From positions 4,940 through 68,939 of the forward strand of contig CAYXGG010000004.1 in the NCBI GenBank assembly GCA_964464475.1: a stretch of 64,000 bases of DNA, written 5' to 3'. Numbering within the stretch: the stretch's first letter is position 1; each line of letters begins with the position of its first letter. The DNA comes from an uncultured Planctomycetales bacterium (GTDB taxonomy: Bacteria > Omnitrophota > Gorgyraeia > Zapsychrales > JAHFFX01). The position numbers and the translations under genes were made by a program. The notes below the pieces were generated by a model, which worked only from the letters and a program-made list of their open reading frames with translations, ran no database searches and had not been told where the DNA came from. This document shows positions 1-64,000 of the stretch, one piece after another.

Positions 1-3000
1 TTTTCACACTTGAAGCAGCCTTGTTCATCAAAAAATTGCAAATCAGCACACGACTGAATTTTTTCTTCGCAACGGAAACAGGGTACCCCTTGTTTGGTCT
101 TATCCGCGGGGACGCACGCGTGATCCGTTTGTTGCTGACACGCCGCGCACTCGCTCTCCGACAATAGTTTTAATTCAGCACATTGTTGTGGTTTCTCTTG
201 GCAACGGAAACAAGGCAACCCTTCCTTGGTCTTTTGAGCGGCAATACATTCCTGTCGCTGATCTTGCACACACGTGGTACAATCCGCTTCGCCAAGCAAC
301 GCAAGATCGGCGCACGTTTCGGGCTTATCAACACAGCTAAAACACGGTAACCCTTCTTTGGTGGCAGCCGCAGATTTACATTCCTTACGCGGATTTTGCG
401 CGCAGGCCTGACATTGGGCCTCAGTCAGAGAACCTAATTCCTCGCAAGTCTGCGGCCGATCTAAGCAGACATAACATTGCTCTCCCTGATTTGTTTGCTG
501 AGCGGTTTTGCATTCCTTTTTAGGATTGCGCGCGCACGCATTACATTGCATTTTATTTAACAACTCCAAATCGGCGCACGTCTCAGGTTTATCAGCGCAC
601 GTAAAGCAAGCCTCTCCCTGTTTGGTTTTCTGAGCCGGTTGGCAAATTTTCTTAGAGTTCTGCGAACATTCTGCGCACTGCGCTTGACTAATTAAATTCA
701 GATCAAGGCAGGTCTGCGGTCGGTCATCGCAGCGGAAACACTCCAATCCTTCTTTAGTTTTTTGCGCCGAGACGCATTGTTTGCGCGAGTCGGCTTGGCA
801 TTCCAAACATTCTTCATTATTCAGCAAACTCAAATCCTGACAAGTTTGCGGTCGATCAACGCAGCTAAAGCACTGTTCACCGGACTGACTTTTCTGACCG
901 GCCACGCACTGTTTAGTTTTATCTTTAGTACAAATAACGCATTCTTCGGCATTGATCAATTTCAAATCGTGGCATTGCTGCGGCTTTTCTTGGCAACGGA
1001 AACAAGGCAGTCCTTCTTTGGTCTTCTCGGCGGGAACGCATTGTTGACGAGGATCCTGAGCGCAGGTCGCGCAATCAACTTCACTTAACAAACTCAAATC
1101 CGCGCAAGTCTGCGGCTTATCAACACAAGCAAAACACGCTAAGCCTTCTTTCGTTGTCGGCCCCGGCTGACAAATCTTGCCCTTCTCGCTTTGGCACTGA
1201 GCGCAAGCTGCTTCATCAATAGCCCCCACATCCGCGCAGGTTTGCGGTTTAGGAGTACAGGTAAAACACGGTAAGCCTTCTTTAGTAGCTTGTGCAGGAC
1301 GACATTCATTTTTTGCATCTTGCAAACAAGCCGCGCAATCCGCTTCGGTCAACAATTTCAAATCAGCGCATTGTTGTGGTTTATCAACGCACGCCCAGCA
1401 CGCCATCCCTTCCCGCGTCACTTCTCCCGGCTTACATTCTTTACGTGGATCCTTAGCGCAGCGACGGCAATCACTCTCCGACAAATAGCCAATATCTCCG
1501 CAAGTTTGTGGTTTGTCCTGGCAACGGAAGCACTGTTGCCCTTGATTAGTTTTGTTACCTTCTACGCATTCTTTTTTAGGGTTTTTCGCGCAGCCTAAGC
1601 ATTCCTCCGCGGTCATCTGCTCAAAATCAATACAGGCTTGCGGCTTTTCCTGGCAACGGAAACAAGGCAGTCCTTCTTTGGTCTTCTCGGCGGGAACGCA
1701 TTGTTGACGAGGATCCTGAGCGCAGGTCGCGCAATCAACTTCACTTAACAAACTCAAATCCGCGCAAGTCTGCGGCTTATCAACACAAGCAAAACACTGA
1801 ACCCCTTCCTTCGTTTTTTCTCCAGGACGACATTCCTTCTTGGCATCTTCAGCGCATCGATCGCAATTAGGCTGATCAATCAATCCTAAATCCAGACAAG
1901 TCTGCGGGCGGTCAACACAAGAATAGCATTGTTCACCTTCTTTAGTTTTCTTAGCCGCTAAACACTCTTTTAATGGTGACGTGGCTAAACAAGCGCGGCA
2001 ATCGTCCGCGGTCAACAAATTAAAATCTGGACACTTCTGCGGCTTGTCTTGACAGCGATAACAAGGAAGTCCTTCTTTAGTTTTCTGATCGGCAACGCAT
2101 TCTTTAGTTGGATCCTGAGCGCACACAGCGCAATCGGACTCGGCCAACAATTTAATATCCGAGCACATCTGCGGTTTATCAACACAAGCGAAACACAACT
2201 GCCCCTCTTCGGTCTTCCCAGCGGCTTTACATTCCTTTTTAGGATCCTGCAAACATTTCCGGCAATCTTCTTGGCCAATCAAGTTTAACTCTGAGCACTG
2301 CTGAGGCTTTTGTTCACACTTAAAACAATTTTCCCCTTCTTTAGTTTGGGCACCAGGAACGCATTGTTTTTTAGGATCTTTTGCGCAAGCCCCACATTCG
2401 GGCTGGGACAGTAGCTGTAAATCAGCGCAGGTTTGCGGCCGATCTTGACAGACAAAACATTGTTCGCCCTGTTTATTTTTTTCTTTAGCGACGCATTCTT
2501 TTTTAGGATCTTGCGCGCAGGCTGTACAATCTTTTTCGGCCAACAATTTAATGTCCGCGCAAGTTTGCGGTTTTTCAACACAGTTAAAACACGCTTCTCC
2601 CTGTTTCGTCGTCTGTGCGGCCACACACTCTCGACCGGGAGTCTGACGGCAGGAATCGCAATCCGCCTGAGAAAGCAACTTAAGATCCGCACATGTCTCG
2701 GGCTTATCAACACACTGAAAACAAGGCTGGCCTTGTTTAGTCGCTTGTGCCGGCTGACACAATTTTCGTGGATCAGCTAAACACGACGAACAATCTTGCT
2801 CGGTTAATAATTTTAGATCCGCGCACTGCTGAGGCTTTTCAAGGCAAGCAAAACACGGCTGTCCTTCTCGAGTTTTCTGAGCAGGCTGGCAGGCAAACGC
2901 CGGATTAACTGCGCATTGAACGCATTCTGATTCCGCCAACAACTTCAAGTCAGAACAAGTCTGCGGTTTATCCGCACAAATAAAACAGGAAATACCCTCT

Positions 3001-3915
3001 TTGGTTTTCTCACCAGCCTTACACTCCTTATTGGGCTCGCGCGTCATACAGCGACGACAATCACCTTCCGAAAGTTGGCCAAGATCACCACAGGACTGCG
3101 GCTTATCCTGGCATCGATAGCAAGGATTGCCTTGCTTCGTTTTCTCAGCAGGAACACATTCTTTCTTAGGATCTTGGGCGCAAGCGAGGCAATCATCCGC
3201 CGTCATTAATTGCAAGTCCGCGCACTGCTGCGGTTTTTCTTCGCAGGTAAAACAATTTTGTCCCTGTTTGGTTTTGGGTCCCGGGACACATTGCTTGGTC
3301 GGATCCTGGGCACACACAGAGCATCCGGCTTCATCCAAAGCCTTCAAATCAGCACAGGTTTGGGGTTTTTCTTCGCAAACAAAACACGCTTCTCCCTGTT
3401 TGGTTTTCTGTCCAGGAACGCATTGTTTGGTCCCATCCTGAAGACAGGCCGCGCAATCTGCCTCAGTCAATTGCTGCAAATCAACACAAGTTTGAGGCTT
3501 TTCAACGCATTGGAAACAAGGCTGACCTTGCTTAGTCGCTGGAGCGGGACGACACTCTTTACCCGGTTGGGCTGCGCACGGCTTACAATCTGCTTCTGAT
3601 AATAGCTGAAGATCTGCACACGTTTCCGGCTTTTCCTGGCAACGATAGCAGGCCTTACCATCTTTGGTTTTGCTATCGGCCAAACATTCTTTTTTGGGAT
3701 CCTGAGCACAGGTAACACATCCCGCTTCATCCAATAAATTCAGGTCAGAACATTCCTCAGGTTTAGCAACACAGGCAAAGCATTGCTCACCTTTTTGGGT
3801 TTTCTGAGTTGGCGTGCAAACTTGTTTAGAATCGCGCGCGCACGCCGCACAATCAGCTTCGGTCAGTAAACCCAATTCCTTACAATTTAGCGATTTTGGT
3901 GAACACTGGTAGCAC
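1..3915 (-). repeat. Intragenic tandem repeat array, 132-bp period (44 codons), about 30 units, continuing past the window edge
   Basis: Visible periodicity of motifs such as tctgcggcttatcaacacaagcaaaacac and ttggcaacggaaacaaggca. Two units are base-identical (992-1137 and 1652-1797, offset 660 bp = 5 x 132). Confidence 0.85.
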
Positions 3916-4851
3916 GATTGAGGTTCCCGCCCGTCAGTAAAATTAATCGTGTTGGTTGGGAGACATTCTCGAGAAGGATCCTGGCATTGTTCTTGGCATG
4001 ACGCCAACGCCATGGTCCCTGGATAACGCTGCGAACAACCGAAATCACCTTTAGCTTCGCACCGAAAACATTGTTCGCCCCAATTCGTCACTTGAGCGGG
4101 AACGCATTCTTGAGCGCTATCCTGCCAACAAGTATCACATTGATCTAACGACAGCAACCCTAAACTGGGACAGTCTTGAGGTTTTTCAAGGCAGGCATAA
4201 CAAAGCAATTTTGATTGACCATCGCTAGCAGGACCGACGGCGTCAATAACACAAGTCTTTTGGGGATCCTGACAATTTTGTTGGCAAGTTTCTTGAGAAA
4301 ACAGTCCTGGCTGGACTTTGGCGCACTCCTGGTCAATCTTTGACTGGCAGGTATAGCAAGATTCGCCCAGATTAGTCTGGCCGGCAAACTCGCAAATATC
4401 GCCTTTTTGCCCGCAAACATGACACGCTTCAGTATCAATCCAGCCCAAATCCGGACACGTCTGGGGCTTACCTAAGCATTGATAACAAACAACTTCGCGA
4501 TTAACACCCTCTGGTCGGAAAAAATCCGTGGCTTGACATTGGCGGCCTTCTCCGCGGCACTCAATCTCGCAAAGCTCCTTAGGCATGGTTCCGGGAAAAC
4601 GTTTGGAGCATTCAGATTCCACATTTTTCTTACAATCATAGCAAGCACCGTCCTGCCCCATGCCAGCAAAAACGCAATTCAACTGGCATTGAGTTTCACA
4701 TTCAACCACCGTCATGTGGCCTAAATCACGACAAGTAGCAGCCCACAATAAGGTTGGCAAAAACAAAAAAGTAAGGAAAACGGCTACGGCAGGAATGAAC
4801 CGCGAAAGATTTTGCTGCAAATGCCTATAGTTTGATACCTGAGAAAGCATG
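1..4851 (-). CDS. Giant secreted cysteine-rich tandem-repeat protein, partial (C-terminus beyond window start); >=1617 aa; about 30 copies of a 44-aa six-Cys repeat after a signal peptide and a distinct Cys-rich N-terminal region
   Basis: Hand translation of the minus strand from ATG at 4851 gives MLSQVSNYRHLQQNLSRFIPAVAVFLTFLFLPTLLWAATC..., a signal peptide, then an uninterrupted frame to position 1. Every 44 codons the motif ...G.PCFRCQ(D/E)KPQTCADL.LL(S/T)E.DC..CAQDPKKECVPA.KTK(Q/E)G... recurs. The ORF track omits it because no stop lies in the window. The plus-strand ORFs listed at 762-3599 are antisense artefacts of this gene. Confidence 0.8.
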
Positions 4852-4953
4852 TACGGTGATTTCTCCAAAACTGCGATTATTGACCTTTTCTATTCCAAAT
4901 ACTTAAAAGGAAGTCAATACTGCCTTTTCTCTAAAGGAGAAAAGGCGTGTAAC

Positions 4954-5352
4954 TTACGGCTGTATCAGTTTACGACTAAGCAACACATTATCTTCATACA
5001 TTTCTTCAGCCAGCTGCTGCCCCTGGTTGTTATAACGCTTAAACAGGCCATGCATTTTATCTGCCCGATAAGTACCTTCCACTTTTAATTGCCCGTTTTC
5101 ATAAAAAATACGATATAACCCCTCCCGCAAACCCAAACGATAAGCAATTTCGGACTTAAGTTGCCCATTATCGTAATAAAGCTTCAATGTTCCCTGGTGT
5201 TTACGATCCTTAAGCGGTTTTATATTCAAAGTTTCCTGCTTAGGCTTGCTGGCTTGCAGTCCAAATAAATTAAAATTCTTGAAACCGTTGGTAATAAAGA
5301 AGATGGCGATAGTAAGACAAAGTGAAATGACGATGAAATAAATTTTTTTCAT
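4954..5352 (-). CDS. Small secreted/membrane-anchored MORN-variant repeat protein (YwqK-like)
   Basis: N-terminal hydrophobic segment, then repeated YxNGQLK...EG.Y motifs (YYDNGQLKSE, FYENGQLKVEGTY) typical of MORN/YwqK repeats. Confidence 0.5.
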   Translation of the reverse strand: MKKIYFIVISLCLTIAIFFITNGFKNFNLFGLQASKPKQETLNIKPLKDRKHQGTLKLYYDNGQLKSEIAYRLGLREGLYRIFYENGQLKVEGTYRADKMHGLFKRYNNQGQQLAEEMYEDNVLLSRKLIQP

Positions 5353-5554
5353 AGGTCAGCTAAGCACCTCAAGTCACGCGTTCCACAATTTTTGCTGAAG
5401 CCTAACTCCTTTGGCCTGTTTATTTTAATACAATAATTTCAAAAAGCTAACATCTTATTTTCTTTTTCAACAGGAGGGGCCGGCTCTGCGAACGTTGTTC
5501 GCAGAGCCGGCCCCCACTTAAATGTAGCACATCCCGTGATAAAATGGCTAGGGA

Positions 5555-6082
5555 TTATTTTACTCGAGCAAACTTAAAAACGCTGGTCTGACCAAGCTTC
5601 CCGTTTTCATAGTCTGTCCAGGACTGTTCAATATTGTCTTGATCAATAAAGGTCAGCTTCAAATGATGCATATGCTTATCTTGAGCAAGATTAATATCTG
5701 CCGAAGCTCCGGCCTCTAATTCTAGCTCTTTACTATTTGCCGTTTTTAGCTTCAAATGCGGACGATTTCCTAAAGCGCAATAATGTGTCATGGCCAATCG
5801 ACCCCCCTCATCAAAATAAACCGATACCATTTCATGAGGTGTTCCTGGAAAAAGTCGTTCCACCACCGCGCTATTATTTGAAATCACCTGATATTCCACT
5901 CTTAGTTGCTGGGCCTGACCATTCATATCAGCAACCCCTTCCCAAGCACCTGCCAATTGCTTAACACGTTCCAATTCGGCCGAACCCGAATAAGCAGCAG
6001 GAAGCATGCTTTCTTCCGCAGTGACGCGCCCGCCCAAAAACATCACCCCCAACAACCCTAAAAATAATACGCGCTTCTTCAT
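5555..6082 (-). CDS. Hypothetical periplasmic protein (signal peptide)
   Basis: 175-aa ORF with the classic signal peptide MKKRVLFLGLLGVMFLGG...AEE; no recognisable family. Confidence 0.45.
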   Translation of the reverse strand: MKKRVLFLGLLGVMFLGGRVTAEESMLPAAYSGSAELERVKQLAGAWEGVADMNGQAQQLRVEYQVISNNSAVVERLFPGTPHEMVSVYFDEGGRLAMTHYCALGNRPHLKLKTANSKELELEAGASADINLAQDKHMHHLKLTFIDQDNIEQSWTDYENGKLGQTSVFKFARVK

Positions 6083-7473
6083 TTTTCCTCCTTGTGGTTT
6101 TGGTCAACAGGGCAGGTCCCCAGTTGACACAGATAAGCCGCCGCTTCATGATCACTGGGATCAAGTCGCACGACTTTACGAAAATTCTCAGCAGCTTCTG
6201 AATTTCGTCCCAGTCTTAAATTTTCTTGGCCCAATAAAAAATGAACCCTCGCACTTTGTCCGGCAAATCGCGCGGTGTATTCAAATAAACTTAACGCGTT
6301 GTGCCAATAATTATTGTGAACCACCGTCCCATAACTCAAAAAAAGCAAGTACCCGACTAAGCTTAGATTACGAACTTGGCTTTCCCAACGAAAATTCTTT
6401 AAACCCTCGGTGACCAAACAACACGTCGCCAGCCATATACCCCAGGATGGGAAATACAACCAACCTTCCGCCATATACGCATTAATCGGAAAAATCGAAA
6501 CCGGTAGCAACGTCACCATAAACCACCCAATCCCCAAAGCTACCAGCGGCTTTCGCTGTCGCCACCAGAAAAACAATCCGAGCAAACCTAACCACAGCAT
6601 TAGCCCTAACCGAAAAGTTGTATTTCCCGTAGTAAACAGAAAATTCCCATACTCCATGTGCAACTGCTGAGGAAAAAACAACAACTTAAAATATTGAACT
6701 ACCGCGACAAAAAAACCAGGAATCTTTAAATACAATGGAACATCATACCTAAGTGGGAACAGCACATCGTAAACCACCGTCAGTCGCCATCCCAAATAAA
6801 ATACCGTCAAAGCGAGCAAACCAAGAAATAATTTAGGTTGCCAAGTTTTTGGCTGTGTCAGGTGATAGGCTCCCAACAACACAGGAAAAATAATCGCGTG
6901 CTCTTTAGCTAACAAAGCTAGAACATAACAACCCAAACAAACTAATGACCAACAAACCGTTGTCTGCGATTTGGTCTTAATGTACGCAATCCAAGAAACT
7001 AATAAGAAAAAAGCACATAGAATGTCTGCCCGGGCGGAAATATAAGCCACGACGGATGTATGAACGGGATGCGCCGCCCAGATTAAACTGGCACAAAGCG
7101 ATACCCCCTGCTTTCCCGTTAACGCCAGCAACAAAAAATATCCCGCTATGGCAACACACGCATGCCCCGCAACACTCACCCCATGAAAAATAACGGGATT
7201 AAGCCCTCCTAAACAATAATTAATGCAATAAGAAAGATTCTGGAGCGGACGGTAAAAATTAAAACTTTTTTGGCTTCCCGCAGCCAAATCAGTTAATAAA
7301 ATATTTTTCCACTGGCAGACTGGATGAATAAAAGAATTGTTCGTCACGAGGGCTCGATCATCCCAAACAAAATCCCCTCGTAGCGAATTAGCATACAGAA
7401 AAATAACCAGCACCAGGAGCAACAGGACACTGGTCGATCGAGAAAAAATACGTGCTGAGAAATCCATAGGCAA
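6079..7473 (-). CDS. Polytopic membrane protein with C-terminal TPR repeats (TMTC/DUF1736-like, glycosyltransferase-39-like)
   Basis: N-terminal YANSLRGDFVWDD motif typical of TMTC/DUF1736 proteins, many TM segments, and a C-terminal TPR-like segment (AAENFRKVVRLDPSDHEAAAYL). Confidence 0.5.
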   Translation of the reverse strand: MPMDFSARIFSRSTSVLLLLVLVIFLYANSLRGDFVWDDRALVTNNSFIHPVCQWKNILLTDLAAGSQKSFNFYRPLQNLSYCINYCLGGLNPVIFHGVSVAGHACVAIAGYFLLLALTGKQGVSLCASLIWAAHPVHTSVVAYISARADILCAFFLLVSWIAYIKTKSQTTVCWSLVCLGCYVLALLAKEHAIIFPVLLGAYHLTQPKTWQPKLFLGLLALTVFYLGWRLTVVYDVLFPLRYDVPLYLKIPGFFVAVVQYFKLLFFPQQLHMEYGNFLFTTGNTTFRLGLMLWLGLLGLFFWWRQRKPLVALGIGWFMVTLLPVSIFPINAYMAEGWLYFPSWGIWLATCCLVTEGLKNFRWESQVRNLSLVGYLLFLSYGTVVHNNYWHNALSLFEYTARFAGQSARVHFLLGQENLRLGRNSEAAENFRKVVRLDPSDHEAAAYLCQLGTCPVDQNHKEEK

Positions 7474-7570
7474 ATCTTAGCAGAAATTTAGTTATTACCT
7501 GGATAGAATTTATTGTTTATGGATACCTTAACCGGAGAGAAAAAACTTAAAAAGATTAACTCTTGAACAA

Positions 7571-7615
7571 TGAAACAAAAAGGCCCTCTGTTCGCCTATC
7601 GGCGAACAGAGGGCC
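7571..7615 (-). terminator. Rho-independent terminator downstream of the 7631-7813 gene
   Basis: Perfect 15-bp GC-rich stem ggccctctgttcgcc/ggcgaacagagggcc with loop tatc. It is followed on the minus strand by a T-run (plus-strand aaacaaaaa). Confidence 0.55.
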
Positions 7616-7630
7616 TCATCACGACCAAAA

Positions 7631-7813
7631 CTACCCCTTAACTCTTCTTTTCTCCAGGGTGTAATAAAGAAAAAACCCTATCACTGGTAAAAAAATTATC
7701 AAGGCAATCCAGAACGCTTTTTTTTTCGGCTCGATTGTCGTCATTAGGCAATCGAAAATCGCCCACGCATATAACGTAACGACAATTAATCCAAAAAATC
7801 GTTCCATAACCAA
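7631..7813 (-). CDS. Small membrane protein, PLD-nuclease N-terminal (PLDc_N) domain family
   Basis: 60 aa with two TM helices and the WAIFDCL...P.IG..LYY pattern characteristic of PLDc_N small proteins. Confidence 0.5.
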   Translation of the reverse strand: MVMERFFGLIVVTLYAWAIFDCLMTTIEPKKKAFWIALIIFLPVIGFFLYYTLEKRRVKG

Positions 7814-7817
7814 AAGG

Positions 7818-8333
7818 TTACTTACCTAAAGCGTCGGTTAATTTGTTGGTGGCATTGCCCATAGTCTGGGACAGATCGCTACCACCAATTTCCTTAATTT
7901 TTTCCTGGGCCAATTTTTGGATAGCCGCGATGGCTTGTTCAAGAATGCTCTTGGCTTCCGCAGAATTAGGATCCTTCGCCAAAATTTGCTCAGCCGAGGT
8001 TTTGGCTTCTTCAAAATTGTTATTAGCTAAAGCTTCTTTGGCTTTGGCAATCCAAGCTTGAATCTCAGATTGATCGGCGGCCGGAGCTTGCGCTTGTTCA
8101 ACCTGCTGCTGAACCGCTTGAGTCACTTCTTTAACGCCTTCCGCGACCTGCTGGGTTGCGTCCTTGGTAGTTTCGGTTACCGTCTGTGCCGCTTGCTGTA
8201 TGTTCTGCTGCAAAGAAGCAGCTTGTTGTTCAATCGCTGGAGCCGCGCCTTGATTGCTGGATTGTTGTTGACCGCAACCAGCCACGAAACTCACCATCGC
8301 CAAAACTGATAAACTTAAAACATTCTTCTTCAT
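7818..8333 (-). CDS. Gln/Ala-rich lipoprotein
   Basis: Signal peptide with lipobox (VAGC); low-complexity Q/A-rich helical region with a TPR-like C-terminus. Confidence 0.5.
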   Translation of the reverse strand: MKKNVLSLSVLAMVSFVAGCGQQQSSNQGAAPAIEQQAASLQQNIQQAAQTVTETTKDATQQVAEGVKEVTQAVQQQVEQAQAPAADQSEIQAWIAKAKEALANNNFEEAKTSAEQILAKDPNSAEAKSILEQAIAAIQKLAQEKIKEIGGSDLSQTMGNATNKLTDALGK

Positions 8334-8364
8334 TTCTGATTCCTTTCTTTTGTTTTTTCTTTCC

Positions 8365-8401
8365 TAAAAAATTTCCCCCGCGGTTTTGTCCAACGGGGGA
8401 A
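8365..8401 (-). terminator. Rho-independent terminator of mscL
   Basis: 9-bp stem tttcccccg/cgggggaaa followed on the minus strand by TTTTTT, immediately 3' of mscL. Confidence 0.55.
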
Positions 8402-8422
8402 ATTGATTCTCTAAGATAAAAA

Positions 8423-8824
8423 TTATTTATGTTTCAACGCGTCCCTAATTTCCATTAACAACAACTGGTCCTTCGTGGGTGGCGGTGGAGCAGACGGTTT
8501 TTCTTCTTCTTTCTTTTTTAAAGAATTCATACCTTTAACCATCATAAAAATAGCGAAAGCGACAATCAAAAAATCAAAAGAAGTTTGCAAAAAATTACCA
8601 TAATTAAGCGTAACCGCCTCTTTACCCGCTTCAGCTTGTTTTAAGATCAACTTCAAATCTGTAAAATTAACGCCACCGGTTAACAACCCAATCGGTGGCA
8701 TGACCACATCCGCCACTAACGAAGAAACAATCTTACCGAAGGCGCCACCAATAATGACCCCCACGGCCAGATCCATGACGTTCCCTCTCATCGCAAAAGC
8801 CTTAAACTCATTGATCATGCTCAT
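8423..8824 (-). CDS. mscL: Large-conductance mechanosensitive channel MscL
   Basis: N-terminus [46 protein letters not shown] is a near-canonical MscL signature; two TM helices; 133 aa. Confidence 0.9.
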
Positions 8825-8961
8825 GTACTTCCTCCTTTTAAGTTATTTGTCCCCCCCCTGAACGGGGAGTACTATATATGAGGGACCCCTGTTAAGCAAG
8901 AATATTTTATGAGATAAAAAACTAATCCACCGCAACTTATAGAATAAGCTAAGATATATTT

Positions 8962-9777
8962 GTGACCTTAGCCATCCTCCGACACCCACTCTCTGTGATG
9001 CACGGGCTACCAGGAAGCATTCTGGTGATCGCCCTGATAGTTTCTCAATTATGGGCCGATCCACTCCCTCCAGCCTCCCAAGAAAATTTCCGCACAGTGA
9101 TCACCAGCCTTCCAGATCAACAGCCGCGAGCAACCACAATACAACGAACCACTTTCCTTCCAGATCAACAACATTACGTGTTACAGGAATATGGGATGGG
9201 AAGCCTGGGAAAATTCAATCAGCTACGCTGGGACCTGGAATCAAAATTCAAAATCAACTCTGGTCATTACAGCGTTTTACGAACCAGCCGTGAGGGTCGT
9301 TCTGCGGAGAAAAGAATTCTTTTCTCGGAAAACATTTACTACGATTACGCAAATAAAAGAATCACCTTCACCCGGGTCAAAGGGGCAGATGGCATTCCGG
9401 AACAAACAATTTTTCCGCTAACCAACCCAACCACTGACTATGCGACCTTGTTTCATTTCATGCAAAACGAAATTAATTGGGAAAAACGAACGAATTGTTC
9501 CTTTTATCTAGTAACCAGTAAACCCAGCCTTGAAAAAATCAATGTTAAATTCCTCAGTCGGGAAAAAATCTCTACAGGGCAAGAGGCAATCAATGCTCTG
9601 AAAGTCCAGTTGATCTTTGATCAAGGAATTTTAGACAATCTCTTTGCCGGCTTTATTCCTAGCACGTTTATTTGGGTTGAGGACCAGCCTCCTTACCGCT
9701 GGATCAAATACGAAGGACCGGAATTGGGGGACAGCGCAACAATCATCCGCATTGAACGTCAAAAACTTATTCCCTAG
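8962..9777 (+). CDS. Hypothetical secreted protein
   Basis: Signal-peptide-like N-terminus; no recognisable family. Alternative start at M13 (8998). Confidence 0.4.
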   Translation: MTLAILRHPLSVMHGLPGSILVIALIVSQLWADPLPPASQENFRTVITSLPDQQPRATTIQRTTFLPDQQHYVLQEYGMGSLGKFNQLRWDLESKFKINSGHYSVLRTSREGRSAEKRILFSENIYYDYANKRITFTRVKGADGIPEQTIFPLTNPTTDYATLFHFMQNEINWEKRTNCSFYLVTSKPSLEKINVKFLSREKISTGQEAINALKVQLIFDQGILDNLFAGFIPSTFIWVEDQPPYRWIKYEGPELGDSATIIRIERQKLIP

Positions 9778-9789
9778 AAAAATTATTCG

Positions 9790-10332
9790 CTACGGGCTAA
9801 ACCTAAAAGTCTTTAAAACCAAAAAATAGACTGGCGTCCATTCTCTTAAGCCGATTAATTGCGGAAAATGACCTTCCACTTCATAGTCCACACCCCGAAA
9901 TGAAAAAAGCGTAAAATACACTTTCTCATCTTTGGCATTAAAAACCAACTGCTTCGCCGGCTGCCCGGCGACCTGATAAAAACTCTCGATTTTGAGGACC
10001 TCATACGTTTCAGAAAGCTGTTGGACAATGGCAGCCGAAATTTCGGGATCGGCTGCGGCTTTACGCACTTCAATCCAGGCAAAACGCTCCTCCCCCGCAT
10101 GTTTAATTTTAGGCGAAACAAATATGACAGAAGGAATCCCCTCCACCTTCCCAACCTGCAAGCTCCATAATGAGGGATAACGCAGCTGAAACCGATACTC
10201 AATATCTCGATAAGATTTAACAAATAAAAAACAAAAGACAAGAGTGGCCCCCAGAATGGCAAAAAGAATTGACCGGTATGGCTCTGGAATTTTTAGCCTT
10301 GGCGAGAAAGCCGTTGTGGGCTGACGATTCAC
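9790..10332 (-). CDS. Hypothetical membrane-anchored protein, translationally abutting the upstream DUF853 ATPase
   Basis: 180 aa; a single N-terminal TM helix (SILFAILGATLVFCFLFV) then a soluble domain. Its start is adjacent to the stop of the 10333-11952 gene. Confidence 0.4.
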   Translation of the reverse strand: MNRQPTTAFSPRLKIPEPYRSILFAILGATLVFCFLFVKSYRDIEYRFQLRYPSLWSLQVGKVEGIPSVIFVSPKIKHAGEERFAWIEVRKAAADPEISAAIVQQLSETYEVLKIESFYQVAGQPAKQLVFNAKDEKVYFTLFSFRGVDYEVEGHFPQLIGLREWTPVYFLVLKTFRFSP

Positions 10333-11952
10333 CTACCGTCTCCCCCCACCTAACAGTGATCCAAGCACCCCGCGCATAATTTGCCGGCCCACTTGGCTGG
10401 CAGCCGAACGCGCCGCGCTTTTAGCCATTGATTCAAAAATAGTATCTTTAGGCCGCCCTGGAGATCGCCGAGGCTGCGGATCATAGCCAGGTTGGGGCGC
10501 GATCACAATACGATCTTCTTGAGAAGAAGGGGCCCGAGGTGATGTCCCGGATTGAGAAGCTTTAAATCGATCTAACTTAGCCTGCTGTTGTGCCTGAGCA
10601 GATTGGGCGGCTTTTTCGGCCTGCTGCTGAGCCTGCTGCTGTTCAACCCGCGCTTTTAAGACCTCAAACGCCGACTCCCGATCAACTTGTTGTTCATAGT
10701 GTCCCTGGACTAAAGAAGTACTGATTACCTCCCGACGCTGTTCAACGGAAATGGGACCGATATGGCCTTGCGGAGGATAAATAAAAGCCCGTTCGACCAC
10801 GCCTGGCGACCCCTTATCATCCAAAAAAGAAATCAACGCTTCTCCGATTTCTAACTCAACAATCACTTTTTCAGTATTGAGATTCGGATTGGCCCGAAAC
10901 GTTTGCGCGGCGGCCTTAACAGCCTTCTGATCCTGAGGGGTGAACGCTCGCAATGCATGCTGCACCCGGTTGCCGAGTTGACCTAAAACTTTTTCAGGAA
11001 CATCCAAAGGATTCTGAGTAATAAAATAAACGCCAACGCCTTTGGAACGAATCAAGCGCACGACCTGTTCAATCTTATCTTGCAAAAAATCTGGGGTGTC
11101 TTCAAAAAGTAAGTGTGCTTCATCAAAGAAAAAAACCAATTTAGGCTTTGCTAAATCTCCGACTTCCGGCAAATTTTCATAAAGCTCGGAAAGCATCCAC
11201 AACAAAAAAGTAGCATACAGTTTAGGCGATAAAATAAGCTTACTTGCCGCCAACACATTAATCATGCCGCGCCCATCGGCCGCGTTTTGCATAAAATCCT
11301 GCAAATTCAGAGCCGGTTCGCCAAAAAACTGCCCACCACCTTGTTGTTCTAGCATCAGCAAATTTCTTTGGATTGCGCCGACACTCGCGGTGGAGATATT
11401 TCCGTACTGCAGCGTCAGCTGCTTTCCCTGCTCGCCAATAAACTGTACCATCGCTCTTAAATCTTTTAAGTCCACAAGCAATAATCCATTATCATCGGCC
11501 ACTTGAAATAATATGGTCAAAACACCCGCCTGGGTTTCATTTAAATTAAGAATACGCGCTAAAAGAATCGGCCCCATCTCAGAAACTGTCGCTCGAACCG
11601 GATGCCCATCTTGACCAAAAACATCCCAAAACATCACCGGAAAGCCCGAATAGGAATGCCCGCTTAAACCCAACTTGGTGACTCGCTCAGCGACTTTGGC
11701 ATTCCCTCCTCCCGGCTGGCTAACCCCGGAGAAATCGCCTTTAATATCCGCCACAAAAACCGGCACGCCTGCCAAGCTAAATTGCTCAGCTAACACCTGC
11801 AACGTCACGGTTTTACCCGTTCCGGTCGCACCAGCAATTAACCCATGCCGGTTCGCCATTTTAGGCAAAAGACAAAAATCTTGAAGTTCACGACGGGCTA
11901 GCGGCAAAGATTGCAAAAATTGACTATTCATCGATTTCCTTTCGAAGTTCAA
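10333..11952 (-). CDS. DUF853-family P-loop ATPase (YjgR / HerA-like helicase domain)
   Basis: Walker [13 protein letters not shown] near the N-terminus; length and Q/A-rich C-terminal tail typical of YjgR/DUF853. Confidence 0.7.
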
Positions 11953-12184
11953 AGTTAATGGAGCCTCACGGGCAAGCCCGTAATTTTCTGCAAGGGCGGA
12001 TAAAATTTTGAAATTATTATACTCAAAATTCCCATTTAAGGGAAAAACTAACTTAAGAACTTTTTACCCCAAAACAACTCCGCATCATAATTATTAACAA
12101 GCACTTACACTTGAACCATTGCTTTCCCCTACCCTCATGTTATACTTCGGGCAAAGTATTCTTCCGCTCTTTATTGATTTCGAT

Positions 12185-12315
12185 CAAGGTAAACCATTCG
12201 TAAGAATGGGACACAAAGCTACGCGCAATTCCTGAGCTTTTTATCAGCAATTGCCGCCCCGAACGCGGGGAGGGCCCGACTGCAGCAGCATCGCAAGGGG
12301 TAGCCAGTTGCCGAA
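12185..12315 (+). promoter_or_regulatory. Candidate c-di-GMP-I (GEMM) riboswitch aptamer in the 5' leader of the minor-pilin operon
   Basis: Three blocks match GEMM-I (Vc2-type) conserved sequence in the correct order. The first is GGUAAACC followed by a GNRA-capped hairpin CCAUUC-GUAA-GAAUGG. The second is GGGACACAAAGCU (compare GGGACGCAAAGCC). The third is GGGGUAGCCAGUUGCCGA (compare GGUAGCGGGGUUACCGA). P3 carries an insertion. The consensus is recalled from memory, not searched. Confidence 0.5.
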
Positions 12316-12366
12316 TCTAACGACACTTTAATTTTCTTAACACTGTGCTGTGTGGCGCATCTTGTG

Positions 12367-12400
12367 ACCTATTTCTTATTCGAAATAGGTCTTTTTTATT
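12367..12400 (+). terminator. Intrinsic terminator, candidate riboswitch expression platform, 28 nt upstream of the pilin start codon
   Basis: Perfect 10-bp stem gacctatttc/gaaataggtc with loop ttattc, followed by ttttttatt. Confidence 0.6.
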
Positions 12401-12427
12401 AAACCTTAGTTTTGAAGGAATACAGCT

Positions 12428-12892
12428 ATGCTAAAAAAAATATCTCGCAAGTTAAAATATTCAAGCGGCTTTACTCTGCCAGAACTCATGATTTCCTGCC
12501 TTATTATTATGCCGATACTCGTGGGAGGCATTTTTACGTTCATTCAATGCTTAGAGCTGTCCGAATTATCAGGAAACATGTCTACAGCTATTCTGGGAAC
12601 CCAAACGCTCATTTCACAAATCGAGGACTCGGCGTTTAATCAAATCTTTAGCAATTATAACAACACGACCTTCTCACTTTCCGGACTAACGGGAGCAGGT
12701 GTCACCTATGTTGATAACTCCGATCCAGATTTACTAAAAATCACCAACACTTTCTGTTGGCGACAAAAAAGCGGCAGAGTCATCGGAGAAGATAAAAATT
12801 TAAATGGCCAACTAAACGCCGGTGAAGATAGCAACGGCAACGGGATTCTGGATTCTCCCGTACAACTAGCTACTCTTATTTACAATGAATAA
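12428..12892 (+). CDS. Type IV pilus minor pilin / pseudopilin (prepilin-type N-terminal cleavage/methylation domain)
   Basis: N-terminus ...SGFTLPELMISCLIIMPIL matches the prepilin peptidase motif G|FTLxE plus a hydrophobic helix; GAAGGAA ribosome-binding site upstream. Confidence 0.7.
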   Translation: MLKKISRKLKYSSGFTLPELMISCLIIMPILVGGIFTFIQCLELSELSGNMSTAILGTQTLISQIEDSAFNQIFSNYNNTTFSLSGLTGAGVTYVDNSDPDLLKITNTFCWRQKSGRVIGEDKNLNGQLNAGEDSNGNGILDSPVQLATLIYNE

Positions 12893-13673
12893 CCAACGGT
12901 CCCCCTCAGCCGGATTTACCCTCACTGAACTCATGGTGGTGACGATCCTTTCCGCCATTGTGGGGATGGCTAGTTTGATGATGATTGTCTCCGGCCAGAA
13001 ATTACTGACTCACACTGAGCATCAAATCCGCTTACAGGAGAACGCGCGACTCTTTATGCATCGGCTGGCCCGCGAACTGCAGGAATCTGGTCGTGATCAA
13101 AATGGTAATTTAAAAGTAACGATTCAAGACAATACGGGAACCAATGGTTCAGATATTCTACGTTTCTCCGTTCCCATCTGCCCTTGCGGTAGGAATGTCA
13201 TGGATGACAACGGTAATGTGCGTTCATGGGGCGCACCCATCATCTGGGGACAAACAGGGTGCAACAACGATCCTCCCGTCGAGACGAACGGCAAAGTGAT
13301 TATTTGTCATTTACCTCCGGGAAATCCCGGCAACCAACAAACGTTACAAGTTTCCCCCTCTTCGGTGAAAGCGCATTTAGCCCATGGGGACTGGATAGGA
13401 AACTGCAATACCTGTAATCCGACCACCTACACGAATCACTATGTGGAGTATTCCCTTGATGCCAACAACAAGGTTATTCGTAAAATTTTAGATTCAACAC
13501 TAACCACAATCTCGCAAACAACGTTTGCCTTATTGGTGACAGATTTTCAAGTTTCTTTAAACGTCGCCCAAACCGTGGTCACCGTCAACACGACATTTAC
13601 GCAAGCGTCGCAGCAAACGCAAACACAAACGCTGATGCAGACCATCAAAGTAATTTTGAAGAATCGAGGATAG
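12885..13673 (+). CDS. Type IV pilus minor pilin (PilW-like; prepilin-type N-terminal domain)
   Basis: N-terminus SAGFTLTELMVVTILSAIVG; its start overlaps the upstream gene's stop (operon). Confidence 0.65.
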   Translation: MNNQRSPSAGFTLTELMVVTILSAIVGMASLMMIVSGQKLLTHTEHQIRLQENARLFMHRLARELQESGRDQNGNLKVTIQDNTGTNGSDILRFSVPICPCGRNVMDDNGNVRSWGAPIIWGQTGCNNDPPVETNGKVIICHLPPGNPGNQQTLQVSPSSVKAHLAHGDWIGNCNTCNPTTYTNHYVEYSLDANNKVIRKILDSTLTTISQTTFALLVTDFQVSLNVAQTVVTVNTTFTQASQQTQTQTLMQTIKVILKNRG

Positions 13674-13676
13674 CTT

Positions 13677-15371
13677 ATGAAACTACACGCTCAGCAAGGA
13701 TCTATGTATATTTATACCTTAGGGGTTTTCTTTACCATCGCTTCGATTAGCGGAATTTTTCTATTGCGATCCGTTAATGCCAGCAAAAGTACGCAAATCG
13801 CTACCTCTTCTCTAAAAGCTTATATCGTTGGACAAGGCGCCGCGCAGGCCGCCCTCCGACAGGTTGACACTTTAATTAATAGCTATTTATTGACCACTCT
13901 CTCAAACACCAGTCCTAGCGGTGTTATTAATTACGCGACCAGCAAAGTAGCGTCAGGAGATGGTATCGGCTGGCTGGTTTATTCAACTCGCAATAATAAC
14001 GTCGCCGTACTGACTCAAAATGGCGAACAAGCTGAATACAGCGGCAGCGGGACGCTCGCGACCGGAACGTATCAATTCAATATTATTATTACTGAGAAAT
14101 CAGACCCCACCTCGGCCGGCGCCGACGCCTGGGATTTTCCATTTAGCTACAAAGTGTTGGCTCGGGGAATCTCTGCAGGCCAGAGCAATGATATCGCCAC
14201 CAGCGGAGATTTTACCGTGCGCGTCCAGCGGGACAATTTTGCCAAATTCGCGCTTTTCACTAATGACCAAACAACTCCCTCGGGGACTAACGTCTGGTTT
14301 ACGGATAAAACTAATTTTTCCGGCCCTGTGCATACCAACACCCGCTTTAATTTCGCCTTAAATCCCAGCGGAACTTTTACGGACGCCGTAACACAGCATT
14401 ATCAAACCGCACGATTTTATAATAGTGGCTCTTCCCTGCTTTTAGATGCCAGTAGCAACGGCACGAAAGACGTTCCTGTGTTTCAAGATAGCTTTACTCG
14501 GGACGAAGATTTCGTGACCCTTTCTTCAGCCACCCAACAAACCGACATGGTCACTCAGGCCAAAGGAAGCAACACTTATTCAACTAATGGTATTTATATC
14601 CCCAACAGTGGTGGAAATCTAACCGCCGGAATTTATGTTCGGGGCGATAGTAATATCAGCATGTCGATCAACGGTAGTCAACAAGCCGTCTATACCATTA
14701 CCCAAGGAGCGACAACCAAAACTGTCACCGTTGATCGTACAAACAATCAAACAATCGTCCAGGATTCTAGCGGGACCACCACTTATGCTGGCCTTCCCGA
14801 TGGGCAGGATGACGCCGGGACCCTTATTTATGTTGAAGGAGATGTTGATAGTCTGCAAGGAACCGTTCAAGAAGATACTGAACTGACCATCGGCAGCAGT
14901 GCAGATATTGTTATTACCAATCACGTCCAGTACGAAAGTTATACGCCGGGCAGCGGCACACCTGGGACGGTCGGTTACGTTCCGCCTTCCGTGGACAGCG
15001 CTGATAACTTGCTCGGATTGGTTTCCTGGGGCGGCAATGTACGTGTAGGAACCGGCGCTCCGAATGACATCAACATTCACGGCACCGTTATGTCACAAAA
15101 CGGCGTCATGACGGTTGATGATTATAACAACACTTCCGTCGGTCCACGAGGAACGGCGACGCTGTTAGGTGGGGTCATCTCTGATGACTACGGAGCTTTT
15201 GGATTATTTAATAGTTCGACGGGACTCGCTACCGCTGGCTATGGCCGCAATTTTGTCTATGACCAACGCATGCTGGCGGGAAAAGCGCCGCCCTACTTTC
15301 CTTCGTTGGATACGTTTATCGCTTTCACTAATGATATTACGGACAAGTTAGTCTGGCAGGAAGGACAATAA
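13677..15371 (+). CDS. Large PilX-like pilus assembly / putative tip-associated protein
   Basis: 564 aa. N-terminal hydrophobic helix in PilX-N style (MKLHAQQGSMYIYTLGVFFTIASISGIFLL), then a long T/S/G/N-rich beta-type region. Confidence 0.45.
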   Translation: MKLHAQQGSMYIYTLGVFFTIASISGIFLLRSVNASKSTQIATSSLKAYIVGQGAAQAALRQVDTLINSYLLTTLSNTSPSGVINYATSKVASGDGIGWLVYSTRNNNVAVLTQNGEQAEYSGSGTLATGTYQFNIIITEKSDPTSAGADAWDFPFSYKVLARGISAGQSNDIATSGDFTVRVQRDNFAKFALFTNDQTTPSGTNVWFTDKTNFSGPVHTNTRFNFALNPSGTFTDAVTQHYQTARFYNSGSSLLLDASSNGTKDVPVFQDSFTRDEDFVTLSSATQQTDMVTQAKGSNTYSTNGIYIPNSGGNLTAGIYVRGDSNISMSINGSQQAVYTITQGATTKTVTVDRTNNQTIVQDSSGTTTYAGLPDGQDDAGTLIYVEGDVDSLQGTVQEDTELTIGSSADIVITNHVQYESYTPGSGTPGTVGYVPPSVDSADNLLGLVSWGGNVRVGTGAPNDINIHGTVMSQNGVMTVDDYNNTSVGPRGTATLLGGVISDDYGAFGLFNSSTGLATAGYGRNFVYDQRMLAGKAPPYFPSLDTFIAFTNDITDKLVWQEGQ

Positions 15372-15373
15372 TC

Positions 15374-15691
15374 ATGCGCGCGCGATCGTTAATCAAAATA
15401 ATTTTGCTTACCGCCTTATTAGTCGGCTTGGCGGCGGTAATTTATAAAATCAACGCTCATGTTAACAAAGAAATTGAAGAAATGACCGATCTCTCGCGCG
15501 CTTCCGTAGATGTTTCAGCAGCAGTTCCCTTAGATCCTCGATTTGTCGCTCAAGGCAAACTTCCGCAAATAGATCCCGCCAACGATCCCCTGGCTCCGGT
15601 TGAGAAAGTCAAACTTCCGCCCCCACAAAAGATTCGTCCCCTCACCGGAGCCTCCGATTCCATCACAGACCCTTATACGTTAGTACAATAA
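15374..15691 (+). CDS. Small membrane-anchored Pro-rich protein (pilus operon, unknown function)
   Basis: 105 aa with an N-terminal TM helix and a proline-rich tail; its start overlaps the preceding gene's stop (13677-15371). Confidence 0.35.
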   Translation: MRARSLIKIILLTALLVGLAAVIYKINAHVNKEIEEMTDLSRASVDVSAAVPLDPRFVAQGKLPQIDPANDPLAPVEKVKLPPPQKIRPLTGASDSITDPYTLVQ

Positions 15692-15895
15692 ACCCGGATT
15701 TTGCATTTGCAAAATCCCTGCCTGTCGCCATTATCAAACGGCAGACAGGCGCCCAAAGGGCCCCGCCAGGGCGGGGGATAAATACTTTCACCCAGATTAA
15801 TCAAAGGTAGTCAGTCAATTATTGCCGTTTTCCTGGATAAAACGGTATTGCGGTAGCCAATATAGAGCTTTGCTTTCCTTAGAACTACCCTTAAA

Positions 15896-16046
15896 GGAGA
15901 GGGGGAGGCCTGAATCCGGACATCGCGAGGACGAGCGGGCATGGTTCCCCGCCGTATTACAGCGGGGAGAGCGAGGACGAGAGTTGAGCTCGAATCGGAC
16001 ACGCTGGGGTCGATCGAGCGTTCCGGAAGCAGGCCTCCCCCTCTCC
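15896..16046. other. About 150-nt highly structured element (long imperfect hairpin closed by a perfect 17-bp GC-rich stem) in a convergent intergenic region; bidirectional terminator or unknown structured RNA
   Basis: ggagagggggaggcctg (15896-15912) is the exact reverse complement of caggcctccccctctcc (16030-16046). Internal sub-hairpins include ccccgc...gcgggg and a self-complementary UCCGGA pair. The direct repeat gcgaggacgag occurs twice. The element is followed on the plus strand by ttttcgggttt. Confidence 0.4.
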
Positions 16047-16070
16047 TTTTCGGGTTTAAAGATGCAAAGC

Positions 16071-16616
16071 TCAATAACGAGCTTCGTCCCAATACTCGCG
16101 TTTATAATCCTCACGACCTGACGAGTTATGGTAAGAATGGTACCGAAATGGGTTTTTGCAGTAATACTTCTGATGGGCTTCTTCAGCAGGATAAAATGGT
16201 TCGGCTGGTTGAATTTCAGTCGCGATAGGATCGCTAAACCGACCTGAAGCCTCCAGGGCTTCTTTCGAATTTTGCGCGATCTGCCGCTGAGCTTCGCTAT
16301 GGTAGTAAATAACTGTTCGGTACTGTTCTCCTTCATCATAGAACTGACCGTTGACTTGCGTGGGGTTAATGCTTTTCCAAAAAGCCTCAACCAATTGCTG
16401 ATAAGAAATCTGGGTAGGGTCAAACATGATCTCAAGTGCCTCCGCGTGGCCAGTCTCTTCGGAACAAACTTCTTCATAAGTTGGATTGGGAATGCTTCCG
16501 CCCGTATAACCCACTTGAGTGTGAACGACCCCAGGGAGTTGGTCAAAATCCGCTTGCGTACACCAAAAGCATCCTCCCGCGAACGTGGCTTTTTCCAAAT
16601 TGTCAGCTGCGGACAC
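16071..16616 (-). CDS. msrA: Peptide methionine sulfoxide reductase MsrA
   Basis: ATFAGGCFWCTQADF...GYTGG catalytic signature. The likely start is a GTG at 16616, preceded by AGGAGG and overlapping the tag stop; the track ORF extends to 16658. Confidence 0.85.
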   Translation of the reverse strand: MSAADNLEKATFAGGCFWCTQADFDQLPGVVHTQVGYTGGSIPNPTYEEVCSEETGHAEALEIMFDPTQISYQQLVEAFWKSINPTQVNGQFYDEGEQYRTVIYYHSEAQRQIAQNSKEALEASGRFSDPIATEIQPAEPFYPAEEAHQKYYCKNPFRYHSYHNSSGREDYKREYWDEARY

Positions 16617-17193
16617 GATTAACCTCCTGATAACGGAAACAATCCACGGTATGATCATTCACCATGCCCGTCGCTTGCATGTGCGCGTAGATCACCGTCG
16701 GACCCAAGAACTTAAAACCCCGCTTTTTTAAATCCAGGCTGAAAGTTTCGGCTTGCACGGTAATGGCAGGAACCTCGCGCATGGTCTTCCAACGATTGCG
16801 AATCGGCTTGCCACCCACAAACCCCCACATGTATTTAGCAAACGTCCCAAACTCTCGTTGAACGCACAAAAACTGCTGCGCGTTATTAATGGCCGCTTGA
16901 ATTTTCAAACGATTACGGATGATGCCCGGATTCAATAATAATGCCTCAACATCTTTCGTCGTAAACCGAGCTACTTTAACAGGATCAAATCCGGCGAAAG
17001 CCGAGCGATAATTCTCTCGTTTATTAAGCACCGTGCGCCAGCTTAAGCCTGCTTGCGCGGACTCCAACACTAAAAACTCAAAAATTTTTGGATCATCATA
17101 AACCGGCACGCCCCATTCCTGATCATGATAATCTTCGTACAATTGATCACCCGGCTTCAAACTCCAGGCGCAGCGTTTCTTGTGTTGAGCCAT
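16603..17193 (-). CDS. tag: DNA-3-methyladenine glycosylase I (Tag)
   Basis: HDQEWGVP...FEFL.LE..QAGLSW..VL.KR motif and Zn-binding C/H residues typical of Tag. Confidence 0.85.
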   Translation of the reverse strand: MAQHKKRCAWSLKPGDQLYEDYHDQEWGVPVYDDPKIFEFLVLESAQAGLSWRTVLNKRENYRSAFAGFDPVKVARFTTKDVEALLLNPGIIRNRLKIQAAINNAQQFLCVQREFGTFAKYMWGFVGGKPIRNRWKTMREVPAITVQAETFSLDLKKRGFKFLGPTVIYAHMQATGMVNDHTVDCFRYQEVNRVRS

Positions 17194-17209
17194 TAATTAT
17201 GTCCTTAAC

Positions 17210-17809
17210 CTATTTTGATTTTGATGACAGTTCTTTGCGCAGCGCAGGTGGTCTTGATTTCAACGTCACGGACGACGTCTCAGACTTAGCCTTCTTCCAG
17301 AGTCCCAATTTTTTCTCCCGAGCCTGTCGGTAATACTGTTGAAATTTCTCAGCGTGCTTAACGTTAGGGGGGACCGTCAACACGGAAGCATACCCCTGAC
17401 GAACAATCTCTGCATTTAAAAAAGTACCGTCCTCCAAGTAAACGTACGCCAAATCACGCCCATATTTATCTTTTCGTCGCGCGTCATATTCCAGACGAGC
17501 GCGCTTGCCCAACGCTAATTTCTTGGTAAAAAAAGCGGCTTCCTTTCCCATCTTTATCATATCGTCAACATTCTGCCGCGAACGGGAGCTATCCTTTTTC
17601 AATTTCTGATTGTGCTGAGATTCCGGACAATCAATTCCAATCAATCTGATTTTCTTTCCATTGTCCATCCGCAACGTATCGCCATCATAAACTTTCTCAA
17701 TTTTATAATACTTCGCAGAGGCGCTTTTCGCCGCGAAGGCATCAGGGACGACGAACAGGGACAACAATATCCCCAAACTAAGGGTAGAGAGTAAACGCCA
17801 CATAAACAC
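17210..17809 (-). CDS. Secreted thermonuclease (staphylococcal nuclease / SNase homologue)
   Basis: Signal peptide, then YDGDTLRMDNGKKIRLIGIDCPES, the SNase active-site region. Confidence 0.75.
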   Translation of the reverse strand: MFMWRLLSTLSLGILLSLFVVPDAFAAKSASAKYYKIEKVYDGDTLRMDNGKKIRLIGIDCPESQHNQKLKKDSSRSRQNVDDMIKMGKEAAFFTKKLALGKRARLEYDARRKDKYGRDLAYVYLEDGTFLNAEIVRQGYASVLTVPPNVKHAEKFQQYYRQAREKKLGLWKKAKSETSSVTLKSRPPALRKELSSKSK

Positions 17810-17851
17810 AACCGGGAGTGATTGTGAATAACTTAATAAATAATCTACGAG

Positions 17852-18385
17852 CTACTTATCAAAAACTTTGACATCCACTCGGGTCAAATCCGGCTTGGTT
17901 AAAGCGCGATATTTTACCAAGGCCAAATCACGCTTTACCAAATCACCGTCTTTTTCCACCGTGAGACGCACAATGAATTCAAACTTTCGATTATAATTCA
18001 ACATAATAATTTCCGTCGCGGTGACAAAGGCTTCCGGAGAATCCTTTTTATCCGGTGCCCAGACTTGCCCACCGCATTTTTTAGGATCTCGACGATTGTC
18101 ATTTGAAATCATGAGAGTATGCGGACAAGAGGTACACACCTGGGCCGATCCTACCCCAGAACAGTTTGAACAAGGACGAATATCCAAAACATAACCCTCC
18201 GTCCGATAGTCACCGGAAGGTAGCTCTTTAGTCTTCAACTCTTGAATCGTGGCGGCAGGATAATTTTTTTCCGTATTCGCCCAAGCTCGCGCCGAAAAAC
18301 CAAGCAATACCGTCACGAGACAAATACCGAGCAAACATCGGCTGACTGATGCTAAATCAATCTTGAGAAGCTGATAAGGATTCAT
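17852..18385 (-). CDS. Hypothetical secreted Cys-containing protein
   Basis: Signal peptide begins at internal Met (MNPYQLLKIDLASVSRCLLGICLVTVLLGFSARAWA). The CSNCSGVGSAQVCTSCPH cluster suggests a Zn-ribbon-like motif. The track ORF extends to 18463 and overlaps the upstream gene. Confidence 0.4.
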   Translation of the reverse strand: MNPYQLLKIDLASVSRCLLGICLVTVLLGFSARAWANTEKNYPAATIQELKTKELPSGDYRTEGYVLDIRPCSNCSGVGSAQVCTSCPHTLMISNDNRRDPKKCGGQVWAPDKKDSPEAFVTATEIIMLNYNRKFEFIVRLTVEKDGDLVKRDLALVKYRALTKPDLTRVDVKVFDK

Positions 18386-20366
18386 GGGTCTCCTGATAAT
18401 AAAAGTATGCTTTTCGCAAACGCCGTTCAAATGGACTATTTTTTCCGGATCCTTGACTGACAATCCCTAACCATTCCTCATGGCTATAACCATCGGCAAA
18501 AGGAAACTTAAACGTCGCCTGTGTTTGCTGAACATTTTCGGGATCATCCCGCGTGTCTTTCCACCACTCATCAAGATATTCAAAAATGATCCCGCCGATG
18601 GAATTACCCACCGCCGGCCCCCCGGCTTGTTGGATCACAATATCACGAAAATTACCCTGATGATACTCTCGCTGACTATCTTCGTCGACCCCTTCGTCTT
18701 GATAGTAAGCATCGCTACCGAATTCGGTGATGACCACCGGTCGATCAAATAACTTCTGAGCGTCGCTCCACAGAGCGCCAAACCCTTCTTTGCCTCGATA
18801 CGAATTAATCCCCAAAATATCGATCTCCGGAGCATGTTCTCGGTAGAGTTCAAACAAATTAACTTCAATATTCCCCACCGCGACGGGATGATTGGGATCC
18901 AACTCATGAATCATGGCCGCTACTTCATTGAGAAACTTCGCGTACGCCACGGGCTGAGTCGCGGCATTCGTGCGCGTGGCGTTAACGCCCAGGTAGTCTC
19001 CGGGCATATTATTTTCATTACCTAACAACCACATCAAAACAAAGGGCTCGTCTTTTAGATCTAAAACTTTAGCGCGTACGAGGTCTTTCATCTTTTGCAA
19101 TTGCTCTGGATCAGTATAATCGGTCCCCTTCTCCCACGAGGCCCCGGAACCTTGCGTGTACGCGCCCAGGAAATCACCTGCAATAATTTTAATACCAAAA
19201 CGATCATTCAAATCTCTCAACAATTCTTTATTGACCAATTGAGGATCATAAGTCACTCGGTTAACATTAGGCAAATACAAACGAATCGTGTTGATGCCCA
19301 TGCCTTTGAGCAGCTTAAAATCCCCCACCGCGGGTTCATCGGCGTCCTGAAAACCATTCGCATTGGCATCGACCCACGCATCATAGGCAGCATCCACCCG
19401 ACCATTGCCATTCTTGTCCTGGAACATCCAACGATCAAGAAACCGCTCGTCGTTGTGCGGTCCAAAACCTATTTCCGTCGGTGAATAAGTAATCCCTTTA
19501 ATAAAATAAGGACGACCCGCAACGCGTAGCTGCCAATGTCCATTTTCAAACTGCACGACTTGAACGGTTCCCTTCCCTCGAGTATTCATGATATTCATAC
19601 CAGATAAATCCGGCAGTTTATTGAGCCGTTGTTCTAAAGAAACCTTTTCGAATTTCCCGGGATTGACTTTAATGATATCGTTGGCAAAATCCAAGTCTGT
19701 TCCATTCTCAACGCTCGCCGAGGCCCCGACCAGCTCCCAACCTAATTGCGGATAATCCCGCAGAATTCTTTTGATACTTTCCAACGCAGCCGGCGCAATA
19801 TACCAAACAAAACTTTTGTCTTCCGCCCAACATATTGAACGCGGAAAATGGATCAGCGCCGCGTAATAAGCTTTAATAGCCGGAATCATCAACCCCGCTT
19901 TTTCCAACGTCACTCCCGTAAAGAACGTCTTAACACCTTTTTCTTCTCCGGCTGTCGCCCACACATAAAAAGCCTTCTGCACGTCTTTTTCTTTCAACCA
20001 AGACCAATGTAACCCATCCAGCAAACCCTGTTTTTTCCATTCCATAAAATTGGGTTCTTGGGTCACGGCAAAATCGTTTGGGTATATACCCGCGCCAATA
20101 TCCTTCTTCAAACGATTAGCTTCTTTGATTTCAAAATGATAAGCGGCGGTATCTACACCCAAAAAATCCCCATAAAGAGAATAGTCGAGCGGCTCTAAAA
20201 GACCAGCCTGCTCAATCGCAAACTGAGGTGCCGGTAAAGGTAAACCTTGAAGGAACTTTATTAATAAACGGTGCGGATCATCGGAAACTTCGTTGATGGA
20301 ATGAACGCAGGGGATTGTCCCCAAGAGAGAGAAAACGACAGATAGCAGTAATGTTATTTTTTTCAT
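18357..20366 (-). CDS. Secreted glycoside hydrolase (TIM-barrel, GH5/GH2-like)
   Basis: Signal peptide; GINTIRLY and LLGNENN motifs typical of clan GH-A retaining glycosidases; 669 aa. Confidence 0.55.
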   Translation of the reverse strand: MKKITLLLSVVFSLLGTIPCVHSINEVSDDPHRLLIKFLQGLPLPAPQFAIEQAGLLEPLDYSLYGDFLGVDTAAYHFEIKEANRLKKDIGAGIYPNDFAVTQEPNFMEWKKQGLLDGLHWSWLKEKDVQKAFYVWATAGEEKGVKTFFTGVTLEKAGLMIPAIKAYYAALIHFPRSICWAEDKSFVWYIAPAALESIKRILRDYPQLGWELVGASASVENGTDLDFANDIIKVNPGKFEKVSLEQRLNKLPDLSGMNIMNTRGKGTVQVVQFENGHWQLRVAGRPYFIKGITYSPTEIGFGPHNDERFLDRWMFQDKNGNGRVDAAYDAWVDANANGFQDADEPAVGDFKLLKGMGINTIRLYLPNVNRVTYDPQLVNKELLRDLNDRFGIKIIAGDFLGAYTQGSGASWEKGTDYTDPEQLQKMKDLVRAKVLDLKDEPFVLMWLLGNENNMPGDYLGVNATRTNAATQPVAYAKFLNEVAAMIHELDPNHPVAVGNIEVNLFELYREHAPEIDILGINSYRGKEGFGALWSDAQKLFDRPVVITEFGSDAYYQDEGVDEDSQREYHQGNFRDIVIQQAGGPAVGNSIGGIIFEYLDEWWKDTRDDPENVQQTQATFKFPFADGYSHEEWLGIVSQGSGKNSPFERRLRKAYFYYQETHESLSASQD

Positions 20367-20502
20367 GATTTATCGTTTTTGTTGTGAACCACACTATAAC
20401 GCAGAATTAGCTAGGGCTCAACGATAAATCTCAAACCAAAAAACAGGCGACGGGCAGGATATCTCGACTAATGTTAATCAAGACAGTGACGGGCGCCCCT
20501 AG

Positions 20503-22365
20503 TTACAACTCAGGCGCCCACTCCACGTAAAACCCATCCACTTTATCACTGGATGAAATACTAAAACCGCGCCGTTTAAAAATACTAAGCATAAGAACGT
20601 TATTTTTCAACACATGCGCGTATAGCTTTTGAATTTTCTGAGTCGTCGCTGCTTTCAGCAAAATATCACACAGAAAGCCGCCGATCCCGAAACCTTGATA
20701 ATCCTCTTTGACAACCAATCCTATTTCCGCGGAACCATCCGGTTGCCGGACGTAGCGACCCAAGGCCACCATTTGCGCGTACGGTTGCCAGGAATCGAAT
20801 CCCGCGATGGCCATGTCCTGATTGTAATCAACAGACACCCGCGCCTGGGCCACGGCATGCGGCAGGGCATCAACATACGACAAATACCGTTGATAAATCG
20901 TCTGGGGGCGATGACTGTAGAAGAAATCTTGAATGGCCTTTTCATCATGCGGGCGCAACTCACGAAAATAAACGGTCCTATCTTTAAAATTCTTCGAATA
21001 AGGGATCAACTCCTTGACCGGACTGTGATCGTCCTTAATAGTCATTTGGTCAATATAAACATAATGTTTTTGTTTTAAATAACTTAACAACTCATCCCTA
21101 AATTTAGGATGCGCGATCTGAATCAATGCCAATGCCCGCTCCCGAATATTTTTTCCGTGCAAATACGCGATCCCATATTCCGTAACAATATAATGCACGT
21201 CGGCGCGCGAAGTGACGACACCGGCTCCAGGTTCTAAATGCGTGGCGATCTTAGAAATCGTCCCGTTTTTCGCCGTGGACGCAAATGCGAGAAAGGATCT
21301 CCCCCCCGGAGAACGTTTAGCCCCGCGGACAAAATCCACCTGACCGCCAAACCCGCTGTAAAAAACCGGCCCCAAACTATCCGAACACACCTGACCCGTC
21401 AAATCGACCGCGATGGCGGAATTAATGGAGACCATGTTTTGATTCTGACAAATCACGAAGGGATCATTGGTGTATTCTGAGGGAAAGAATTGAAAATCCA
21501 CATTGCGATTGATGACGTCATACGTCTTTTTTGTCGCCAAAACAAAACTCAAGACTGACGCCCCGACATTGATTCCTTTTTTCTTATTGGTGATGTTCCC
21601 GTTCAAATATAATTCCGTCACGCCATCGGAAATCATCTCGGTGTGGATCCCTAAATCATTTTTGTTTTTCAAATTTTTCAAAACGGAATCCGGGATATTC
21701 CCGATCCCCAACTGCAAGGTGTCCCCATCGCGAATGAACTTAGCCAAATGCGAACCGATTTGCTCTGAAACAGCATCCGGCTCTCCCTGAGGGAATTCTT
21801 TTAGCGGTTCATCATAGCGGACCAAATAATCAAACGCGGACAACGGCAATACCGCTTTCCCTAAAGTAAACGGCATTTGGGAATTAACCTGCGCGATAAC
21901 AATATCGGCGGTCGCGATCGCGGCCGGTAGAATACTGACCTCAACGCCCAATGAGACCTCGTTACGTTCATTAGGGGTTGAAACCTGAACCACCGCCGCG
22001 TGCACGGCCAACTGTCGGGTTTTAATCAGCTGGGGGACTTCTGACAAAAAGACCGGAATATAATCCGCTTGACCGCGCGCCACCGCGTCCCGCACATTAT
22101 GCCCGATAAAAAACGCATTGTGCCTAAAGGCGAAAGCGTATTCCGGACGAACGTACGGCGCCTCCCCCGTCGCCAACAAATGAACAATTTCATTGTCACG
22201 AAAAAGTTCAGCATTACGGATCAACGCTTGCACGAGGTGAGATGGAACACCGCAACCGGCGCCTAAAAGGATGCGCTGACCTTTATGAATTTTTTTAATC
22301 GCCGCATCCGCGTCCAGCCATTGCGGATGACGAATAGGATATTGATATTCTTGAAAATACTGCAT
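20503..22365 (-). CDS. Acetyl-CoA hydrolase/transferase family protein fused to a C-terminal GNAT acetyltransferase domain
   Basis: N-terminal region matches acetyl-CoA hydrolase/4-hydroxybutyrate CoA-transferase (LLGAGCGVP..., GIHTEM...). The C-terminal ~150 aa carry a GNAT-like Q/R-x-x-G-x-G/A motif. Confidence 0.7.
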   Translation of the reverse strand: MQYFQEYQYPIRHPQWLDADAAIKKIHKGQRILLGAGCGVPSHLVQALIRNAELFRDNEIVHLLATGEAPYVRPEYAFAFRHNAFFIGHNVRDAVARGQADYIPVFLSEVPQLIKTRQLAVHAAVVQVSTPNERNEVSLGVEVSILPAAIATADIVIAQVNSQMPFTLGKAVLPLSAFDYLVRYDEPLKEFPQGEPDAVSEQIGSHLAKFIRDGDTLQLGIGNIPDSVLKNLKNKNDLGIHTEMISDGVTELYLNGNITNKKKGINVGASVLSFVLATKKTYDVINRNVDFQFFPSEYTNDPFVICQNQNMVSINSAIAVDLTGQVCSDSLGPVFYSGFGGQVDFVRGAKRSPGGRSFLAFASTAKNGTISKIATHLEPGAGVVTSRADVHYIVTEYGIAYLHGKNIRERALALIQIAHPKFRDELLSYLKQKHYVYIDQMTIKDDHSPVKELIPYSKNFKDRTVYFRELRPHDEKAIQDFFYSHRPQTIYQRYLSYVDALPHAVAQARVSVDYNQDMAIAGFDSWQPYAQMVALGRYVRQPDGSAEIGLVVKEDYQGFGIGGFLCDILLKAATTQKIQKLYAHVLKNNVLMLSIFKRRGFSISSSDKVDGFYVEWAPEL

Positions 22366-22390
22366 AACACTAACCTTTCTTATTTCCTAC

Positions 22391-23449
22391 TTAACATATT
22401 CTTGGTAATTGTTCCCCGCTTAGCATGTCCAGTATCCGCACGACACCCATCCGACTAACCATCGTGACCCGCGGATTCCCCTTTTCGGTAACTTCCCCGA
22501 TAAGGGTCGCGTTTTCTCCTAATGGATCCGCCCGTAAAATACCTAAGACCCGGTCAACATCCTTACGGTCAACCAACAAAACAAAACGCCCTTCGTTGGC
22601 AACGGAAAGTGGATCCAATCCCAGAATTTCACAAGCCCCCCGCACATCGTCTCGGACCGGGACCGCTTTTTCTTCAATGTTAAACACATGTCCACTGGCC
22701 ATGGCCAATTCGTTAAGAGCGCTCACCAACCCACCTCGGGTCAAATCGCGCAGGCAATGAATCTTGACCTTGGCCGCAAGTAACTTCGCGACCAACCCAT
22801 TCAAGGGGGCGGAATCACTTTCGATCGCCGATTCAAACTGCAATCCCTCACGCGCCGAGAGGATCGCCATACCGTGGCGACCCAAATCACCGCTGACAAT
22901 AATTTGATCACCCACAGCGATACGCGTTGGCGCTATTGTCATCTCCTGTTCAATTACCCCAATCCCCGCCGTAGTAATGAAAATCTCATCTCCCTTGCCC
23001 CTATCGACTACCTTCGTATCGCCGGTGACAATCCGGACCCCCGCGCTGTCCGCCGCCCGGCGCATGGATTGCAACACGCGCCATAATCTTTCCATCGATA
23101 GCCCCTCTTCCAAAATAAACGCGACCGATATATACAAAGGACGGGCCCCCACCATGGCCAAATCATTGACAGTACCGTGGATGGATAGCGACCCGATATC
23201 ACCCCCGGCGAAGAAAATCGGGCGGACAACAAACGAATCCGTAGTCATGGCCACTCGCGCGTTGGGGTTAGCTAAGACCGCCGCGTCATGTGCGGATTCT
23301 AACGACGGATTCGTAAACGCGGGAACAATCAATTTATCCAACAATTCTTTGGATAATTTTCCTCCTCCGCCATGCGCCAACAATAAATGACGATGATTAG
23401 TTAAAGGCATCGGGCAAGAAACCTGTAGAAGTGATTGATCATTGATCAT
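22391..23449 (-). CDS. hypE: Hydrogenase maturation protein HypE
   Basis: AIR-synthase-like fold with the conserved C-terminal PRIC. Confidence 0.9.
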
Positions 23450-24561
23450 GACGACACCTGTTTATTTGTCGGCAAGGGCAGATCACGATAGCGATAATAC
23501 GCCGAGCAGGCCCCCTCAGAGGAGACCATCGTCGCGCCCAACGGATGTTCCGGTGTGCATTTTGTACCAAAAGCCGGACATTCGGTCGGTTTAATCGTTC
23601 CTTGCAGTACCAACCCACTTAAGCAATCTCTCGGTTCCGCGATTTGACGCGCACTTAAACCGAAACGTTTTTCCGCATCGAAGGACGCGTAGTCATCGCG
23701 CAATCCTAAGCCACTGTCGTTAATTGCCCCAATGCCCCGCCACTGCCGGGTGACAATTTGAAAAACCGTCTTGATCAATTGTTGAGCTGGGAGATTCCCT
23801 TCGGTCCGTACCGAACGCGCATACTGGTTCTCGACCTCCCATCGTCCTTCTTCCAACTGTTTAACGCAAAGATACACCCCATGCAAAATATCTAACGGTT
23901 CAAACCCCGTGACCACGATGGGCACGCGATACCGTGCGGCGATCGGCCCATATTCATGGCATCCCATGACCGTGCACACATGCCCCGCCGCCAGAAAACC
24001 CTGCACACGATTTTCTTTAGACGACAAAATAGCTTCCATGGCCGGAGGGACCAATACGTGAGAAATTAAAACGGAAAAGTTCTCAACGCCCTTTTCCTTG
24101 GCCTGGTAAACCGCCATAGCGTTGGCTGGGGCCGTCGTTTCAAAACCGACCGCCAAGAAGACCACTTGTTTTTGTGGGAACTTTTGCGCCAGCGTGACGG
24201 CGTCTAACGGCGAATAAACCACCCGCACATCACCGCCCCGCGCTTTGACCGATTGCAAATCCGTCGATGATCCGGGGACCCGAAGCATATCTCCAAAGGT
24301 GCAAAAAATCACCTCTGGCCGCGAAGCAATTTCTACGGCCTTGTCAATAATGTCCAGCGGCGTCACGCAAACCGGGCATCCCGGGCCATGGATCAGTTTG
24401 ATCTGCTCCGGCAGCAATCGATCTAATCCGAATTTAATGATCGCGTGGGTCTGCCCTCCGCAAATTTCCATTAATGACCAAGGGTGGGTCACGACCCGCT
24501 TGATTTCTCTGACAAACCGATGGACTTCATCCGCATTGCGGTACTCATCTAAATATTTCAT
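23446..24561 (-). CDS. hypD: Hydrogenase maturation protein HypD
   Basis: [14 protein letters not shown] and FE..P.. motifs of HypD. Confidence 0.9.
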
Positions 24562-24571
24562 GATTAAGTCG

Positions 24572-24814
24572 TCACTTTATCTCTTCCAATTCATCCATTG
24601 CTTTTAAATAATCAAAGACTTTCTGGGCCTCCACCGGATCGACGGTGCTGATCGCAAACCCGACATGCACAATCACGTAATCACCGACTTTGGCTTCAGG
24701 CACGTAAGCTAACGATACTTCTTTGCTGATCCCCCCAAAGCTGACTTTTCCCGCTCGGGTCAATTCTCCCTCCTGCGTGATTTCCGTGATGAGACCCGGA
24801 ACCGCCAAACACAT
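24572..24814 (-). CDS. hypC: Hydrogenase maturation chaperone HypC
   Basis: Internal start MCLAVPG (the conserved HypC N-terminus); about 80 aa. The track ORF has a spurious N-terminal extension overlapping hypF. Confidence 0.85.
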
Positions 24815-24815
24815 A

Positions 24816-27128
24816 TTACCCTCTCTTTCCTTGATGCGCCGCCACCCATAATTGGCCCACCGCCAAAGCGCCGTCATTCACCGGTAACTTTTCCGGCAAA
24901 AAAACGCTAAAACCTTCTTTTTGTAAACGGGATTTCGCCTTCCCACTCAAATACGCATTCTGAAAACAGCCTCCGGAGAGAACAATATCCTCCATCCGGA
25001 TCTCCCTCGCCACCGAGACCAAAATCTCGACTAACGTGTCATGAAATTTCCGGCTAATTTGGGCTGAGTCCGTTTTTAAATTCAAATCAATCAAAATGCC
25101 TTGCAGCATGGCACCCCAATCAATCCGCCATTGTTGATCTTTATCAATTAATAAATCAAATGAATAAACTCCCTGGTCCTCGGTCCCGCGCAACACCTGT
25201 TCCAAACGTTCCGCGCCCTGCCCTTCGAAAGAAGCACGGGAAACCAATCCCAACAAAAACGCCACCGCATCATATAAGCGACCGACGCTAGTCGTCAATG
25301 GTGAATTAAAAGAACGTTCCAGCATTTGCTTGATCGCATTAATTTCCACTGCACTGAAAGCGGCTTTAATACTTTCCGGAAATGTCGACCCCAATTTAGA
25401 TTTGTTCCATTCAACAATGAGCCCTAGCGCGCTGCGCCGGGGTTCACGGACCGCGACTTCCCCACCCGGCAAAGGAAAAGGACGAAAGCTCGCCACTCGT
25501 TGATATTTCGCCCCATCCACCGTCAAGAATTCTCCCCCCCAGACGGTTCCGTCCGGCCCCCACCCCGTCCCATCCCAAGCCACGCCTAAAACAGGTCCCG
25601 TCAATTGCTTTTCAGCCATGACCGCCGCAACGTGCGCGTGATGGTGCTGCACGCGGTAAATAAGTTTCCCTAATGGCTGAGCTAAACGAGACGACACATA
25701 ATCAGGGTGTTCGTCAATAACGACGTCTTTGACTTCAGCGTCGTGAAGTTGGCGCAAACTGCTTTGGCAATCCTGGAATGATTTGACAGCCAATTCATTT
25801 TCCAAATCACCGATATGCTGACTGAGAACGATTCTATTCTCAAGCCCCAGCGCAACGGTATTCTTTAACTGCCCGCCTAAGGCCATCCGGCCCGATACAT
25901 TCACCGTAACCTCCAATGATACCGGGGCATAACCCCTGGCCAGACGAATCGGCAAAGTCTGCTTATCCAAACAGCGCACGATCGAATCATCCAAGGCTCT
26001 GACAATAGGACGGTCATGGACCAAGAAAATATCGGCAATTTGGGCTAACCGGTTTAACGCGTCAATGTCCTCAATGCATATCGGTTCTTCGCTAACGTTA
26101 CCACTGGTCATGACCAACGGTCGATCTACAATTTGCATCAATAAATGATGCAACGGCGTGGTCGGCAGCATCACCCCTATATTCTGATACCCCGGAGCAA
26201 TACCCGACGCTAACGTCACCCCTGCCGTTTCTGCCTGGCAGGCCACAATCACAATCGGCGCCGCCGCGCTGGTCAGCACCTCTGTTTCGAAAGCCGACAA
26301 CTTCGCGTAACGCTGAACTTCAACAACATTTTTCATCATCAACGCGAATGGTTTATCCGGGCGCTGTTTACGTTCCCTAAGTCGACGAACCGCATCCTCA
26401 TTCGTCGCGTCCACCGACAGTTGAAAACCTCCCAGGCCCTTAACAGCGACGATCTTACCTTGAATCATTGCTTCCGCCGCCTGTTTTAAAGCATCCCCTT
26501 GGTGTGCCAAAACCTTCCGCGATGAATCCCAAAGCGCCAACTGCGGACCACAATCCGGACAGGCGTTGGCTTGCGCATGAAAACGTCGGTTTAAAGGATC
26601 GTGATACTCTTCAAGGCAACGCGGGCACATACTAAACTGACGCATCGTCGTGTTGATCCGATCATAAGGCACGGATTCAATGATTGAAAATCTCGGACCG
26701 CAATGCGTGCAATTGGTGAAAGGATAATGATACCGTCGATTGGCAGGATCAAAAATGTCCTTAAAGCATTCCTCACAGGTCGCTAAGTCCGGAAGGACCG
26801 GCGCGGATTTTACCCCTTCATGAATACTGGCTCGGATAACAAAACGTTCCTCCGGGTGGCAACATTGTTTTGTCTTTTCCCAATCTGTTATCTTTGAAGG
26901 AAAAGGAAGCTCCGTTAATAGCCGATGTTGAAATAGCCTTAGCTGTGATCGCTCTCCCTGAACTTCTAACTCAACCCCGGCAGAGGTGTTACTTACCTGA
27001 CCGGTCAAGCCGAATTCATTGGCCAACCTTAACACAAAAGGTCGAAAACCAACTCCTTGGACATATCCGGTTAGCACATAATGCCAGCGTTCTCGCCGAG
27101 AATTGAGAAGACCTACAGGTAGTGACAT
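24816..27128 (-). CDS. hypF: Carbamoyltransferase HypF
   Basis: Acylphosphatase domain (VQGVGFRPFV), two CxxC...CxxC zinc-finger pairs, then YrdC- and Kae1-like domains; 770 aa. Confidence 0.9.
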   Translation of the reverse strand: MSLPVGLLNSRRERWHYVLTGYVQGVGFRPFVLRLANEFGLTGQVSNTSAGVELEVQGERSQLRLFQHRLLTELPFPSKITDWEKTKQCCHPEERFVIRASIHEGVKSAPVLPDLATCEECFKDIFDPANRRYHYPFTNCTHCGPRFSIIESVPYDRINTTMRQFSMCPRCLEEYHDPLNRRFHAQANACPDCGPQLALWDSSRKVLAHQGDALKQAAEAMIQGKIVAVKGLGGFQLSVDATNEDAVRRLRERKQRPDKPFALMMKNVVEVQRYAKLSAFETEVLTSAAAPIVIVACQAETAGVTLASGIAPGYQNIGVMLPTTPLHHLLMQIVDRPLVMTSGNVSEEPICIEDIDALNRLAQIADIFLVHDRPIVRALDDSIVRCLDKQTLPIRLARGYAPVSLEVTVNVSGRMALGGQLKNTVALGLENRIVLSQHIGDLENELAVKSFQDCQSSLRQLHDAEVKDVVIDEHPDYVSSRLAQPLGKLIYRVQHHHAHVAAVMAEKQLTGPVLGVAWDGTGWGPDGTVWGGEFLTVDGAKYQRVASFRPFPLPGGEVAVREPRRSALGLIVEWNKSKLGSTFPESIKAAFSAVEINAIKQMLERSFNSPLTTSVGRLYDAVAFLLGLVSRASFEGQGAERLEQVLRGTEDQGVYSFDLLIDKDQQWRIDWGAMLQGILIDLNLKTDSAQISRKFHDTLVEILVSVAREIRMEDIVLSGGCFQNAYLSGKAKSRLQKEGFSVFLPEKLPVNDGALAVGQLWVAAHQGKRG

Positions 27129-27147
27129 TGCTCATGCTTTCGCTGAG

Positions 27148-27483
27148 TTAACTTTCTATTTGCGTCGTAATGGTATTACCTTGTACCACTTCCACATTGC
27201 GGGACAGACAAGACGAACACATCAACAAATGGTGGTCTTCCACCGGTCCGCGTTGGCCGCAAGCGCGGCACAGGACTTCCACCGGGACCTCTTCAAAATC
27301 AATGGGTATCCGCTCCAGCGCGGTCGATTGCGTACGCATTTGGTAATGAAACAGGACCGAATCTTTATGCAAATGAAACATCTCTCCCACACGGACACGG
27401 ATATTTTTTGGTTCTCCCTCTTGTTTCTTCAAGTCCGCTAAGATGACTTCGATAATCTTTTCTGTAAATCCCGCTTCATGCAT
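27148..27483 (-). CDS. hypA: Hydrogenase nickel-incorporation protein HypA
   Basis: MHE N-terminus and a C-terminal CxxC...CxxC zinc site (CRACG...CSSC). Confidence 0.85.
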   Translation of the reverse strand: MHEAGFTEKIIEVILADLKKQEGEPKNIRVRVGEMFHLHKDSVLFHYQMRTQSTALERIPIDFEEVPVEVLCRACGQRGPVEDHHLLMCSSCLSRNVEVVQGNTITTQIES

Positions 27484-27940
27484 AGACCACCTGACCGTTT
27501 ATCCAAGCCGTTATTTTCTCCAAAGCCGAACGCAACCTTAACTTTCCCAAAAATGAAAGCTGATCTCCAACATCAAAATGCTCACCCCGAATCTGGCAAA
27601 TATACATTTCCCATTCTTTTTGATAAAGTTGTCGGCCTAATCGGCCCAATAATTCCGGGCTAAGATGATGCGATGATGCCAAAGCTGGCCCATCATGGAC
27701 CTCTAATTTCCTCAGCAATACATCGTTACCCCCAACCGCCGCGTCAATAAACAACAACCGATCATATTTGATCGCTTCTTCCAACAGCTCAATCTGCAAC
27801 TGCTGGCAGGTCATCACCGAAACCCCCGGCAGGTTTTCTTTTTGCAATGCAGCGGCCGCCGCCCACCCCAGACCGTCATCCTGGCGCATGGGATTACCGT
27901 ATCCAATAATCAAGGTGTTAACCACCGCGTTTGATGACAT
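27476..27940 (-). CDS. hoxW: Hydrogenase maturation endopeptidase (HoxW/HycI family)
   Basis: Start likely at the internal Met (MSSNAVVNTLIIGYGNPMRQDDGLG), the conserved G.GN...DDG.G signature. The track ORF extends to 28027. Confidence 0.75.
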   Translation of the reverse strand: MSSNAVVNTLIIGYGNPMRQDDGLGWAAAAALQKENLPGVSVMTCQQLQIELLEEAIKYDRLLFIDAAVGGNDVLLRKLEVHDGPALASSHHLSPELLGRLGRQLYQKEWEMYICQIRGEHFDVGDQLSFLGKLRLRSALEKITAWINGQVVYA

Positions 27941-29357
27941 TGACCAGCTCTCCCTTCTGATCAAGAATTTCAACCAACAACGGCATCGCCCCGATAGAAT
28001 GGGTTGAACAAGACAAACAAGGGTCATAACAACGGATCGCGGCTTCGACCCGATTGAGCGCGCCTTCTTTAATTGATGGACCGCGCACGTATTGCCGCGC
28101 GACTTCCAACACCGACCGATTCATCGATGGATTATTCTGTCCCGTGGCGATCAGCAAATTGACTTTCTGTAAAATACCATTTTTGTCCGTCGTGTAATGA
28201 TGGAACAAGGTCCCGCGCGGGGCCTCAGAGCAACCGATCCCTTCCGTCCGGTTTCGCTGAGCGTGCGCCTGCAATTGATCCCCCAACACCTCCGGATCAT
28301 TAAGAATATCCCGCACCAGTTCAATACAATTAAGAACTTCAACTAAACGCGCGTAATGAAAGAAAAATGAACCGTTGACCGGTAGTCCTTTATTAATCGC
28401 TTTAAATTGCAGGAACTCCTCTTGCGCCAACGGCGTTCGGATGCGACTGGCGACGTTAAGTCGCGACAAAGGACCGACCCGATAAAATCCATCCGGGTAA
28501 CCCAAAGGTTTGTAATAAGGATATTTTAAATAGGACCAATCAATCGGTCTTTCGGCAATAAACGACAAATAGTCTTCCGGTTTCAGCTGATCTCCTAATA
28601 TCTTTCCCTGACTATCCACCATCCTCAAGTTGCCTTCATATAATTCATGTTCACCTTGAGGCCCAACGAGTCCCAAATGCAAGGTGGGAAAATTCGCGAA
28701 AGTGCTTACCTCTTCGGGATGAGCGGCGTGATAGTCTTTTATTAATTTGATCCCCTGGCGAGTGGTCTCTAACACTTCCGGGACCCAATCGAGGAGCGCC
28801 TGGCGATTTTCCGGCGTTAAACGATAAAGAAAACCTCCCGGAACAATACCCATGACGTGGATCTTTTTTCCGGTCAACCGTTCGCTTAATTCCTGACCAA
28901 ATTTTCGCAAGCGGATTCCCCGTACGGCCAAGTCCGGAAACTTATTGGCGATCTCAATAATGTTTCTTTTCTCCGGTTCCGCGTCCCAACCGAACAAAAA
29001 ATCCGGCGAGGACAAATGAAAAAAACTTAACGCATGCGATGAAAGCACCTGCCCCAAATGCGTCAAGCGGCGCAACAACGTCCCTGTGTACGGGACCTTC
29101 ACCTGCATGATCATCTCGCACGCTTTAGCACTGGCCACCGCGTGGCTGACCGGACAAATCCCGCAAATGCGCGGGGTGATCGATGGCATTTCCGTAAAAA
29201 GCCGCCCTTCACAAAATTTCTCAAAACCACGAAATTCATTCACGTGAAAACGTGCGTCTTTAACCTGGCCGTCTTTGTCCAACTGCAAAGTAATTTTCGC
29301 GTGCCCTTCAATGCGGGTCACCGGACTGATGGTGATTTTCTGTTCCTGGTTAACCAT
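27918..29357 (-). CDS. hoxH: Bidirectional NAD(P)-linked [NiFe] hydrogenase large subunit HoxH (group 3d)
   Basis: N-terminal RIEGH and CGICP ... C-terminal DPCLSCSTH Ni-Fe ligand motifs, with a C-terminal extension for HoxW processing. True start likely MVNQEQK (29357); the track ORF extends to 29420. Confidence 0.9.
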   Translation of the reverse strand: MVNQEQKITISPVTRIEGHAKITLQLDKDGQVKDARFHVNEFRGFEKFCEGRLFTEMPSITPRICGICPVSHAVASAKACEMIMQVKVPYTGTLLRRLTHLGQVLSSHALSFFHLSSPDFLFGWDAEPEKRNIIEIANKFPDLAVRGIRLRKFGQELSERLTGKKIHVMGIVPGGFLYRLTPENRQALLDWVPEVLETTRQGIKLIKDYHAAHPEEVSTFANFPTLHLGLVGPQGEHELYEGNLRMVDSQGKILGDQLKPEDYLSFIAERPIDWSYLKYPYYKPLGYPDGFYRVGPLSRLNVASRIRTPLAQEEFLQFKAINKGLPVNGSFFFHYARLVEVLNCIELVRDILNDPEVLGDQLQAHAQRNRTEGIGCSEAPRGTLFHHYTTDKNGILQKVNLLIATGQNNPSMNRSVLEVARQYVRGPSIKEGALNRVEAAIRCYDPCLSCSTHSIGAMPLLVEILDQKGELVNVIKRGG

Positions 29358-29889
29358 ATTTGATCCCCCGATCTGGCCCCCATACTGGTACTCTATCCTG
29401 CAGCACTTCAGAGACCACATAAAATATCAAATCCGCCGATGGCGGACATCCCGGCAGATAATAATCGACTTTAACGACCTGATGAAGCGGAACGACCCGG
29501 TCAATGAGTTTCTGGATTTCAGGTGAGGTCGGCACGTGCCCTTGGTCATTGCTCTCTGCCAAAACATAAGACCGTTCCAGCACGTGCTCTTTAGAGACAG
29601 TATTGCGTAACGACGACACATTCCCCGTGACCGCGCAGTCACCGAAAGCAATGAGGATCTTACTCCGCTCGCGGATATGCCGGATCTCACGCCAATGTTC
29701 GTCGCTGGCGACCGCCCCTTCCACCAGCGTCACATCCACATAGGGAAATTCTTTGCCATCAACAATAGGGCTACGCACAATGTCCGCCAACTTGACCACT
29801 TCCAAAATCCTTTCGTCCATATCCAACAACGACATGTGACACCCCGAACATCCCGCGAGCCAAACCGTAGCTAATTTTTTTTTGATCAT
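29350..29889 (-). CDS. hoxY: [NiFe] hydrogenase small subunit HoxY
   Basis: GCSGCH ... GCPP Fe-S ligand motifs of the short group-3 small subunit. Confidence 0.85.
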   Translation of the reverse strand: MIKKKLATVWLAGCSGCHMSLLDMDERILEVVKLADIVRSPIVDGKEFPYVDVTLVEGAVASDEHWREIRHIRERSKILIAFGDCAVTGNVSSLRNTVSKEHVLERSYVLAESNDQGHVPTSPEIQKLIDRVVPLHQVVKVDYYLPGCPPSADLIFYVVSEVLQDRVPVWGPDRGIKYG

Positions 29890-30596
29890 AGGCCCAACTT
29901 CCTTTTTTCAACTAAGTCTGTCACCACATTAGGAAACTTTTCCATTTGCCCCTGAAAGGTATATTTGTTCCATAGCGCTCCTGTCGGGCAAACCTGCAAA
30001 CATTTACTGCACCACGTGCATGTTTCGGATTGTCCCCAAGGCTGATTAAAATCAGCAATCAACCGTGCTTGCACACCGCGGTTCATGATGTTCCAATTGT
30101 GCGCGCCTTCCACTTCCGAACATACCCGCACGCATCGCGTGCAAAGAATGCACCGATTATGATCCAACACATATTTGGGATGAGAAGCATCCACCGAGCA
30201 GTTTTGGTTTAAATAGGGAAAACGCACATGGTCCATGCCCACATTACGGGCCAAATCTTGTAATTCGCAATTGTTATTAGCCACACACACCGCGCAGATG
30301 TGGTTTCGTTCTGAAAAAAACAATTCCACAATCATTCGCCGATATTGTTGTAATTTTTGAGAATTAGTGCGGATCACCTGGTTGGCCGCCGCTTTCGTCG
30401 TACATGCAGGTAACAACTTCGCGATGCCTTCAACCTCAACTAAACAAAGACGGCACGCGCCCACGTCCGTTAACCCGTCAAAATGGCACATCACGGGAAT
30501 AGGAATCTCTAATTCTCGACAAATCTCCAGGATCGTCTTGCCGCTCTCAACTTCTACAGCTTTTCCATCAATCGTAATCGGGATTTTCAACGCCAT
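29886..30596 (-). CDS. hoxU: Hydrogenase diaphorase subunit HoxU (NuoG-N-terminal-like 2Fe-2S/4Fe-4S)
   Basis: Multiple Cys clusters (CRLCLVE, CxxCxxC...CP) of NuoG-like Fe-S domains; 236 aa. Confidence 0.85.
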   Translation of the reverse strand: MALKIPITIDGKAVEVESGKTILEICRELEIPIPVMCHFDGLTDVGACRLCLVEVEGIAKLLPACTTKAAANQVIRTNSQKLQQYRRMIVELFFSERNHICAVCVANNNCELQDLARNVGMDHVRFPYLNQNCSVDASHPKYVLDHNRCILCTRCVRVCSEVEGAHNWNIMNRGVQARLIADFNQPWGQSETCTWCSKCLQVCPTGALWNKYTFQGQMEKFPNVVTDLVEKRKLGL

Positions 30597-30605
30597 AGTT
30601 CCTCC

Positions 30606-32255
30606 TCAATGCGTGGCTTCCGCCTGCAAATAGGCTAAATATTCATGACGAAAATACCGCAACGTACTTAATAATGGATTGGGCGCGGACATTCCCAACC
30701 CACAGAGGCTGGTGTCTTTCACAAACGGAGCCAATTCTTCCAGTAATTCCAAATCTCGGACCGTTCCTTGACGGGAACAAATTTTGGTTAGCAAATCATA
30801 CATTTGTTTCGTACCAACACGGCAAGGCACGCACTTGCCGCAGGATTCATCCATACAAAATTCCATAAAAAACCGTGCCACGTCCACCATGTCGGACGTT
30901 TCGTCCATGACGATCAAACCGCCGGATCCCATGATCGACCCCAAACTGACCAACGATTCATAATCAACCTTAGTGTCCAGATGATCTTTGGGGATACACC
31001 CGCCGGACGGACCCCCGGTTTGGGCGGCTTTAAACTCTTTCCCTCCCGGGATCCCGCCGCCGATGTCATAAATGATTTCCCGTAACGTCATACCCATAGG
31101 GACCTCGATCAATCCGGAATTATTAATTTTTCCGGCGAGCGCAAACACTTTCGTTCCGGCACTCTTTGCCGTGCCGAACTGACCGAACCATTCTCCCCCC
31201 TGCAATATAATCGGAGCAATGTTAGCCAACGTTTCCACGTTATTGATTAACGTCGGCTTGCCCCACAACCCGGATTCCGCCGGATATGGCGGACGGGGAC
31301 GCGGCGTTCCCCGTCGGCCTTCGATAGACGCAATCAAAGCGGTCTCTTCCCCACAAACAAAGGCGCCCGCGCCAATGCGGATCTCCACATCAAAACTAAA
31401 ATCGCTTCCCAAAATATTCTGACCGAGTAACCCGTATTTGCGGGCCTGTTTGATGGCCATGTCAAACCGTTTAATGGCCAACGGATATTCACCTCGGATA
31501 TAAGCAAAACCTTTCTGCGCGCCCACCGCGTAACCGGCGATGATCATGCCTTCCAAGACCCGATGCGGGTCACCTTCCAAAACACTGCGGTCCATAAAGG
31601 CCCCGGGGTCCCCTTCATCCCCATTACAAATAACGTATTTGTCGGCGGAGACATATTTATAAACGGTCTCCCATTTTAATCCCGTTGGGAAACCGGCCCC
31701 ACCCCGACCGCGCAAGCGGCTTTCTTTTATTTCCCCGATGACTTCTTCGGAAGAATATTGGCAGACGGCCTTCTGCAAAGCCAAATAACCGTCGACGCTA
31801 ATATATTCCTCGATGCTCTCAGGATTAATGCTGCCGCAGTTACTTAAAACAATCTTCACCTGCTTTTTAAAAAATGGGTCCTGAGAAGCGTCCGCGGAAA
31901 CTTTTTCTCGCGTGTCGGAAAAAAGAAAGAATTCCTTCACGGGAACATTCTCCATAAAATGCTTTTCAACAATGCCTTCCACTTGATCAGGTTCTTTGAT
32001 CTTTTGATAAAAAGTCTGATCCGGCAGGACCTTGACCATGGGACCCTGATTGCATAGCCCCATGCAACCGGAAGGAACAACCCGGATCTCCTGCGCCAAA
32101 CCTCGCTCCTGAATAGCGCTGGTCATGGATTTTAAAACCACCTCACTGCCCGATGAGGCGCAACCGGAACCGCAGCACACGCACACTTTTTTTCTGAATT
32201 TCGCGTTCTCAACTTTTACGTCTTGAGCAATCTTGTTTAATTCGTGCAAATTCAT
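30606..32255 (-). CDS. hoxF: Hydrogenase diaphorase subunit HoxF (NuoF-like NAD(P)H/FMN-binding)
   Basis: [17 protein letters not shown] site, C-terminal 4Fe-4S CxxCxxC, N-terminal thioredoxin-like 2Fe-2S. Confidence 0.9.
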
Positions 32256-32773
32256 GACGGCACCCCGACCTTTGCATTTAACACATCTACGGCTTCCTGA
32301 GCCTTTAATCTTCCCACGACTTTCTCATCGACCACAATCACCGGAGCCAACCCGCAAGCCCCCAGACAGCGCGCGGTCTGCAGTCCCAAGCGATTATCTT
32401 TGGTCACTTCTCCGGGCTTCAGGTGATAATCTTCAGCGATTTTATCCAAAATCATGTTGGCCCCTTTCACGTAGCACGCCGTACCCGTGCACACCAAACA
32501 CGTGTGCTCACCTTTAGGCTTTAAGGAGAAAAAATGATAAAACGTGATGACGCCAAAAACCCGGCTGGGAGGCAGAGACAATTGTTGCGCGATAAACTGG
32601 ATAACGTTAAGCGGCAGATATCCATACGCGCTTTGCGCGGTATGTAGGATTTGGATCAGCGATTCCGGACGGCCCTGCTCTTTTTTGATTGCGGCCAAGA
32701 TAAGTTTGGAACGAGGGTCTTCTTTCGGCAACGTCCTAACAGTCCGTTGCCGAACCATTTGATATTGGGGCAT
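32252..32773 (-). CDS. hoxE: Hydrogenase diaphorase subunit HoxE (NuoE-like 2Fe-2S)
   Basis: NuoE-type CxxxxC...CxxxC 2Fe-2S ligands; translationally coupled to hoxF. Confidence 0.85.
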
Positions 32774-32799
32774 AGGAACCTCACTTCTTAATTGACTCC

Positions 32800-33789
32800 T
32801 TAGTAAAATGTTTTCAGCGCCTTCATGTAATTGGCTCGTTCAAAAGCTTCGGGATTAGGGCAACGCTGCTGACTTAAACTGCCTTTCATCTGGGTCACGG
32901 AATCATAGTTGTGTTCTTCCATCCACCTTTTCATTTCCTCCAAAACCGTCTCCACATGATCAATACCGTTTTTTAATAGGGCCGAACACATCATCGTCAC
33001 GTCAGCCCCCGCCATCAGCATTTTTAAAACATCGCTGGCTTCATGGATGCCGCTCGTCGCGGCTAAACTTAATTTCAAATGACCATAAAGGATCGCAACC
33101 CAACGTAACGGTAGCCGCATCGCCTGCGGCGTGCTCAGCAACACGTTCGGGACGACGACTAAGTTCTCGATGTCCAAATCCGGTTGATAAAATCGGTTAA
33201 AAAGCACCAAACCGTCCGCTCCGACGGCTTCCAAACGCTTGGCCATGTTCGCCAGGGCGCTAAAAAAGGGACTGATTTTCACGGCCACCGGAATGCTCAC
33301 CGTGGACTTGACTGCTTTTAAAATATTGATGTATCTTTGTTCAATCTCCGTACTGCTCGCGTTAAAATCCGTGGCCATAAAATAAATATTAAGTTCAATC
33401 GCGTCGGCGCCCGCCTCTTGCATCAGTTTGGCGTAACGAATCCAGCCGCCTTCCGAATGACCGTTTAAGCTGCCAATGACCGGGATCTTCACAGCCGCTT
33501 TGGCCTGTCGCAAATGGTTCAGGTATTCATCCGGGCCTAAAATCAACTCATCCGGTTCCGGAAAAAAGGTCAATGATTCAGCATAACTTTCGGTCCCGTA
33601 AGAGAGATAATGATTCAATTCTTTGATTTCTTTTTGAATCTGTTCTTCAAAGAGAGAATACATGACCACGGCCGAGGCCCCGGCATCTTCCAATTGTCTA
33701 AAATTATTAATGCTTCCCGACAAAGGAGACGCGGAAGCAACCAAGGGATTTTTTAATTTCAGACCTAAATAATGCGTCGTGAGATCCAT
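32800..33789 (-). CDS. Dihydroorotate dehydrogenase family (class 1 / dihydropyrimidine-DH-like) FMN TIM-barrel protein
   Basis: N-terminus LGLKLKNPLVASASPLSG typical of DHOD 1A/1B / PreA. Start probably at internal Met (MDLTTHY) just downstream of the nifJ stop. Confidence 0.65.
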   Translation of the reverse strand: MDLTTHYLGLKLKNPLVASASPLSGSINNFRQLEDAGASAVVMYSLFEEQIQKEIKELNHYLSYGTESYAESLTFFPEPDELILGPDEYLNHLRQAKAAVKIPVIGSLNGHSEGGWIRYAKLMQEAGADAIELNIYFMATDFNASSTEIEQRYINILKAVKSTVSIPVAVKISPFFSALANMAKRLEAVGADGLVLFNRFYQPDLDIENLVVVPNVLLSTPQAMRLPLRWVAILYGHLKLSLAATSGIHEASDVLKMLMAGADVTMMCSALLKNGIDHVETVLEEMKRWMEEHNYDSVTQMKGSLSQQRCPNPEAFERANYMKALKTFY

Positions 33790-33802
33790 AGTATTTCTCT
33801 GG

Positions 33803-36800
33803 TTATTGTTTTTGTTGATTCCCATTGGAAGTAGCGGCCATCGCGCTTAATATTTTCCAACGCTCCTGAACGTCTTTTTTGGCTAAATCCATTAACCGGC
33901 GCGCTTCATCCGGATGGCTTTTCGTCAACATTTTGTAACGGTTCTGACGATATGCGTATTCCTGCAGAGGCACCGTCGGTCCTCCGGAATCCAATACCAA
34001 CGGCGGCTTACCTTCATACGCGAGTAGCGGATTGTAACGAAAAAGTGGCCAATAACCGGTCTGCACCGCTGCCTTGTGCTCTTGTAAAGCGGTGGTCATA
34101 TTGATCCCATGCGCGATGCAATGGCTATAGGCAATAATCAGCGACGGGCCGTCATAGGCTTCCGCCTCCAGAAAAGCGCGTACCGTGTGCTCGTCTTTCG
34201 CGCCGAAAGCAACGCTAGCGATATAAATATTCCCGTACGTCATCATCATCCGCGCCAAATCTTTCTTCCCTTGGGTCTTACCACCGGCTGAAAATTTGGC
34301 CACTGCGCCTCGCGGCGTGGACTTCGACATTTGACCACCCGTATTGGAATACACTTCCGTATCAAGAACCAACACATTCAGGTTTTGCCCGGAGGACAGC
34401 ACGTGATCCAACCCCCCAAAACCGATGTCGTAGGCCCACCCATCTCCGCCGATTATCCAGATACTTTTTTTAACCAGCATATCGGCCAGTTCCAGCAAGC
34501 GTTTAGCTTCCCAGCGAGCCAGCTTTGACAATTTCTGTTTTAAAATGTCAACCCGTTCCCGTTGTTCCTGAATTTCTGATTCATCATGTTGAGGAGAATG
34601 CAGCAACCCGTCAACCAGCGATGAACCTAAATCATTCGCCAATACTTTGACGAACTCTTCCGCCATCTGTCGTTGTTTGTTAACCGACAATCGAAATCCC
34701 AAACCGAATTCTGCATTGTCCTCAAACAGCGAATTGCTCCAGGCGGGACCCCGACCGGCATTATTTCTGGCCCACGGGGTCGTCGGTAAATTCCCGCCGT
34801 AAATGGAAGAGCAACCGGTCGCGTTGGCGATCAGCGCTCGATCTCCGAATAATTGTGACATCAATTTCAAATATGGCGTTTCTCCACACCCCGCGCAGGC
34901 GCCGGAAAACTCAAACAAGGGTTTAGCCGCTTGCAAGCCGCGTACAGTATTCAACTTAAGCAACGAACGGTCCACCTCAGGGAGACGCGTGAAATGATCC
35001 CAATCGGTCCGACCTTGCGCGACGATTTCTCCCGCCGGTCGAATATTGAGGGCCTTAATGCGCGTTTCGGTTTTGCTGCGCGCCGGACAAACATCGGCAC
35101 ATAATCCGCATCCTGTGCAATCATCAACAGAGACCTGGATCGTAAATTGTTGATCTTTAAATTCTGGGTCTTTGGCAGGCATATATTTGAAACCGGAAGG
35201 CATCTGTGGAATTAAGTCGGCCGTGAACACTTTGGTACGAATGACGGAATGGGGACATACAAATACGCATTTACCGCACTGAATGCACAGATCCGGTTTC
35301 CACTCAGGTAACTCCGTGGCGATCCCTCGCTTTTCCCACTGGGCTGTTCCCGTCGGATAAGTCCCATCAACCGGCAACCGGCTGACGGGCAGCTTATCCC
35401 CGCACATAGCCATCATGGGCGCCGTCACCTGTTTGATGAAATCTGGCGCCGACGGATGGACGCCGGTATTGCGCTGGCGAGTAGCAGTGACTTTTGTAGG
35501 TACGGTCACTTCCTGCAGCCGTTGCAAGGCAATGTCAACCGCCTGATAATTCATCTGGACAATCTCATCACCTTTTTTACTATAAGTCTTTTTTATAAAA
35601 TCTTTAATCAACTGGATCGCCGCGGCCTTTGGCAAAACGTTGGAAATAGCAAAGAAACACGCCTGCATGATGGTATTGATGCGTCCCCCCATCCCCGTCT
35701 CAATGGCGACCTTGCTGGCATCAATAACAAAGAACTTTAATTTCTTATCAATGATCGTCTGCTGCACTTCCCGCGGCAAATGGTCCCAGACCTGACTGGC
35801 GGCGTAAGGGCTATCTAAAAGAAAAATACCCTTCTCTTCTATTTTTTCCAAAACATCAAACTTTTCCAAGAATCCGAATTGATGACAACCCACAAAATTA
35901 GCCCGACTGATCAAATAGGACGACCGAATCGGGTTCGGGCCAAAACGCAAATGCGATATCGTCATCGATCCGGATTTCTTGGAATCATAAACAAAATATC
36001 CTTGGGCGTAATTGTCCGTGTTCTCGCCGATGATTTTAATCGTATTTTTGTTAGCGCTCACCGTTCCATCAGACCCTAATCCATAAAAAATGGCTCGGAC
36101 CGTCCCGGCACCTTCCGTGCTAAACGTCCCATCAACCTCTAAACTGCTGTGCGCAACATCATCATGAATCCCAACGGTAAAATGCCGCTTCGGATCTTTC
36201 TTGAGCAATTCATCAAAAACCGCCTTGGCCATGGCCGGGGTGAATTCTTTCGATGCTAATCCGTATCGTCCTCCAATAATATTAGGTAGCGCCTTTAAAA
36301 TACGCTGGCCGGCTTCTTGGACGGCGTTGACCACGTCCAAGTAAAGTGGTTCGCCCGCGCTGCCCGGTTCTTTCGTCCGATCGAGGACCGCGATGCTTTT
36401 CACAGTCGAAGGTAACGCCGCGACGAATCTCTCAACATCAAACGGACGAAACAAGCGAACCCGCAAAACACCGACCGATTGCCCTTTCGCATTAAGGTGC
36501 TCGACAGTTTCCATAATCGCCTCGGCGCTGGATCCCATCGTGACAATCACCCGTTCAGCATTGGATGGTCCGATATACTCATAGAGTTGGTAGCCACGTC
36601 CCGTCAACTGTTTCAGTTTGTCCATTTCTTGTTGAACAATACCCGGGCACGCCAGATAAAAAGCGTTGGCTGCCTCTCGGGCCTGAAAATAAACATCCGG
36701 ATTCTGCGCCGTCCCGCGCATGACCGGCCGGTCAGGAGTTAACGCTCTCAAGCGATGCGCTGAAATCAAATCCTCAGGGATCATTTGCTTCAACACGTCC

Positions 36801-37363
36801 AGATCAAGAACATCTATTTTGGAAATTTCATGAGAAGTCCTAAAACCATCAAAAAAATGAACAAATGGGACCCGAGATTTCAACGTTGCCGCGTGGGCAA
36901 TTAAAGCAAAATCCATGACCTCCTGCACATTGCCGGAAGAAAGTAACGCAAATCCGGTTGAGCGCGCGGCCATCACGTCTTGATGATCCCCAAAAATCGA
37001 CAAGCCTTGCGCGGCGATCGCGCGAGACGCGACATGAAATACCGTCGAGGTCAACTCGCCGGCAATCTTATACATATTAGGCAACATCAACAGCAGCCCT
37101 TGAGATGCGGTAAACGTCGTGGCCAAGGAGCCTGACTGCAGCGCCCCGTGCAACACCCCCACCGCGCCCACCTCGCTTTGCATTTCCTGCACCAAGGGAA
37201 CGGTGTCCCATAAATTCTTGATTCCGGCGCAGGCCCATTCGTCCGCCAACTCTCCCATCGTTGACGACGGGGTGATCGGATAGATGGCGATCACTTCATT
37301 TAATCGATAAGCGATGTAAGCGGCCGCTTCATTGCCTTCTAACGTCTTTTTTAATTTGACCAT
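33803..37363 (-). CDS. nifJ: Pyruvate:ferredoxin (flavodoxin) oxidoreductase, single-polypeptide PFOR/NifJ
   Basis: 1186 aa; domain I N-terminus (YPITPSS), ferredoxin CxxCxxCxxxCP pairs, TPP-binding GDG motif. Confidence 0.95.
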   Translation of the reverse strand: MVKLKKTLEGNEAAAYIAYRLNEVIAIYPITPSSTMGELADEWACAGIKNLWDTVPLVQEMQSEVGAVGVLHGALQSGSLATTFTASQGLLLMLPNMYKIAGELTSTVFHVASRAIAAQGLSIFGDHQDVMAARSTGFALLSSGNVQEVMDFALIAHAATLKSRVPFVHFFDGFRTSHEISKIDVLDLDVLKQMIPEDLISAHRLRALTPDRPVMRGTAQNPDVYFQAREAANAFYLACPGIVQQEMDKLKQLTGRGYQLYEYIGPSNAERVIVTMGSSAEAIMETVEHLNAKGQSVGVLRVRLFRPFDVERFVAALPSTVKSIAVLDRTKEPGSAGEPLYLDVVNAVQEAGQRILKALPNIIGGRYGLASKEFTPAMAKAVFDELLKKDPKRHFTVGIHDDVAHSSLEVDGTFSTEGAGTVRAIFYGLGSDGTVSANKNTIKIIGENTDNYAQGYFVYDSKKSGSMTISHLRFGPNPIRSSYLISRANFVGCHQFGFLEKFDVLEKIEEKGIFLLDSPYAASQVWDHLPREVQQTIIDKKLKFFVIDASKVAIETGMGGRINTIMQACFFAISNVLPKAAAIQLIKDFIKKTYSKKGDEIVQMNYQAVDIALQRLQEVTVPTKVTATRQRNTGVHPSAPDFIKQVTAPMMAMCGDKLPVSRLPVDGTYPTGTAQWEKRGIATELPEWKPDLCIQCGKCVFVCPHSVIRTKVFTADLIPQMPSGFKYMPAKDPEFKDQQFTIQVSVDDCTGCGLCADVCPARSKTETRIKALNIRPAGEIVAQGRTDWDHFTRLPEVDRSLLKLNTVRGLQAAKPLFEFSGACAGCGETPYLKLMSQLFGDRALIANATGCSSIYGGNLPTTPWARNNAGRGPAWSNSLFEDNAEFGLGFRLSVNKQRQMAEEFVKVLANDLGSSLVDGLLHSPQHDESEIQEQRERVDILKQKLSKLARWEAKRLLELADMLVKKSIWIIGGDGWAYDIGFGGLDHVLSSGQNLNVLVLDTEVYSNTGGQMSKSTPRGAVAKFSAGGKTQGKKDLARMMMTYGNIYIASVAFGAKDEHTVRAFLEAEAYDGPSLIIAYSHCIAHGINMTTALQEHKAAVQTGYWPLFRYNPLLAYEGKPPLVLDSGGPTVPLQEYAYRQNRYKMLTKSHPDEARRLMDLAKKDVQERWKILSAMAATSNGNQQKQ

Positions 37364-37407
37364 GACTACTTTCTTGACTCTAAAATTAAACCCTTTGGTG
37401 ATTTAGA

Positions 37408-38049
37408 TTACCAACCCAAATATTTCATTCCCATTCCAAGAATAATAAACGTCATTGCTGCCAACGCCTGCGGCCAACGCGTCGCCTGAAACTTAGGCAT
37501 CCGCAAATAATTCATCCCCCATAACCCCGTGGCGACCAACCCGATCATGGTTACCATGGTGCTCAGCCCAAAAGCACCCACCACCATCCATTTCATACTC
37601 GGGAAATGTGTCCAATCCGGTAAAGAAAGGATGGGAATAAGCGGTTCACAAGGACCAACGACGAAGAAAACAATCAGCGCCACCTTGAGCGCCTGACCTT
37701 TAACTTGAAGATCCTCAGCTTGAGTGGCGACAATTTCTTTTCGCAACGCCCAGATTAAATAAACAACGCCCGTCACTATGAGCACCCAGGCCGCGACATC
37801 CCCCCGCAAAGATTCAAATACTTCCCATCTGAAGAAAGAAAATTTCATGGCGAGAAGGGCTTGCCCGATCACCATCGCGAACATGACATGCGATAACGCG
37901 CATAACATCGTTAGTCCCATCACCTTCCTTAGATTCAAACGCTGGGCTTTGGCCAACGCGATAATCGGCACATAATGATCCGGCCCCAGGATGGCATGAG
38001 TGACTCCTGTCAAAAACGCAAAACACAACCAACCCATCAATTCGTTCAT
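37408..38049 (-). CDS. hupE: HupE/UreJ-family nickel (Ni/Co) permease
   Basis: About 6-TM 213-aa protein with the N-terminal HAILGPDH motif (family signature HPxxGxDH); sits next to the hydrogenase genes. Confidence 0.5.
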   Translation of the reverse strand: MNELMGWLCFAFLTGVTHAILGPDHYVPIIALAKAQRLNLRKVMGLTMLCALSHVMFAMVIGQALLAMKFSFFRWEVFESLRGDVAAWVLIVTGVVYLIWALRKEIVATQAEDLQVKGQALKVALIVFFVVGPCEPLIPILSLPDWTHFPSMKWMVVGAFGLSTMVTMIGLVATGLWGMNYLRMPKFQATRWPQALAAMTFIILGMGMKYLGW

Positions 38050-38067
38050 GTTAACCTCCCATCCGAC

Positions 38068-39666
38068 TCACATAGCCCCGCCCGTATGACAATCAAAACA
38101 TTTCATATCACGCCACAAACCATCATCTTCAAACGGATGTTCAAACTCCAAACCTTCAACACTTCTCTTAGGCTGGCTAGCCGGACCCTGTTCGATGATC
38201 GTATGACACACGTCGCATTGCTGCGTGATGACTTTACCTTCAACCGATTTATGTTCTTCGTCATGACAACGAAAGCAACCGGGAGAATTCATATGGCCAA
38301 TATTATCTGGATACGCGTCCCACCGCGCTTTCATCTCTGGGAAGAAATTATGCTGAAATAAATCCACTAACGTCGTCGCCGCTTGATCAACCTGCGCGCC
38401 TTGCTGCGCTAAAACCTCGGGATAGTTCTCCTGATAATACGCCAGCAGGTTAGTTCTAATTTCCTGAATCGCCTGCTGTTCCGTTTCATACGTTTGGCTA
38501 AGTAGCTTTAAAGCAACTTCCTTCAATCCAGGCAAAGTTTCGGGCATTTTTCCTTGAACCATAGCTTGGTTAATGAGTCGATCGGGAGCGCGATAATGAT
38601 GAGAAGGCCGATTATGGCAATCCATGCAGTCCATTTTGCGAATCTGACTGGGAAGCGGCGCCTTATCTTTAAAAACTGAATTGTCCGTGACATACACCGT
38701 CTCCTGGCCATCTTTGGCAACACTCTTCACCCAAGTAATGTCTTGCCGCTTCTCATCTTCGGCGGCGTAATAAATGTCGTGATCAATGTACATATGCGCG
38801 TGGATGCCAGCATCACTGTTCTCGCTTCGCCCAATCGGCAACAGCATCCGCAATGACCATTTTTCTTTGTCCGCGGAAGAAGGATAATAGGTTCTTTTCA
38901 TTTCTACGGAACTGTAGAATTGCCCCGGCCAGTGACAATGCTCACAGGTTTCTTTGGCGGGACGAAGATTCTTAACGGGAGTGGGGATCGGTTTGGGATA
39001 AGATTTTTGAATCGTTTTGAAAACCTGGCGAAGGCCGGACATTTTTGAGCGAACGTACCAATCCGCGCCCGGACCAATATGGCATTCCACACATTTAACA
39101 TTGGCATGCGGGGAATGCTGATAAGCGGTATATTGTGGTTTCATCACATCATGGCAGGTGGTGCCACAAAACTTAACGGATTCGGAGTATTGAAAGGCTT
39201 TATACGAACCAATGGCCGTCATGACCAAAACAATCGTTGTCCCCACCGAGAAAACAAAAATGGCATTACGGTGCTCTGGATTGGTGGGATCAATAAGGAT
39301 CGATTTGGGTTCAATTTGAGAATGACCTAAAGCAACACGCCTTCTTTTCCAGAGCGCCCCCACGGGAATCAGAAATAAACCTCCAATTAAAAATGGCGGC
39401 AGAATCAGATAGGTAAAAATAGCGAGGTAGATGTTGGATCCACCGGAAAAGAAATCAATACCGAACAATAAGAGTTCGGCCACAATGGTTAAACCGGCCA
39501 AAAATAAACCAAAATATGTAGTGCTGTTGTAGAAATACGCCGAAAATCGGTGGGGAGGTTGACCACCGTGAACATTTTCTGAATTAGATTTTTCCGATTG
39601 TTCAGTCATATTGGTTTTGGTTAGCGACACAGGTTCCGGCCGAAGGGCCGGAACCTCTATCCCCAC
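38068..39666 (-). CDS. Inner-membrane heptahaem c-type cytochrome, ImcH-like (NapC/NirT-related quinol dehydrogenase)
   Basis: Three N-terminal TM helices, then seven CxxCH motifs (CGTTCH, CVECH, CEHCH, CMDCH, CFRCH, CDVCH, CFDCH); about 530 aa, as in Geobacter ImcH. Confidence 0.65.
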   Translation of the reverse strand: MGIEVPALRPEPVSLTKTNMTEQSEKSNSENVHGGQPPHRFSAYFYNSTTYFGLFLAGLTIVAELLLFGIDFFSGGSNIYLAIFTYLILPPFLIGGLFLIPVGALWKRRRVALGHSQIEPKSILIDPTNPEHRNAIFVFSVGTTIVLVMTAIGSYKAFQYSESVKFCGTTCHDVMKPQYTAYQHSPHANVKCVECHIGPGADWYVRSKMSGLRQVFKTIQKSYPKPIPTPVKNLRPAKETCEHCHWPGQFYSSVEMKRTYYPSSADKEKWSLRMLLPIGRSENSDAGIHAHMYIDHDIYYAAEDEKRQDITWVKSVAKDGQETVYVTDNSVFKDKAPLPSQIRKMDCMDCHNRPSHHYRAPDRLINQAMVQGKMPETLPGLKEVALKLLSQTYETEQQAIQEIRTNLLAYYQENYPEVLAQQGAQVDQAATTLVDLFQHNFFPEMKARWDAYPDNIGHMNSPGCFRCHDEEHKSVEGKVITQQCDVCHTIIEQGPASQPKRSVEGLEFEHPFEDDGLWRDMKCFDCHTGGAM

Positions 39667-39677
39667 AATTCAAATTG

Positions 39678-41795
39678 TTAGTACCACGCTAACGTCACAT
39701 CCAACCAAACCGCGTGGGCGTTATAATCCCCCGCTTCCGCTGAGGCATAACTGGTGTCATAGCTGGAATAAACGTAGTGCGGTTCCAACGTTACGCTTTT
39801 ATTAGGTTTAAGCGTGACCCCCATCTCAGCGTCATAACGGGTAAAGTCCGACCCCATGGGCAAACCAATCGTCGAAAAATCATCGAAATTGTTCGCCTGA
39901 GAATAAGTAAACGTCGAAAAGAAACTCATCTGTTCTCGAGGCGAATAGCTAACCGAAGCCATCCAGCTATCCACGTTAGAAGTAAACCCCGGCGTTTTCC
40001 CCGTACTGGCTTTTGCCGCGGGAGTGGTTGTTTTATCCAATTCTCGCGTATAAGCCACCGTCAACAACAACGGATCAAACGGCTGCATCGTAAAATCATA
40101 CGTCATAACATGTGCCAAGACTCGACTCAGCGTTTCCAACTCATTCTCCACTCGGGGATAGTACCGATTGTTCAAAAATTGATATCGCGCTGAAGTCTGC
40201 AGCCAAGAGAAAGGCTTCCAGCCGACTTTAGAACTGACTTCATCCGACTGCAAACGCAAAGCGTCAAAGAATGCCGATCTGGCGGTTGAACCACCAGGAT
40301 TAGTTTCTTTCCGATCATCGTAATCATTGTTCTCATCTTTGTGTTTATAGTGAGCATTAATATTTAGCCAGCCGACGGGAACATATCGTCCCCCGACAAC
40401 GCCAACATTTCTATAAACATGCGTCAGCGTATCGCGCCCAAAGATCTCTCCATCCTCAGGACTCGACTGACCCGCCAAACTGTTACGCGATTCATACAGC
40501 GTATTGCGCGCCTGTGATAAATCCACTTCTGAGTACAGACTTACCTTCGGAATGCCCGAATAACGCAACCCGAAATTCTCACCGAATTGATACACCCGGC
40601 TTTTCGTATCGCTGACCTCTACCGTATTATTGATCCCGTCCGGAGGATTAGTCGTCTCCGATGGATAAATGGAATTACCCCGCTTACTGATTAATTCAGC
40701 TTTCACTTTAGTAATGACATTCAAATCCGGCAAGGGCATCAACGTGTAATGCCCGTTCCAGGCGTGCTGATCCATTTCATTCTCTGCGGTCGCGTTAAAT
40801 TTATTCTTGGGATTAGAGTAGGAAACAGGGATCCCGGCCGCCGTAAATTCCTTTAAGAATTCCAATTCATCATTTCGCAACAAACTATACCGATACCCCA
40901 ACCCCAAAAAGGACTTATCTTCATTAAACCATCGCTCCCCGCGCAAGCTAGACGACATCAAGTCCGTTTTGGGTTCCTGATCTTGACGACGTATTTTGGT
41001 ATCCGCGGCCACCCCCGTCGTAGCAAGACTCCTCTCTTCCCGAAGCGACGTGGCTCTAAAAAATTCCCATTTCTGTTCACCGCTTAATTTAAAATTGGCC
41101 AACATCGTTCGTCCCTTCAAGGCTAAAGAATCCGACGTTTCATCAACGTCTTGCCAGGAGGGTCCAATGCTGCGGGTCGTGGCACCCTCTTTGACGGCGG
41201 TCCAAGCCAATCGCGATTTCTTGCCGTCTTTGACGTGCCGTTCGTATTGAAAACTTAATCCGGATTCTTGTTCGGGATCCGTACCGACTTCCACGTCGAG
41301 GAAACCCACATTCATTTCCAAGTCTGGGTCTAACTCATTAACTCTTAATGTCGTAAAAGAACGATAGACCCCGCCCGTCCCATCAAAGTACTTAGTAAAC
41401 GACTGATACTTGCCTTTTAAATAACCAAATTCTTCTCGAGCAATACCAAACTCGGCCTGCGCGTCATTTTCCTGGGGGAACACAGAACCAGAAAAATTAA
41501 AATGAGTTTCTTTATTAATGTCTTTGGTGTAATTAATATTCTTGAAGCCGTACACATACCCGTCTTTTCTCCAACTCAACGAACGGTATTTCTCGATATC
41601 ACCTTTAACGGCGGTAAAACGAGATTCCGGCGTCACGGTAAAAACCGCTGGCTCTTCAGCGACAGCTTCTTCGGCCTGCTTTTCATCCTGGCCTTGATTT
41701 ATTGTTTCGGTCATCGCTGAATCTGGGGCCGCCACGGCTCCCGGACTCCCCGAAAGCCCGACTAATAGCGCCAATAGAAAAATATACGGACTCAT
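39678..41795 (-). CDS. Outer-membrane beta-barrel protein of a porin-cytochrome complex (MtrB/PioB/MtoB-like)
   Basis: Signal peptide, 705 aa of amphipathic beta-strand pattern rich in Y/W/F/N/D, C-terminal aromatic ...LAWY. Lies between two multihaem cytochrome genes. Confidence 0.6.
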   Translation of the reverse strand: MSPYIFLLALLVGLSGSPGAVAAPDSAMTETINQGQDEKQAEEAVAEEPAVFTVTPESRFTAVKGDIEKYRSLSWRKDGYVYGFKNINYTKDINKETHFNFSGSVFPQENDAQAEFGIAREEFGYLKGKYQSFTKYFDGTGGVYRSFTTLRVNELDPDLEMNVGFLDVEVGTDPEQESGLSFQYERHVKDGKKSRLAWTAVKEGATTRSIGPSWQDVDETSDSLALKGRTMLANFKLSGEQKWEFFRATSLREERSLATTGVAADTKIRRQDQEPKTDLMSSSLRGERWFNEDKSFLGLGYRYSLLRNDELEFLKEFTAAGIPVSYSNPKNKFNATAENEMDQHAWNGHYTLMPLPDLNVITKVKAELISKRGNSIYPSETTNPPDGINNTVEVSDTKSRVYQFGENFGLRYSGIPKVSLYSEVDLSQARNTLYESRNSLAGQSSPEDGEIFGRDTLTHVYRNVGVVGGRYVPVGWLNINAHYKHKDENNDYDDRKETNPGGSTARSAFFDALRLQSDEVSSKVGWKPFSWLQTSARYQFLNNRYYPRVENELETLSRVLAHVMTYDFTMQPFDPLLLTVAYTRELDKTTTPAAKASTGKTPGFTSNVDSWMASVSYSPREQMSFFSTFTYSQANNFDDFSTIGLPMGSDFTRYDAEMGVTLKPNKSVTLEPHYVYSSYDTSYASAEAGDYNAHAVWLDVTLAWY

Positions 41796-41809
41796 AGTTC
41801 ACCTCCTCC

Positions 41810-42667
41810 TTAGTAACGCAAATGATCATCGAAATTAGAACCATGCACCGCCGTATGGCATCCGGCGCTAAAGCAGCTTCCCTGCGGCATGCGCGTCCCG
41901 TGATTGGAGCGGCCTATCGTCGGAAAAGCAACCTGGGTATGACACCGCAAACACAGATTATTATCCCGGGCGATCAGCATCTTTTGATTGACCGATCCAT
42001 GGACTTTATGGCAAGTCAAACAGCCTTCTCTCACGGCTTCATGCTCCCAGACAAAAGGCCCGCGCTGTTCCCCATGACATTTAAAACAAGTTTCATTAAC
42101 ATCATCCAAGTAAGCGGTCGTGCCGGGAATCGCATCCGGACCATGCGAATTGTGGCAATCCGCGCAAGCCATTTTGCCTTCCGTAACCGGATGATGAAAA
42201 GGCAGACGAAATTCCGCCCGTTTGTCCGTATGGCAGGAAAAGCAAAGCTCCGGATTCTTGCGCGGGCTCATAATGTTGTCCTTGCCCCCGCCATTCTCCA
42301 CATGAACGCTGCCCGGGCCATGGCACATTTCGCAACCTTGAGCCATTCCCTCAGGAATATCTCTCATGTCGATCCGTGAATGCGTTGATAAATTAAATTC
42401 GCGCTGAGCGTCCTCGTGGCACGTCGCGCAAGTTTCCGTCCCAACATAGGTTGCGCCTGGAGGGAATTTAATCGCGGAAAGCACTTCTTGTTTGGCCATG
42501 GCGGGAGTAACTAAAATGAAGCCAGCCAGAACCAAAAGGAATAAACCCCAATTTAGCTTCCTATTGACTAAAAAGACCCCCGAGAATCCATGCTTCTTCC
42601 CGTGGAATGCCGGAAGCCAAGAGCGCCTGCCCCCATCAATTAATTTATCTTGGATGTTCATAGGCAT
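41810..42667 (-). CDS. Periplasmic octahaem c-type cytochrome (MtoA/OmaB-like)
   Basis: Seven CxxCH plus one CxxxxCH (CFSAGCH) in about 230 mature residues; signal peptide/anchor. The true start may lie downstream of the track's Met. Confidence 0.75.
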   Translation of the reverse strand: MPMNIQDKLIDGGRRSWLPAFHGKKHGFSGVFLVNRKLNWGLFLLVLAGFILVTPAMAKQEVLSAIKFPPGATYVGTETCATCHEDAQREFNLSTHSRIDMRDIPEGMAQGCEMCHGPGSVHVENGGGKDNIMSPRKNPELCFSCHTDKRAEFRLPFHHPVTEGKMACADCHNSHGPDAIPGTTAYLDDVNETCFKCHGEQRGPFVWEHEAVREGCLTCHKVHGSVNQKMLIARDNNLCLRCHTQVAFPTIGRSNHGTRMPQGSCFSAGCHTAVHGSNFDDHLRY

Positions 42668-42682
42668 CTCCTTAATTTTTCT

Positions 42683-42955
42683 CTACTTACTTTTAGAATT
42701 CTCGACTGGACCAATCGTTTTATACGTTTCTTCCGTTGGTTCAGTCGCCGCCTCGACCGCCTTTTTGCCATAATCGTTCAAGTCATGCTGCCCTTGCTCT
42801 TTTTTAGGTTTGTCACTAACATGACAATCAATGCATTTGGGTTTCGCGGAAGGGAAAACTTTTTTGTAAATCTTGATTTGATCAACGTCCGCGGAAGCCA
42901 CCCCTCCTAACAAAAATACCGACGTTAGCATCATTAAGAATAATTTCATGATCAC
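42683..42955 (-). CDS. Small periplasmic monohaem cytochrome c (MtoD-like)
   Basis: Signal peptide and a single CIDCH; 90 aa. Confidence 0.6.
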   Translation of the reverse strand: MIMKLFLMMLTSVFLLGGVASADVDQIKIYKKVFPSAKPKCIDCHVSDKPKKEQGQHDLNDYGKKAVEAATEPTEETYKTIGPVENSKSK

Positions 42956-42966
42956 TCCTTTTTTGA

Positions 42967-44550
42967 TTATGTTAGCTTAAGCATTGATTTCTTAAATCCC
43001 CACCACAACAAAAAGACGGCTTCGACCGCCACAAATATTCCAACCCACGCCGTTCCACCCGCCCCGGCCCCATAACTATGTAACCCTCTCCCCAATAAAA
43101 AATTAACGCCATACCACGTCATCAAAACTAACTGAAATCCAATAATGGTTCCGATGGCCAACCCTTGATCCGTCAATTTTCCCGCGTAACGTAGATGCAA
43201 AAGAGCCATATAACCTAAGAAAGTAATGAGCGCCCACGTTTCCTTAGGGTCCCACCCCCAAAATCGCCCCCAAGACTCATTAGCCCACACGCCTCCCAAC
43301 ACGGTCCCAATGCCTAGCGTCAAACTTCCCAATTGTAAGAGGCGCAGCATGGCCTGCCCGGAGGCTTGTTCATCGGGCGAAGATAATCTTCCCAGCGAAT
43401 TTAAAATTATGTGGCGATGCCCCAGGGCCATGGCCAAACCAAAGACCCCATAGCTCGCCACGATCGTCAAAACATGCAACGTCAACCAATAATTACTGCG
43501 CAACACCGGCACCAGCACCCCTAAAGATTTCTCCACTGGTAATAAATCGCCATACAACAAAACCAAAGCCGCCGCCAAAGAGCCTGACGTCAAAACAAAA
43601 TAATTCTTTCCCTTCCCCCAGAATCCGGCAATACAAAGCACCAGAATCCAACTCATAAAAATAATGGATTCATACATGTTGGACACCGGTGGCCGCTCCA
43701 AAATCAAACTACGCAAAACCATGCCAACACTGTGATAAATAAATCCGGCTATCAGTAACCCACCCCCCAGCTTCTTTAACCCATCCTTACCGGCGTTCAT
43801 CATTAACAAAATAAAACTACACAAATAAATCATCCAACCCATTTGAAAAGGACGTAATAAATAATACTGTCCCTCCAGCCCAATCATCTGGCGCCACTTT
43901 TGTTGAGTGGTGACGTGCGTTGCCGTGTTCCAGGCCTGCAATGATTTCTCGTTAACGGATAAGCCTTGCGCCACTAAAGCCTTAAAAGTCATTCCGGATT
44001 CGTTCTGTATCACCCAAGGAGAGAGCCATTCCTCCGATGGTGCTGGCACCACCTTAAATAAATCACCGCCGCTTAACTGATCCACCAACAACAAGCGTCC
44101 ATAAACGGCTTCTGCTTTTTGCTCCAAAGCAGAAGGACGTTCGTCTTGATCCCTTTTCTTCTGGGATGAACCGACCAGATTAACTAACTCACCGACTTTA
44201 GGACGTAATTCTCGATAAGAAAAATATTTTTGTTCCCTATCCAGCAACAACGATTCCTTCAAAGGGCGATAGTCCAAAGCAATCATCTTCTCATCAAGAA
44301 AACTCTCCGGTTTAGACATACGCGCCCAAATAAAGCTCACCGCGCTTTGTCCTACAAAACGTTCCTTACCCGTGATTTCTCTAAGTGTTTCGCGAGCAAA
44401 CGATTCAAAAGATTTGACCCGACCGCCGTGAAGAATTGGAATCGCCCCGGCCGCCTTCTCAAAAGAGTCGCCGCGCAGCCAGGCAACGGATGCCAGCGCC
44501 AAGAAAAATCCGATGCCGACCATCAGCACGTTAAATCTTTGATTGTTCAT
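42967..44550 (-). CDS. ccsA: Cytochrome c biogenesis protein CcsA/ResC (System II haem lyase subunit)
   Basis: WGWDPKETWALITF (the WWD domain) and conserved His residues; polytopic. Confidence 0.85.
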   Translation of the reverse strand: MNNQRFNVLMVGIGFFLALASVAWLRGDSFEKAAGAIPILHGGRVKSFESFARETLREITGKERFVGQSAVSFIWARMSKPESFLDEKMIALDYRPLKESLLLDREQKYFSYRELRPKVGELVNLVGSSQKKRDQDERPSALEQKAEAVYGRLLLVDQLSGGDLFKVVPAPSEEWLSPWVIQNESGMTFKALVAQGLSVNEKSLQAWNTATHVTTQQKWRQMIGLEGQYYLLRPFQMGWMIYLCSFILLMMNAGKDGLKKLGGGLLIAGFIYHSVGMVLRSLILERPPVSNMYESIIFMSWILVLCIAGFWGKGKNYFVLTSGSLAAALVLLYGDLLPVEKSLGVLVPVLRSNYWLTLHVLTIVASYGVFGLAMALGHRHIILNSLGRLSSPDEQASGQAMLRLLQLGSLTLGIGTVLGGVWANESWGRFWGWDPKETWALITFLGYMALLHLRYAGKLTDQGLAIGTIIGFQLVLMTWYGVNFLLGRGLHSYGAGAGGTAWVGIFVAVEAVFLLWWGFKKSMLKLT

Positions 44551-46367
44551 AGCGACTCCTCGTCTTTACCGCTAGGCGTCTTTTTGGCGGACGCACTTAG
44601 TTTCTTACCGTAAAACTGAAAGAACGCTCCCAAGAAAATGAGCGTGGAACTGTTATAAATCAAACCAATCCCTGGATTCTTAGCCACCGTAAAAATGGAA
44701 CCTTCTCCTTCGTGAGGATCCTGAAAGAAAGAAGATTGAAAAATTTTGTAACCGCGGTAGGAGAGTGGCTGATTCATGCTTATAGTTTTTTCCATGACTA
44801 ATTTCTCGGCAGGATCTTCGAGCACAACCTTACTTTCATAAGAAGCCGCCTGCTGCGTTCCCGGATAATCAACTTTTTGAAAATCTTTTAGCGTTAACGT
44901 AAAGGGTAATTTAGACATGATCGGTACCAGGGCGAGTCTCCAATCACCGGTCCCGATGGCTAAATCCGTGTCTTTACCTTCTATAATCCAAGCTCGTTTT
45001 AGAGTTCCCTGGTCCAGCGCTGCAATTTCAACCGCCGTAGCCCCTTTTCCCGGATCCGGAGAAGGAATTATTTTTGTTTCCACTACCGCCCGATCATAGA
45101 TGGCTTCAATCTTAAATACGGCATCCATCCAGCCAGCGCTGATGGATTCATTAATGTTTACTTTCCCGCGCTTGCTATCTGCGCCTTTAATTCTCGACTG
45201 ATAATGGAGCGCTCCCGTTTCATCTCGCCAAAAGGCCAAATAACTGTTAAGACTAACGTCATCAACATTCGCGTTTTGGGCCGTAAATTCAATTTGCACG
45301 GCTAACTGCTCCACCTGACTGTCTTGATGCAACATTTCAAAATGGGGAAATAAAGCAAATTTCAGAACTGGCTGGGATTTTCCTTCAGGAGAAACCAAAT
45401 CAAATTTGACCGCTGGATTAGGCTCTCCGCTATCAACGAGATTAACCACACCTTCTTTGGCCACGCGCGCATGCGAGAGGTAAACAAGATTGCGGATCAC
45501 CCATCCCGAATTCCCTAGGGGAGCGGCAACAATATTTTCTTCGGTAAGCGGAAATTCGAACCAATCTGATTTCTCATCAAATTTAAACCGTAATTGAGTT
45601 TCCTCTGCGACTTCCTCGGGAGGAGCCTGGGGTAAAAGCATCAAATCCAAAGGACCCAAGGATTTATAAAAACCTTCCGGATTAAACGGATCATGTTCTA
45701 CCAACCAAATTGATTCCTGCATCTTGGCCTGAGCACTGGATACGGCAACCTTGACGGCTAAATTCACGTCGGCTTGCGAATCTCCCGGCTTCACTTCATA
45801 ATCTCTGGCGGCGTGATCCAAAATATTTGTCACTTTAAAATCTACCGTTGGATTCTTCTGAGCGTTCTTCGATTTTTTATTCTCTAAAGGACAAAAATTG
45901 GGATCAATCCGATGCCGCGGGGCCAACACGGCATGGGTTCCTTCCCTCACAGGAACCCATTGGTCTTCCATGCCGGGTGACGAGACTCGAATCTGCGCGC
46001 CTCCTAACATCAACACATTAGCTGATTGTTGTTCTCTTAACGTCAACTGGCCCTCCTGGCCATAGGTACGCGTGATTAACGATCCCAGCAGCAAACCTAA
46101 AATGCCAATATGAGTGACCACAAAAGCAGCGTGTTTTTTCTGAAAAGGTAAACGTAATACCGTCGCGCAAAATATATTGATCCAAAGCAACGCTAACAGA
46201 AAATCGAACCAACGCGTTTGGTAGACCGATTTCTGGACTAAGGCCGTTCCATAGCGCGACTCCAAAGTAGTCGACGTGATCAAAAGACCCATCAGGGCTA
46301 AACAAATGATCACGGCAAAATGGACCGAACCTAATTGACGAATAAGCTTCATGGACCAACGCACCAT
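44547..46367 (-). CDS. ccsB: Cytochrome c biogenesis protein CcsB/ResB
   Basis: ResB-type topology (N-terminal TM, large periplasmic domain, C-terminal TMs), overlapping and translationally coupled with ccsA. Confidence 0.8.
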   Translation of the reverse strand: MVRWSMKLIRQLGSVHFAVIICLALMGLLITSTTLESRYGTALVQKSVYQTRWFDFLLALLWINIFCATVLRLPFQKKHAAFVVTHIGILGLLLGSLITRTYGQEGQLTLREQQSANVLMLGGAQIRVSSPGMEDQWVPVREGTHAVLAPRHRIDPNFCPLENKKSKNAQKNPTVDFKVTNILDHAARDYEVKPGDSQADVNLAVKVAVSSAQAKMQESIWLVEHDPFNPEGFYKSLGPLDLMLLPQAPPEEVAEETQLRFKFDEKSDWFEFPLTEENIVAAPLGNSGWVIRNLVYLSHARVAKEGVVNLVDSGEPNPAVKFDLVSPEGKSQPVLKFALFPHFEMLHQDSQVEQLAVQIEFTAQNANVDDVSLNSYLAFWRDETGALHYQSRIKGADSKRGKVNINESISAGWMDAVFKIEAIYDRAVVETKIIPSPDPGKGATAVEIAALDQGTLKRAWIIEGKDTDLAIGTGDWRLALVPIMSKLPFTLTLKDFQKVDYPGTQQAASYESKVVLEDPAEKLVMEKTISMNQPLSYRGYKIFQSSFFQDPHEGEGSIFTVAKNPGIGLIYNSSTLIFLGAFFQFYGKKLSASAKKTPSGKDEESL

Positions 46368-46378
46368 GGATCAACCCT

Positions 46379-47425
46379 CTAAGTTGTTACCGTCATCTTT
46401 TCCAAAACGGATGACACTGAAGTCATTTTTTGACGAAATTGGATCATCTTTTGCTGAATGATCTCTTCTACCTGGCTTTTGGCCGCGAGTCGTAACGCCG
46501 CGTTATCTTCCAAGACTCTATCCAAATCATCGAGACTCAGGAGCTCAACCCCCTCAATATCGGCCACTTTGGGATGAATGTTGCGAGGCATCGAAATGTC
46601 AACCATGATTAACGGTCGGGATCTCCCTCTCATCACTTTGCGAACCAACTCGGTTTCAATTAAATAATGCGGGGCCCCCGCAGAACAAATACAAGCATCC
46701 ACGTCCCTCAACACTTCTAATATCTCCCAATAAGAAACCGCCTGACCCTGAATTTGCTGTGCTAATTCCTGAGCCTTTTCTTCATTTCGATTCATCACGT
46801 ACACCTTCGCCACTGATTTCAAATTCAACTGTTGAATAGCCAACGACGCCATTTTCCCCGCCCCTAAAATCAAAATTTTCTTGTCCTTTAGCGATTGCAA
46901 ACGTTGTTGAGCCGCCGTGACCGCAGCCCAACTCACCGAAGCGCCCCCCACGCTTATGTTTGTTTCCGCTTGAGCCTTCTTGCCCGCGCGAATCGCTAGG
47001 TTAGTTAAAATATTTAATTGGCGGCTCATCATCCCTTTTGAACGCGCCAACTCGACCGCGTCCTTAAATTGACCCAGGATCTGCTTTTCTCCCATGATCA
47101 AAGAATCTAACGAACACGCCACGCGAAATAAATGATCGACCGCCTCCTCATCCGTATAAAAATAAAAAGCCTCCTTCACCCATGGCTCAAAAAGTACTTT
47201 TTTTAAGGACAGCAAGTTCCCAAAAACACGCTCTTGGGCATTATCAACCGCATCGACATAAATCTCGGTTCGATTACATGTCGAAATCACAAAACATCCC
47301 GCAATCGCAGGGTCACACTTAAGCTCATTAATAAACAATTCTCGTTCTAAAGGACGCAAGAAAAACTTCTCCCTAAAATCAACACTCGATGTCTTATGGT
47401 TAATACCAAGCACCCTTAATCCCAT
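46379..47425 (-). CDS. hemA: Glutamyl-tRNA reductase HemA
   Basis: ISTCNRTEIY active-site Cys motif and an NADPH-binding GAG.MA Rossmann segment. Confidence 0.85.
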   Translation of the reverse strand: MGLRVLGINHKTSSVDFREKFFLRPLERELFINELKCDPAIAGCFVISTCNRTEIYVDAVDNAQERVFGNLLSLKKVLFEPWVKEAFYFYTDEEAVDHLFRVACSLDSLIMGEKQILGQFKDAVELARSKGMMSRQLNILTNLAIRAGKKAQAETNISVGGASVSWAAVTAAQQRLQSLKDKKILILGAGKMASLAIQQLNLKSVAKVYVMNRNEEKAQELAQQIQGQAVSYWEILEVLRDVDACICSAGAPHYLIETELVRKVMRGRSRPLIMVDISMPRNIHPKVADIEGVELLSLDDLDRVLEDNAALRLAAKSQVEEIIQQKMIQFRQKMTSVSSVLEKMTVTT

Positions 47426-47436
47426 TGGCGGGCCTC

Positions 47437-47976
47437 CTAATTGTTGACGGCTGGCGATTCCTTAACTTTTTGCCAAAGTTCCTGACGTTCAGCACTTTTT
47501 AATTGTTCACGGATAGTTCCCAGCACACTGTCTTTCTCAATCTGCAGATGATGACGCAATAAACAAAATACATAGGTTCCTTCGTCATGAATTTTCCGAA
47601 CGATTTTTTTGCGAGAATGACGCTTCGGCAATTCTTCAACCGACACGCACAAATCATTCAAATGTTTAATTTTATTTTCCAATTCGAAATGCTCGGCTTT
47701 CAAAAACTGCAGGAGCGGCACTAAGCTAGGAACGCGTTGACTGAGGTAGGGAAAAACAATTTTATCCTGAATGGCTATCAACTCGATCAACTCTTCAGCC
47801 AAACAGCGAGCAATGCTACCCGCGGATCGAATGTTCCTCTTCTCCAGAAACTTGCCCTCATAGTGCAAATTAGATAACGCGGAATACAACTCATCGGTCT
47901 TATGCAAAATATTAATTTGCCGTGAGTTTAATAAAGAAATTAAATTTTGATCATGAATAGGCATAATGTCCGCCAA
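47437..47976 (-). CDS. Hemerythrin-like (HHE cation-binding) domain protein
   Basis: Spaced H...E / H..xxE pairs (EHFELENKI, LRHHLQIEKD) in a helical 179-aa protein. Confidence 0.45.
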   Translation of the reverse strand: MADIMPIHDQNLISLLNSRQINILHKTDELYSALSNLHYEGKFLEKRNIRSAGSIARCLAEELIELIAIQDKIVFPYLSQRVPSLVPLLQFLKAEHFELENKIKHLNDLCVSVEELPKRHSRKKIVRKIHDEGTYVFCLLRHHLQIEKDSVLGTIREQLKSAERQELWQKVKESPAVNN

Positions 47977-48084
47977 GGTAATTCAATGGCGGCATTATAT
48001 TAGGGAACCTATTTTATGTCTGTGACGAGCGTCACAAAGGGAGAAAAAAGTTCATTATCAAAAATAAACGGGTGAAGGGTTCTT

Positions 48085-48774
48085 TTAAGAGGATAGTAAC
48101 CGCTCAGCAGCGAGGATTTGAATACGGCGAGATTTTGTTCGAATGATTTTCTTCTGGGCCAGGCGGCTTAAATGACGGCTCACGGTTTCCCTGGCCAGCC
48201 CTAGCCTTTGAGCTATTTCTTCGTGAGTCAAAATGACGTTAACCTCTCGAACGCCTTGCTCATCAAGGTGACCATCGGAAGCATCTAACAAAAACTTGGC
48301 GATGCGTTGGGCGGGATCATCCAAACTCACCGATTCAATGAGTGAACAAAATCGGCACAATCTCTTGGCCAGAATTTGATTTAACTTCTTGGCCAACAAA
48401 TGGTTGGATTCCAGCAATTGGGTATAAACAGAGCGTGGAACCGCCCACACTTTTAAGGGGGACATCGCTTGTCCTGAGGCTGAACAGCTCCATTTGGTGG
48501 CGCCGGGGTTGCAAGCACACGATTCCCCAGGTTCCAAAACTTCTAAAATCTGCTCTTTGCCTTGGGCCGAATGTCTGAATATTTTCATGCGACCAGTTTG
48601 AACAATAAAAATTTTCTCGCAGGGGTCGGTCTCTGTAAAAATAAGTTCTCCTTTAGCATAAACTTCTAATTTAACCTGCTTTTTAATTTTTGACAGTTCT
48701 TTGGCGGGAATCCCTTGAAACAAGGATAAATTCTCAAAACTCATCGCGAGCGTGTCCTTCGCTTGGAATTTCAT
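48085..48774 (-). CDS. Crp/Fnr-family transcriptional regulator
   Basis: cNMP-binding beta-roll followed by a C-terminal HTH (THEEIAQRLGLARETVSRHLSRL). Confidence 0.8.
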   Translation of the reverse strand: MKFQAKDTLAMSFENLSLFQGIPAKELSKIKKQVKLEVYAKGELIFTETDPCEKIFIVQTGRMKIFRHSAQGKEQILEVLEPGESCACNPGATKWSCSASGQAMSPLKVWAVPRSVYTQLLESNHLLAKKLNQILAKRLCRFCSLIESVSLDDPAQRIAKFLLDASDGHLDEQGVREVNVILTHEEIAQRLGLARETVSRHLSRLAQKKIIRTKSRRIQILAAERLLSS

Positions 48775-50276
48775 GATTTTCGACTTTTGACCCTTTCAAA
48801 ATCAATATACCCGTGTTCCGGATCAAGCGAAACGAGTTTAACGAGACATTTCTGGCCGACATCCAAACCCGTTTCCGCGCTAATCACCCGCCCTTCCGCG
48901 GGAATCGATTCGAGCCGGACATAAACACCTTTGGCCGACGCACCGGTTACAATCGCTTCAAAAACTTCCCCAATCCGTTTTCTCAAAAGCATGGCCGCCG
49001 CAACTTTGCGCATAAACCGTTCCACTTTTCTTGCCGATGCGGAACGTTCCGTGCACCAATCAGCAATCGAAGCCAATTCCGTACGCGTATACGGAACCGG
49101 TTCTTTTTCAATCACGGATTTCATCAACCGCTGAATAATCACATCAACGTACCGACGATTAGGTGCGGTGGAATGAGTATAATCCTGAACGGCTAAACCA
49201 AAGTGACCGATCTTGCTTTTATCTGGCTCTGCCAACACATACTCGCCCTGCCCTAACAATTTGATGATGGTTAGAGAAAGGTCCGGAAAATGGTCCGGAT
49301 CTTTTTTACCCTGCGCCAACATGAATTCCGACAACGCCTTAGGGTCCGGATCCTCGGGCAACTGATATCCCAATTCCAAAGCAACGTCTCGAATTCGAGA
49401 CCAACGCTCAGGCACGCGCACAACACGCTGGATCATCGGAATTCCATTGCGTTCCAAAAACCAAACCATTGTGCCATTAGCGGCAATCATAAAATTCTCG
49501 ATCAGAATTCGCGCCGCGTTCTTAACTTTAACAACGAGATCCACCACCGATCCATCCTGCATGATTGGCGAAGCTTCAATCGTTTCCACTTCCAAAGCGC
49601 CTTGCGCCAAACGCCATTGACGCATGCGTTCCGCCGCCTCCGACTGCAACCGAAGCTGTTCCTCTAATCCTTGAATTTTAACTATTTTCTCCGGAACAGG
49701 ACCACGTTCTTCCAGCCATTCTCCGACCGACTCATAAACAAGTTTCGCCTTATTGTGCACCAAAGCGCGAAATACATCCGAACAGCGAACAGATCCATCT
49801 TTTAAAACAAAATATTCCATGACCACCGCCAGGCGATCCTCACCCTCCTTTAGAGACGTCAGCCCGGCGGACAAACGGTCCGGCAGCATGGGAAACACTT
49901 CCACGCCGGTATAAACAGAAGTCCCATTCTGATGCGCATGGCGGTCAGTCGCCGTACTTTTCTCAACGTAAGCATCAACATCGGCAATAGCAACCAAAAC
50001 CCTAATTTCCAAATTAGGCGCTCTTTCCACAAATTCAATCTGGTCCAAATCTTGAGAATCAATATTGTCGATAGAAGACCAGGGCAAGGCCCTTAAATCC
50101 AGCAACTGGGCGCTGCGCGTTTTGACCTCGAGATGATTGGCGGCAAAGCCATGAACCTCCCGGACCACCGCCTGAGAAAAAAGAGGTACAAATCCGTAGT
50201 TAGTCATGGCCTGCAACGCAATCGTGTGCAGATCAATAGAAGAATTTTTTTGTGGTGCTTCACGCATAGCAGTCAT
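48771..50276 (-). CDS. RNB-family 3'-5' exoribonuclease (RNase II/R-like) with C-terminal S1 domain
   Basis: RNB catalytic region and a C-terminal S1 fold (GEVFEAIVTGASAKGVYVRLE...). Confidence 0.7.
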   Translation of the reverse strand: MTAMREAPQKNSSIDLHTIALQAMTNYGFVPLFSQAVVREVHGFAANHLEVKTRSAQLLDLRALPWSSIDNIDSQDLDQIEFVERAPNLEIRVLVAIADVDAYVEKSTATDRHAHQNGTSVYTGVEVFPMLPDRLSAGLTSLKEGEDRLAVVMEYFVLKDGSVRCSDVFRALVHNKAKLVYESVGEWLEERGPVPEKIVKIQGLEEQLRLQSEAAERMRQWRLAQGALEVETIEASPIMQDGSVVDLVVKVKNAARILIENFMIAANGTMVWFLERNGIPMIQRVVRVPERWSRIRDVALELGYQLPEDPDPKALSEFMLAQGKKDPDHFPDLSLTIIKLLGQGEYVLAEPDKSKIGHFGLAVQDYTHSTAPNRRYVDVIIQRLMKSVIEKEPVPYTRTELASIADWCTERSASARKVERFMRKVAAAMLLRKRIGEVFEAIVTGASAKGVYVRLESIPAEGRVISAETGLDVGQKCLVKLVSLDPEHGYIDFERVKSRKS

Positions 50277-50524
50277 GATACAAAAAGATTTCGCAAGAAC
50301 TATTTAAGTCCCTCAATAAACAGGGAAACAACGCTTCATTATAGAAGAATTTCTCGTGCGAGGGCTGATTCCCTTAATTATTTTCTTTACACGCCTTTTC
50401 CTTACCAAAGATTGCAAGGAAGGCGGTACCTGCCCAAGGCAGGCCTTTTTTCTCTGGGGAAAAGGCAGTACCTGCCCGTCCGGCAGGCGGGTTGACTTCC
50501 TCAATATCATTAGAAGAGAAAAGG

Positions 50525-51154
50525 TCAATAAGAATAATTCATCCACAATCCGATCAAACCAACCGCTTTTTCAAACGCCAGACTAATCGGCATTTTCTCG
50601 CGCGACAGCGAAGGTTCAATGGCATCAAGCTTCAAACTGAATTCGTTCATAAAAGGCGCTTCGACTCCCGAGGCAACAATGTCTTGAGCTCGAGAACATG
50701 CCTGCGGGAAATTTTCTTTTAAAGGACGGCAAGTCATAAACTCCTCTCGTCCATATTTATTAAGTCGCGTGGAAAAACCGAACAAACGGCACAACATCGG
50801 CCGCAGCTCATACTGCGAACAGCGTCCCTTTCCAGAAACTTTCTCATCAGCAACATAAAACCGACAAACACTCTGTTGGTCCACCAAACCCTGATTTGGC
50901 CAATCAGTACCCTCGCGTAAATAATAATCAAACGCGAGTGGCAGCATTTCCAAAACCGTCGCCTCAATGTGCGGATTTTCGCAGCACTGACCGCAACCCG
51001 ATAAGCAGGACATACCAATCGCACCTTGAAAACGCTCCGAAACCTGGTTAACTTCCTTAAATAACCTGAGTACGGAAAAAATATTCCTGCGTCGCAGGCG
51101 AGGAATTCTTCTAAGTTCGCGTAACTGTGTGAATAGCAAAGTCGCCATAGTCAA
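50525..51154 (-). CDS. YkgJ/UPF0153-family Cys-cluster (putative Zn/Fe-chelating) protein
   Basis: CLSGCGQCCENP, a CxxCxxCC motif. Confidence 0.5.
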   Translation of the reverse strand: MTMATLLFTQLRELRRIPRLRRRNIFSVLRLFKEVNQVSERFQGAIGMSCLSGCGQCCENPHIEATVLEMLPLAFDYYLREGTDWPNQGLVDQQSVCRFYVADEKVSGKGRCSQYELRPMLCRLFGFSTRLNKYGREEFMTCRPLKENFPQACSRAQDIVASGVEAPFMNEFSLKLDAIEPSLSREKMPISLAFEKAVGLIGLWMNYSY

Positions 51155-51156
51155 TG

Positions 51157-52230
51157 CTACAAAGACTGTAAAATTGCCGTGGTGCCAAACTCCCGACGGT
51201 TACGCAAGAAGCGCAATTCGACTTTGTCGCCCTCTTTTTTCTTATCCTCCAGATAAGCGGTAAGATCATCATTATTCTTAACCGGTTTACCGTCAACTGC
51301 CGTAATGATATCTCCTAAAAATATTGCCCCAAATTGATTTCGACGCGTCCCGCGCAACCCGGCTCGTTCGGCCCCTGAGCCAGGAAGCACTTCTAATAAC
51401 AGCGCGCCTTCCAGTCCCAATCGTTTTCGAATATGATCCGGCACCAGCGCCCCACCCAAACCGATGCGCTTGACCTTACCATATTGGATTAACTGCGGCA
51501 CGACCCGCTTGACCACATTAACCGGAATCGCAAACCCGATTCCAGCCGAAGTACCCGTGGGGGAATAAATAGCCGTTGAGACGCCGATTAACTCTCCTGA
51601 AGAATCTAGCAGCGGCCCGCCGGAATTACCCGGATTGATAGCCGCATCACTCTGGATCACATCATGAATCTTACGTCCGGTCATGGATTTAATCGACCGA
51701 CCCAAAGCGCTGACCACCCCCGTCGTTAAGGAATAGTCCAACCCAAACGGATTACCTATGGAAATTACATTCTGTCCGACTTTGAGATCCTCCGAACTAC
51801 CAATCTTAACAGGCTTAATCAATTCGCGCGGAGCGTCAATTTTCAAGACAGCTAAGTCATGATCCGGAGAAAATCCCACAATCTGTGCGGGATAAGTTTT
51901 TTGATCAGCCAACGTGACCTCAATACGATCCGCTTGGTAGATCACGTGAAAATTGGTGACAATATGGCCTTGCTCATCCCAAAAAAATCCGGACCCGGCG
52001 CCTTGAGGCACTTCGTAGACTTCCGCCGAGAACCAGTCCCATTGCAAGGAAGCATTTTTAATAAAAGCGACGGACGGAGAAACTGTTTCAAACAACTGAA
52101 TCGTCTTTTTTTCTTCAGCTGACAACTCACCGGCGCAGGCAACACTGGAAGTCAATAAGCACAGCCCAAGCCCCACCATCCACATGAAAAACTTACATCG
52201 ACTATTTCTTTTTTGGAATTCTGATAACAA
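51157..52230 (-). CDS. Periplasmic HtrA/DegP-family serine protease (trypsin-like plus PDZ)
   Basis: Catalytic triad context (TNFHV, D, GNSGGPL) and a C-terminal PDZ domain. Confidence 0.85.
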   Translation of the reverse strand: MLSEFQKRNSRCKFFMWMVGLGLCLLTSSVACAGELSAEEKKTIQLFETVSPSVAFIKNASLQWDWFSAEVYEVPQGAGSGFFWDEQGHIVTNFHVIYQADRIEVTLADQKTYPAQIVGFSPDHDLAVLKIDAPRELIKPVKIGSSEDLKVGQNVISIGNPFGLDYSLTTGVVSALGRSIKSMTGRKIHDVIQSDAAINPGNSGGPLLDSSGELIGVSTAIYSPTGTSAGIGFAIPVNVVKRVVPQLIQYGKVKRIGLGGALVPDHIRKRLGLEGALLLEVLPGSGAERAGLRGTRRNQFGAIFLGDIITAVDGKPVKNNDDLTAYLEDKKKEGDKVELRFLRNRREFGTTAILQSL

Positions 52231-52858
52231 GGGTCTCTCCTTCCTGGGACGTTTTTACGGCTTTTGTGTCCGCGTCAAGGGGTAAAGGAATTGTTTTGTG
52301 AAATTTACCAAAGCTCCTGGAACTGTAATGACCATCAGGACTTTTCTCTTCTTCCTGGCTCGAATATTCCCCGCTCACGGACAGAGAATGTTCATTAATC
52401 TCGACGTCAACCTTATCTTTATTCAAACCCCGCAAATCCACCACCGCCTCATAGCCTTCCGGCGTTTCCTTCAAATCTACGGTAGCATCACCAAATACCT
52501 GAATTCCCCCTGAAGGAAGGGCAGGAAAAGCGGGCGCTCCCCGCAATGTTTCTCCGAAAACCTTATCCATTTCGCGACGCAATTTTTCCATTTCTGCAAA
52601 AGGATCACGACTATGCTTAAGCCGATCATAGGGACTAACCGGCCCTTGCGCTGCCTGTGCGGCCGCTTTTTCAGCTTCCAATTCCGCGACCCGATTCTTT
52701 AATTCTTCTACTTGTTTTTTTAATCGCTCAACCTCTTCTTCCGCTTGCAAAGAACAAGGCAAAGCCATCATCCCGGCCACCAGCAGAAAAACCAACCATA
52801 CTCCAATCTTTAAGTTTTTGTTCATAGGACCTCCTTTGATTATTGGACTCTTTCGCAA
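52202..52858 (-). CDS. Periplasmic Hsp20/alpha-crystallin family protein with N-terminal coiled coil
   Basis: Signal peptide; C-terminal alpha-crystallin domain (DLKETPEGYEAVVDLRGLNKDKVDVEINEHSLSVSGE...GETLVIRIPKK). Confidence 0.55.
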   Translation of the reverse strand: MRKSPIIKGGPMNKNLKIGVWLVFLLVAGMMALPCSLQAEEEVERLKKQVEELKNRVAELEAEKAAAQAAQGPVSPYDRLKHSRDPFAEMEKLRREMDKVFGETLRGAPAFPALPSGGIQVFGDATVDLKETPEGYEAVVDLRGLNKDKVDVEINEHSLSVSGEYSSQEEEKSPDGHYSSRSFGKFHKTIPLPLDADTKAVKTSQEGETLVIRIPKKK

Positions 52859-52883
52859 GAAAAAGACAATGTGAAAATCAACA

Positions 52884-54263
52884 CTAACCTAATACTTTTC
52901 GGTATGGCTTGATCGGCGCAACCTCACAGGTCCCACAAGCTTCTTTTTCTTCCATACATAAATACAAATAGACACCCGGAGCCCGCTGGCTTAGCCAATC
53001 TTTCATGTGGCCGTACATGGCCGTCCTGACCGCGAAAGGATAACGAAACTTTCCGTCATGACCAACGATGAATTCCTCGTCCAGCAGTCGCGTTTCCGGA
53101 AACCGATTCTCCATCATTTTCTTTAAAGCGGGTGTCATTCGCAACGTCCCCAAGCTAAGCCACGCCACGCGACGGGAATCAATACGATTAAAAATCTTCT
53201 CAACCAAATTCCGATACGCGGTTTCCCAACCAACAAAATATATCATCGGATCAAAATGAAAAGCGACCTTATATCCGGCGGCCACACAGCGCTCCGCCGC
53301 CGCCAAGCGTTCATCGAGCGACGCGGTAAAATGCTCCACGGTCGTAATAACCTCCGGAGGATTCATCGACCAAGAAACAATGATATTGTCTCCCGGAGAA
53401 ACTTTTAACAAATTGTCCACGTTATCGCTTTTAGTTTTGAACTCAAAACTGCTGCCCGGATGACCTTTAAAGAATTCAACAATCCGCGATGAAAATCCGG
53501 TGAGGTGATCAAAAATCAAAGAATCCGTAATTTCTCCCGAGCCCATACGGATATTCTCTTTGTAGCTGGCAAACTGTGTAAAAAAATCTTCCAAGTTAGC
53601 AGGTTGCAGAATGCCCGGCGAATTAAGATAGTCCTGCAAGTAACAATACGCGCAATCAAAGGCGCAACCGCTTCCCAAATTAACCACTTCATACCCGCAA
53701 TGCACGGATTTGTGCGAACAAGCGCACTTTTTATAAAAGTCATAATTCTCTCGCACAATAAAAAAATTATCCAAACGCGCATTGTAATCATGACCCGAAA
53801 AGCTCTGCTCACGGACATATTCTTTGTACGATGAGATGATCTCAAATTGAATAGCCGGAAATCGTTGCGGCAATTCTTGAACCCAAGGAATAGATTGGAC
53901 TGATTCTTCGACTAAAAATCTTTTAGGGAAAAATTTCATTTGCGGAAAGCGTGGCGTCAAGTTCACCCGCAACTCATCACGAATGTCCAGTTCTGGAAAA
54001 ACCTGTTGTCGTCGCTGCGCTTCCGACAAGGTAGGATACCGACGTTTCAGCAAATACGCTTTCAGCGCATCGAAATGCCCTGCGGTCTCCGGCGCTTCAG
54101 CCAACACTTTTCTCACTTCGCGTCCTTCACGCTTAGCGATTTCAAACACTAATCGCGAAACCTGATTGCGCTTATTCACGCCAAAATGCGGATACGCCGC
54201 CGTCACCAAATCAATAATCCTTTGTGCATCAACCATGAAAAAACTCCCGGCATTGATCTTCAA
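52884..54263 (-). CDS. Radical SAM protein of the spore-photoproduct-lyase (SPL/SplB) family with an N-terminal extension of about 190 aa
   Basis: CAFDCAYCY (CxxxCxxC) radical SAM cluster motif in an SPL-like context. Confidence 0.6.
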   Translation of the reverse strand: MKINAGSFFMVDAQRIIDLVTAAYPHFGVNKRNQVSRLVFEIAKREGREVRKVLAEAPETAGHFDALKAYLLKRRYPTLSEAQRRQQVFPELDIRDELRVNLTPRFPQMKFFPKRFLVEESVQSIPWVQELPQRFPAIQFEIISSYKEYVREQSFSGHDYNARLDNFFIVRENYDFYKKCACSHKSVHCGYEVVNLGSGCAFDCAYCYLQDYLNSPGILQPANLEDFFTQFASYKENIRMGSGEITDSLIFDHLTGFSSRIVEFFKGHPGSSFEFKTKSDNVDNLLKVSPGDNIIVSWSMNPPEVITTVEHFTASLDERLAAAERCVAAGYKVAFHFDPMIYFVGWETAYRNLVEKIFNRIDSRRVAWLSLGTLRMTPALKKMMENRFPETRLLDEEFIVGHDGKFRYPFAVRTAMYGHMKDWLSQRAPGVYLYLCMEEKEACGTCEVAPIKPYRKVLG

Positions 54264-55161
54264 TCCAGACCAATTCCTGATCCGTCAATTCCCACCGTAA
54301 AGATTCCAGATTATGCACCAGCTGAGCTGGTTTGCGACAGCCCACCAGAACACTGGTCACACCGGATTGCTGCCGCACCCAATTAATCGCGACTTGAGCC
54401 AGAGGACGATTTAAACTCTTTAACGCCCCCAGAAACGCCTGCACATTAGTAAACACGTCGCCAGCATAATGTGGATAAAAAAACTGCCGCACGTCTGAAC
54501 CGCTAAATTGCGGCACTTGAGCATATTTGCCGCTTAAAATCCCTCCGGCAAGCGCCCCATAAGCCAGAAATCCCTTCTTAGATTCCCGGGCATAGCCTAA
54601 TCTTTCTGATTGAGTTTTTCTTTCCAGTAGTGATAGTTGCTCTTGCTGAGTCACAATTTTCTCTTCGAGAGAAACTGAACGCAATAACTCCACCGAAAAA
54701 TTACAGACTCCAATATACCTAATCTTTCCCTCAACTTGCAAGTCTCTTAACGCCGCCAGGCTCTCCGCGAAAGGAGTCGCCGGATCAGGCCAATGACACT
54801 GATATAAATCAATATAATCCATCCGCAATCGCTTTAAACTAGCTTCTACTTCTTGCCGAATAGACTCTGGCTTTAAACTATGAATAACTCGCGGCCCGCG
54901 CAACACCAAGCCACATTTCGTAGCCACGATCCATTTGTCCCGTCGGCCTTGTAAAGCATAGCCAATGACTTCTTCCGCTTTACCAAATCCATACACCGGC
55001 GCCGTATCAATCAAATTAATACCTTGTTCCTGAGCGCAATGAATAGCCTGGATGCTGTCCTGGTCGTTGGCGCCCCCCCAAAACTTGCCGCCGAAAACCC
55101 AGCTACCCAGACCTATCGAAGAGACATCTAACTCTGTATTGGGAAGGGAGTTGTAATTCAC
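54229..55161 (-). CDS. Aldo/keto reductase
   Basis: AKR signature regions (LIDTAPVYG, IRYIGVCNF). Confidence 0.85.
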   Translation of the reverse strand: MNYNSLPNTELDVSSIGLGSWVFGGKFWGGANDQDSIQAIHCAQEQGINLIDTAPVYGFGKAEEVIGYALQGRRDKWIVATKCGLVLRGPRVIHSLKPESIRQEVEASLKRLRMDYIDLYQCHWPDPATPFAESLAALRDLQVEGKIRYIGVCNFSVELLRSVSLEEKIVTQQEQLSLLERKTQSERLGYARESKKGFLAYGALAGGILSGKYAQVPQFSGSDVRQFFYPHYAGDVFTNVQAFLGALKSLNRPLAQVAINWVRQQSGVTSVLVGCRKPAQLVHNLESLRWELTDQELVWIEDQCREFFHG

Positions 55162-55247
55162 TTTGCCTTAGAAAATGTTATACTGCTGGCTGTCAATTGC
55201 ATCCAAAAATCAAGGCATGATTTTAGCATAAGAACGAAAGAAACCCC

Positions 55248-55967
55248 ATGACCAACTTTACCCAGCTATTTGGTATCAAACCAACCCAATGTCAGAAAAC
55301 CTGCATACTTTTCCCTTTTTTGACCCGTACGATCAAAGACGTTTTGGGAGAAAGAAACTGGTATCACGGAAAACGTTTTTCCTGCGCGCAAATGGAATCC
55401 GCGACGATTATCCATACGCGTGTGGGAGCCGCGAATGTGGGAGACGCCGTGTTGTACCTGAAAGAAACTTCTGCGCGAAGAGTTATTTTAGCTGGAGCGT
55501 GTGGGGCCGTAAGCCGCTCAGCCGGATTCAAACTAGGAGATTTAGTGACTTTCTCTAAAGCCTATAATTTTGAAAGTTTCTCGCAGCTACTTTCTCCCAC
55601 CTTTAAAGGACTAAAGGCAGTCCCAGCGAATCTTACGATGTTGGCACAATTTGTAGAAAGCACCCGTTCCCATAAAGTCTCTGTTGTCACCGCCGCCACT
55701 TTTGGTTCTATTCTTTTAGAGGAAAATTACATCAACAGACTGCAACGATTAAGAATTACGGCTATCGACATGGAAGGGTCCGCTTTCTTTGCAGCGGCAA
55801 AACATAACAACATTGACGCGCTGGCGGTATGTTTTATTAGTGACATCCTTAAATATCGTCCGATTTTTTCATCACGCTCCGAAAAAGAAAGAATTCTTCT
55901 GAATAACGCACAGAAGAATTTAACGCTGACCCTACTGGATTTTACAAAAAATCTTTCTCCCCATTAA
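55248..55967 (+). CDS. Nucleoside phosphorylase family (PNP_UDP_1; MTA/SAH nucleosidase or futalosine hydrolase-like)
   Basis: GACGAV...G..LGDLV and IDMEG motifs of the PNP/MTAN fold. Confidence 0.55.
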   Translation: MTNFTQLFGIKPTQCQKTCILFPFLTRTIKDVLGERNWYHGKRFSCAQMESATIIHTRVGAANVGDAVLYLKETSARRVILAGACGAVSRSAGFKLGDLVTFSKAYNFESFSQLLSPTFKGLKAVPANLTMLAQFVESTRSHKVSVVTAATFGSILLEENYINRLQRLRITAIDMEGSAFFAAAKHNNIDALAVCFISDILKYRPIFSSRSEKERILLNNAQKNLTLTLLDFTKNLSPH

Positions 55968-57049
55968 TCATGGCTAACTGTCGTTGTGCCGACCATACCT
56001 AAGAATTCACCCCCTATAGAAAACCGCGGCACACCTAATTCAGAAACACGACGATATTCTCCATCGGAGCGTTTCAATCTAAATTCGGCTTCATAATTCT
56101 TTTTTCCTTGAATAGCATCCCGGTACGCCGCTAAACAAGACGACAAATCTTCGGTATGAACAGATTCGCTCCAACCATCTCCAAGCTCATGCAGCATTTT
56201 TCTTCCCGTAAAGTTCTGCCATCGATGATTAAAAAAGGACCGACCTCCATCCGGGTTAGACATCCAGATCATAATCGGAGCTGAATCCGCCAATATCCTG
56301 AATCGGGCCTGACTTTCTTTAAGCATTTCTAAATCCCGTTTGCGTTGCAGTTCAAACTGATAGGCAGACTTTCTTAATAAATAAACGCCAAATCCAACCC
56401 CGATAGAAACTAAAAGCGGTGGGATAACGGCTGAAAGTACTTTTCGTTGCAACTCAGCCAATTGCTGTTGGAACCGGCTAGCCAAGATATCAACGCTCGC
56501 AACACCGACTTGTTTGCCTTGAGCGTTATAAATCGGCACATGACCGCTGTAAAAAGTCCCCCATTTGTCCTGATAAGGTTGTCGAGAAACTACAGGACGA
56601 TTATCCTTTAGGGCCATCATCATATCCGGATCAACATCCGGATATATTTCCCAAAGATAAGAATGGTCATCAACTCCATCCTGATCGCTATCTCCGGGGA
56701 GGGCCGCGTCCAAAATAAAATAAGTAACGCCGTCTTTAATTGTGGTGGAATAAATATATTTCACATCAGGAATTGACAACAGCAGCTTCCTGAGAGGGGA
56801 AATTAAATCCTGGTAAGCAGGCGTTGCTTCCTGATCTGCGGAGACTAGCCGCTCATGGGCATCGCCATCGATTTGGCTGGCGACCCCATGAGCGATTCCG
56901 ATTAAATAGTTCTTAAATTGATAAACAAAAGCTTCGGTGACTTGCCGATAAAGCAAGAAAGTATTAAAACAAATCAACGCCACCAATAAGCTAGACAAGA
57001 CAAGTGCGTCGCGTAGAGGGTGTATTCGAAATTTGAGGTTTGAGCCCAT
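55964..57049 (-). CDS. Membrane sensor protein with periplasmic Cache-like domain and cytoplasmic PAS domain (no output domain)
   Basis: N-terminal TM, extracytoplasmic domain, second TM, then a PAS S-box (ILADSAPIMIWMSNPDGG...). Confidence 0.55.
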   Translation of the reverse strand: MGSNLKFRIHPLRDALVLSSLLVALICFNTFLLYRQVTEAFVYQFKNYLIGIAHGVASQIDGDAHERLVSADQEATPAYQDLISPLRKLLLSIPDVKYIYSTTIKDGVTYFILDAALPGDSDQDGVDDHSYLWEIYPDVDPDMMMALKDNRPVVSRQPYQDKWGTFYSGHVPIYNAQGKQVGVASVDILASRFQQQLAELQRKVLSAVIPPLLVSIGVGFGVYLLRKSAYQFELQRKRDLEMLKESQARFRILADSAPIMIWMSNPDGGRSFFNHRWQNFTGRKMLHELGDGWSESVHTEDLSSCLAAYRDAIQGKKNYEAEFRLKRSDGEYRRVSELGVPRFSIGGEFLGMVGTTTVSHD

Positions 57050-57202
57050 TATCGTACCTAGACGGTTTCAAAAATTAACAAAATACTGGCCAAAGACTTA
57101 AGCAATCAGCATCATCAAAATATTTCTATCTGCTTGACGACGATCTAGCGTAATGTCACTTTCAACATTCTGATCCTTCACCGGAAGAAAAAACTAATTC
57201 CT

Positions 57203-57634
57203 TTATTCACCGATATGATCTTTGATGCAATCAACTATCTCTTTGACAGTGACTGGCTTTGCTAGAAACGCTTCTCCGCCAATCAAACCGCCCCGTTGTT
57301 TAACTTCCTCCAAAGTCACCGTGGCGGTTAAAAAAACTATCGGGACCTTAGCAAGCGAAGGCTCCTCTCGAATTTGCCGCACTATCTCCGAAACATCTCC
57401 ATTGGGCATGATCACATCAAGAAAAATCATTTCCGGCTTAAACGCCTTCGCGACCCGAAATGCCTGCAAGGCGTTATTTTCAGTACAAACTTCAAACTTC
57501 TTGGTGGCTTCCAGGTTGATTTTATACATCCTGGTTAAACTCTCTTCGTCGTCCACCATGAGAATCTTTCTTCTTGGGTTTAATGAATCTTGGGATGTGT
57601 TCGCCTTAGGGTTTTGGAAAGGAAATGATGACAC
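57203..57634 (-). CDS. Single-domain response regulator (CheY-like receiver)
   Basis: ILMVDDE ... D ... KPV receiver signature; overlaps the 3' end of the upstream kinase gene. Confidence 0.8.
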   Translation of the reverse strand: MSSFPFQNPKANTSQDSLNPRRKILMVDDEESLTRMYKINLEATKKFEVCTENNALQAFRVAKAFKPEMIFLDVIMPNGDVSEIVRQIREEPSLAKVPIVFLTATVTLEEVKQRGGLIGGEAFLAKPVTVKEIVDCIKDHIGE

Positions 57635-60600
57635 AGGCTCCTCCTTGTTTACGATTAATTAATTTGATGGTTCCTTGATGCATCTGCATAATTTGCTTAA
57701 CGATCGACAAGCCCAAGCCCGTACCCCCCTTGGCTCGCTTGGTTGTGAAAAAAGGCTCAAAGATCTTCTCCAACAAATAGGCTGGAATTCCGGGTCCGTT
57801 ATCTTCAATCGTAATCCATACTTTATTTTTAGTTTCCAATGATTCTAAACTCGTATGAGAAATATCTAAGGGAACATCCAGAAAAGACCGAATGAAAATT
57901 TCTCCGCCTTCCCCCACAGCTTCCATCGCGTTAGAGAGGATATTAATGAATACTTGAACAATTTTTTCGCGATCAATATCAATCAGGGGAATATCCGGAC
58001 ATAATTGAAACTGAGCCTTGATGCGCGAACGACTGAGTTGGGTTCGCAAAAGTAATACGCAGTGTTCCAGAAGCGCATTAATATCCGCCGGCTTAAAAAC
58101 CGCTTCGGAAGGACGGGCCAACGTTAATAAATCTTTAATGATCGTATCGGCCCGATGAACCGCCGAGTCCATATCAGTCAGTACCTGCGTCGTGGTCTGG
58201 TCAGGATGCTCGTTAGTATTCTTTAAGAACTCTAATCCTTGTAACAAAATCGCTAGAGGATTTTTGACTTCATGCGCTGCTCCCGCCGCAAGCTGCTCAA
58301 CCGTTTTGGCTTTCTCTAAACTAATCAGTTCTTCCTGAGTATTTCTTTTCTCGGTAATGTCTTGGATAATGCCCACCAATCGCAAAGCCTGACCGGAAGT
58401 ATCCCGGTACACTTTGGCTTTTAGAGACGCCCAACGCAGCATATTTTCGGTTCCATGAATCCTAAACTCACAATTTAGTGTAGATTCTCGATCAACCGTT
58501 TGATTCAGGACCCTTTGAAATTCTTCCTTATCTTCCAGGCTAATATTTTTATAAAAATCCGCAAATGTCCCGGTAATAGCGCCATAAGCAAACCCAAATC
58601 TAGGCCCCATGTCGTTAGACCAAACAACATTATCAGAACCAATATCCCATTCCCAAATACCCAATTGCGCCGTACTCATAGCGAGACGCAACCGTTCTTC
58701 TTTTTCAAATAGTTCCTGTTCATAACGCTTGCGTTGGGTGATGTCCTGTAAAACACTATCAATCCATAATGGCTTCCGACCTTCACCGTAGAAAATTTGC
58801 GCGTTGACCAGACCCCAAATCAAATGCCCATGTTTATTTTTAAAACGGATCTCCTGATTATGAAGAAAACTTCGTGTTAATAACTCAACAACTAATTCTT
58901 TCCTATCTCTGGGGTCCCAGTAATGAACCGCAACATCTGTTTGTAATATTTCGTCCACCGATTCGTAGCCAAACATTTGGGCGACAAACAAATTCGCCTC
59001 AACAACACGACCCGGTGTATCTATAGTCGTTCTCACCAATCCGACCTTGACATTTTCTACGAGTGATCTGAATTTCTCTTCACTGGCCTTAATCTTTTCC
59101 TGAACTTCTTTACGTTCGCTCACGTCAAAAATAGCGCCATCCAGCCACTGCAAATTTCCCTGATCATCAAAAACGCCCTGTCCCTTATCATAGACCCATC
59201 GGGTTTGGCCATCACGATTGGCAATGCGATATTCCAACATATAAGGTCGTCGCAAACGTAACCCCTGCTGAATAAGACTGGTCGCGTGGGGCAAATCATC
59301 GATAGCAATAAGTTTATTAAATGATCGTTTTAAGTTGGCTATGAACTCAGAACTGGAATAACCGGAAATTTCCTGAATGGCATCGCTAATGTAATGAACC
59401 GTCCTCTTCTCATCGGGCAAGCAGCGATAGACCGCTCCGGGTAAATTCGCAACCAGTGTTCTAAATCTCGATTCGCTTTCGCGTACTGCCTCTTCCGACT
59501 TTCTTCGCAAAGTCAAATCCCGGACAAAGACGCTATAGCGAATCGTATCTCCCATATGCAACACGCTCATGGAAAGCTCAACAATCAACGTTGGGCCATT
59601 CTTATGCCGAACCGGTAATTCCAAAAATTTATTTGAGAAAATCCATTCGCCTTTATCTTCAAAATACTCCAGACCCTCTTCGATTCTCATCCGATCATCG
59701 GCATTCACAAACAAATCGACTAATTTTTTTCCTTCTACTTCTCTTCGCGTCCAACCCCAGATTTCTTCGGCCTTCCTATTCCAATTAATAATTGTTCCGT
59801 GCAAATCCAACGTCAATACGCCATCCAAAGCGGAATCAATAACCATCTGAACTTCCTGCTGCTTATACCTAAGTTCTTGGGTCATACTTTCTGCCAAAAC
59901 CCAAGCTTTAGTACGAGCTCGAGATAACGAAAGGAGAATCAAGAAAATCAAAAAGCTGACCGCCACCGTAATGCTTAACAAAATAACAGGAAATTTTCTC
60001 TCAATAGGACTTAACCCAATACCTTGAGAAGATCTAAAGCGCAGCGTCCACTCACGATTAGCCAAATGAATCCGAGAAACCCTTTGGAACAACTTATCTT
60101 CGGCCATGTCGTCATTTGAATAGGCATACTCAAACAATAAACTGCGACGATTTGGTTGATTACCAAGAAAGACTTCAATTCTCAAATCAGATGGCACTCC
60201 TTGGCGACCAAACAATTCACTAAAAATTTTCTGAGGGTCAACCGTTGCCATAATCGCCCCCCAGAGACTCTTCGCTCCGACTGATGCGGCATCCGCCGTA
60301 TCTTCATTTGCCATAATCGGCAAGAAGAAAGCAAAACCCGAAGCGCCTTGATGCGGATAGAACCCTAAGCGCACTTTACTCGTCAAATATATCTGATTTG
60401 TATCTCTAATTTCTTTGAGAGCAAAGGCGTAGGTACGATCGCTACTTAAATCAAAACCCAAAAAACTATCGTTCTCTTGTCCTGGTTCAACATACTTTAA
60501 GACATAGTAATCCGCCTTTTGCCCCTCAGGATGAATATGAAAATCGGGGTAACCTTCCGGCTTAACCGAGATATCCTGAATAACCGACTGGACGAACTTA

Positions 60601-60968
60601 GTTTTGTTGACATCTAAAACTCTTTCAACAATGCCAATCATGCCGAAACTAGGATGTCTTTCAAATATTCTTTGCCCAGACAAGAATATTTTCCATTCAT
60701 CACGTTCCACGCTTTGGCTGGCGGCAAAGAACCCCTGAATGGCAAACAAAGAATCAATAGCGATCTGAATTCTCTCCTCAATCTCTCGCTGAACATCGTT
60801 AGTTTCAGATTCAAATTCCGCTAATGACCTTCTACGAAAACTCTCAGAAACAAAAAAATAATTAATAAATGAAAATATAAGCAGGATAACTAAAACAACG
60901 GGAGGCAAGTGGATTAACCAAGGAGCAGTTTCCTTGCCCGAAGAGGATTGTCTTGACGTTTTTGACAT
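57606..60968 (-). CDS. Sensor histidine kinase with extracytoplasmic CHASE domain, multiple PAS domains, HisKA and HATPase_c
   Basis: 1120 aa; two TM segments flank a CHASE-like domain; at least four PAS modules; H-box (AAGAAHEVKNPLA); N/G boxes at the C-terminus. Confidence 0.8.
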   Translation of the reverse strand: MSKTSRQSSSGKETAPWLIHLPPVVLVILLIFSFINYFFVSESFRRRSLAEFESETNDVQREIEERIQIAIDSLFAIQGFFAASQSVERDEWKIFLSGQRIFERHPSFGMIGIVERVLDVNKTKFVQSVIQDISVKPEGYPDFHIHPEGQKADYYVLKYVEPGQENDSFLGFDLSSDRTYAFALKEIRDTNQIYLTSKVRLGFYPHQGASGFAFFLPIMANEDTADAASVGAKSLWGAIMATVDPQKIFSELFGRQGVPSDLRIEVFLGNQPNRRSLLFEYAYSNDDMAEDKLFQRVSRIHLANREWTLRFRSSQGIGLSPIERKFPVILLSITVAVSFLIFLILLSLSRARTKAWVLAESMTQELRYKQQEVQMVIDSALDGVLTLDLHGTIINWNRKAEEIWGWTRREVEGKKLVDLFVNADDRMRIEEGLEYFEDKGEWIFSNKFLELPVRHKNGPTLIVELSMSVLHMGDTIRYSVFVRDLTLRRKSEEAVRESESRFRTLVANLPGAVYRCLPDEKRTVHYISDAIQEISGYSSSEFIANLKRSFNKLIAIDDLPHATSLIQQGLRLRRPYMLEYRIANRDGQTRWVYDKGQGVFDDQGNLQWLDGAIFDVSERKEVQEKIKASEEKFRSLVENVKVGLVRTTIDTPGRVVEANLFVAQMFGYESVDEILQTDVAVHYWDPRDRKELVVELLTRSFLHNQEIRFKNKHGHLIWGLVNAQIFYGEGRKPLWIDSVLQDITQRKRYEQELFEKEERLRLAMSTAQLGIWEWDIGSDNVVWSNDMGPRFGFAYGAITGTFADFYKNISLEDKEEFQRVLNQTVDRESTLNCEFRIHGTENMLRWASLKAKVYRDTSGQALRLVGIIQDITEKRNTQEELISLEKAKTVEQLAAGAAHEVKNPLAILLQGLEFLKNTNEHPDQTTTQVLTDMDSAVHRADTIIKDLLTLARPSEAVFKPADINALLEHCVLLLRTQLSRSRIKAQFQLCPDIPLIDIDREKIVQVFINILSNAMEAVGEGGEIFIRSFLDVPLDISHTSLESLETKNKVWITIEDNGPGIPAYLLEKIFEPFFTTKRAKGGTGLGLSIVKQIMQMHQGTIKLINRKQGGACVIISFPKP

Positions 60969-61228
60969 TCAAGTATAAATTTCTGGCCCTTATTGTCGTC
61001 ATGAGATTAGACCAGCACTACAAATTAAATAAAGCATCCTGGGATGAACTTCTTGAAGAATAATTCAAAGAAGAGACTCACAAAGCCTAAAATAATTGTA
61101 TTAATATACTAGAATGATGCCGGTATCGGATTGCCCCACCGCACATTCAACTGACTTTTTGAAACAGCTTCAAATAAAATTTTTATCGATAAAAGAGGGA
61201 AAAAAGTTCACAATAAAATAACAAATTC

Positions 61229-61609
61229 TCAAATAGTTTTTTGCAGGAACCGCTCGATGACCTCCTGTAACGGCGCTAAATCCTTTTCCTTACGTTCAAT
61301 AACGGCGCTTGCTCCCGCAGCCATAAATTGCTGTTCGGTATTCATTTCAACAAATAGTCCTACTTGAACAATAATTGGCAATCCCCCGCCACAGATTCTC
61401 ATCATTTCTCGACAAACCCACTGGCTGTCTAAATCCGAAAGTACTGCGCTTAAAATAACCATATCCGGAGCCAAAAATTGAGCTTCCTCTATAGCCCTTC
61501 TGCCCGTCGTTGCCAGACGTACGTTAGAGAAGGCTAATCCCTGTAAAAAAGCGACTGTTTTCTGGCCGTATACGGGATGGGAATCAACCACTAGGATGGA
61601 TTGTTTCAT
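61229..61609 (-). CDS. Receiver-like (REC) single-domain protein, atypical
   Basis: ILVVDSHP...DMVILS pattern; 126 aa. Confidence 0.45.
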   Translation of the reverse strand: MKQSILVVDSHPVYGQKTVAFLQGLAFSNVRLATTGRRAIEEAQFLAPDMVILSAVLSDLDSQWVCREMMRICGGGLPIIVQVGLFVEMNTEQQFMAAGASAVIERKEKDLAPLQEVIERFLQKTI

Positions 61610-61665
61610 AACGAGACTCCTATAACTATATAGTCGATTTCAAAAAACGTGATCCCAGGAGCATA

Positions 61666-62376
61666 TTATTTACTATTTTGTTTACGATACTGCGTTGGCG
61701 TTAGTTTAGTGATCCTTTTAAAAATTCTCATGAATGATTCCGGATTCTGGTATCCCAATTGAATGGCGATTTCATATATATTCAGATGCGTCTTAGTCAG
61801 AAGTGATTTAGCATGATCAATTTTGACTTTAACTTTGTAGTCGCGAAAACTGGAATCATTCTTCTGGTTAAACAATCTGCTGACGTACTTGGAACTCAAA
61901 CACATCTCATCGGCAATAAATCCCAACTTAACATTATTATAATTCCGATCAACGAACCGCTTGATTCGCTCAACTTGCCCTTCTTTATCTTTACCGATGT
62001 TTTGCGTATATAATTTGTCTCGCAGTAATAACTTTATTTTCTCCTTTAATTCTGGCATCTGAATTGGCTTCTCAATAAAGTCATCGGCATGATGTCGTAA
62101 AGCCTCGACCGCGACTTCCTTAGAGCCATAGGCCGTCATCAGAATAACGCCAATGTCTTTCTTGATTTTTTTGATTTCCGCCAGAACGCTGATGCCATCC
62201 ATATGAGGCATCATATAATCCACTAAAACAACGTTCACGAAGTTAGGTTTCCTTAGAAACTGAAGAGCGTCCAATCCATTACGAAATTCCAAAATCTCGT
62301 ACTCCGGAAAAGCCAATTTAACGCTTTTCCCTATCCGGGGATCATCATCGATTATGACAATTTTTTCTGAAATCAT
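61666..62376 (-). CDS. Response regulator with C-terminal AraC-type HTH DNA-binding domain
   Basis: REC domain (IVIIDDDP...D...KP) plus an AraC/XylS HTH. Confidence 0.8.
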   Translation of the reverse strand: MISEKIVIIDDDPRIGKSVKLAFPEYEILEFRNGLDALQFLRKPNFVNVVLVDYMMPHMDGISVLAEIKKIKKDIGVILMTAYGSKEVAVEALRHHADDFIEKPIQMPELKEKIKLLLRDKLYTQNIGKDKEGQVERIKRFVDRNYNNVKLGFIADEMCLSSKYVSRLFNQKNDSSFRDYKVKVKIDHAKSLLTKTHLNIYEIAIQLGYQNPESFMRIFKRITKLTPTQYRKQNSK

Positions 62377-62550
62377 TTTTATTAAAATTTGGAATTATGT
62401 CAGTAATTATGACTAATTTCTCCCAATCCAGAATGCCCCCAAGGAATCCTAGACTGACTTATCTCTACCTTTAATAGCCACAGCTCAGCTATTATTTATT
62501 TTAATCAACATTGATTGGAATAATGTGGAAAGATCGCTTCGAGACAATTT

Positions 62551-64000
62551 TCAAGCTAACGGCTTGAGCGTTAGACAAGAGGGAATTTCAATAATAAAGC
62601 TGGTTCCTCCCTGCTGAGGACGCTGAACCACAATATTCCCTTGATGCGACTCGACAATTTCCTTACAGATGGACAGCCCAAGCCCCAGCCCCCCACTTTT
62701 TGTCGAAAAGAATGGCTCAAAAATTCTATGAAGGTGTTCATCACTAATACTCTCTCCGCTATTGGCCACCTCAATGCGCACCCAGTTTGCCCCTAGTTTG
62801 AACGCATCATTAGAGGAAAGATCTTTTCTCTCTTGTGAAAACCGCTCTGCCACACTAGAAAGAATTTGAATCTTACCCCCGGGAGGAGTCGCTTCCAGAG
62901 CGTTATTCAGTAAATTTAAGAAAACCTGCTTTAACTTTTCGCCGTTCCCCAAAATCAGCGGTAACTGTTCAGACAGATTTACTTCAAAGGCAATGTCCAT
63001 TTGCCTGGTTTTCAAACTAGCCAGTAACGCAATATCTTTAATAGTTTCGTTAATGTCGATTGGCGTCAATGGAAACTGAGAATTCTTAGCATACGCCAAC
63101 ATATTTTTTAAAGACGTATTCCAGGAATCCAGCTCTCGCGGGATAGTTTCTGAGAAATCTTTAATAAATTTTTTGTCGCGATAGCGCTCTGGCAAGAGCT
63201 TCACAAACGTATCAACCAGTTGCAAAGAATTCTTTAACTCATGGGCCACAGCGGTTGCCGCCTTCCCGATGATTGACAGCTTTTCTTCTTCCTGGGCCTT
63301 CTTTAACCGTTGCGTCATCTGGTTGAATGACTGAAACAACTTGCTAATTTCTGTCCGGTTATTGATCGAGAAAGCATAAGAGAAATCTCCCCGAGCGATT
63401 CGCTCCGTTCCGGCAATCATCTCGCGAATGGGCCGACTCATATAATGCGCTAAGAAAAAACTAATAAACAGCGATCCTAAAATACTCAGTGAAATCAATA
63501 GTATCGCCTGAAAGCTCATCTGTCGCAGCAGCGCGAAGGCTTCCTGCTGCGGCTGAGAAATAATCAACCCCCAATTCAACTTATTAATCGGAGCATATGA
63601 TGTCAGCCAAAGCCTTTGACTGTCATCCTTCTCTTCTAAATTGCCACTTTGACCGCGCCAAAGATCTTCCAACACACGCAAATGCTGCAAATTGGCATTC
63701 TTCAAAACAAGTTTTTTGTCTGGATGAGCGATGATCCTTCCCTGCTGGTCAATTAAATACGCACGGCCCTCTTTTCCAATATGAATAGCATCCACGATAT
63801 CCCAAACGCTGCGCAGACTCAAATCAGCAAGCAAAACACCTTTTACTTTACCGAGCCTGACTATCGGTTCAGCTAACGTGATATAAGGCATATGATTGGC
63901 TGATATTTTTACCTCTGAACGAAAAGAATGACCCTGCAAGGCTTGCAGAAATGCTTCTTCCTTCGAATGGTCCGATAAAGCCGTCCCTAATTCTGAAGTC
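62551..64000 (-). CDS. Sensor histidine kinase (HAMP, HisKA, HATPase_c), partial; N-terminus beyond window end
   Basis: The reading frame is open upstream of the track's TTG start through position 64000. TM, HAMP, H-box (AHELKNSL) and N/G1/G2 boxes are present. Confidence 0.75.
   Translation of the reverse strand, partial: TSELGTALSDHSKEEAFLQALQGHSFRSEVKISANHMPYITLAEPIVRLGKVKGVLLADLSLRSVWDIVDAIHIGKEGRAYLIDQQGRIIAHPDKKLVLKNANLQHLRVLEDLWRGQSGNLEEKDDSQRLWLTSYAPINKLNWGLIISQPQQEAFALLRQMSFQAILLISLSILGSLFISFFLAHYMSRPIREMIAGTERIARGDFSYAFSINNRTEISKLFQSFNQMTQRLKKAQEEEKLSIIGKAATAVAHELKNSLQLVDTFVKLLPERYRDKKFIKDFSETIPRELDSWNTSLKNMLAYAKNSQFPLTPIDINETIKDIALLASLKTRQMDIAFEVNLSEQLPLILGNGEKLKQVFLNLLNNALEATPPGGKIQILSSVAERFSQERKDLSSNDAFKLGANWVRIEVANSGESISDEHLHRIFEPFFSTKSGGLGLGLSICKEIVESHQGNIVVQRPQQGGTSFIIEIPSCLTLKPLA

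Follow-up and report, generated by a model that had tools for sequence, protein, structure and literature searches.

A tandem array of six-cysteine helix-hairpin modules in a giant exported protein of Omnitrophota, a putative surface stalk

Organization of the locus

The window, i.e. the whole analysed stretch of 64,000 nucleotides, opens with a minus-strand gene coding for a giant protein rich in cysteines. A single uninterrupted frame of 1629 codons is open from position 4889 down to 3 and reaches the window edge. The gene starts at the ATG at 4850, comprises 1616 codons inside the window, and has its 3' end past the edge. The first-pass annotation was right in reporting a long minus-strand ORF extending to the edge, but the ATG at 4851 and the length of at least 1617 codons that it proposed had to be corrected, as the frame of that ATG is rich in stops. 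The start at 4850 is backed by an orthologue from an Omnitrophota MAG (P0005), with which alignment begins at residue 15 in both proteins. Features of the locus are as follows.

3..4850, minus strand: coding sequence of the giant cysteine-module protein, in the single frame 4889..3; matched over 4850..1777 by an independent assembly (L001) with 99.9% identity
4740..4850, minus strand: putative signal peptide, aa 1-37, SPase-I type by inspection
4626..4739, minus strand: variant first six-cysteine module, aa 38-75
3897..4625, minus strand: three alternating pairs of type A and type B modules, aa 76-318, collinear module by module with P0005
63..3896, minus strand: contiguous type B array, 29 units of 44 aa (two of 45), aa 319-1596, 132-nt period
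3..62, minus strand: 30th unit, partial at the edge; residues 1597-1615 hold its first three cysteines only
979..1137, minus strand: copy 1 of a near-exact internal duplication (partner 1639-1797; 1 mismatch in 159 nt)
1639..1797, minus strand: copy 2 of the duplication; L001 ends at 1777, inside this copy
4954..5352, minus strand: conserved partner gene upstream of the giant gene; its 132-aa product has a membrane helix at the N-terminus followed by repeats of MORN-variant type (PF07661 MORN_2, E=2.8e-13)
5472..5518, minus strand: strong stem-loop, terminator-like without a U-tract (dG -42.5 kcal/mol, z = -8.1, 0/200 shuffles as stable)

By inspection, the N-terminus of the giant protein (MLSQVSNYRHLQQNLSRFIPAVAVFLTFLFLPTLLWA, followed by ATC after the putative cleavage point) carries basic residues, a hydrophobic core of ~20 residues and a small residue at -1, which bears out the signal peptide noted previously. 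The layout is the same in P0005 (VFA followed by DTC). The first cysteine of the window protein (aa 40) corresponds to the module cysteine C5 and is not a lipobox cysteine. Across the family, export signals are of Sec or lipoprotein type, and no conserved twin-arginine motif was found in the signals of the window protein and its relatives. The windowed part of the protein contains 213 cysteines (13.2%), while histidine is nearly absent (4 among 1579 residues of the mature window protein), and the array is acidic (pI 4.9).

In the Omnitrophota MAG GCA_020429925.1, a homologue of the MORN-variant membrane protein (36% identity, E=3e-24) precedes the orthologous giant gene by 24 nt, marking this protein as a conserved partner of the giant gene. 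The stem-loop, missed by a consensus terminator scan, separates the pair from an upstream gene for a 175-aa protein. Genes for multihaem cytochromes and cytochrome biogenesis are located around 38-46 kb, separated from the giant gene by over 33 kb and many unrelated genes. The link to metal-respiration genes that had been suggested at first is thus not upheld, and the conserved partner is the MORN-variant protein. PFOR, [NiFe] hydrogenase and multihaem cytochromes mark the lineage as anaerobic, and no thiol oxidase of Dsb/VKOR type was found within the window.

Architecture of the module array

Amino acid autocorrelation of the giant protein is 0.47 at lag 44, 0.42 at lag 88 and 0.39 at lag 132, and the series of cysteine gaps 6,10,2,7,11,2 recurs nearly without exception. 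The window holds 35 complete six-cysteine modules, accounting for 210 cysteines (35x6); this count is a lower bound for the whole protein, whose C-terminus lies past the window. The modules are represented by the 29 contiguous type B units, two more B-type modules N-terminal to them, three type A modules, and one variant first module with the spacing C-x10-C-x3-C-x3-C-x10-C-x2-C. Type A modules are 52 aa long, bear a C..[RK][FY]PGTM-like motif and follow C-x12-C-x3-C-x6-C-x16-C-x2-C, while type B modules in the A/B pairs have 43-44 aa.

Type B units share the consensus KPQTCADLKLLSEADCAACAQDPKKECVPAQKTKEGEPCFRCVD, in which C5, C16, C19, C27, G36, C39 and C42 are invariant. Each module has two CxxC motifs 19 residues apart. 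The spacing C-x2-C-x6-C-x10-C-x2-C-x7-C, as described in the first-pass annotation, holds in 27 of the 29 units, with x8 in the other two; the 132-bp periodicity is likewise confirmed by the lag-44 autocorrelation, and the ~30 tandem modules counted previously agree with the 29 contiguous units and the partial 30th, now extended to 35 complete modules. Junctions between units are highly conserved and contain proline (D/E-K-P-Q-T, or more generally [DE]-[KR]-P-Q).

Integrity of the array

Units are 50% identical in amino acids and 57% in DNA, with codon-position identities of 0.62/0.70/0.385, a pattern indicating that they are old and under purifying selection. The junction pattern has 20 matches in the window, with 0 expected. 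L001, an independent ENA assembly, is collinear with window positions 5468-1777 at 99.9% identity and without gaps; its overlap with the gene, 3.07 kb long, verifies codons 1 to 1024, and the one difference within the gene is synonymous.

We consider it exceedingly improbable that the array stems from misassembly or repeat collapse, or that it is the remnant of a pseudogene lying where a contig ends. Short-read assemblies do stop inside such arrays (L001 at the duplicated unit, as well as L006 and many other loci), protein collections hold the neighbours of the giant protein and lack the protein itself, and one near-exact duplication of 159 nt is present. Against this, the 1629 codons are open and uninterrupted, the codon-position pattern is that of purifying selection, the independent assembly agrees across 3.07 kb with one synonymous change, and complete intact homologues are known in five distinct sequences. 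Since the units differ at 43% of nucleotides, they assemble uniquely. An interrupted ORF or an assembly artefact, either of which the first-pass annotation had named as fatal to its claim, is therefore contradicted by the open frame and by L001. The duplication of ~159 nt is recent, and the copy number between the duplicates is the least certain part of the array because of the near-exact repeat and the break of L001 at that place.

Relatives of the giant protein

The window protein was linked by phmmer to the protein P0001 (E=1.6e-5), and a search with the module profile revealed 41 proteins among 1.84 billion representatives, with E-values of family members from 1e-106 to 1e-10. All six cysteine columns align between window modules and relatives. 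In addition, a DNA scan with the junction pattern found 34 metagenome loci, many with matches spaced at multiples of 132 nt. Altogether 269 segmented modules have six cysteines, and all six are found in 223/299 profile-aligned instances, most of the others being truncated local alignments. The only real exception is an orthologous module in five divergent proteins, from which precisely C16 and C27 are both missing. The spacing of the first cysteine pair varies over the family (CxxC, CxxxC, CxxxxC). The family can be described as tandem C-x(8-12)-C-x(2-4)-C-x(2-8)-C-x(6-19)-C-[FYWH]-x-C following an export signal, and 35 of the 35 complete window modules conform to this description. All labelled members (3/3) belong to Omnitrophota, so that, judged by the labelled sequences, the module is restricted to this phylum. 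The nine HemA hits that carry an organism label are likewise all from Omnitrophota.

The closest relative, P0005, is the orthologue of the N-terminal part of the window protein (38% identity, E=2e-77), with the same order of modules; P0004, from the same MAG, is a C-terminal fragment. A/B alternation at the N-terminus is common only to the window protein, P0005, P0004 and P0038. Lipoprotein signals are found at most family N-termini. Five distinct complete relatives (six loci, two of which, L095 and L111, are the same) consist of a lipobox, a P/A-rich linker, 17 modules and a C-terminal cap, and have 102 cysteines (17x6) in the mature form. This cap, a conserved module containing a hydrophobic strand, with the motif G[LV]ILF[YF]...C[YV]xC, characterizes the non-protease subfamily and closes every related ORF in which the C-terminus is covered (17/17). 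It is also present in P0004, and by comparison with the relatives, partly via that fragment, the window protein would be expected to carry one as well. Other relatives are giants with an S8 protease at the C-terminus of the same chain, such as MBP9854308.1, annotated solely as 'S8 family serine peptidase'. None of these relatives is characterised.

Both the S8-peptidase giants and the ~820-aa metagenome lipoproteins share with the window protein the same exported, tandem six-cysteine module with C-[FYWH]-x-C at its end. The window protein differs in having no lipobox, no protease in the part seen, the distinctive N-terminal A/B alternation, and at least 35 modules, at least twice the 17 found in the lipoprotein relatives. 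Its gene is accompanied by the MORN-variant partner, whereas a response regulator is the neighbour in relatives.

Comparison with known domains

A full-length hmmscan of the giant protein against Pfam (E<=10) gave just two spurious matches, PCNA_N and DUF7936, and the NCBIfam search gave none. These are the searches suggested initially, and they agree with the view that the repeat corresponds to no known domain. In particular, no match at E<=10 was obtained for the Pfam models of EGF, TNFR_c6, furin-like, GCC2_GCC3 or Giardia VSP, no NCBIfam or Pfam match for the Myxococcus cysteine-rich repeat (TIGR02232, with its CDDGN-type motif) or DUF4215, and no Pfam domain of GT, GH, peptidase C39, dockerin, TSP3 or SecA-like type in the 1616 residues available. 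One protein of the Myxococcus type (P0037) matches the module profile weakly and partially (E=1.2e-4, positions 2-33), with a different motif. Rubredoxin and zinc ribbons gave no Pfam or NCBIfam match at E<=10, nor was fold similarity to their solved members found, and hhalign of the module profile with Clostridium pasteurianum rubredoxin returned a probability of 0.3%.

In profile searches of PDB sequences the best match was repeatedly the MDM2/Arkadia RING, at non-significant E = 0.03-0.3. The alignment sets four module cysteines on C438/C441/C461/C464 of MDM2, which make up one zinc site. Neither the eight cross-braced ligands of a RING finger (C3HC4 or variants) nor a significant profile match was found. 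The recurrent sub-threshold likeness to the first zinc site of this RING nevertheless keeps a Zn(Cys)4 reading alive. In CS-alpha/beta defensins, six cysteines are set 1 + 2 + 1 + 2 over the N-loop, helix, strand 1 and strand 2. The module resembles these defensins and scorpion toxins in its size of ~40 aa, extracellular nature, N-loop, single helix, single beta-hairpin and cysteine order 1 + 2 + 1 + 2; a helix CxxxC bonded to a CxC in the last strand, or profile or fold similarity, was not detected. Tandem ~40-aa six-cysteine modules build stiff extracellular stalks presenting a distal element in EGF, TNFR CRD, furin-like/GCC2_GCC3 and Giardia VSP proteins. Unlike these eukaryotic rods, the module has an alpha-helix, another cysteine spacing and a bacterial host. 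The module is a new domain family that has no relative, by sequence or by fold, in Pfam, NCBIfam or PDB.

Predicted fold and state of the cysteines

AlphaFold2 modelled three units (aa 760-891) with a pLDDT of 94.1 and without a dip at the junctions, and one unit with 92.1. According to DSSP, the modelled module has an N-loop, a helix (13-20) with C16 and C19, and a hairpin (25-32/38-44) with C27 and C39/C42. It is a confidently modelled and previously undescribed helix-hairpin domain of ~44 residues and six cysteines. The first CxxC is predicted mid-helix and the second mid-strand, not in knuckle turns.

Three disulfides per module are favoured over metal because of the correlated loss of C16 and C27, the variable spacing of the first motif, cysteines in multiples of six, the near absence of histidine, and Sec or lipoprotein export. 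The pairing is likely C16-C27, C19 with C39 or C42, and C5 with the remaining strand cysteine, as suggested by the one ancient correlated loss together with secondary-structure reasoning. What counts against disulfides is the anaerobic lineage and the lack of a Dsb/VKOR-type oxidase in the window, on account of which the thiols might stay reduced.

An unlikely alternative is that C16xxC19 and C39xxC42 form a Cys4 site, with structural zinc or redox Fe/Ni, next to a C5-C27 disulfide, so that at least 35 metal centres would serve as a store, sensor or electron conduit. It can draw on the paired CxxC motifs 19 residues apart in every module, the non-significant RING match (E 0.03-0.3) with four cysteines on one MDM2 zinc site, and an anaerobic host in which exported thiols can stay reduced, with no thiol oxidase in the window. 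As in the Cys4 sites of rubredoxin, zinc ribbons and RING, two CxxC motifs ~19 residues apart flank a beta-hairpin; in the module, however, they lie inside a regular helix and strand, the first spacing is variable, export is by Sec, and histidine is almost absent. The models, the hhalign value of 0.3%, the missing Pfam and NCBIfam matches, the family-wide variation of the first motif and the lack of a genomic link to cytochrome genes all argue against metal, and the joint loss of C16 and C27 would leave neither the proposed metal site nor the proposed C5-C27 disulfide intact. The rubredoxin or zinc-ribbon interpretation offered earlier is disfavoured on these grounds. Sec and lipoprotein signals without a conserved twin-arginine motif also make cytoplasm-assembled Fe/Ni centres unlikely; such export is compatible with zinc acquired afterwards. 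There is only a slim chance that each module binds Fe/Ni (in a rubredoxin-like site) or zinc through four cysteines, giving a chain of at least 35 closely spaced thiolate-metal centres tens of nm long, a non-haem 'wire' or metal reservoir outside the cytoplasm of an anaerobe with multihaem cytochromes. A wire or reservoir of this kind is not known to have been described, and if the modules do bind metal, the significance would be much higher.

Proposed role as a stalk

We propose, with a probability of roughly 0.55, that the gene codes for a very long extracytoplasmic structural protein of Omnitrophota, a disulfide-stapled stalk holding a functional tip off the envelope. The idea of a giant exported protein of six-cysteine modules, already put forward on first reading, is supported, and among the roles then considered, the structural fibre is the one favoured by the evidence. 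Sequence features show that the chain left after Sec export is made up of 35 or more independent mini-domains, 38-52 residues in size, each predicted with high confidence to have an N-terminal loop, a short alpha-helix and a beta-hairpin and probably held by three disulfides among its six invariant cysteines. Short Pro-containing junctions (D/E-K-P-Q-T) would join the modules, so that the array may form a hydrophilic and acidic stalk resistant to proteases, with a length of very roughly 90 nm for modules placed end to end. Relatives have their array lipid-anchored at the N-terminus with the hydrophobic-strand cap at the end, or bearing the S8 protease, and the array could accordingly act as a spacer between a functional tip and the cell envelope. 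The window protein is without a lipobox, and the MORN-variant membrane protein may hold its stalk at the membrane. By analogy, the most likely function in this tiny-celled and probably host-dependent phylum is adhesion to, or contact with, surfaces or other cells.

A very unlikely alternative is a polyprotein cut at the junctions into disulfide-rich, defensin-like peptides of ~44 residues, which would serve a predatory or epibiotic cell as toxins or antimicrobials. Module size, cysteine order and secondary structure do recall insect-type CS-alpha/beta defensins, the junctions are highly conserved, and a sister architecture has an S8 subtilase in the same chain. But the junction [DE]-[KR]-P-Q puts proline after the basic residue and contains no dibasic site, the units are not uniform, having drifted apart to 50% identity, and relatives with an N-terminal lipid anchor and one unique C-terminal cap fit an intact stalk better than a series of identical peptides.

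Regarding location, position +2 after the lipid cysteine is occupied by Asp in several relatives, which in E. coli signals inner-membrane retention. This would speak against surface placement, and both cell-surface and periplasmic positions are compatible with the observations.

Tandem disulfide-rich extracellular rods are commonplace in eukaryotes and rare in bacteria, and are especially unexpected in an anaerobic, uncultured and ultra-small lineage. If the modules are disulfide-bonded, an anaerobe of this kind would have to oxidise over 100 disulfides in each chain it exports, and one may ask whether it does so and by what means. Omnitrophota are described as having tiny cells, giant surface proteins and host dependence (bioRxiv 10.1101/2023.11.21.568195; 10.64898/2026.06.07.730766), and neither of the two papers mentions cysteine or disulfide modules. 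Their giant proteins (Archaeovorins, dockerin/TSP3 type) and the window protein are alike in phylum, great length, export, repetitiveness and a presumed surface role in host contact (10.1101/2023.11.21.568195; 10.64898/2026.06.07.730766), but differ in size (30-147 kaa versus at least 1.6 kaa seen so far), and none of their domains was found in the part seen. The same module is a building block of lipid-anchored stalks, protease-bearing giants and the window protein with its at least 35 copies. Omnitrophota are believed to attach to other microbes or to prey on them, and a candidate for the contact apparatus is a long stalk whose tip is conserved.

Organization of the giant gene and its modules

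A giant secreted protein built of tandem six-cysteine modules had been described in the first-pass annotation, and the observation holds with minor corrections of frame and start. The frame of the ATG placed at 4851 is full of stops, while the ATG at 4850 lies in a minus-strand frame that stays open for 1629 codons (4889 to 3) and continues past the edge of the window, so that 1616 codons of the protein are covered. Cysteines number 213 (13.2%), and their gap series of 6,10,2,7,11,2 is nearly invariant along the protein. Tandem Repeats Finder reported only 2.1 copies in the gene because the units are too diverged; the periodicity was therefore taken from autocorrelation at the protein level, which reaches 0.47 at 44 residues. 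The following segments were distinguished:

aa 1-37, minus strand: signal peptide, upstream of the array
N-terminal region after the signal peptide, minus strand: a variant module, then three pairs of type A and type B modules
aa 319-1596 (nt 3896-63), minus strand: contiguous array of 29 complete 44-aa units, then a partial 30th

Type A modules, longer (52 aa) and following the pattern C-x12-C-x3-C-x6-C-x16-C-x2-C, alternate with type B, the regular module of about 44 aa. Altogether, 35 complete six-Cys modules hold 210 cysteines. The consensus of the units is KPQTCADLKLLSEADCAACAQDPKKECVPAQKTKEGEPCFRCVD, with C5, C16, C19, C27, G36, C39, and C42 invariant.

Mean identity between units is 50% in amino acids and 57% in nucleotides, distributed over the three codon positions as 0.62/0.70/0.385 with a random expectation of 0.26, and both Cys codons are in use (TGC 87, TGT 75). 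Such values, judged from these sequence comparisons, point to ancient duplications whose protein product is under purifying selection, and not to a collapsed repeat. Over window positions 5468-1777, an independent ENA assembly (L001) is 99.9% identical and gapless, with one difference, a synonymous one, inside the giant gene. It stops at a near-exact duplication of 159 nt (979-1137 and 1639-1797), which is the weak spot of the assembly support. The giant protein was absent from both protein collections searched, and a contig end probably truncates it; the other proteins of the window are present on a 131.7-kb NCBI contig, and the neighbouring 175-aa gene is indexed on a 2.5-kb ENA contig only. 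A search with the full protein through GTDB species genomes gave 37 pattern matches and no relatives, and the C-terminus was not recovered through GTDB genomes, neighbour genes, or metagenome loci.

Domain identity and predicted fold

Neither Pfam nor NCBIfam gave a relevant match to the giant protein, even at E ≤ 10, in agreement with the earlier failure to recognise the module as a named domain. Sequence searches of the PDB produced sub-threshold matches to the MDM2 and Arkadia RINGs (E 0.03-0.3) and a spurious one to PCNA. Aligned with the module profile by hhalign, rubredoxin and defensin A both remained below 1% probability. The module is an unknown domain, a new family carrying out a known design principle.

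Three consecutive units were modelled with AlphaFold2 using a pseudo-MSA of 27 sliding blocks from the window and 5 blocks from P0001, a related metagenome protein. Mean pLDDT was 94.1 and did not fall at the junctions; a single unit reached 92.1. Each module is predicted to fold into an N-loop, a helix (13-20) containing C16xxC19, and a hairpin (25-32/38-44) bearing C27, C39, and C42.

Relatives of the module

By phmmer, the giant protein was linked to P0001 alone (2762 aa, E=1.6e-5), in which about 40 similar modules precede a subtilase at the C-terminus. A profile built from the modules of the window and P0001 was used in an exhaustive search of 1.84 billion representatives, and only 41 proteins were found. 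By sequence, they sort into three groups:

Group (i): giants in which a signal peptide and a module array are followed by a conserved ITYVIIIIETP segment, a Lys-rich linker, and an S8 peptidase
Group (ii): proteins of regular 44-aa units with a cap module at the end
Group (iii): short lipoproteins with 2-4 modules and a cap

In Pfam, the peptidase alone is detected in group (i). A short hydrophobic segment, [IV]TY[VI]IIIIETPxGRxVL, is highly conserved in all S8-type giants (P0001, P0003, P0008-10, P0015, P0023, P0026, P0032, and P0035) and directly follows the last Cys module; between it and the subtilase lie a linker containing a poly-Lys stretch and an NDP[LF][YF] motif. A role of this conserved region in autoprocessing or anchoring is possible.

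The metagenome search for the repeat, proposed in the first-pass annotation, did reveal relatives. When the junction between modules was written as a degenerate DNA pattern, it matched 20 times in the window (0 expected) and at 34 metagenome loci, many with matches at 132-nt spacing; none of the 34 was from the same species as the window. Complete genes at six of these loci represent five distinct proteins. In each, a lipobox and a Pro/Ala-rich linker of ~45 aa precede 17 six-Cys modules, and the C-terminus is a cap containing a hydrophobic strand; 102 cysteines (17x6) were counted in the mature form of four of the five. The cap terminates all 17 related ORFs that reach a C-terminus.

N-termini of the relatives are mostly lipoprotein signals. 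Several of those examined (L098, L105, L107, L108, and L110) include Asp as the residue at +2, next to the lipidated Cys (GIGC|D, VIGC|D, PSGC|D), and other lipoprotein relatives have Gly or Glu there. In E. coli lipoproteins, Asp at +2 is an inner-membrane retention signal. Because these residues differ, stalks of different lipoprotein relatives may not all be in the same membrane.

Disulfides or a metal site

We consider it likely, with a probability of roughly two in three, that each module forms three disulfides, as suggested by the cysteine patterns and the predicted fold. Nearly every module has six cysteines: they are present in 269 segmented modules and in 223 of the 299 profile-aligned instances, the remainder being mostly truncated local alignments. 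The only true exception occurs in five divergent S8-type proteins, whose second module is without exactly C16 and C27, as fits the loss of one disulfide.

A metal site in the module, put forward earlier as rubredoxin-like or zinc-ribbon-like, appears improbable. Coordination of Zn by C16, C19, C39, and C42, accompanied by a C5-C27 disulfide, does not fit the joint loss of C16 and C27. In the family, spacing of the first Cys pair varies among CxxC, CxxxC, and CxxxxC, and the AlphaFold2 model puts the CxxC motifs in mid-helix and mid-strand, which, together with the hhalign result, speaks against a rubredoxin-like site. Cysteine counts come in multiples of six, and there is almost no His. Export signals are of the Sec or lipoprotein type; a Tat-exported cofactor protein was considered but rejected, as the twin-arginine motif is not conserved. 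Counting against the disulfide model are the anaerobic lifestyle, the failure to identify a thiol oxidase in the window, and the RING resemblance, persistent though non-significant.

Genomic neighbourhood

Features in the vicinity of the giant gene are as follows:

4954-5352, minus strand: 132-aa MORN-variant membrane protein
5472-5518, minus strand: stem-loop with a perfect GC-rich stem of ~19 bp (dG -42.5 kcal/mol, z = -8), without a U-tract
5555-6082, minus strand: 175-aa secreted protein without a family match
6079-7473, minus strand: 464-aa multi-pass membrane protein with a C-terminal TPR, overlapping the 175-aa gene by 4 nt
~7640-7810, minus strand: small unlisted ORF of ~57 aa with two hydrophobic helices (MERFFGLIVVTLYAWAIFDCLMTT...EKRRVKG)
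12428-15691, plus strand: pilin-like gene cluster with an N-terminal methylation motif (PF07963), DUF4900, and two small ORFs

The stem-loop, located between the 3' end of the 175-aa gene and the 5' end of the MORN gene, parts the MORN and giant pair from the upstream genes. It was not detected in a consensus terminator scan, and a sigma-70 scan of 4700-5700 gave no promoter. By inspection, the 464-aa protein resembles the layout of GT-C/PMT-like glycosyltransferase-TPR proteins; it and the 175-aa protein could possibly be linked to modification of envelope proteins. The ~57-aa ORF sits within a 344-nt "intergenic" stretch and is followed by a canonical hairpin and T-tract terminator (GGCCCTCTGTTCGCC...GGCGAACAGAGGGCCTTTTTG). 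About 8 kb from the giant gene and on the opposite strand, the pilin-like cluster is possibly a type IV pilus or T2SS pseudopilin set.

The Omnitrophota MAG GCA_020429925.1 encodes an orthologous N-terminus, P0005, which matches the giant protein collinearly, one module after another (38% identity, E=2e-77); a homologue of the MORN-variant protein lies upstream of it (36% identity, E=3e-24). The same MAG contains a C-terminal fragment (P0004) with A/B alternation and a cap, which suggests a similar ending for the unseen part of the giant protein. Lipoprotein-type loci have in common an upstream response-regulator gene in place of the MORN gene. Around the ~820-aa lipoproteins, synteny is conserved (L096 7768-12602; L113 1812-6734; equivalents in L112 and L120): the adjoining upstream gene encodes a response-regulator receiver protein (~280 aa), and downstream are a Gly-rich secreted protein of ~150-170 aa and a 289-aa protein without an NCBIfam match. 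The genomic context of P0001 and P0017, another related protein, gave no functional clue.

Proposed role

Sequence features, family architectures, and the predicted fold being established, we infer the disulfide pairing, rod geometry, surface location, and function. The giant protein (pI 4.9) is most likely an intact, disulfide-stapled, acidic stalk, making the "structural fibre" option of the first-pass annotation plausible. If modules were arranged end to end, the stalk would be ~90 nm long. It would project the distal cap away from the envelope, possibly with the MORN-variant membrane protein as its tether, and would serve contact or adhesion.

Organism and energy metabolism

All nine organism-labelled HemA relatives belong to Candidatus Omnitrophica/Omnitrophota (best non-self identity ~55%), as do the three labelled members of the module family (3/3). 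PFOR was uninformative as a taxonomic marker, with matches scattered over many phyla and a best identity of 63%. Tiny cells and giant surface proteins are known from Omnitrophota (bioRxiv 10.1101/2023.11.21.568195; 10.64898/2026.06.07.730766); neither work mentions cysteine modules, and a literature search for cysteine-rich proteins of Omnitrophota/Omnitrophica found nothing relevant.

The suggested link of the giant protein to metal respiration is not borne out: cytochrome and cytochrome-biogenesis genes are located at 38-46 kb, with unrelated genes between. An unrelated Cys-motif protein was also observed, together with the energy-metabolism block:

50525-51154, minus strand: 209-aa protein with a CxxCxxCC putative Zn/Fe-chelating domain (PF03692)
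22391-32773 and 33803-46367, minus strand: energy-metabolism block

The block includes HypF/C/D/E, a [NiFe] hydrogenase with NuoF/NuoG/NuoE-like diaphorase subunits, PFOR, a NapC/NirT-type cytochrome, paired-CXXCH multihaem cytochromes, and genes for cytochrome c biogenesis by system II (ResB/CcsA). It has no tie to the giant protein, but shows that the organism lives as a respiratory anaerobe, a notable trait among Omnitrophota.

Follow-up and report, generated by a model that had tools for sequence, protein, structure and literature searches.

A predicted class I c-di-GMP riboswitch with a two-hairpin insertion in P3 upstream of a pilin-like operon in Omnitrophota

The pilin-like operon and its leader

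The DNA analysed here, referred to as the window, is a stretch of 64 kb of an uncultured Omnitrophota bacterium whose forward strand carries a four-gene operon preceded by a structured leader; all features described below lie on that strand. The first gene (12428..12892) encodes a 154-residue prepilin-type protein with the leader MLKKISRKLKYSSG followed by FTLPE; its matches to the N_methyl and TIGR02532 models are weak and lie below the cutoffs. The second gene (12885..13673) codes for a 262-residue prepilin-type, minor-pilin-like protein, which matches N_methyl with 23.9 bits (cutoff 21.2) and TIGR02532 with 18.6 bits (cutoff 16.3). It is followed by a gene for a 564-residue DUF4900 protein (13677..15371), conserved at 55-63% identity across Omnitrophota, and by the last gene of the operon (15374..15691), whose 105-residue product shows no significant family match. 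The prepilin-type character of the downstream products agrees with the original prediction, in which the leader was assigned the control of a minor-pilin operon. No major pilin gene occurs in the 64-kb window. A regular-expression search of the same 64 kb found no GGDEF, EAL or HD-GYP motifs, a result which, being confined to this window, says nothing about the c-di-GMP enzymes of the organism.

A promoter can be read from the sequence at 12119..12146, with a -35 element (TTGCTT, 12119-12124) and an extended -10 element (TGtTATACT, 12138-12146), from which transcription would start near position 12153. In nearly all of the relatives the motif TGnTATACT, often accompanied by a TTGACA -35 element, is located 15-50 nt 5' of the aptamer. 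In about 46 of the 80 Omnitrophota species genomes, the orthologous pilin/DUF4900 cluster is preceded by the same combination of promoter, predicted riboswitch and terminator.

The aptamer and the insertion in P3

The leader was compared with the Rfam covariance models, and the match to RF01051 (c-di-GMP-I, or GEMM-I) is the sole Rfam match in the 64-kb window, with 41.1 bits, above the gathering score of 35 (E = 1.3e-4 over the entire window and 4227 families). The GEMM-I class was thus correctly recognized in the original prediction: the score exceeds the gathering threshold and the helices covary across relatives, the reverse of the sub-threshold score and lack of a covarying junction that had been named as grounds for dropping the assignment. 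The c-di-GMP-II model (RF01786), proposed at the same time as a further candidate, gave no match at its gathering score in the window, nor at E values up to 10 within 12100-12450, and a c-di-GMP-II reading was rejected on this score. Because of an insertion described below, the RF01051 alignment stops at 12244 with a false short second stem, and the 3' half is misaligned. The full span (12174-12322), including the third conserved block, is aligned by RF03167 and by two models built in the present study, R1 and R2, on which the window scores 53.9 and 90.3 bits, respectively. Relatives that lack the insertion (termed compact here) score 57-65 bits on the Rfam models.

The aptamer as a whole extends over 12176..12317, as supported by RF01051, RF03167, R1 and R2. 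All three conserved blocks are present in the roles originally ascribed to them (GGUAAACC at 12188-12195, GGGACACAAAGCU at 12208-12220 and GGGGUAGCCAGUUGCCGA at 12297-12314). P1 (12176-12182 with 12312-12317, U12178 being bulged) was read from the sequence, its 3' strand being placed by the RF03167 alignment, and its pairs covary in the relatives (helix 1). Alignment to the Rfam consensus identifies G12188 as the equivalent of Vc2 G20, followed at 12189-12190 by two positions engaged in the core pairs G12189-C12214 and U12190-A12213; the latter pair appears as U-A in 12 and as C-G in 4 of the compact relatives, and the alternation recurs among matches found by regular expression. P2 (12194-12199 with 12204-12209) is capped by a GUAA tetraloop of the GYRA type (12200-12203), so that the CCAUUC-GUAA-GAAUGG hairpin of the original prediction is found at 12194-12209. 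It shows compensatory changes in three of its six pairs and folds on its own at -6.5 kcal/mol. The junction GACACAA (12210..12216) contains A12215, equivalent to Vc2 A47 of the ligand pocket, again by alignment to the Rfam consensus.

The 5' strand of P3a (AGCU, 12217..12220) pairs with AGUU at 12306-12309, a 3' strand positioned by the RF03167 alignment; this helix (helix 4) is 100% paired among the relatives, in which its second pair occurs as G-U, A-U and G-C. The distal part of P3 (12272..12305) consists of GG (12272-73) paired with CC (12304-05) and of GCCC (12274-77) paired with GGGU (12298-12301), with AG (12302-03) unpaired and a distal loop at 12278-12297; here (helix 7) C-G and U-A alternate in a ratio of 13 to 7. 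In the RF03167 alignment an unpaired G12310 is followed by C12311, equivalent to Vc2 C92. The three positions that contact the ligand in Vc2, namely G20, A47 in the pocket and C92, which pairs with the ligand (PMC5888326), are therefore all canonical in the window, as judged by the consensus alignment. Overall, 6 of 17 core pairs display compensatory changes among the 16 compact relatives. A GYRA loop subtype that lacks the 11-nt receptor has been described among the GEMM-I subtypes (PMC11218506); in the window, the GUAA loop may find a helical receptor in the GGGCCC/GGG pairs of distal P3. With its score, its covarying P1, P2 and P3 helices at a three-way junction, the ligand-contact positions, the tetraloop and a 5'-leader location with an expression platform, the segment 12176-12317 together with its terminator appears to be a genuine c-di-GMP class I riboswitch of the known kind, for which, from these sequence features, binding of c-di-GMP is predicted.

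Recognition of another cyclic dinucleotide or of a related compound is extremely improbable, whether the 3'3'-cGAMP bound by GEMM-Ib or an unknown one of the sort proposed for the GGC and UAU variants. The best full-length alignment of the window is indeed to the RF03167 model (c-di-GMP-I-GGC), to which several relatives are assigned by the Rfam best-of-clan rule (61-65 bits against 59), but the window itself reaches only 42.0 bits against the gathering score of 59. We take the name of this variant, on the basis of the two consensus lines, to denote a G at the position equivalent to A47; at this distinguishing position the consensus GACGCGAA has G, whereas the window (GACACAAA, with A12215) and all of its relatives have A. 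The variant was rejected for the window on these grounds, as was GEMM-Ib, the defining feature of which is an A at the position equivalent to G20, where the window has G12188.

The insertion of about 45 nt in P3 that had been noted in the original prediction is real; it measures 49 nt (12222-12270) and is a conserved, structured module, which proved to consist of two hairpins that create a four-way junction and not of a simple lengthening of P3. It lies in a 3-nt bulge of P3. The gap between GCUA and AGGGYCC is 1-2 nt in the compact relatives and 49 nt in the window, and its length is bimodal across the relatives (1-2 nt or 49-103 nt). The first inserted hairpin, i1 (12222..12256), comprises the pairings 12222-23 with 12255-56, 12225-30 with 12249-54 and 12232-35 with 12244-47, interrupted by a bulged C12224 and a C12231/C12248 mismatch, and has a loop at 12236-12243. 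The second, i2 (12257..12270), is a 5-bp hairpin, CCCCG-AACG-CGGGG. Both were identified by folding and have equivalents in 20 aptamers of the group that carries an insertion at the same site (type A), of which 22 were found, two of them after the alignment of the other 20.

Since MAFFT misregistered the hairpins of the window, a covariance model was built in order to realign the type-A sequences, although even in the resulting alignment the i1 bulge and the short i2 of the window are only partly fitted. Among the 20 aligned aptamers, six of the seven pairs have undergone compensatory changes in i1 (helix 5) and likewise in i2 (helix 6), and 98.5% of the i2 cells are paired. In the alignment as a whole 95.1% of the cells are paired, compared with 30-48% when the partners are slid, and both sides have changed in 18 of 36 pairs, counts which come from a model-fitted alignment that leans toward the structure. 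Most type-A members share the sequence UCCCGAC-GU-UUCC...GGAA-GUCGGGA followed by CYCCGAC...GUCGGRG, in which a 2-nt GU bulge is conserved as well. The window and two further loci (L084 and L085) have kept the hairpins with unrelated sequences and without the GU bulge, which argues for a structural rather than a sequence-specific requirement.

Two alternative views of this insertion were considered. One is that it has broken the aptamer, leaving the leader as a constitutive attenuator or a mere terminator. Such degeneration would fit the Rfam score, which is well below that of the compact relatives (41 vs 57-65 bits), the position of the window as the lowest scorer of the type-A group (90.3 bits) and the mere 5 bp of i2. 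The low Rfam score, however, reflects a gap penalty and not a loss of conserved positions: nothing is missing from the core nucleotides or the three ligand contacts, the insertion falls exactly within the bulge with every core pair preserved, and 22 aptamers carry an insertion at this very site, both hairpins being maintained by compensatory changes in the 20 aligned. We therefore regard degeneration as highly improbable. According to the other view, which we consider improbable, the hairpins form an independent module, either one to which a protein or a second ligand binds or a small mobile element. The conserved sequence and GU bulge of most members would be in keeping with such a module, as would a second lineage (type B) in which two hairpins are inserted at a different site; the three loci with unrelated hairpin sequences and no GU bulge argue to the contrary. 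A mobile origin was rejected, as no further copies of the insertion were detected in the window or in 95 loci. The inserted hairpins are probably a structural decoration that would not disturb the stacking of P3a on P3b.

Expression platform and direction of switching

The intrinsic terminator (12366..12397) is composed of a perfect 10-bp stem (12366-12375 with 12382-12391), a 6-nt loop and six U residues (12392-12397), and folds on its own at -12.6 kcal/mol. A GC-containing stem-loop directly before a U-tract is thus in place, and termination activity is predicted. The perfect 10-bp hairpin and T6 of the original prediction were borne out with a shift of one base in the start of the stem; the distance of 28 nt to the ATG at 12428 does hold when counted from position 12400, and the T-run itself ends 30 nt before the start codon. 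The proposed role of the terminator as the expression platform is strengthened by its presence in 41 of 44 related copies. The ribosome-binding site (GAAGGA, 12414..12419, read from the sequence 8 nt before the ATG) is unpaired and is not sequestered in either of the folds considered below. Many relatives possess a separate promoter 3' of the terminator, so the wiring is not the same everywhere.

The folding of the leader that had been suggested in search of an antiterminator yielded a candidate that employs P2 and the junction instead of P1. In transcripts ending before the 3' strand of the terminator, the segment 12362..12379, which overlaps the terminator 5' strand, is predicted to form 16 pairs with 12200-12216, i.e., with the P2 loop, the P2 3' strand and the ligand-pocket junction. 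This helix is part of the minimum-energy fold of transcript 12153-12381 (duplex -14.2 kcal/mol), which is calculated at -59.9 kcal/mol compared with -48.7 for the aptamer-forced fold, using energy models that leave out tertiary structure, ligand binding and kinetics. Of 25 shuffles, just one yielded as many as 16 pairs. In minimum-energy folds, at least 7 antiterminator pairs occur in 22 of 39 genome loci and in 7 of 12 independent metagenome loci, with means of 7.3 and 7.4 pairs compared with 1.0 and 0.6, respectively, when the terminator side is shuffled; about 40% of the relatives show no such helix.

The complementarity is also evident in the composition of the terminators. Their 5' strands contain 82% pyrimidines, compared with 50% in 759 other terminator-like hairpins (p = 3e-20), and their duplexes with the P2 3' strand average -10.2 kcal/mol, the mean of 663 other terminators being -5.7 (p = 2e-14). 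When the latter test was repeated on the metagenome set, the difference was modest (-9.0 vs -7.1). For the window, pairing of the P2 3' strand with the terminator stem only is weak (-6.9 kcal/mol, shuffled mean -6.7), and the complementarity stands out only once the flanking UUGUG/CACAA pairs and the loop are counted as well. P2 varies little among the relatives, and two loci (L018 and L005) have a different P2 with no matching change in the terminator. An antiterminator based on P1 (its 3' strand or the linker) was rejected: no conserved pairing with the terminator was found, and the linker is 4-61 nt long and variable in sequence.

The following mechanism would account for these features. 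Transcription from the extended -10 promoter would produce the aptamer first and the terminator segment later, whereupon 12362-12379 could pair either with 12382-12391, as the terminator, or with 12200-12216, as the 16-bp antiterminator. The latter would be incompatible both with the terminator and with the ligand-bound aptamer, and since the two could not coexist, c-di-GMP should cause termination. Bound c-di-GMP would lock P2 and the pocket, the terminator would form, and transcription would stop before the pilin genes (OFF); at low c-di-GMP the terminator 5' strand would invade P2, possibly beginning at the undocked tetraloop as a toehold, and RNA polymerase would read through (ON). P2 is a local hairpin and the first to form, and an invading strand some 160 nt downstream must act fast enough to matter.

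The same riboswitch might instead operate with reversed logic, c-di-GMP promoting read-through and the pilin-like genes being made at high c-di-GMP. There are precedents for this, as other c-di-GMP riboswitches turn pilus genes on, for example the c-di-GMP-II switch 5' of Clostridioides difficile pilA1. Moreover, the most stable ligand-free fold of the full-length leader contains P2 and the terminator (-69.2 kcal/mol), suggesting that termination could be the default, and the relatives without a predicted antiterminator could be read in the same way. An ON switch is nevertheless unlikely: neither strand of the terminator is overlapped or sequestered by any part of the bound aptamer, and 48 nt separate the end of the P1 3' strand from the terminator stem, with a linker that varies in sequence and length. 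Conserved complementarity to the terminator is limited to P2 and the junction of the pocket, regions that bound ligand should keep locked, and this points to OFF logic. High c-di-GMP thus probably turns the operon off, according to our folding model. The overall explanation, in which a GEMM-I riboswitch governs the four-gene pilin-like operon by transcription termination and c-di-GMP switches it off, is the one we favour and consider fairly probable.

Implications and relation to known c-di-GMP riboswitches

The Omnitrophota are uncultured, mostly ultra-small bacteria, nearly all of which have type-4a pili; these pili have been connected with a lifestyle that may be predatory or epibiotic, and a role of the pilus apparatus in host attachment has been proposed. 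The main genomic survey of the phylum makes no mention of c-di-GMP (PMC10066038), and in the open-access literature we encountered neither an Omnitrophota riboswitch nor a GEMM-I with a four-way junction. The leader thus represents a known riboswitch class in a new structural variant and in a new phylum. Its occurrence before the pilin/DUF4900 cluster in over half of the sampled species genomes offers a testable link between a second messenger and this apparatus, and the switch can be studied in vitro with no need for cultivation. For RNA biology, it provides a well-supported four-way-junction variant of an aptamer whose structure is well studied, and a candidate expression platform that would switch through P2 and the ligand pocket and not through P1. 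As the insertion-bearing members are barely detected and are misaligned by the Rfam model, they are probably under-counted.

A more ambitious joint reading would hold that type A is a distinct structural subclass of c-di-GMP-I, that the unusual P2-invasion mechanism is common to the Omnitrophota and that pilus regulation of this type is phylum-wide. We consider this combination doubtful. If it were true, the four-way junction would bring a second input or a change in folding, affinity or kinetics; invasion of P2 by the terminator 5' strand would begin at the GNRA loop, with ligand-dependent docking of the tetraloop gating the toehold; and c-di-GMP would be a direct, RNA-level regulator of the pilus apparatus throughout the phylum.

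Among the characterized systems, Vc2 of Vibrio cholerae, the structural reference of RF01051, shares with the window the three-helix aptamer, the core GGYAAAC...GACRCAAAGC...GCC and the contacts G20, A47 and C92. Vc2 possesses a GAAA tetraloop with its receptor and a continuous P3, whereas the window has a GUAA loop of the GYRA type, no 11-nt receptor, and a P3 that two hairpins divide, creating a four-way junction. The Cd1 riboswitch, located 5' of the flagellar operon of Clostridioides difficile, is a transcriptional OFF switch in which the ligand favours an intrinsic terminator. OFF logic before an operon for a cell-surface appendage, as predicted for the window, would be common to both, but the regulated genes are flagellar in the former and pilin-like in the latter; the predicted antiterminator of the window draws on P2 (its loop and 3' strand) together with the pocket junction, in contrast to the 3' side of P1 in Cd1. 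Bc1 of Bacillus thuringiensis is a GEMM-I riboswitch with a long expression platform, the terminator hairpins of which form without ligand and are remodelled with c-di-GMP, combining transcriptional and translational control (PMC11218506). Like the window, it displays a GEMM-I aptamer, a spacer and then rho-independent termination; unlike the window, with its one terminator and exposed ribosome-binding site, Bc1 has a GAAA loop with receptor and two terminators. Finally, c-di-GMP-I-GGC has the same overall fold, furnishes the best full-length alignment and accepts several relatives above its threshold, and it differs in the consensus G at the position occupied by A12215 in the window and by A in all of its relatives.

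Family assignment and core fold of the leader RNA

RF01051 (c-di-GMP-I) is the sole Rfam match in the 64-kb window, and the leader RNA passes its gathering score (41.1 bits against 35), in keeping with the original prediction of a GEMM-I riboswitch. The three sequence blocks on which that prediction was built can all be read on the plus strand, namely GGUAAACC (12188-12195), GGGACACAAAGCU (12208-12220) and GGGGUAGCCAGUUGCCGA (12297-12314), together with a GUAA-capped hairpin at 12194-12209. The RF01051 alignment ends at 12244, with a spurious short second stem. In a permissive scan of 12100-12450, the RF03167 model fully spans 12179-12316, third block included, with 72 nt unaligned and a score of 42, below the family threshold of 59. 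In the alignment to the Rfam consensus, G12188, A12215 and C12311 correspond to residues G20, A47 and C92 of the Vibrio cholerae Vc2 riboswitch, which contact c-di-GMP (PMC5888326).

Relatives were collected through the product of the third operon gene, a 564-aa DUF4900 protein with hundreds of orthologues (55-63% identity), of which the named ones are labelled Candidatus Omnitrophota. Using an alignment of 25 of these orthologues, 80 orthologous loci (designated by L numbers) were fetched from species-representative genomes, nearly all of them Omnitrophota MAGs and one of them Velamenicoccus archaeovorus. In 19 loci, a loose regular expression located the GEMM-I core ahead of the operon; among them, GGU...ACAC and GGC...ACGC alternate cleanly. 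The extracted leaders share the pattern GGYAAACC, P2 with a GNRA loop, and GGGACRCAAARCUA-NN-GGGYCC...GGRNAGCCAGYURCC, followed by a variable linker and a terminator of conserved sequence. The 16 compact aptamers align cleanly; from them RNAalifold recovers the GEMM-I fold, in which 6 of the 17 core pairs show compensatory changes. A covariance model built from these 16 sequences detected the aptamer in about 44 loci (about 46 of 80 after the search with the insertion-bearing model described below) and, in the window, a single full-length copy (12174-12322, 53.9 bits). The core at 12176-12317 comprises P1 (12176-12182 with 12312-12317), the GU/AC pairs (12189-90 with 12213-14), P2 with its GUAA loop (12194-99 with 12204-09), P3a (12217-20 with 12306-09) and distal P3 (12272-77 with 12298-12305).

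The curated threshold, the covarying helices and the canonical contacts assign the RNA, on sequence grounds, to the c-di-GMP-I class. It lies outside the GGC variant, whose diagnostic G is absent (A12215 is A); outside the cGAMP-selective GEMM-Ib subclass, which carries A at position 20, where the window has G; and outside c-di-GMP-II, which gave no match in either the whole-window Rfam scan or the permissive scan of 12100-12450. Since its P2 loop is GUAA, the RNA is classified by sequence in the GYRA tetraloop subtype, which is without the 11-nt receptor (PMC11218506).

Six relatives (L018, L039, L042, L052, L007 and L024) are labelled c-di-GMP-I-GGC by the Rfam best-of-clan rule (61-65 bits; gathering score 59) and carry A rather than G at the distinguishing position of that variant, so that automated annotation would mislabel them. 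Several relatives have two riboswitch copies per locus, some arranged in tandem with a separate terminator and promoter for each copy (L042:986-1096 and 1794-1896; L030:1529-1674 and 1733-1897; L050:2694-2791 and 6161-6255; L013:195-375). In L050 there is one copy on either side of the operon, and a further major pilin gene follows the second.

The insertion in P3

The insertion originally claimed for P3 is present: the distance from GCUA to AGGGYCC is 49-103 nt in the window, L011, L031 and L036, compared to 1-2 nt in compact relatives, with no value between the two classes. L001 also belongs to the long-spacing group, with a slightly different anchor sequence. Compact relatives score 57-65 bits with Rfam and insertion-bearing ones 35-41 bits, a gap that attributes the lowered score of the window to its insertion.

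Upon folding, the insertion forms two side-by-side hairpins, i1 (12222-12256) and i2 (12257-12270), exactly inside the 3-nt P3 bulge; aptamers of this kind are termed type A. A pattern scan of metagenome contigs yielded 15 further type-A aptamers, all of which were recovered by the compact model and carry two hairpins at the same site. Because MAFFT mis-registers the window row, a type-A covariance model was built and 20 sequences were realigned with it; its search also revealed extra type-A copies in L021 and L030. In this alignment, which is model-fitted and leans toward structure, pairing holds in 95.1% of cells and falls to 30-48% once the 3' partners are shifted, changes on both sides occur in 18 of 36 pairs, and compensatory changes occur in 6 of 7 pairs in both i1 (91.4% of cells paired) and i2 (98.5%). 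Most members read UCCCGAC...GUCGGGA and then CYCCGAC...GUCGGRG, whereas the window, L084 and L085 have unrelated insertion sequences, yet the two hairpins still form. The window row is the most divergent, with a bulged C12224 in i1 and only 5 bp in i2. A repeated or mobile element was ruled out, since a BLAST search with the insertion as query, covering the window and every locus, gave nothing beyond chance-level matches of 11-16 nt. We infer that the four-way junction would keep P3a and P3b coaxially stacked, with i1 and i2 projecting sideways.

Most type-A members share a conserved i1 motif, UCCCGAC-GU-UUCC...GGAA-GUCGGGA, with a 2-nt GU bulge (L088, L086, L094, L082, L083, L092, L011 and L093); the window is without it. 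In most members the i1 and i2 stems are alike (CCCGAC/GUCGGG), as if duplicated. A second, independent type of insertion (type B; L058:1874-2043 and L026:1944-2079) has its two hairpins in the ligand-pocket strand instead of P3, after the GGGG that ends P2 and before the ACAAAGC junction.

Transcription unit and predicted antiterminator

Nearly all relatives carry an extended -10 element (TGnTATACT) 15-50 nt ahead of the aptamer, in many cases accompanied by a TTGACA -35; in the window, the plus-strand promoter consists of TTGCTT (12119-12124) and TGTTATACT (12138-12146). The terminator noted originally consists of a perfect 10-bp hairpin (12366-12391) and then T6 (12392-12397). Of 44 copies of the aptamer among relatives, 41 have a terminator 27-83 nt downstream. 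Downstream lie GAAGGA (12414-12419) and the ATG at 12428. The operon consists of four plus-strand genes with minus-strand genes on either side: two encoding the expected prepilin-type proteins (12428-12892 and 12885-13673), the DUF4900 gene (13677-15371) and a gene for a 105-aa protein assigned to no family (15374-15691). A 9-bp inverted repeat, GGATTTTGCAAATGCAAAATCC, at 15696-15717, between the last operon gene and a convergent minus-strand gene, is terminator-like on the minus strand by scan and may serve in both directions. The minus-strand gene at 10333-11952, divergent from the riboswitch promoter region, codes for a HerA-like helicase/ATPase (PF05872, E = 2e-225) with no evident link to the pilin operon.

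Past the riboswitch terminator and ahead of the minor-pilin operon, many relatives have a consensus sigma-70 promoter (TTGACA-N17-TAnnAT, the spacer often conserved as GAAAGGAGGTG), for example in L066 (about 1295-1480), L042 (about 1950-2131), L041 (about 2220-2406) and L056 (about 2090-2270). It is followed by a 130-170-nt 5' UTR and a major-pilin-like gene (GFTLVEIMIVVAIIALLA). A GUUAUCAUUC...UUCUGG stretch common to these UTRs has no Rfam match at gathering score. In such loci the riboswitch may act, among other options, through read-through that adds to or interferes with the second promoter, or on a small ORF (L024, L045). The window has neither the second promoter nor the major pilin gene.

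The 5' strands of the riboswitch terminators, typically CCUAUUCUU, are 82% pyrimidine, against 50% in 759 other terminator-like hairpins of the same DNA (p = 3e-20), and resemble the P2 5' strand. When transcripts are folded up to the terminator loop, this strand pairs in most loci with the P2 loop and 3' strand. The mean duplex energy is -10.2 kcal/mol; for comparison, 663 other terminators give -5.7 (p = 2e-14) and shuffled sequences -6.7. The replicate on metagenome loci is weaker (-9.0 against -7.1). A stricter test counted minimum-energy-fold pairs between the region from tetraloop through junction and the terminator 5' side plus 8 nt, with only the terminator-side region shuffled as control. 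Genome loci averaged 7.3 pairs against 1.0 shuffled (at least 7 in 22 of 39; Wilcoxon p 1.4e-4), and metagenome loci, without which the idea was formed, 7.4 against 0.6 (at least 7 in 7 of 12; p 0.014). The helix is absent from the minimum-energy fold in about 40% of relatives, and L018 and L005 fall outside the scheme.

In the window, folding of the leader, as originally proposed, yielded a predicted antiterminator helix of 12200-12216 with 12362-12379 (16 pairs, one bulge and one 1x1 mismatch). Its duplex energy is -14.2 kcal/mol, with P2 alone at -6.5 and the terminator alone at -12.6. Before the terminator 3' strand is transcribed, the antiterminator fold is at -59.9 kcal/mol versus -48.7 for the aptamer-forced fold; for the complete leader, the most stable fold contains P2 and the terminator (-69.2). 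The predicted helix would tie up the P2 3' strand together with the pocket junction and its A12215, so that it could not coexist with the bound aptamer, and it would also be mutually exclusive with the terminator. From these incompatibilities would follow OFF logic, in which bound c-di-GMP allows the terminator to form and the operon is silenced, while without ligand the antiterminator forms and read-through ensues; this putative direction derives from folding energies that exclude kinetics, tertiary structure and binding energy.

In a GC-rich subgroup (L059:2659-2747, L063:2670-2758, L067:2671-2759 and L051:2687-2774), the complementarity of the terminator 5' strand (GCCUGUCC) is with the 3' strand of P3 (GGGACAGCC) and not with P2. 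In these loci the 3' strand of P3 seems to take the place of P2, and the complementarity suggests a shift of antiterminator partner among family members.

Comparison with known systems

In the open-access literature searched, neither an Omnitrophota riboswitch nor a four-way-junction GEMM-I RNA is described. The main survey of the phylum describes type-4a pili as near-universal, with a possible predatory or epibiotic role, and never mentions c-di-GMP (PMC10066038). The useful and testable aspects are the structural variant, the design of the expression platform and the link to pili across the phylum. A location upstream of pilus genes is what the GEMM-I class is known for. The predicted switch most closely resembles OFF switches that act through a terminator, for example C. 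difficile Cd1, but differs from them in that its predicted switching strand is P2 and the junction rather than P1, and in that its P3 contains a four-way junction.

Follow-up and report, generated by a model that had tools for sequence, protein, structure and literature searches.

An Mtr-type electron conduit gene block joined head-to-tail to a pyruvate oxidation and Hox hydrogenase gene block in a Candidatus Omnitrophota genome

Genes for cytochrome c assembly can lie beside hemA, as in hemA-hemX of Bacillus. In electron conduits of the MtrAB/MtoAB/PioAB kind, such as Shewanella Mtr (PDB 6R2Q), a DmsE/MtrA-family cytochrome gene lies beside that for a large MtrB-type barrel, and the mto clusters of Sideroxydans and Gallionella (mtoD-mtoA-mtoB-cymA/mtoC) also contain genes for a small monohaem cytochrome and for a multihaem protein of the quinone pool. 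The inner-membrane protein ImcH of Geobacter sulfurreducens (GSU3259) is described as a protein of about 500 amino acids that has a NapC/NirT-like region and starts with three transmembrane helices; the third is directly followed by an atypical CX3CH motif, and six motifs of the CX2CH form are also present (PMC6295460). In a 2018 survey, ImcH homologues were found solely in Fe(III) reducers and were regarded as quinol oxidases; no mtrAB genes were adjacent to imcH (PMC6295460). The pairing of pyruvate:ferredoxin oxidoreductase (PFOR) with the Hox hydrogenase, which the initial annotation of the DNA studied here had tied to fermentative H2 evolution in cyanobacteria, is indeed an established fermentative route in these organisms (PMC11368403). 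In Synechocystis PCC 6803, the nifJ operon (sll0741-sll0743-sll0744) carries PFOR and DHOD-like genes that are co-induced with hox under low oxygen.

In a Candidatus Omnitrophota genome, genes of each of these kinds follow one another within a 64-kb window, the whole stretch of DNA that we analysed. The 30-kb run is a composite in which block A (47964-38068; Hr-hemA-ccsBA-monohaem c-MtrA-like cytochrome with eight haems-MtrB-like barrel-ImcH-like protein) is joined head-to-tail to block B (38049-20503; Ni-permease-like-nifJ-DHOD-like-hoxEFUYH-hoxW-hypAFCDE-CoA-transferase/GNAT).

Extent of the gene run and its promoter

The ORF listing, together with Pfam and NCBIfam scans, yields 25 minus-strand genes in an unbroken series from position 50276 to 20503. 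The earlier description of this series as a single-strand run with short or overlapping junctions holds for the strand and for the 23 junctions between position 47964, where the hemerythrin-like (Hr) gene starts, and position 20503, where the last gene stops; all of these junctions measure at most 44 bp, and eight are overlaps. It does not hold for every junction, because that between the crp and Hr genes spans 108-120 bp and has a promoter-like site inside it. Co-orientation carries little weight, because the GC skew is one-sided over the whole window; it is partly due to this skew and to the compact gene spacing found everywhere in the window, and minus-strand genes run on past both limits of the series (15815-55161). 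Given the gene packing seen in the junction table, classical promoters or terminators have no room inside the run, but it could be split before the cytochrome genes, where a small hairpin carrying a T-run (43030-43005) is followed by a weak promoter-like site (42995-42966). Stable paired hairpins upstream of the first gene (50400..50490, minus strand; fold -45.2 kcal/mol, z -2.64), where a terminator-like site is also present (50488-50470), likely represent the terminator region of the gene before this one and delimit the run on its upstream side.

A Crp/Fnr regulator had been placed at the head of the run. The first gene (48771..50276, minus) encodes instead an RNase II/R-family exoribonuclease with RNB and S1 domains (PF00773, E 5e-79; PF18614), which rules it out as crp; its score against the TIGR02063 RNase_R model (290 bits) lies under the model cut-off. 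A regulator of the Crp family is present as the second gene (48085..48774, minus; PF00027, PF13545), and the RNB gene overlaps it by 4 bp, an adjacency that is not conserved in the relatives compared. This regulator has a CRP-type RE..R recognition helix (RETVSR), and its best PDB relatives are Crp/Fnr-family chains that include CRPs of the M. tuberculosis type (3d0s, 3i54). Unlike CRP and FNR regulators, it has neither the cAMP-contacting Arg nor the FNR N-terminal Cys cluster; in their place, four Cys residues (C52, C86, C88, C97) are conserved in the effector domain of the aligned orthologs, predicted to sit where cAMP normally binds.

The intergenic site between crp and the Hr gene (47994..48036, minus) is the sole evident promoter of the run and is predicted to be of the CRP-type class II. 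As in CRP/FNR class II promoters, a 16-bp palindrome of the form TGTGA-N6-TCACA (TGTGACGCTCGTCACA, 48036-48021) stands 21 nt upstream of the -10 hexamer (TATAAT, 47999-47994), and the centre of the box is therefore near -41.5. This is the sole perfect copy of the box in the 64 kb, and the recognition helix of the Crp-family regulator is predicted to match it. Box, 21-nt spacer and TAnnAT recur, with an identical box, in three relatives (L001, L011, L024), and in L086 the same architecture is found directly upstream of PFOR. The proposed search for a promoter and Fnr box thus finds a conserved Crp-family box heading the run, but one of the CRP-type TGTGA form, positioned between crp and the Hr gene. 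Since the regulator is CRP-like rather than FNR-like, as judged from its TGTGA box, its RETVSR helix and its relatives 3d0s and 3i54, the O2/NO-responsive control put forward in the initial annotation is not supported. The hemerythrin-like sensor of that annotation (47437..47964, minus; 179 aa) gives no PF01814 match in a Pfam scan even at E<=5, but it is 34-39% identical to the neighbour-equivalent L001 protein, which carries PF01814, and we treat it as a sub-threshold hemerythrin-like protein.

Composition of the two blocks

All genes described in this section lie on the minus strand. Block A continues with a short form of hemA (46379..47425; TIGR01035, 351 bits, model positions 3-337 of 416) whose product lacks the C-terminal dimerisation domain. 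As in Bacillus hemA-hemX, the gene for the entry enzyme of haem synthesis stands beside genes for CcsA-family proteins; these encode the system II cytochrome c maturation protein ResB/CcsB (44547..46367; PF05140, E 1.6e-21) and the haem-handling protein CcsA/ResC of the same system (42967..44550; PF01578; TIGR03144 164 bits, below the cut-off of 187.6). In contrast to Bacillus, the linkage extends to multihaem cytochromes and the HemA protein is short. A gene for a small secreted monohaem cytochrome c that had been missing from the initial gene list (42683..42949; signal-like N-terminus, a single CXXCH motif, CIDCH) occupies an MtoD-like position. It is followed by genes for an MtrA/DmsE-family periplasmic cytochrome with eight haem motifs (41810..42667; TIGR03508, 182.5 bits against a cut-off of 192.2), for a 705-aa MtrB-like outer-membrane beta-barrel (39678..41795) and for an ImcH-like inner-membrane multihaem protein (38068..39666; PF03264) with three transmembrane helices, a CX3CH motif and then six CX2CH motifs. 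This architecture is that published for ImcH, down to the length of about 500 amino acids, the CX3CH motif placed directly behind the third helix and the NapC/NirT-like region, and it suggests a quinol oxidase/quinone reductase.

The extracellular electron transfer conduit recognised earlier stands. The best match of the cytochrome is MtrA (6r2q_A, E 3e-40); the barrel finds no match in a Pfam scan, and its AF2 model (pLDDT 82.6) is closest in the PDB to MtrB (6r2q_B, TM 0.62/0.67), with TonB-dependent receptors at about 0.4. On these sequence and model comparisons, the MtrA-like cytochrome and the MtrB-like barrel are assigned to a genuine Mtr-type module. Several features set it apart from MtrAB/MtoAB/PioAB: the cytochrome has eight haem motifs rather than 10; the barrel lacks a PF11854 match and belongs to a family almost confined to Omnitrophota (only 32 homologues among 5.8 billion proteins); neither MtrC nor OmcA, nor any other extracellular MtrC-type cytochrome, is encoded in the conduit cluster; the inner-membrane partner has the architecture of ImcH and not of CymA or CbcL/MtoC; and the cluster also encloses hemA and ccsBA. 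Unlike imcH of G. sulfurreducens, the ImcH-like gene adjoins MtrAB-like genes. The monohaem cytochrome and the absence of MtrC resemble the Mto clusters of Fe(II) oxidisers, so that composition does not fix the direction of flow through the conduit.

Block B opens with a 213-aa membrane protein (37408..38049; five hydrophobic segments, HAILGPDH motif) that had been labelled hupE. We dropped this label, because the protein has no HupE/UreJ match, nor any other match in a Pfam scan, and PF13386 is present in its homologues, whose annotations read Ni/Co exporter, NicO, RcnA or TauE; it is a probable Ni/Co permease of the UreH/NicO/RcnA-like type, and L043 and L044 have it ahead of PFOR-hox as well. 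Next come nifJ for a homodimeric pyruvate:ferredoxin/flavodoxin oxidoreductase (33803..37363; TIGR02176, 1816 bits, plus Pfam matches) and the gene for its constant partner, a DHOD-like flavoprotein (32800..33789; NF005741, 500 bits), which has PFOR upstream in 37 of 38 loci. Pfam/NCBIfam matches identify hoxE (32252-32773), hoxF (30606-32255), hoxU (29886-30596, above cut-off), hoxY (29350-29889) and hoxH (27918-29357; motifs RICGIC and DPCLSCSTH, with PF27537 in HoxH relatives). The HoxEFUYH type in these scans agrees with the earlier assignment, and hoxEFUYH (27918..32773) is predicted to encode a bidirectional NAD(P)-linked [NiFe] hydrogenase. Maturation genes follow: hoxW for the endopeptidase (27476..27921, start codon approximate; TIGR00072, E 1.3e-19) and, from profile scans, hypA (27148-27483), hypF (24816-27128), hypC (24572-24814), hypD (23446-24561) and hypE (22391-23449), all within 22391..27483; hypB was not found within the window. 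The last gene encodes an acetyl-CoA hydrolase/CoA-transferase fused to a GNAT acetyltransferase (ACH/GNAT; 20503..22365; PF13336, PF02550, PF00583) and closes block B in L001, L042, L043, L045, L124 and L125 as well. The scans thereby confirm the initial names of hemA, ccsB, ccsA, nifJ, the DHOD-like gene, hoxEFUYH, hoxW, hypAFCDE and the acetyl-CoA hydrolase-GNAT gene. Synechocystis PCC 6803 likewise combines PFOR and a DHOD-like protein with a Hox enzyme of five subunits that takes PFOR-derived electrons; here and in at least four other Omnitrophota-type contigs, in contrast, the genes form one uninterrupted string with hoxW, hypAFCDE and CoA-transferase/GNAT, and in this genome the string stands behind an electron conduit.

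Conservation of the blocks and meaning of their join

The core of block A was found again in about 35 Omnitrophota loci. Of 34 porin-anchored loci, 30 encode MtrA, 21 the ImcH-like protein and 19 HemA, and CcsA and the monohaem cytochrome homologue are encoded in 14 each; hemA adjoins the conduit in 16 of the 21 loci having upstream flank, and the position of ccsBA varies (ahead of hemA, behind the ImcH-like gene or between hemA and c1). At least four further contigs carry block B intact, and wherever their sequence extends upstream of it, no conduit is found there. The full order from PFOR to ACH/GNAT is present in L042, L043 and L125, L044 follows it up to hypD, where the locus ends, and L124 holds the part from hoxH to ACH; in L045, a hoxE remnant between DHOD and ACH marks a deletion scar. 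Protein identities, where compared (L042-L044), are 43-80%.

The synteny of the supercluster as a whole, as initially proposed, is not borne out: PFOR follows the conduit in just one of 27 porin-anchored loci with enough downstream flank (species-level relatives), conduit parts lie near PFOR-DHOD in one of 24 loci, and L042-L044 carry PFOR-hox-hyp without a conduit as far as their sequence extends upstream. With linkage this rare, the join is not generally selected. PFOR after the conduit occurs solely here, in the closest relative (without hox/hyp) and, rearranged, in a distant soil contig; it starts at most 50 bp after the ImcH-like gene in the window and in L001/L004. Both blocks are thus of known kinds and mostly apart in relatives, and their join is a lineage-specific arrangement, which hints at a shared function of the conduit and the hydrogen/pyruvate block.

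We consider it probable that the joined blocks are co-expressed and that electrons from pyruvate leave either as H2 via Hox or to external acceptors via quinol, ImcH and MtrAB. Because no gap among the 24 genes after the promoter exceeds 44 bp, read-through from the crp-Hr promoter would probably express both blocks together. Shared regulators point the same way: the NarL-type regulator encoded upstream of block A in L002 is 60% identical to that encoded upstream of block B in L043. Block A may serve as a unit for cytochrome production and electron export, in which HemA would catalyse the first committed step of haem synthesis, the eight-haem cytochrome would thread the outer-membrane barrel and the ImcH-like protein would trade electrons with the quinone pool. 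Block B would be the Omnitrophota counterpart of the cyanobacterial fermentative pair of PFOR and Hox. Pyruvate oxidation would yield reduced ferredoxin and NAD(P)H, whose electrons Hox could discharge as H2, and the CoA-transferase/GNAT protein would act on the acetyl-CoA from PFOR. With an acceptor present, electrons could pass from a quinone reductase encoded elsewhere (the window encodes neither an NADH:quinone nor a ferredoxin:quinone reductase) to quinol, ImcH, the monohaem cytochrome, MtrA/MtrB and the outside; a reversed Hox could send electrons from H2 into the same chain. Co-transcription, outward flow and the quinone-pool link are what we infer from the arrangement.

Less probable is an incidental adjacency of two unrelated operons that share the leading strand in a compact genome, independently transcribed and used for cytochrome respiration and fermentation, respectively. 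The separation of the blocks in nearly all relatives, the minus-strand run reaching well past the cluster, the short gaps throughout the window and the freely varying composition and order around the block core, as in the three positions of ccsBA, agree with it. Against it, the closest relative retains the join at 45-71% protein identity despite its absent hox/hyp genes, and L097, from a distant lineage, has independently set PFOR-DHOD between MtrAB-Ccs and ImcH-like genes. The gaps at the join (ImcH-like/permease/PFOR) are just 18 and 44 bp, with no promoter-like site found in them, and four further loci have hydrogenase or hyp genes at most 10 kb from a conduit.

PFOR and Hox are reversible enzymes. 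An inward conduit of the MtoAB/PioAB kind, which would pass electrons from Fe(II), a cathode, Fe(0) or a partner cell to quinones while PFOR and Hox run reductively towards pyruvate synthesis or H2 evolution, could draw on this reversibility and on the mtoD-mtoA-mtoB-cymA/mtoC-like set of monohaem cytochrome, MtrA-like and MtrB-like proteins and NapC/NirT-related enzyme without MtrC (PMC6295460). We regard it as unlikely: the ImcH homologues surveyed in 2018 come only from Fe(III) reducers and are taken as quinol oxidases (PMC6295460), and the acetyl-CoA-consuming CoA-transferase at the end of block B fits pyruvate oxidation. The step from Fe(II) to ferredoxin or H2 is, by our own inference, steeply uphill with no machinery for it in the window, which makes the electron uptake-driven H2 evolution offered in the initial annotation energetically improbable for Fe(II). 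Least plausible of all is a cytochrome block devoted to a periplasmic respiration, such as that of nitrite or an N-oxide, with another role for the barrel, since nrfA beside MtrA-porin in L022, NnrS beside the ImcH-like gene in L097 and a NapC/NirT-type domain shared with NrfH are set against MtrA-like and MtrB-like neighbours in 30 of 34 loci, MtrB as the nearest solved fold of the barrel, MtrA as the nearest solved sequence of the cytochrome, and the lack of any terminal periplasmic reductase gene in the window.

The gene string and its boundaries

Long open reading frames follow one another without a break on the minus strand from position 50276 to 20503, as judged by an ORF listing in which identities were assigned by Pfam and NCBIfam scans. 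The gene list of the initial annotation is largely right; however, the head gene of this run is not crp but a gene for an RNB/RNase II-R-like exoribonuclease (48771-50276), which is followed by the gene for the Crp-family regulator (48085-48774). Similarly, the short or overlapping junctions that had been noted are found at every one of the 23 junctions between 47964 and 20503 (44 bp or less, eight of them overlapping, with likely start codons), whereas a gap of 108-120 bp separates crp from the next gene, which encodes a hemerythrin-like protein (Hr). The genes between 47964 and 20503 are co-directional and their junctions are too short to hold a terminator plus a promoter, an arrangement that a single operon would show. 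We divide this string into block A (47964-38068; Hr, haem synthesis, cytochrome maturation and conduit genes) and block B (38049-20503; nifJ, hox and hyp genes). The conserved PFOR-Hox block follows the conduit block without room for separate control elements, PFOR being the nifJ product.

Strand alone says little, since the same-strand run is wider than the cluster (15815 to 55161) and lies in a window of uniformly negative GC skew. Consensus promoter and terminator scans over the cluster returned promoter-like sites at chance level and terminator-like sites that were mostly intragenic; they were informative at two places only, a site at 48022-47994 and hairpins at 50488-50470. In the latter region, two similar GC-rich hairpins stand in tandem (50400-50490, minus strand; GCCTGCC...GGCAGGTAC) between a CxxCxxCC-domain gene and the RNase gene. 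These two stable hairpins 5' of the RNase gene likely mark a boundary, and they may represent a repeated element or a bidirectional terminator. The sequence 3' of the last gene is structured (z = -1.84) without being a canonical terminator. A hairpin at the 3' end of ccsA (43030-43005) behaved like shuffled sequences (z = 0.44) and is mentioned as a caveat only. A tRNA scan found none in the window, and an Rfam scan gave no RNA-family match within the cluster.

Proteins encoded by the two blocks

The Hr gene (47437-47964) encodes a 175-aa protein without a Pfam match; its longest ORF comprises 179 aa and starts from a TTG at 47976. The HHE profile PF01814 did not match it, and Pfam scans at E ≤ 5 produced only spurious matches for the 179-aa product as well as for 213-aa, 90-aa and 705-aa proteins. 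Hr is 34-39% identical to the PF01814-carrying protein at the same position in L001, the locus of the closest relative; some of the metal-ligand His residues are replaced relative to this counterpart. The product of hemA (46379-47425) is short, at 348 aa; its match to the hemA model stops at position 337 of 416, having begun at position 3, and it therefore lacks the dimerisation domain; the HemA genes called in L001 and in two further related loci (L002, L003) have the same length (346-348 aa). System II cytochrome maturation is represented by the pair ResB/CcsB (44547-46367; PF05140) and CcsA/ResC (42967-44550; PF01578), with CcsA scoring 164 bits against TIGR03144, below the cut-off of 187.6. 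The embedding of hemA in a conduit operon is new.

There is no clear candidate for the CcdA/ResA thiol-reduction partners. The 213-aa membrane protein (37408-38049) itself has no Pfam match; its homologues carry PF13386 (DsbD_2) and are named as Ni/Co transporters (Ni/Co exporter, NicO, RcnA, TauE). The corresponding gene had been listed as hupE, an assignment we drop because PF04955 (HupE/UreJ) was unmatched in the protein at E ≤ 5; the sole trait it shares with HupE/UreJ is presumably the HxxxGxDH-like motif HAILGPDH. A role in nickel supply is plausible.

A gene for an 88-aa monohaem cytochrome (42683-42949) that had been overlooked opens the conduit genes proper. It is followed by the gene for a 285-aa MtrA/DmsE-family protein (41810-42667), a periplasmic multihaem cytochrome with a signal sequence that scores just under the TIGR03508 cut-off (182.5 bits against 192.2; E = 1e-53), has MtrA (6r2q_A; E = 3e-40) as its closest solved structure by sequence, and contains 8 haem motifs, not 10. 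The adjacent gene (39678-41795) encodes a 705-aa protein in which a Pfam scan detected neither PF11854, the MtrB profile, nor any other family. An AlphaFold (AF2) model built from 19 homologues depicts it as a large beta-barrel (pLDDT 82.6), and in a Foldseek comparison with the PDB the top hit was MtrB of the Shewanella Mtr complex (6r2q_B; TM 0.62/0.67, E = 1e-11), with TonB-dependent receptors far behind (TM about 0.4). By its modelled fold and adjacent position, the protein would belong with the MtrB/PioB-like barrels of about 26 strands. Only 32 homologues were found among 5.8 billion proteins, and in species-representative genomes they are almost confined to Candidatus Omnitrophota MAGs; a relative that is 22% identical, encoded by the metagenome locus L097, does match PF11854. 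This Omnitrophota-restricted MtrB-like barrel family, missed by Pfam and profile libraries, is new.

The last gene of block A (38068-39666) encodes a NapC/NirT-related multihaem membrane protein of 532 aa, whose sequence similarity is to NapC/NirT and NrfH. It possesses transmembrane helices at 52-70, 87-105 and 135-153, an atypical CX3CH motif (CGTTCH at 167) right after the third helix, and six CX2CH motifs. Members of the ImcH family are described as having three N-terminal transmembrane helices, a CX3CH motif beside the third, six CX2CH motifs and a length of about 495-519 aa (PMC6295460), and in helices and motifs the 532-aa protein matches this family description exactly. In the same 2018 survey, mtrAB or mtoAB genes adjoining imcH were not found (PMC6295460), and the MtrAB-ImcH pairing is new. 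The mto clusters resemble the window in combining a monohaem cytochrome, an MtrA-like protein, an MtrB-like barrel and a quinone-pool cytochrome (PMC6295460).

Among the genes from 50276 to 37408, haem motifs occur only in the monohaem, MtrA-like and ImcH-like proteins. An extracellular decahaem cytochrome (MtrC/OmcA) sets MtrCAB apart from MtoAB/PioAB. No MtrC-type surface cytochrome was detected: PF22113 (MtrC/MtrF) was unmatched in all window ORFs of at least 100 aa except the MtrA-like protein, which matches it weakly. Collectively, sequence motifs and the barrel model predict an Mtr-type porin-cytochrome conduit across the outer membrane.

In block B, nifJ (33803-37363) is followed by a gene for a DHOD-like flavoprotein (32800-33789; NF005741), hoxEFUYH (27918-32773), hoxW (27476-27921, start approximate), hypAFCDE (22391-27483) and a gene for a CoA-transferase/hydrolase fused to a GNAT domain (20503-22365). 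Pfam and NCBIfam identified all five Hox subunits, including the HoxE-type 2Fe-2S subunit; HoxU exceeds its cut-off (NF005745; 350 bits against 333) and HoxE scores 216.5 bits against 224 (NF005747). The relatives of HoxH carry PF27537. HoxH contains the Ni-Fe ligating motifs RICGIC at 63 and DPCLSCSTH at 445, the latter followed by 26 residues that provide the C-terminal extension for protease cleavage, and the hoxW protease gene adjoins. Subunits and motifs suggest a bidirectional [NiFe] hydrogenase, putatively of group 3d. The Hyp set (HypA, F, C, D, E) is incomplete, with HypB absent from the entire window in Pfam scans and also from the same block in three related loci (L042, L043, L125). 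The PFOR-DHOD pairing is the same as that of the Synechocystis nifJ operon sll0741-sll0743-sll0744, which is co-induced with hox, and the Synechocystis Hox enzyme receives PFOR-derived electrons (PMC11368403). We found no statement on the role of the DHOD-like flavoprotein in the literature searched. The fully fused PFOR-DHOD-hox-hyp string is new, as is its position behind a conduit in this lineage.

All components are members of known families. Omnitrophota occur widely, and most are ultra-small bacteria that have not been cultivated. On this subject, a survey of them reports no more than homologues of metal-reducing periplasmic cytochromes in some genomes of the class Omnitrophia (PMC10066038). 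In the literature on Omnitrophota with ImcH, Mtr or EET, we did not find this cluster described, only this coarse mention of metal-reducing cytochromes, plus FLEET in sister lineages.

A predicted Crp-dependent promoter

The crp-to-Hr spacer holds the only perfect TGTGA-N6-TCACA box of the window; by calculation, about 0.06 such perfect 10-base matches are expected by chance in 64 kb. The box (TGTGACGCTCGTCACA; 48036-48021) stands 21 nt ahead of a TATAAT (47999-47994), and its centre therefore lies near -41.5, as in CRP/FNR promoters of class II. This box recurs after crp, again with a 21-nt spacer and a TAnnAT hexamer, in L001 and in two other related loci (L011, L024), the intervening spacers being unrelated in sequence. 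A conserved promoter, predicted to be Crp-dependent, heads the cytochrome-production and conduit block. An identical layout of box, 21 nt and -10 element (TAGAAT) is present directly 5' of PFOR in the metagenome locus L086, beside an FNR-like gene. A one-mismatch box inside the ImcH-like gene (38931-38946) was rejected, as it corresponds to chance expectation and has the wrong -10 spacing. The L086 region concerned (1251-6254) contains the FNR-like gene, which encodes an N-terminal Cys cluster, and three perfect TGTGA-N6-TCACA boxes, one adjoining this gene and two upstream of PFOR.

FNR oxygen sensors carry an N-terminal Cx2Cx5C motif plus a central Cys and recognise a TTGAT-N4-ATCAA box. The regulator of the window is not of this kind: its recognition helix (RETVSR) is of the CRP type, the box is TGTGA-N6-TCACA, and its Cys residues C52, C86, C88 and C97 lie in the effector domain. 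Its closest solved relatives include M. tuberculosis-type CRPs (3d0s, 3i54). The four Cys residues (motif ...CACNPG...) are located at the cAMP-binding region of CRP and are invariant in the four orthologues compared (48085-48774 of the window, L001 5774-6556, L011 816-1517 and L024 8075-8770). They may form a metal or Fe-S sensing site, so that redox or metal sensing by the regulator is plausible.

Conservation of the two blocks and possible electron flow

The gene order that the initial annotation took as one supercluster is not conserved as a whole in relatives; conservation is seen for block A and for block B, each by itself. A search anchored on the barrel (8-sequence alignment of the closer homologues) recovered 37 loci, 34 of them with a full barrel match. 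Near these 34 barrels we found an MtrA-like gene in 30 loci, an ImcH-like gene in 21, hemA in 19 (16 of the 21 loci with at least 3 kb upstream), and ccsA and the monohaem cytochrome gene in 14 each; PFOR-DHOD was present in one of the 27 loci that extend downstream by 6 kb or more, namely L004, which is identical to L001. The genes of L001 run in the order ccsBA, moeA-mobA-moaD, crp, hemerythrin, hemA, mtrA, barrel, extra cytochromes and a Rieske protein, ImcH-like, PFOR, DHOD and CoA-transferase/GNAT, with no hox or hyp genes.

With HoxH and the DHOD-like protein as second and third anchors, the complete series PFOR-DHOD-hoxEFUYH-hoxW-hypAFCDE-CoA-transferase/GNAT was found in L042, L043 and L125; L044 has the same order up to hypD, where the locus ends, and L124 covers the part from hoxH to GNAT. 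Upstream of block B, L042 and L043 carry response-regulator genes and no conduit, and in L044 the roughly 5.7 kb that precede PFOR gave no conduit match. In L045 (7941-8258), a truncated hoxE (77 alignable residues, 64% identical) lies between the DHOD-like and CoA-transferase/GNAT genes; it is a deletion scar, hox-hyp having been lost in that lineage. Among 80 metagenome loci (L044-L123), 37 of 38 have PFOR ahead of the DHOD-like gene, at least two hox/hyp genes occur within 10 kb in 8 of 33, and conduit parts lie near PFOR-DHOD in one of 24 (L097).

If the two blocks were independent, the finding would amount to ordinary gene neighbours with known functions. Their junction is missing in the great majority of relatives, and the genome is compact and strand-biased, both of which speak against a meaningful join. 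Four observations speak for it. The ImcH-like and PFOR genes stay adjacent in a pair of genomes with protein identities of 45-71%. In L097 (4438-19908), a distant high-GC soil contig, PFOR-DHOD is flanked on one side by a string encoding MtrA, MtrB_PioB, ResB, CcsA and a cNMP-binding protein, and on the other by an ImcH-like gene accompanied by NnrS; genes for pyruvate oxidation and for an Mtr-type conduit are thus co-localised there independently. L022, L030, L032 and L039 have hydrogenase or hyp genes no more than 10 kb from the conduit. Finally, NarL/GerE-type regulators encoded 5' of block A in L002 (6755-7399) and 5' of block B in L043 (27-671) are 60% identical. This shared regulator and the hoxE scar of L045 hint that the join of A and B may be ancestral and since eroded, the alternative being a fusion of recent date.

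In the mechanism that we infer, read-through from the Crp promoter probably co-expresses both blocks. PFOR would oxidise pyruvate, yielding reduced ferredoxin and NAD(P)H, whose electrons Hox could vent as H2. As an alternative outlet, a quinone reductase whose gene lies beyond the window might generate quinol; the ImcH-like protein, the monohaem cytochrome and then MtrA within the MtrB-like barrel would relay the electrons to an acceptor outside the cell, and Hox operating in the H2-oxidising direction could feed the same chain. By analogy, the ImcH type argues for outward electron flow (PMC6295460), and the presence of an MtoD-like cytochrome without MtrC is reminiscent of Fe(II) oxidisers. 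The joint reading would be that the 27.5-kb string 47964-20503 is one Crp-activated transcript co-expressing haem synthesis, cytochrome maturation, MtrAB-ImcH, PFOR and Hox, that ultra-small Omnitrophota use this portable, self-contained set to respire pyruvate or H2 with partner cells or extracellular acceptors, and that the Cys-rich CRP-family protein is its redox switch; in its entirety, we consider this rather unlikely. The locus suggests hypotheses for enrichment and cultivation: pyruvate or H2 might donate electrons and Fe(III), Mn(IV) or an electrode accept them, with nickel supplied and low oxygen as inducing condition. Its compact haem-synthesis, maturation and conduit cassette might be of use in engineering extracellular electron transfer.

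Several minor observations concern the neighbourhoods of these genes. The single-domain regulators beside the NarL-type genes of L002 and L043 are 42% identical. In L022 (228-6939), hypD-hypE, nrfA (cytochrome c552 nitrite reductase), the MtrA-like gene and the barrel gene share one strand. UbiA prenyltransferase and polyprenyl synthase genes (quinone-type biosynthesis) stand directly 5' of the MtrA-like gene in L039 (6854-8796), with HydBC-like NADH-module genes further upstream. Elsewhere in the window, a HerA-like helicase gene (9790-11952, minus strand; PF05872, E = 2e-225) directly abuts a functionally unassigned 180-aa ORF, and a c-di-GMP-I riboswitch (RF01051; 12178-12244, plus strand; 41.1 bits, over the gathering score) is positioned 5' of a plus-strand operon (12428-15691) whose products are a pilin-like protein bearing an N-terminal methylation motif and a DUF4900 protein.
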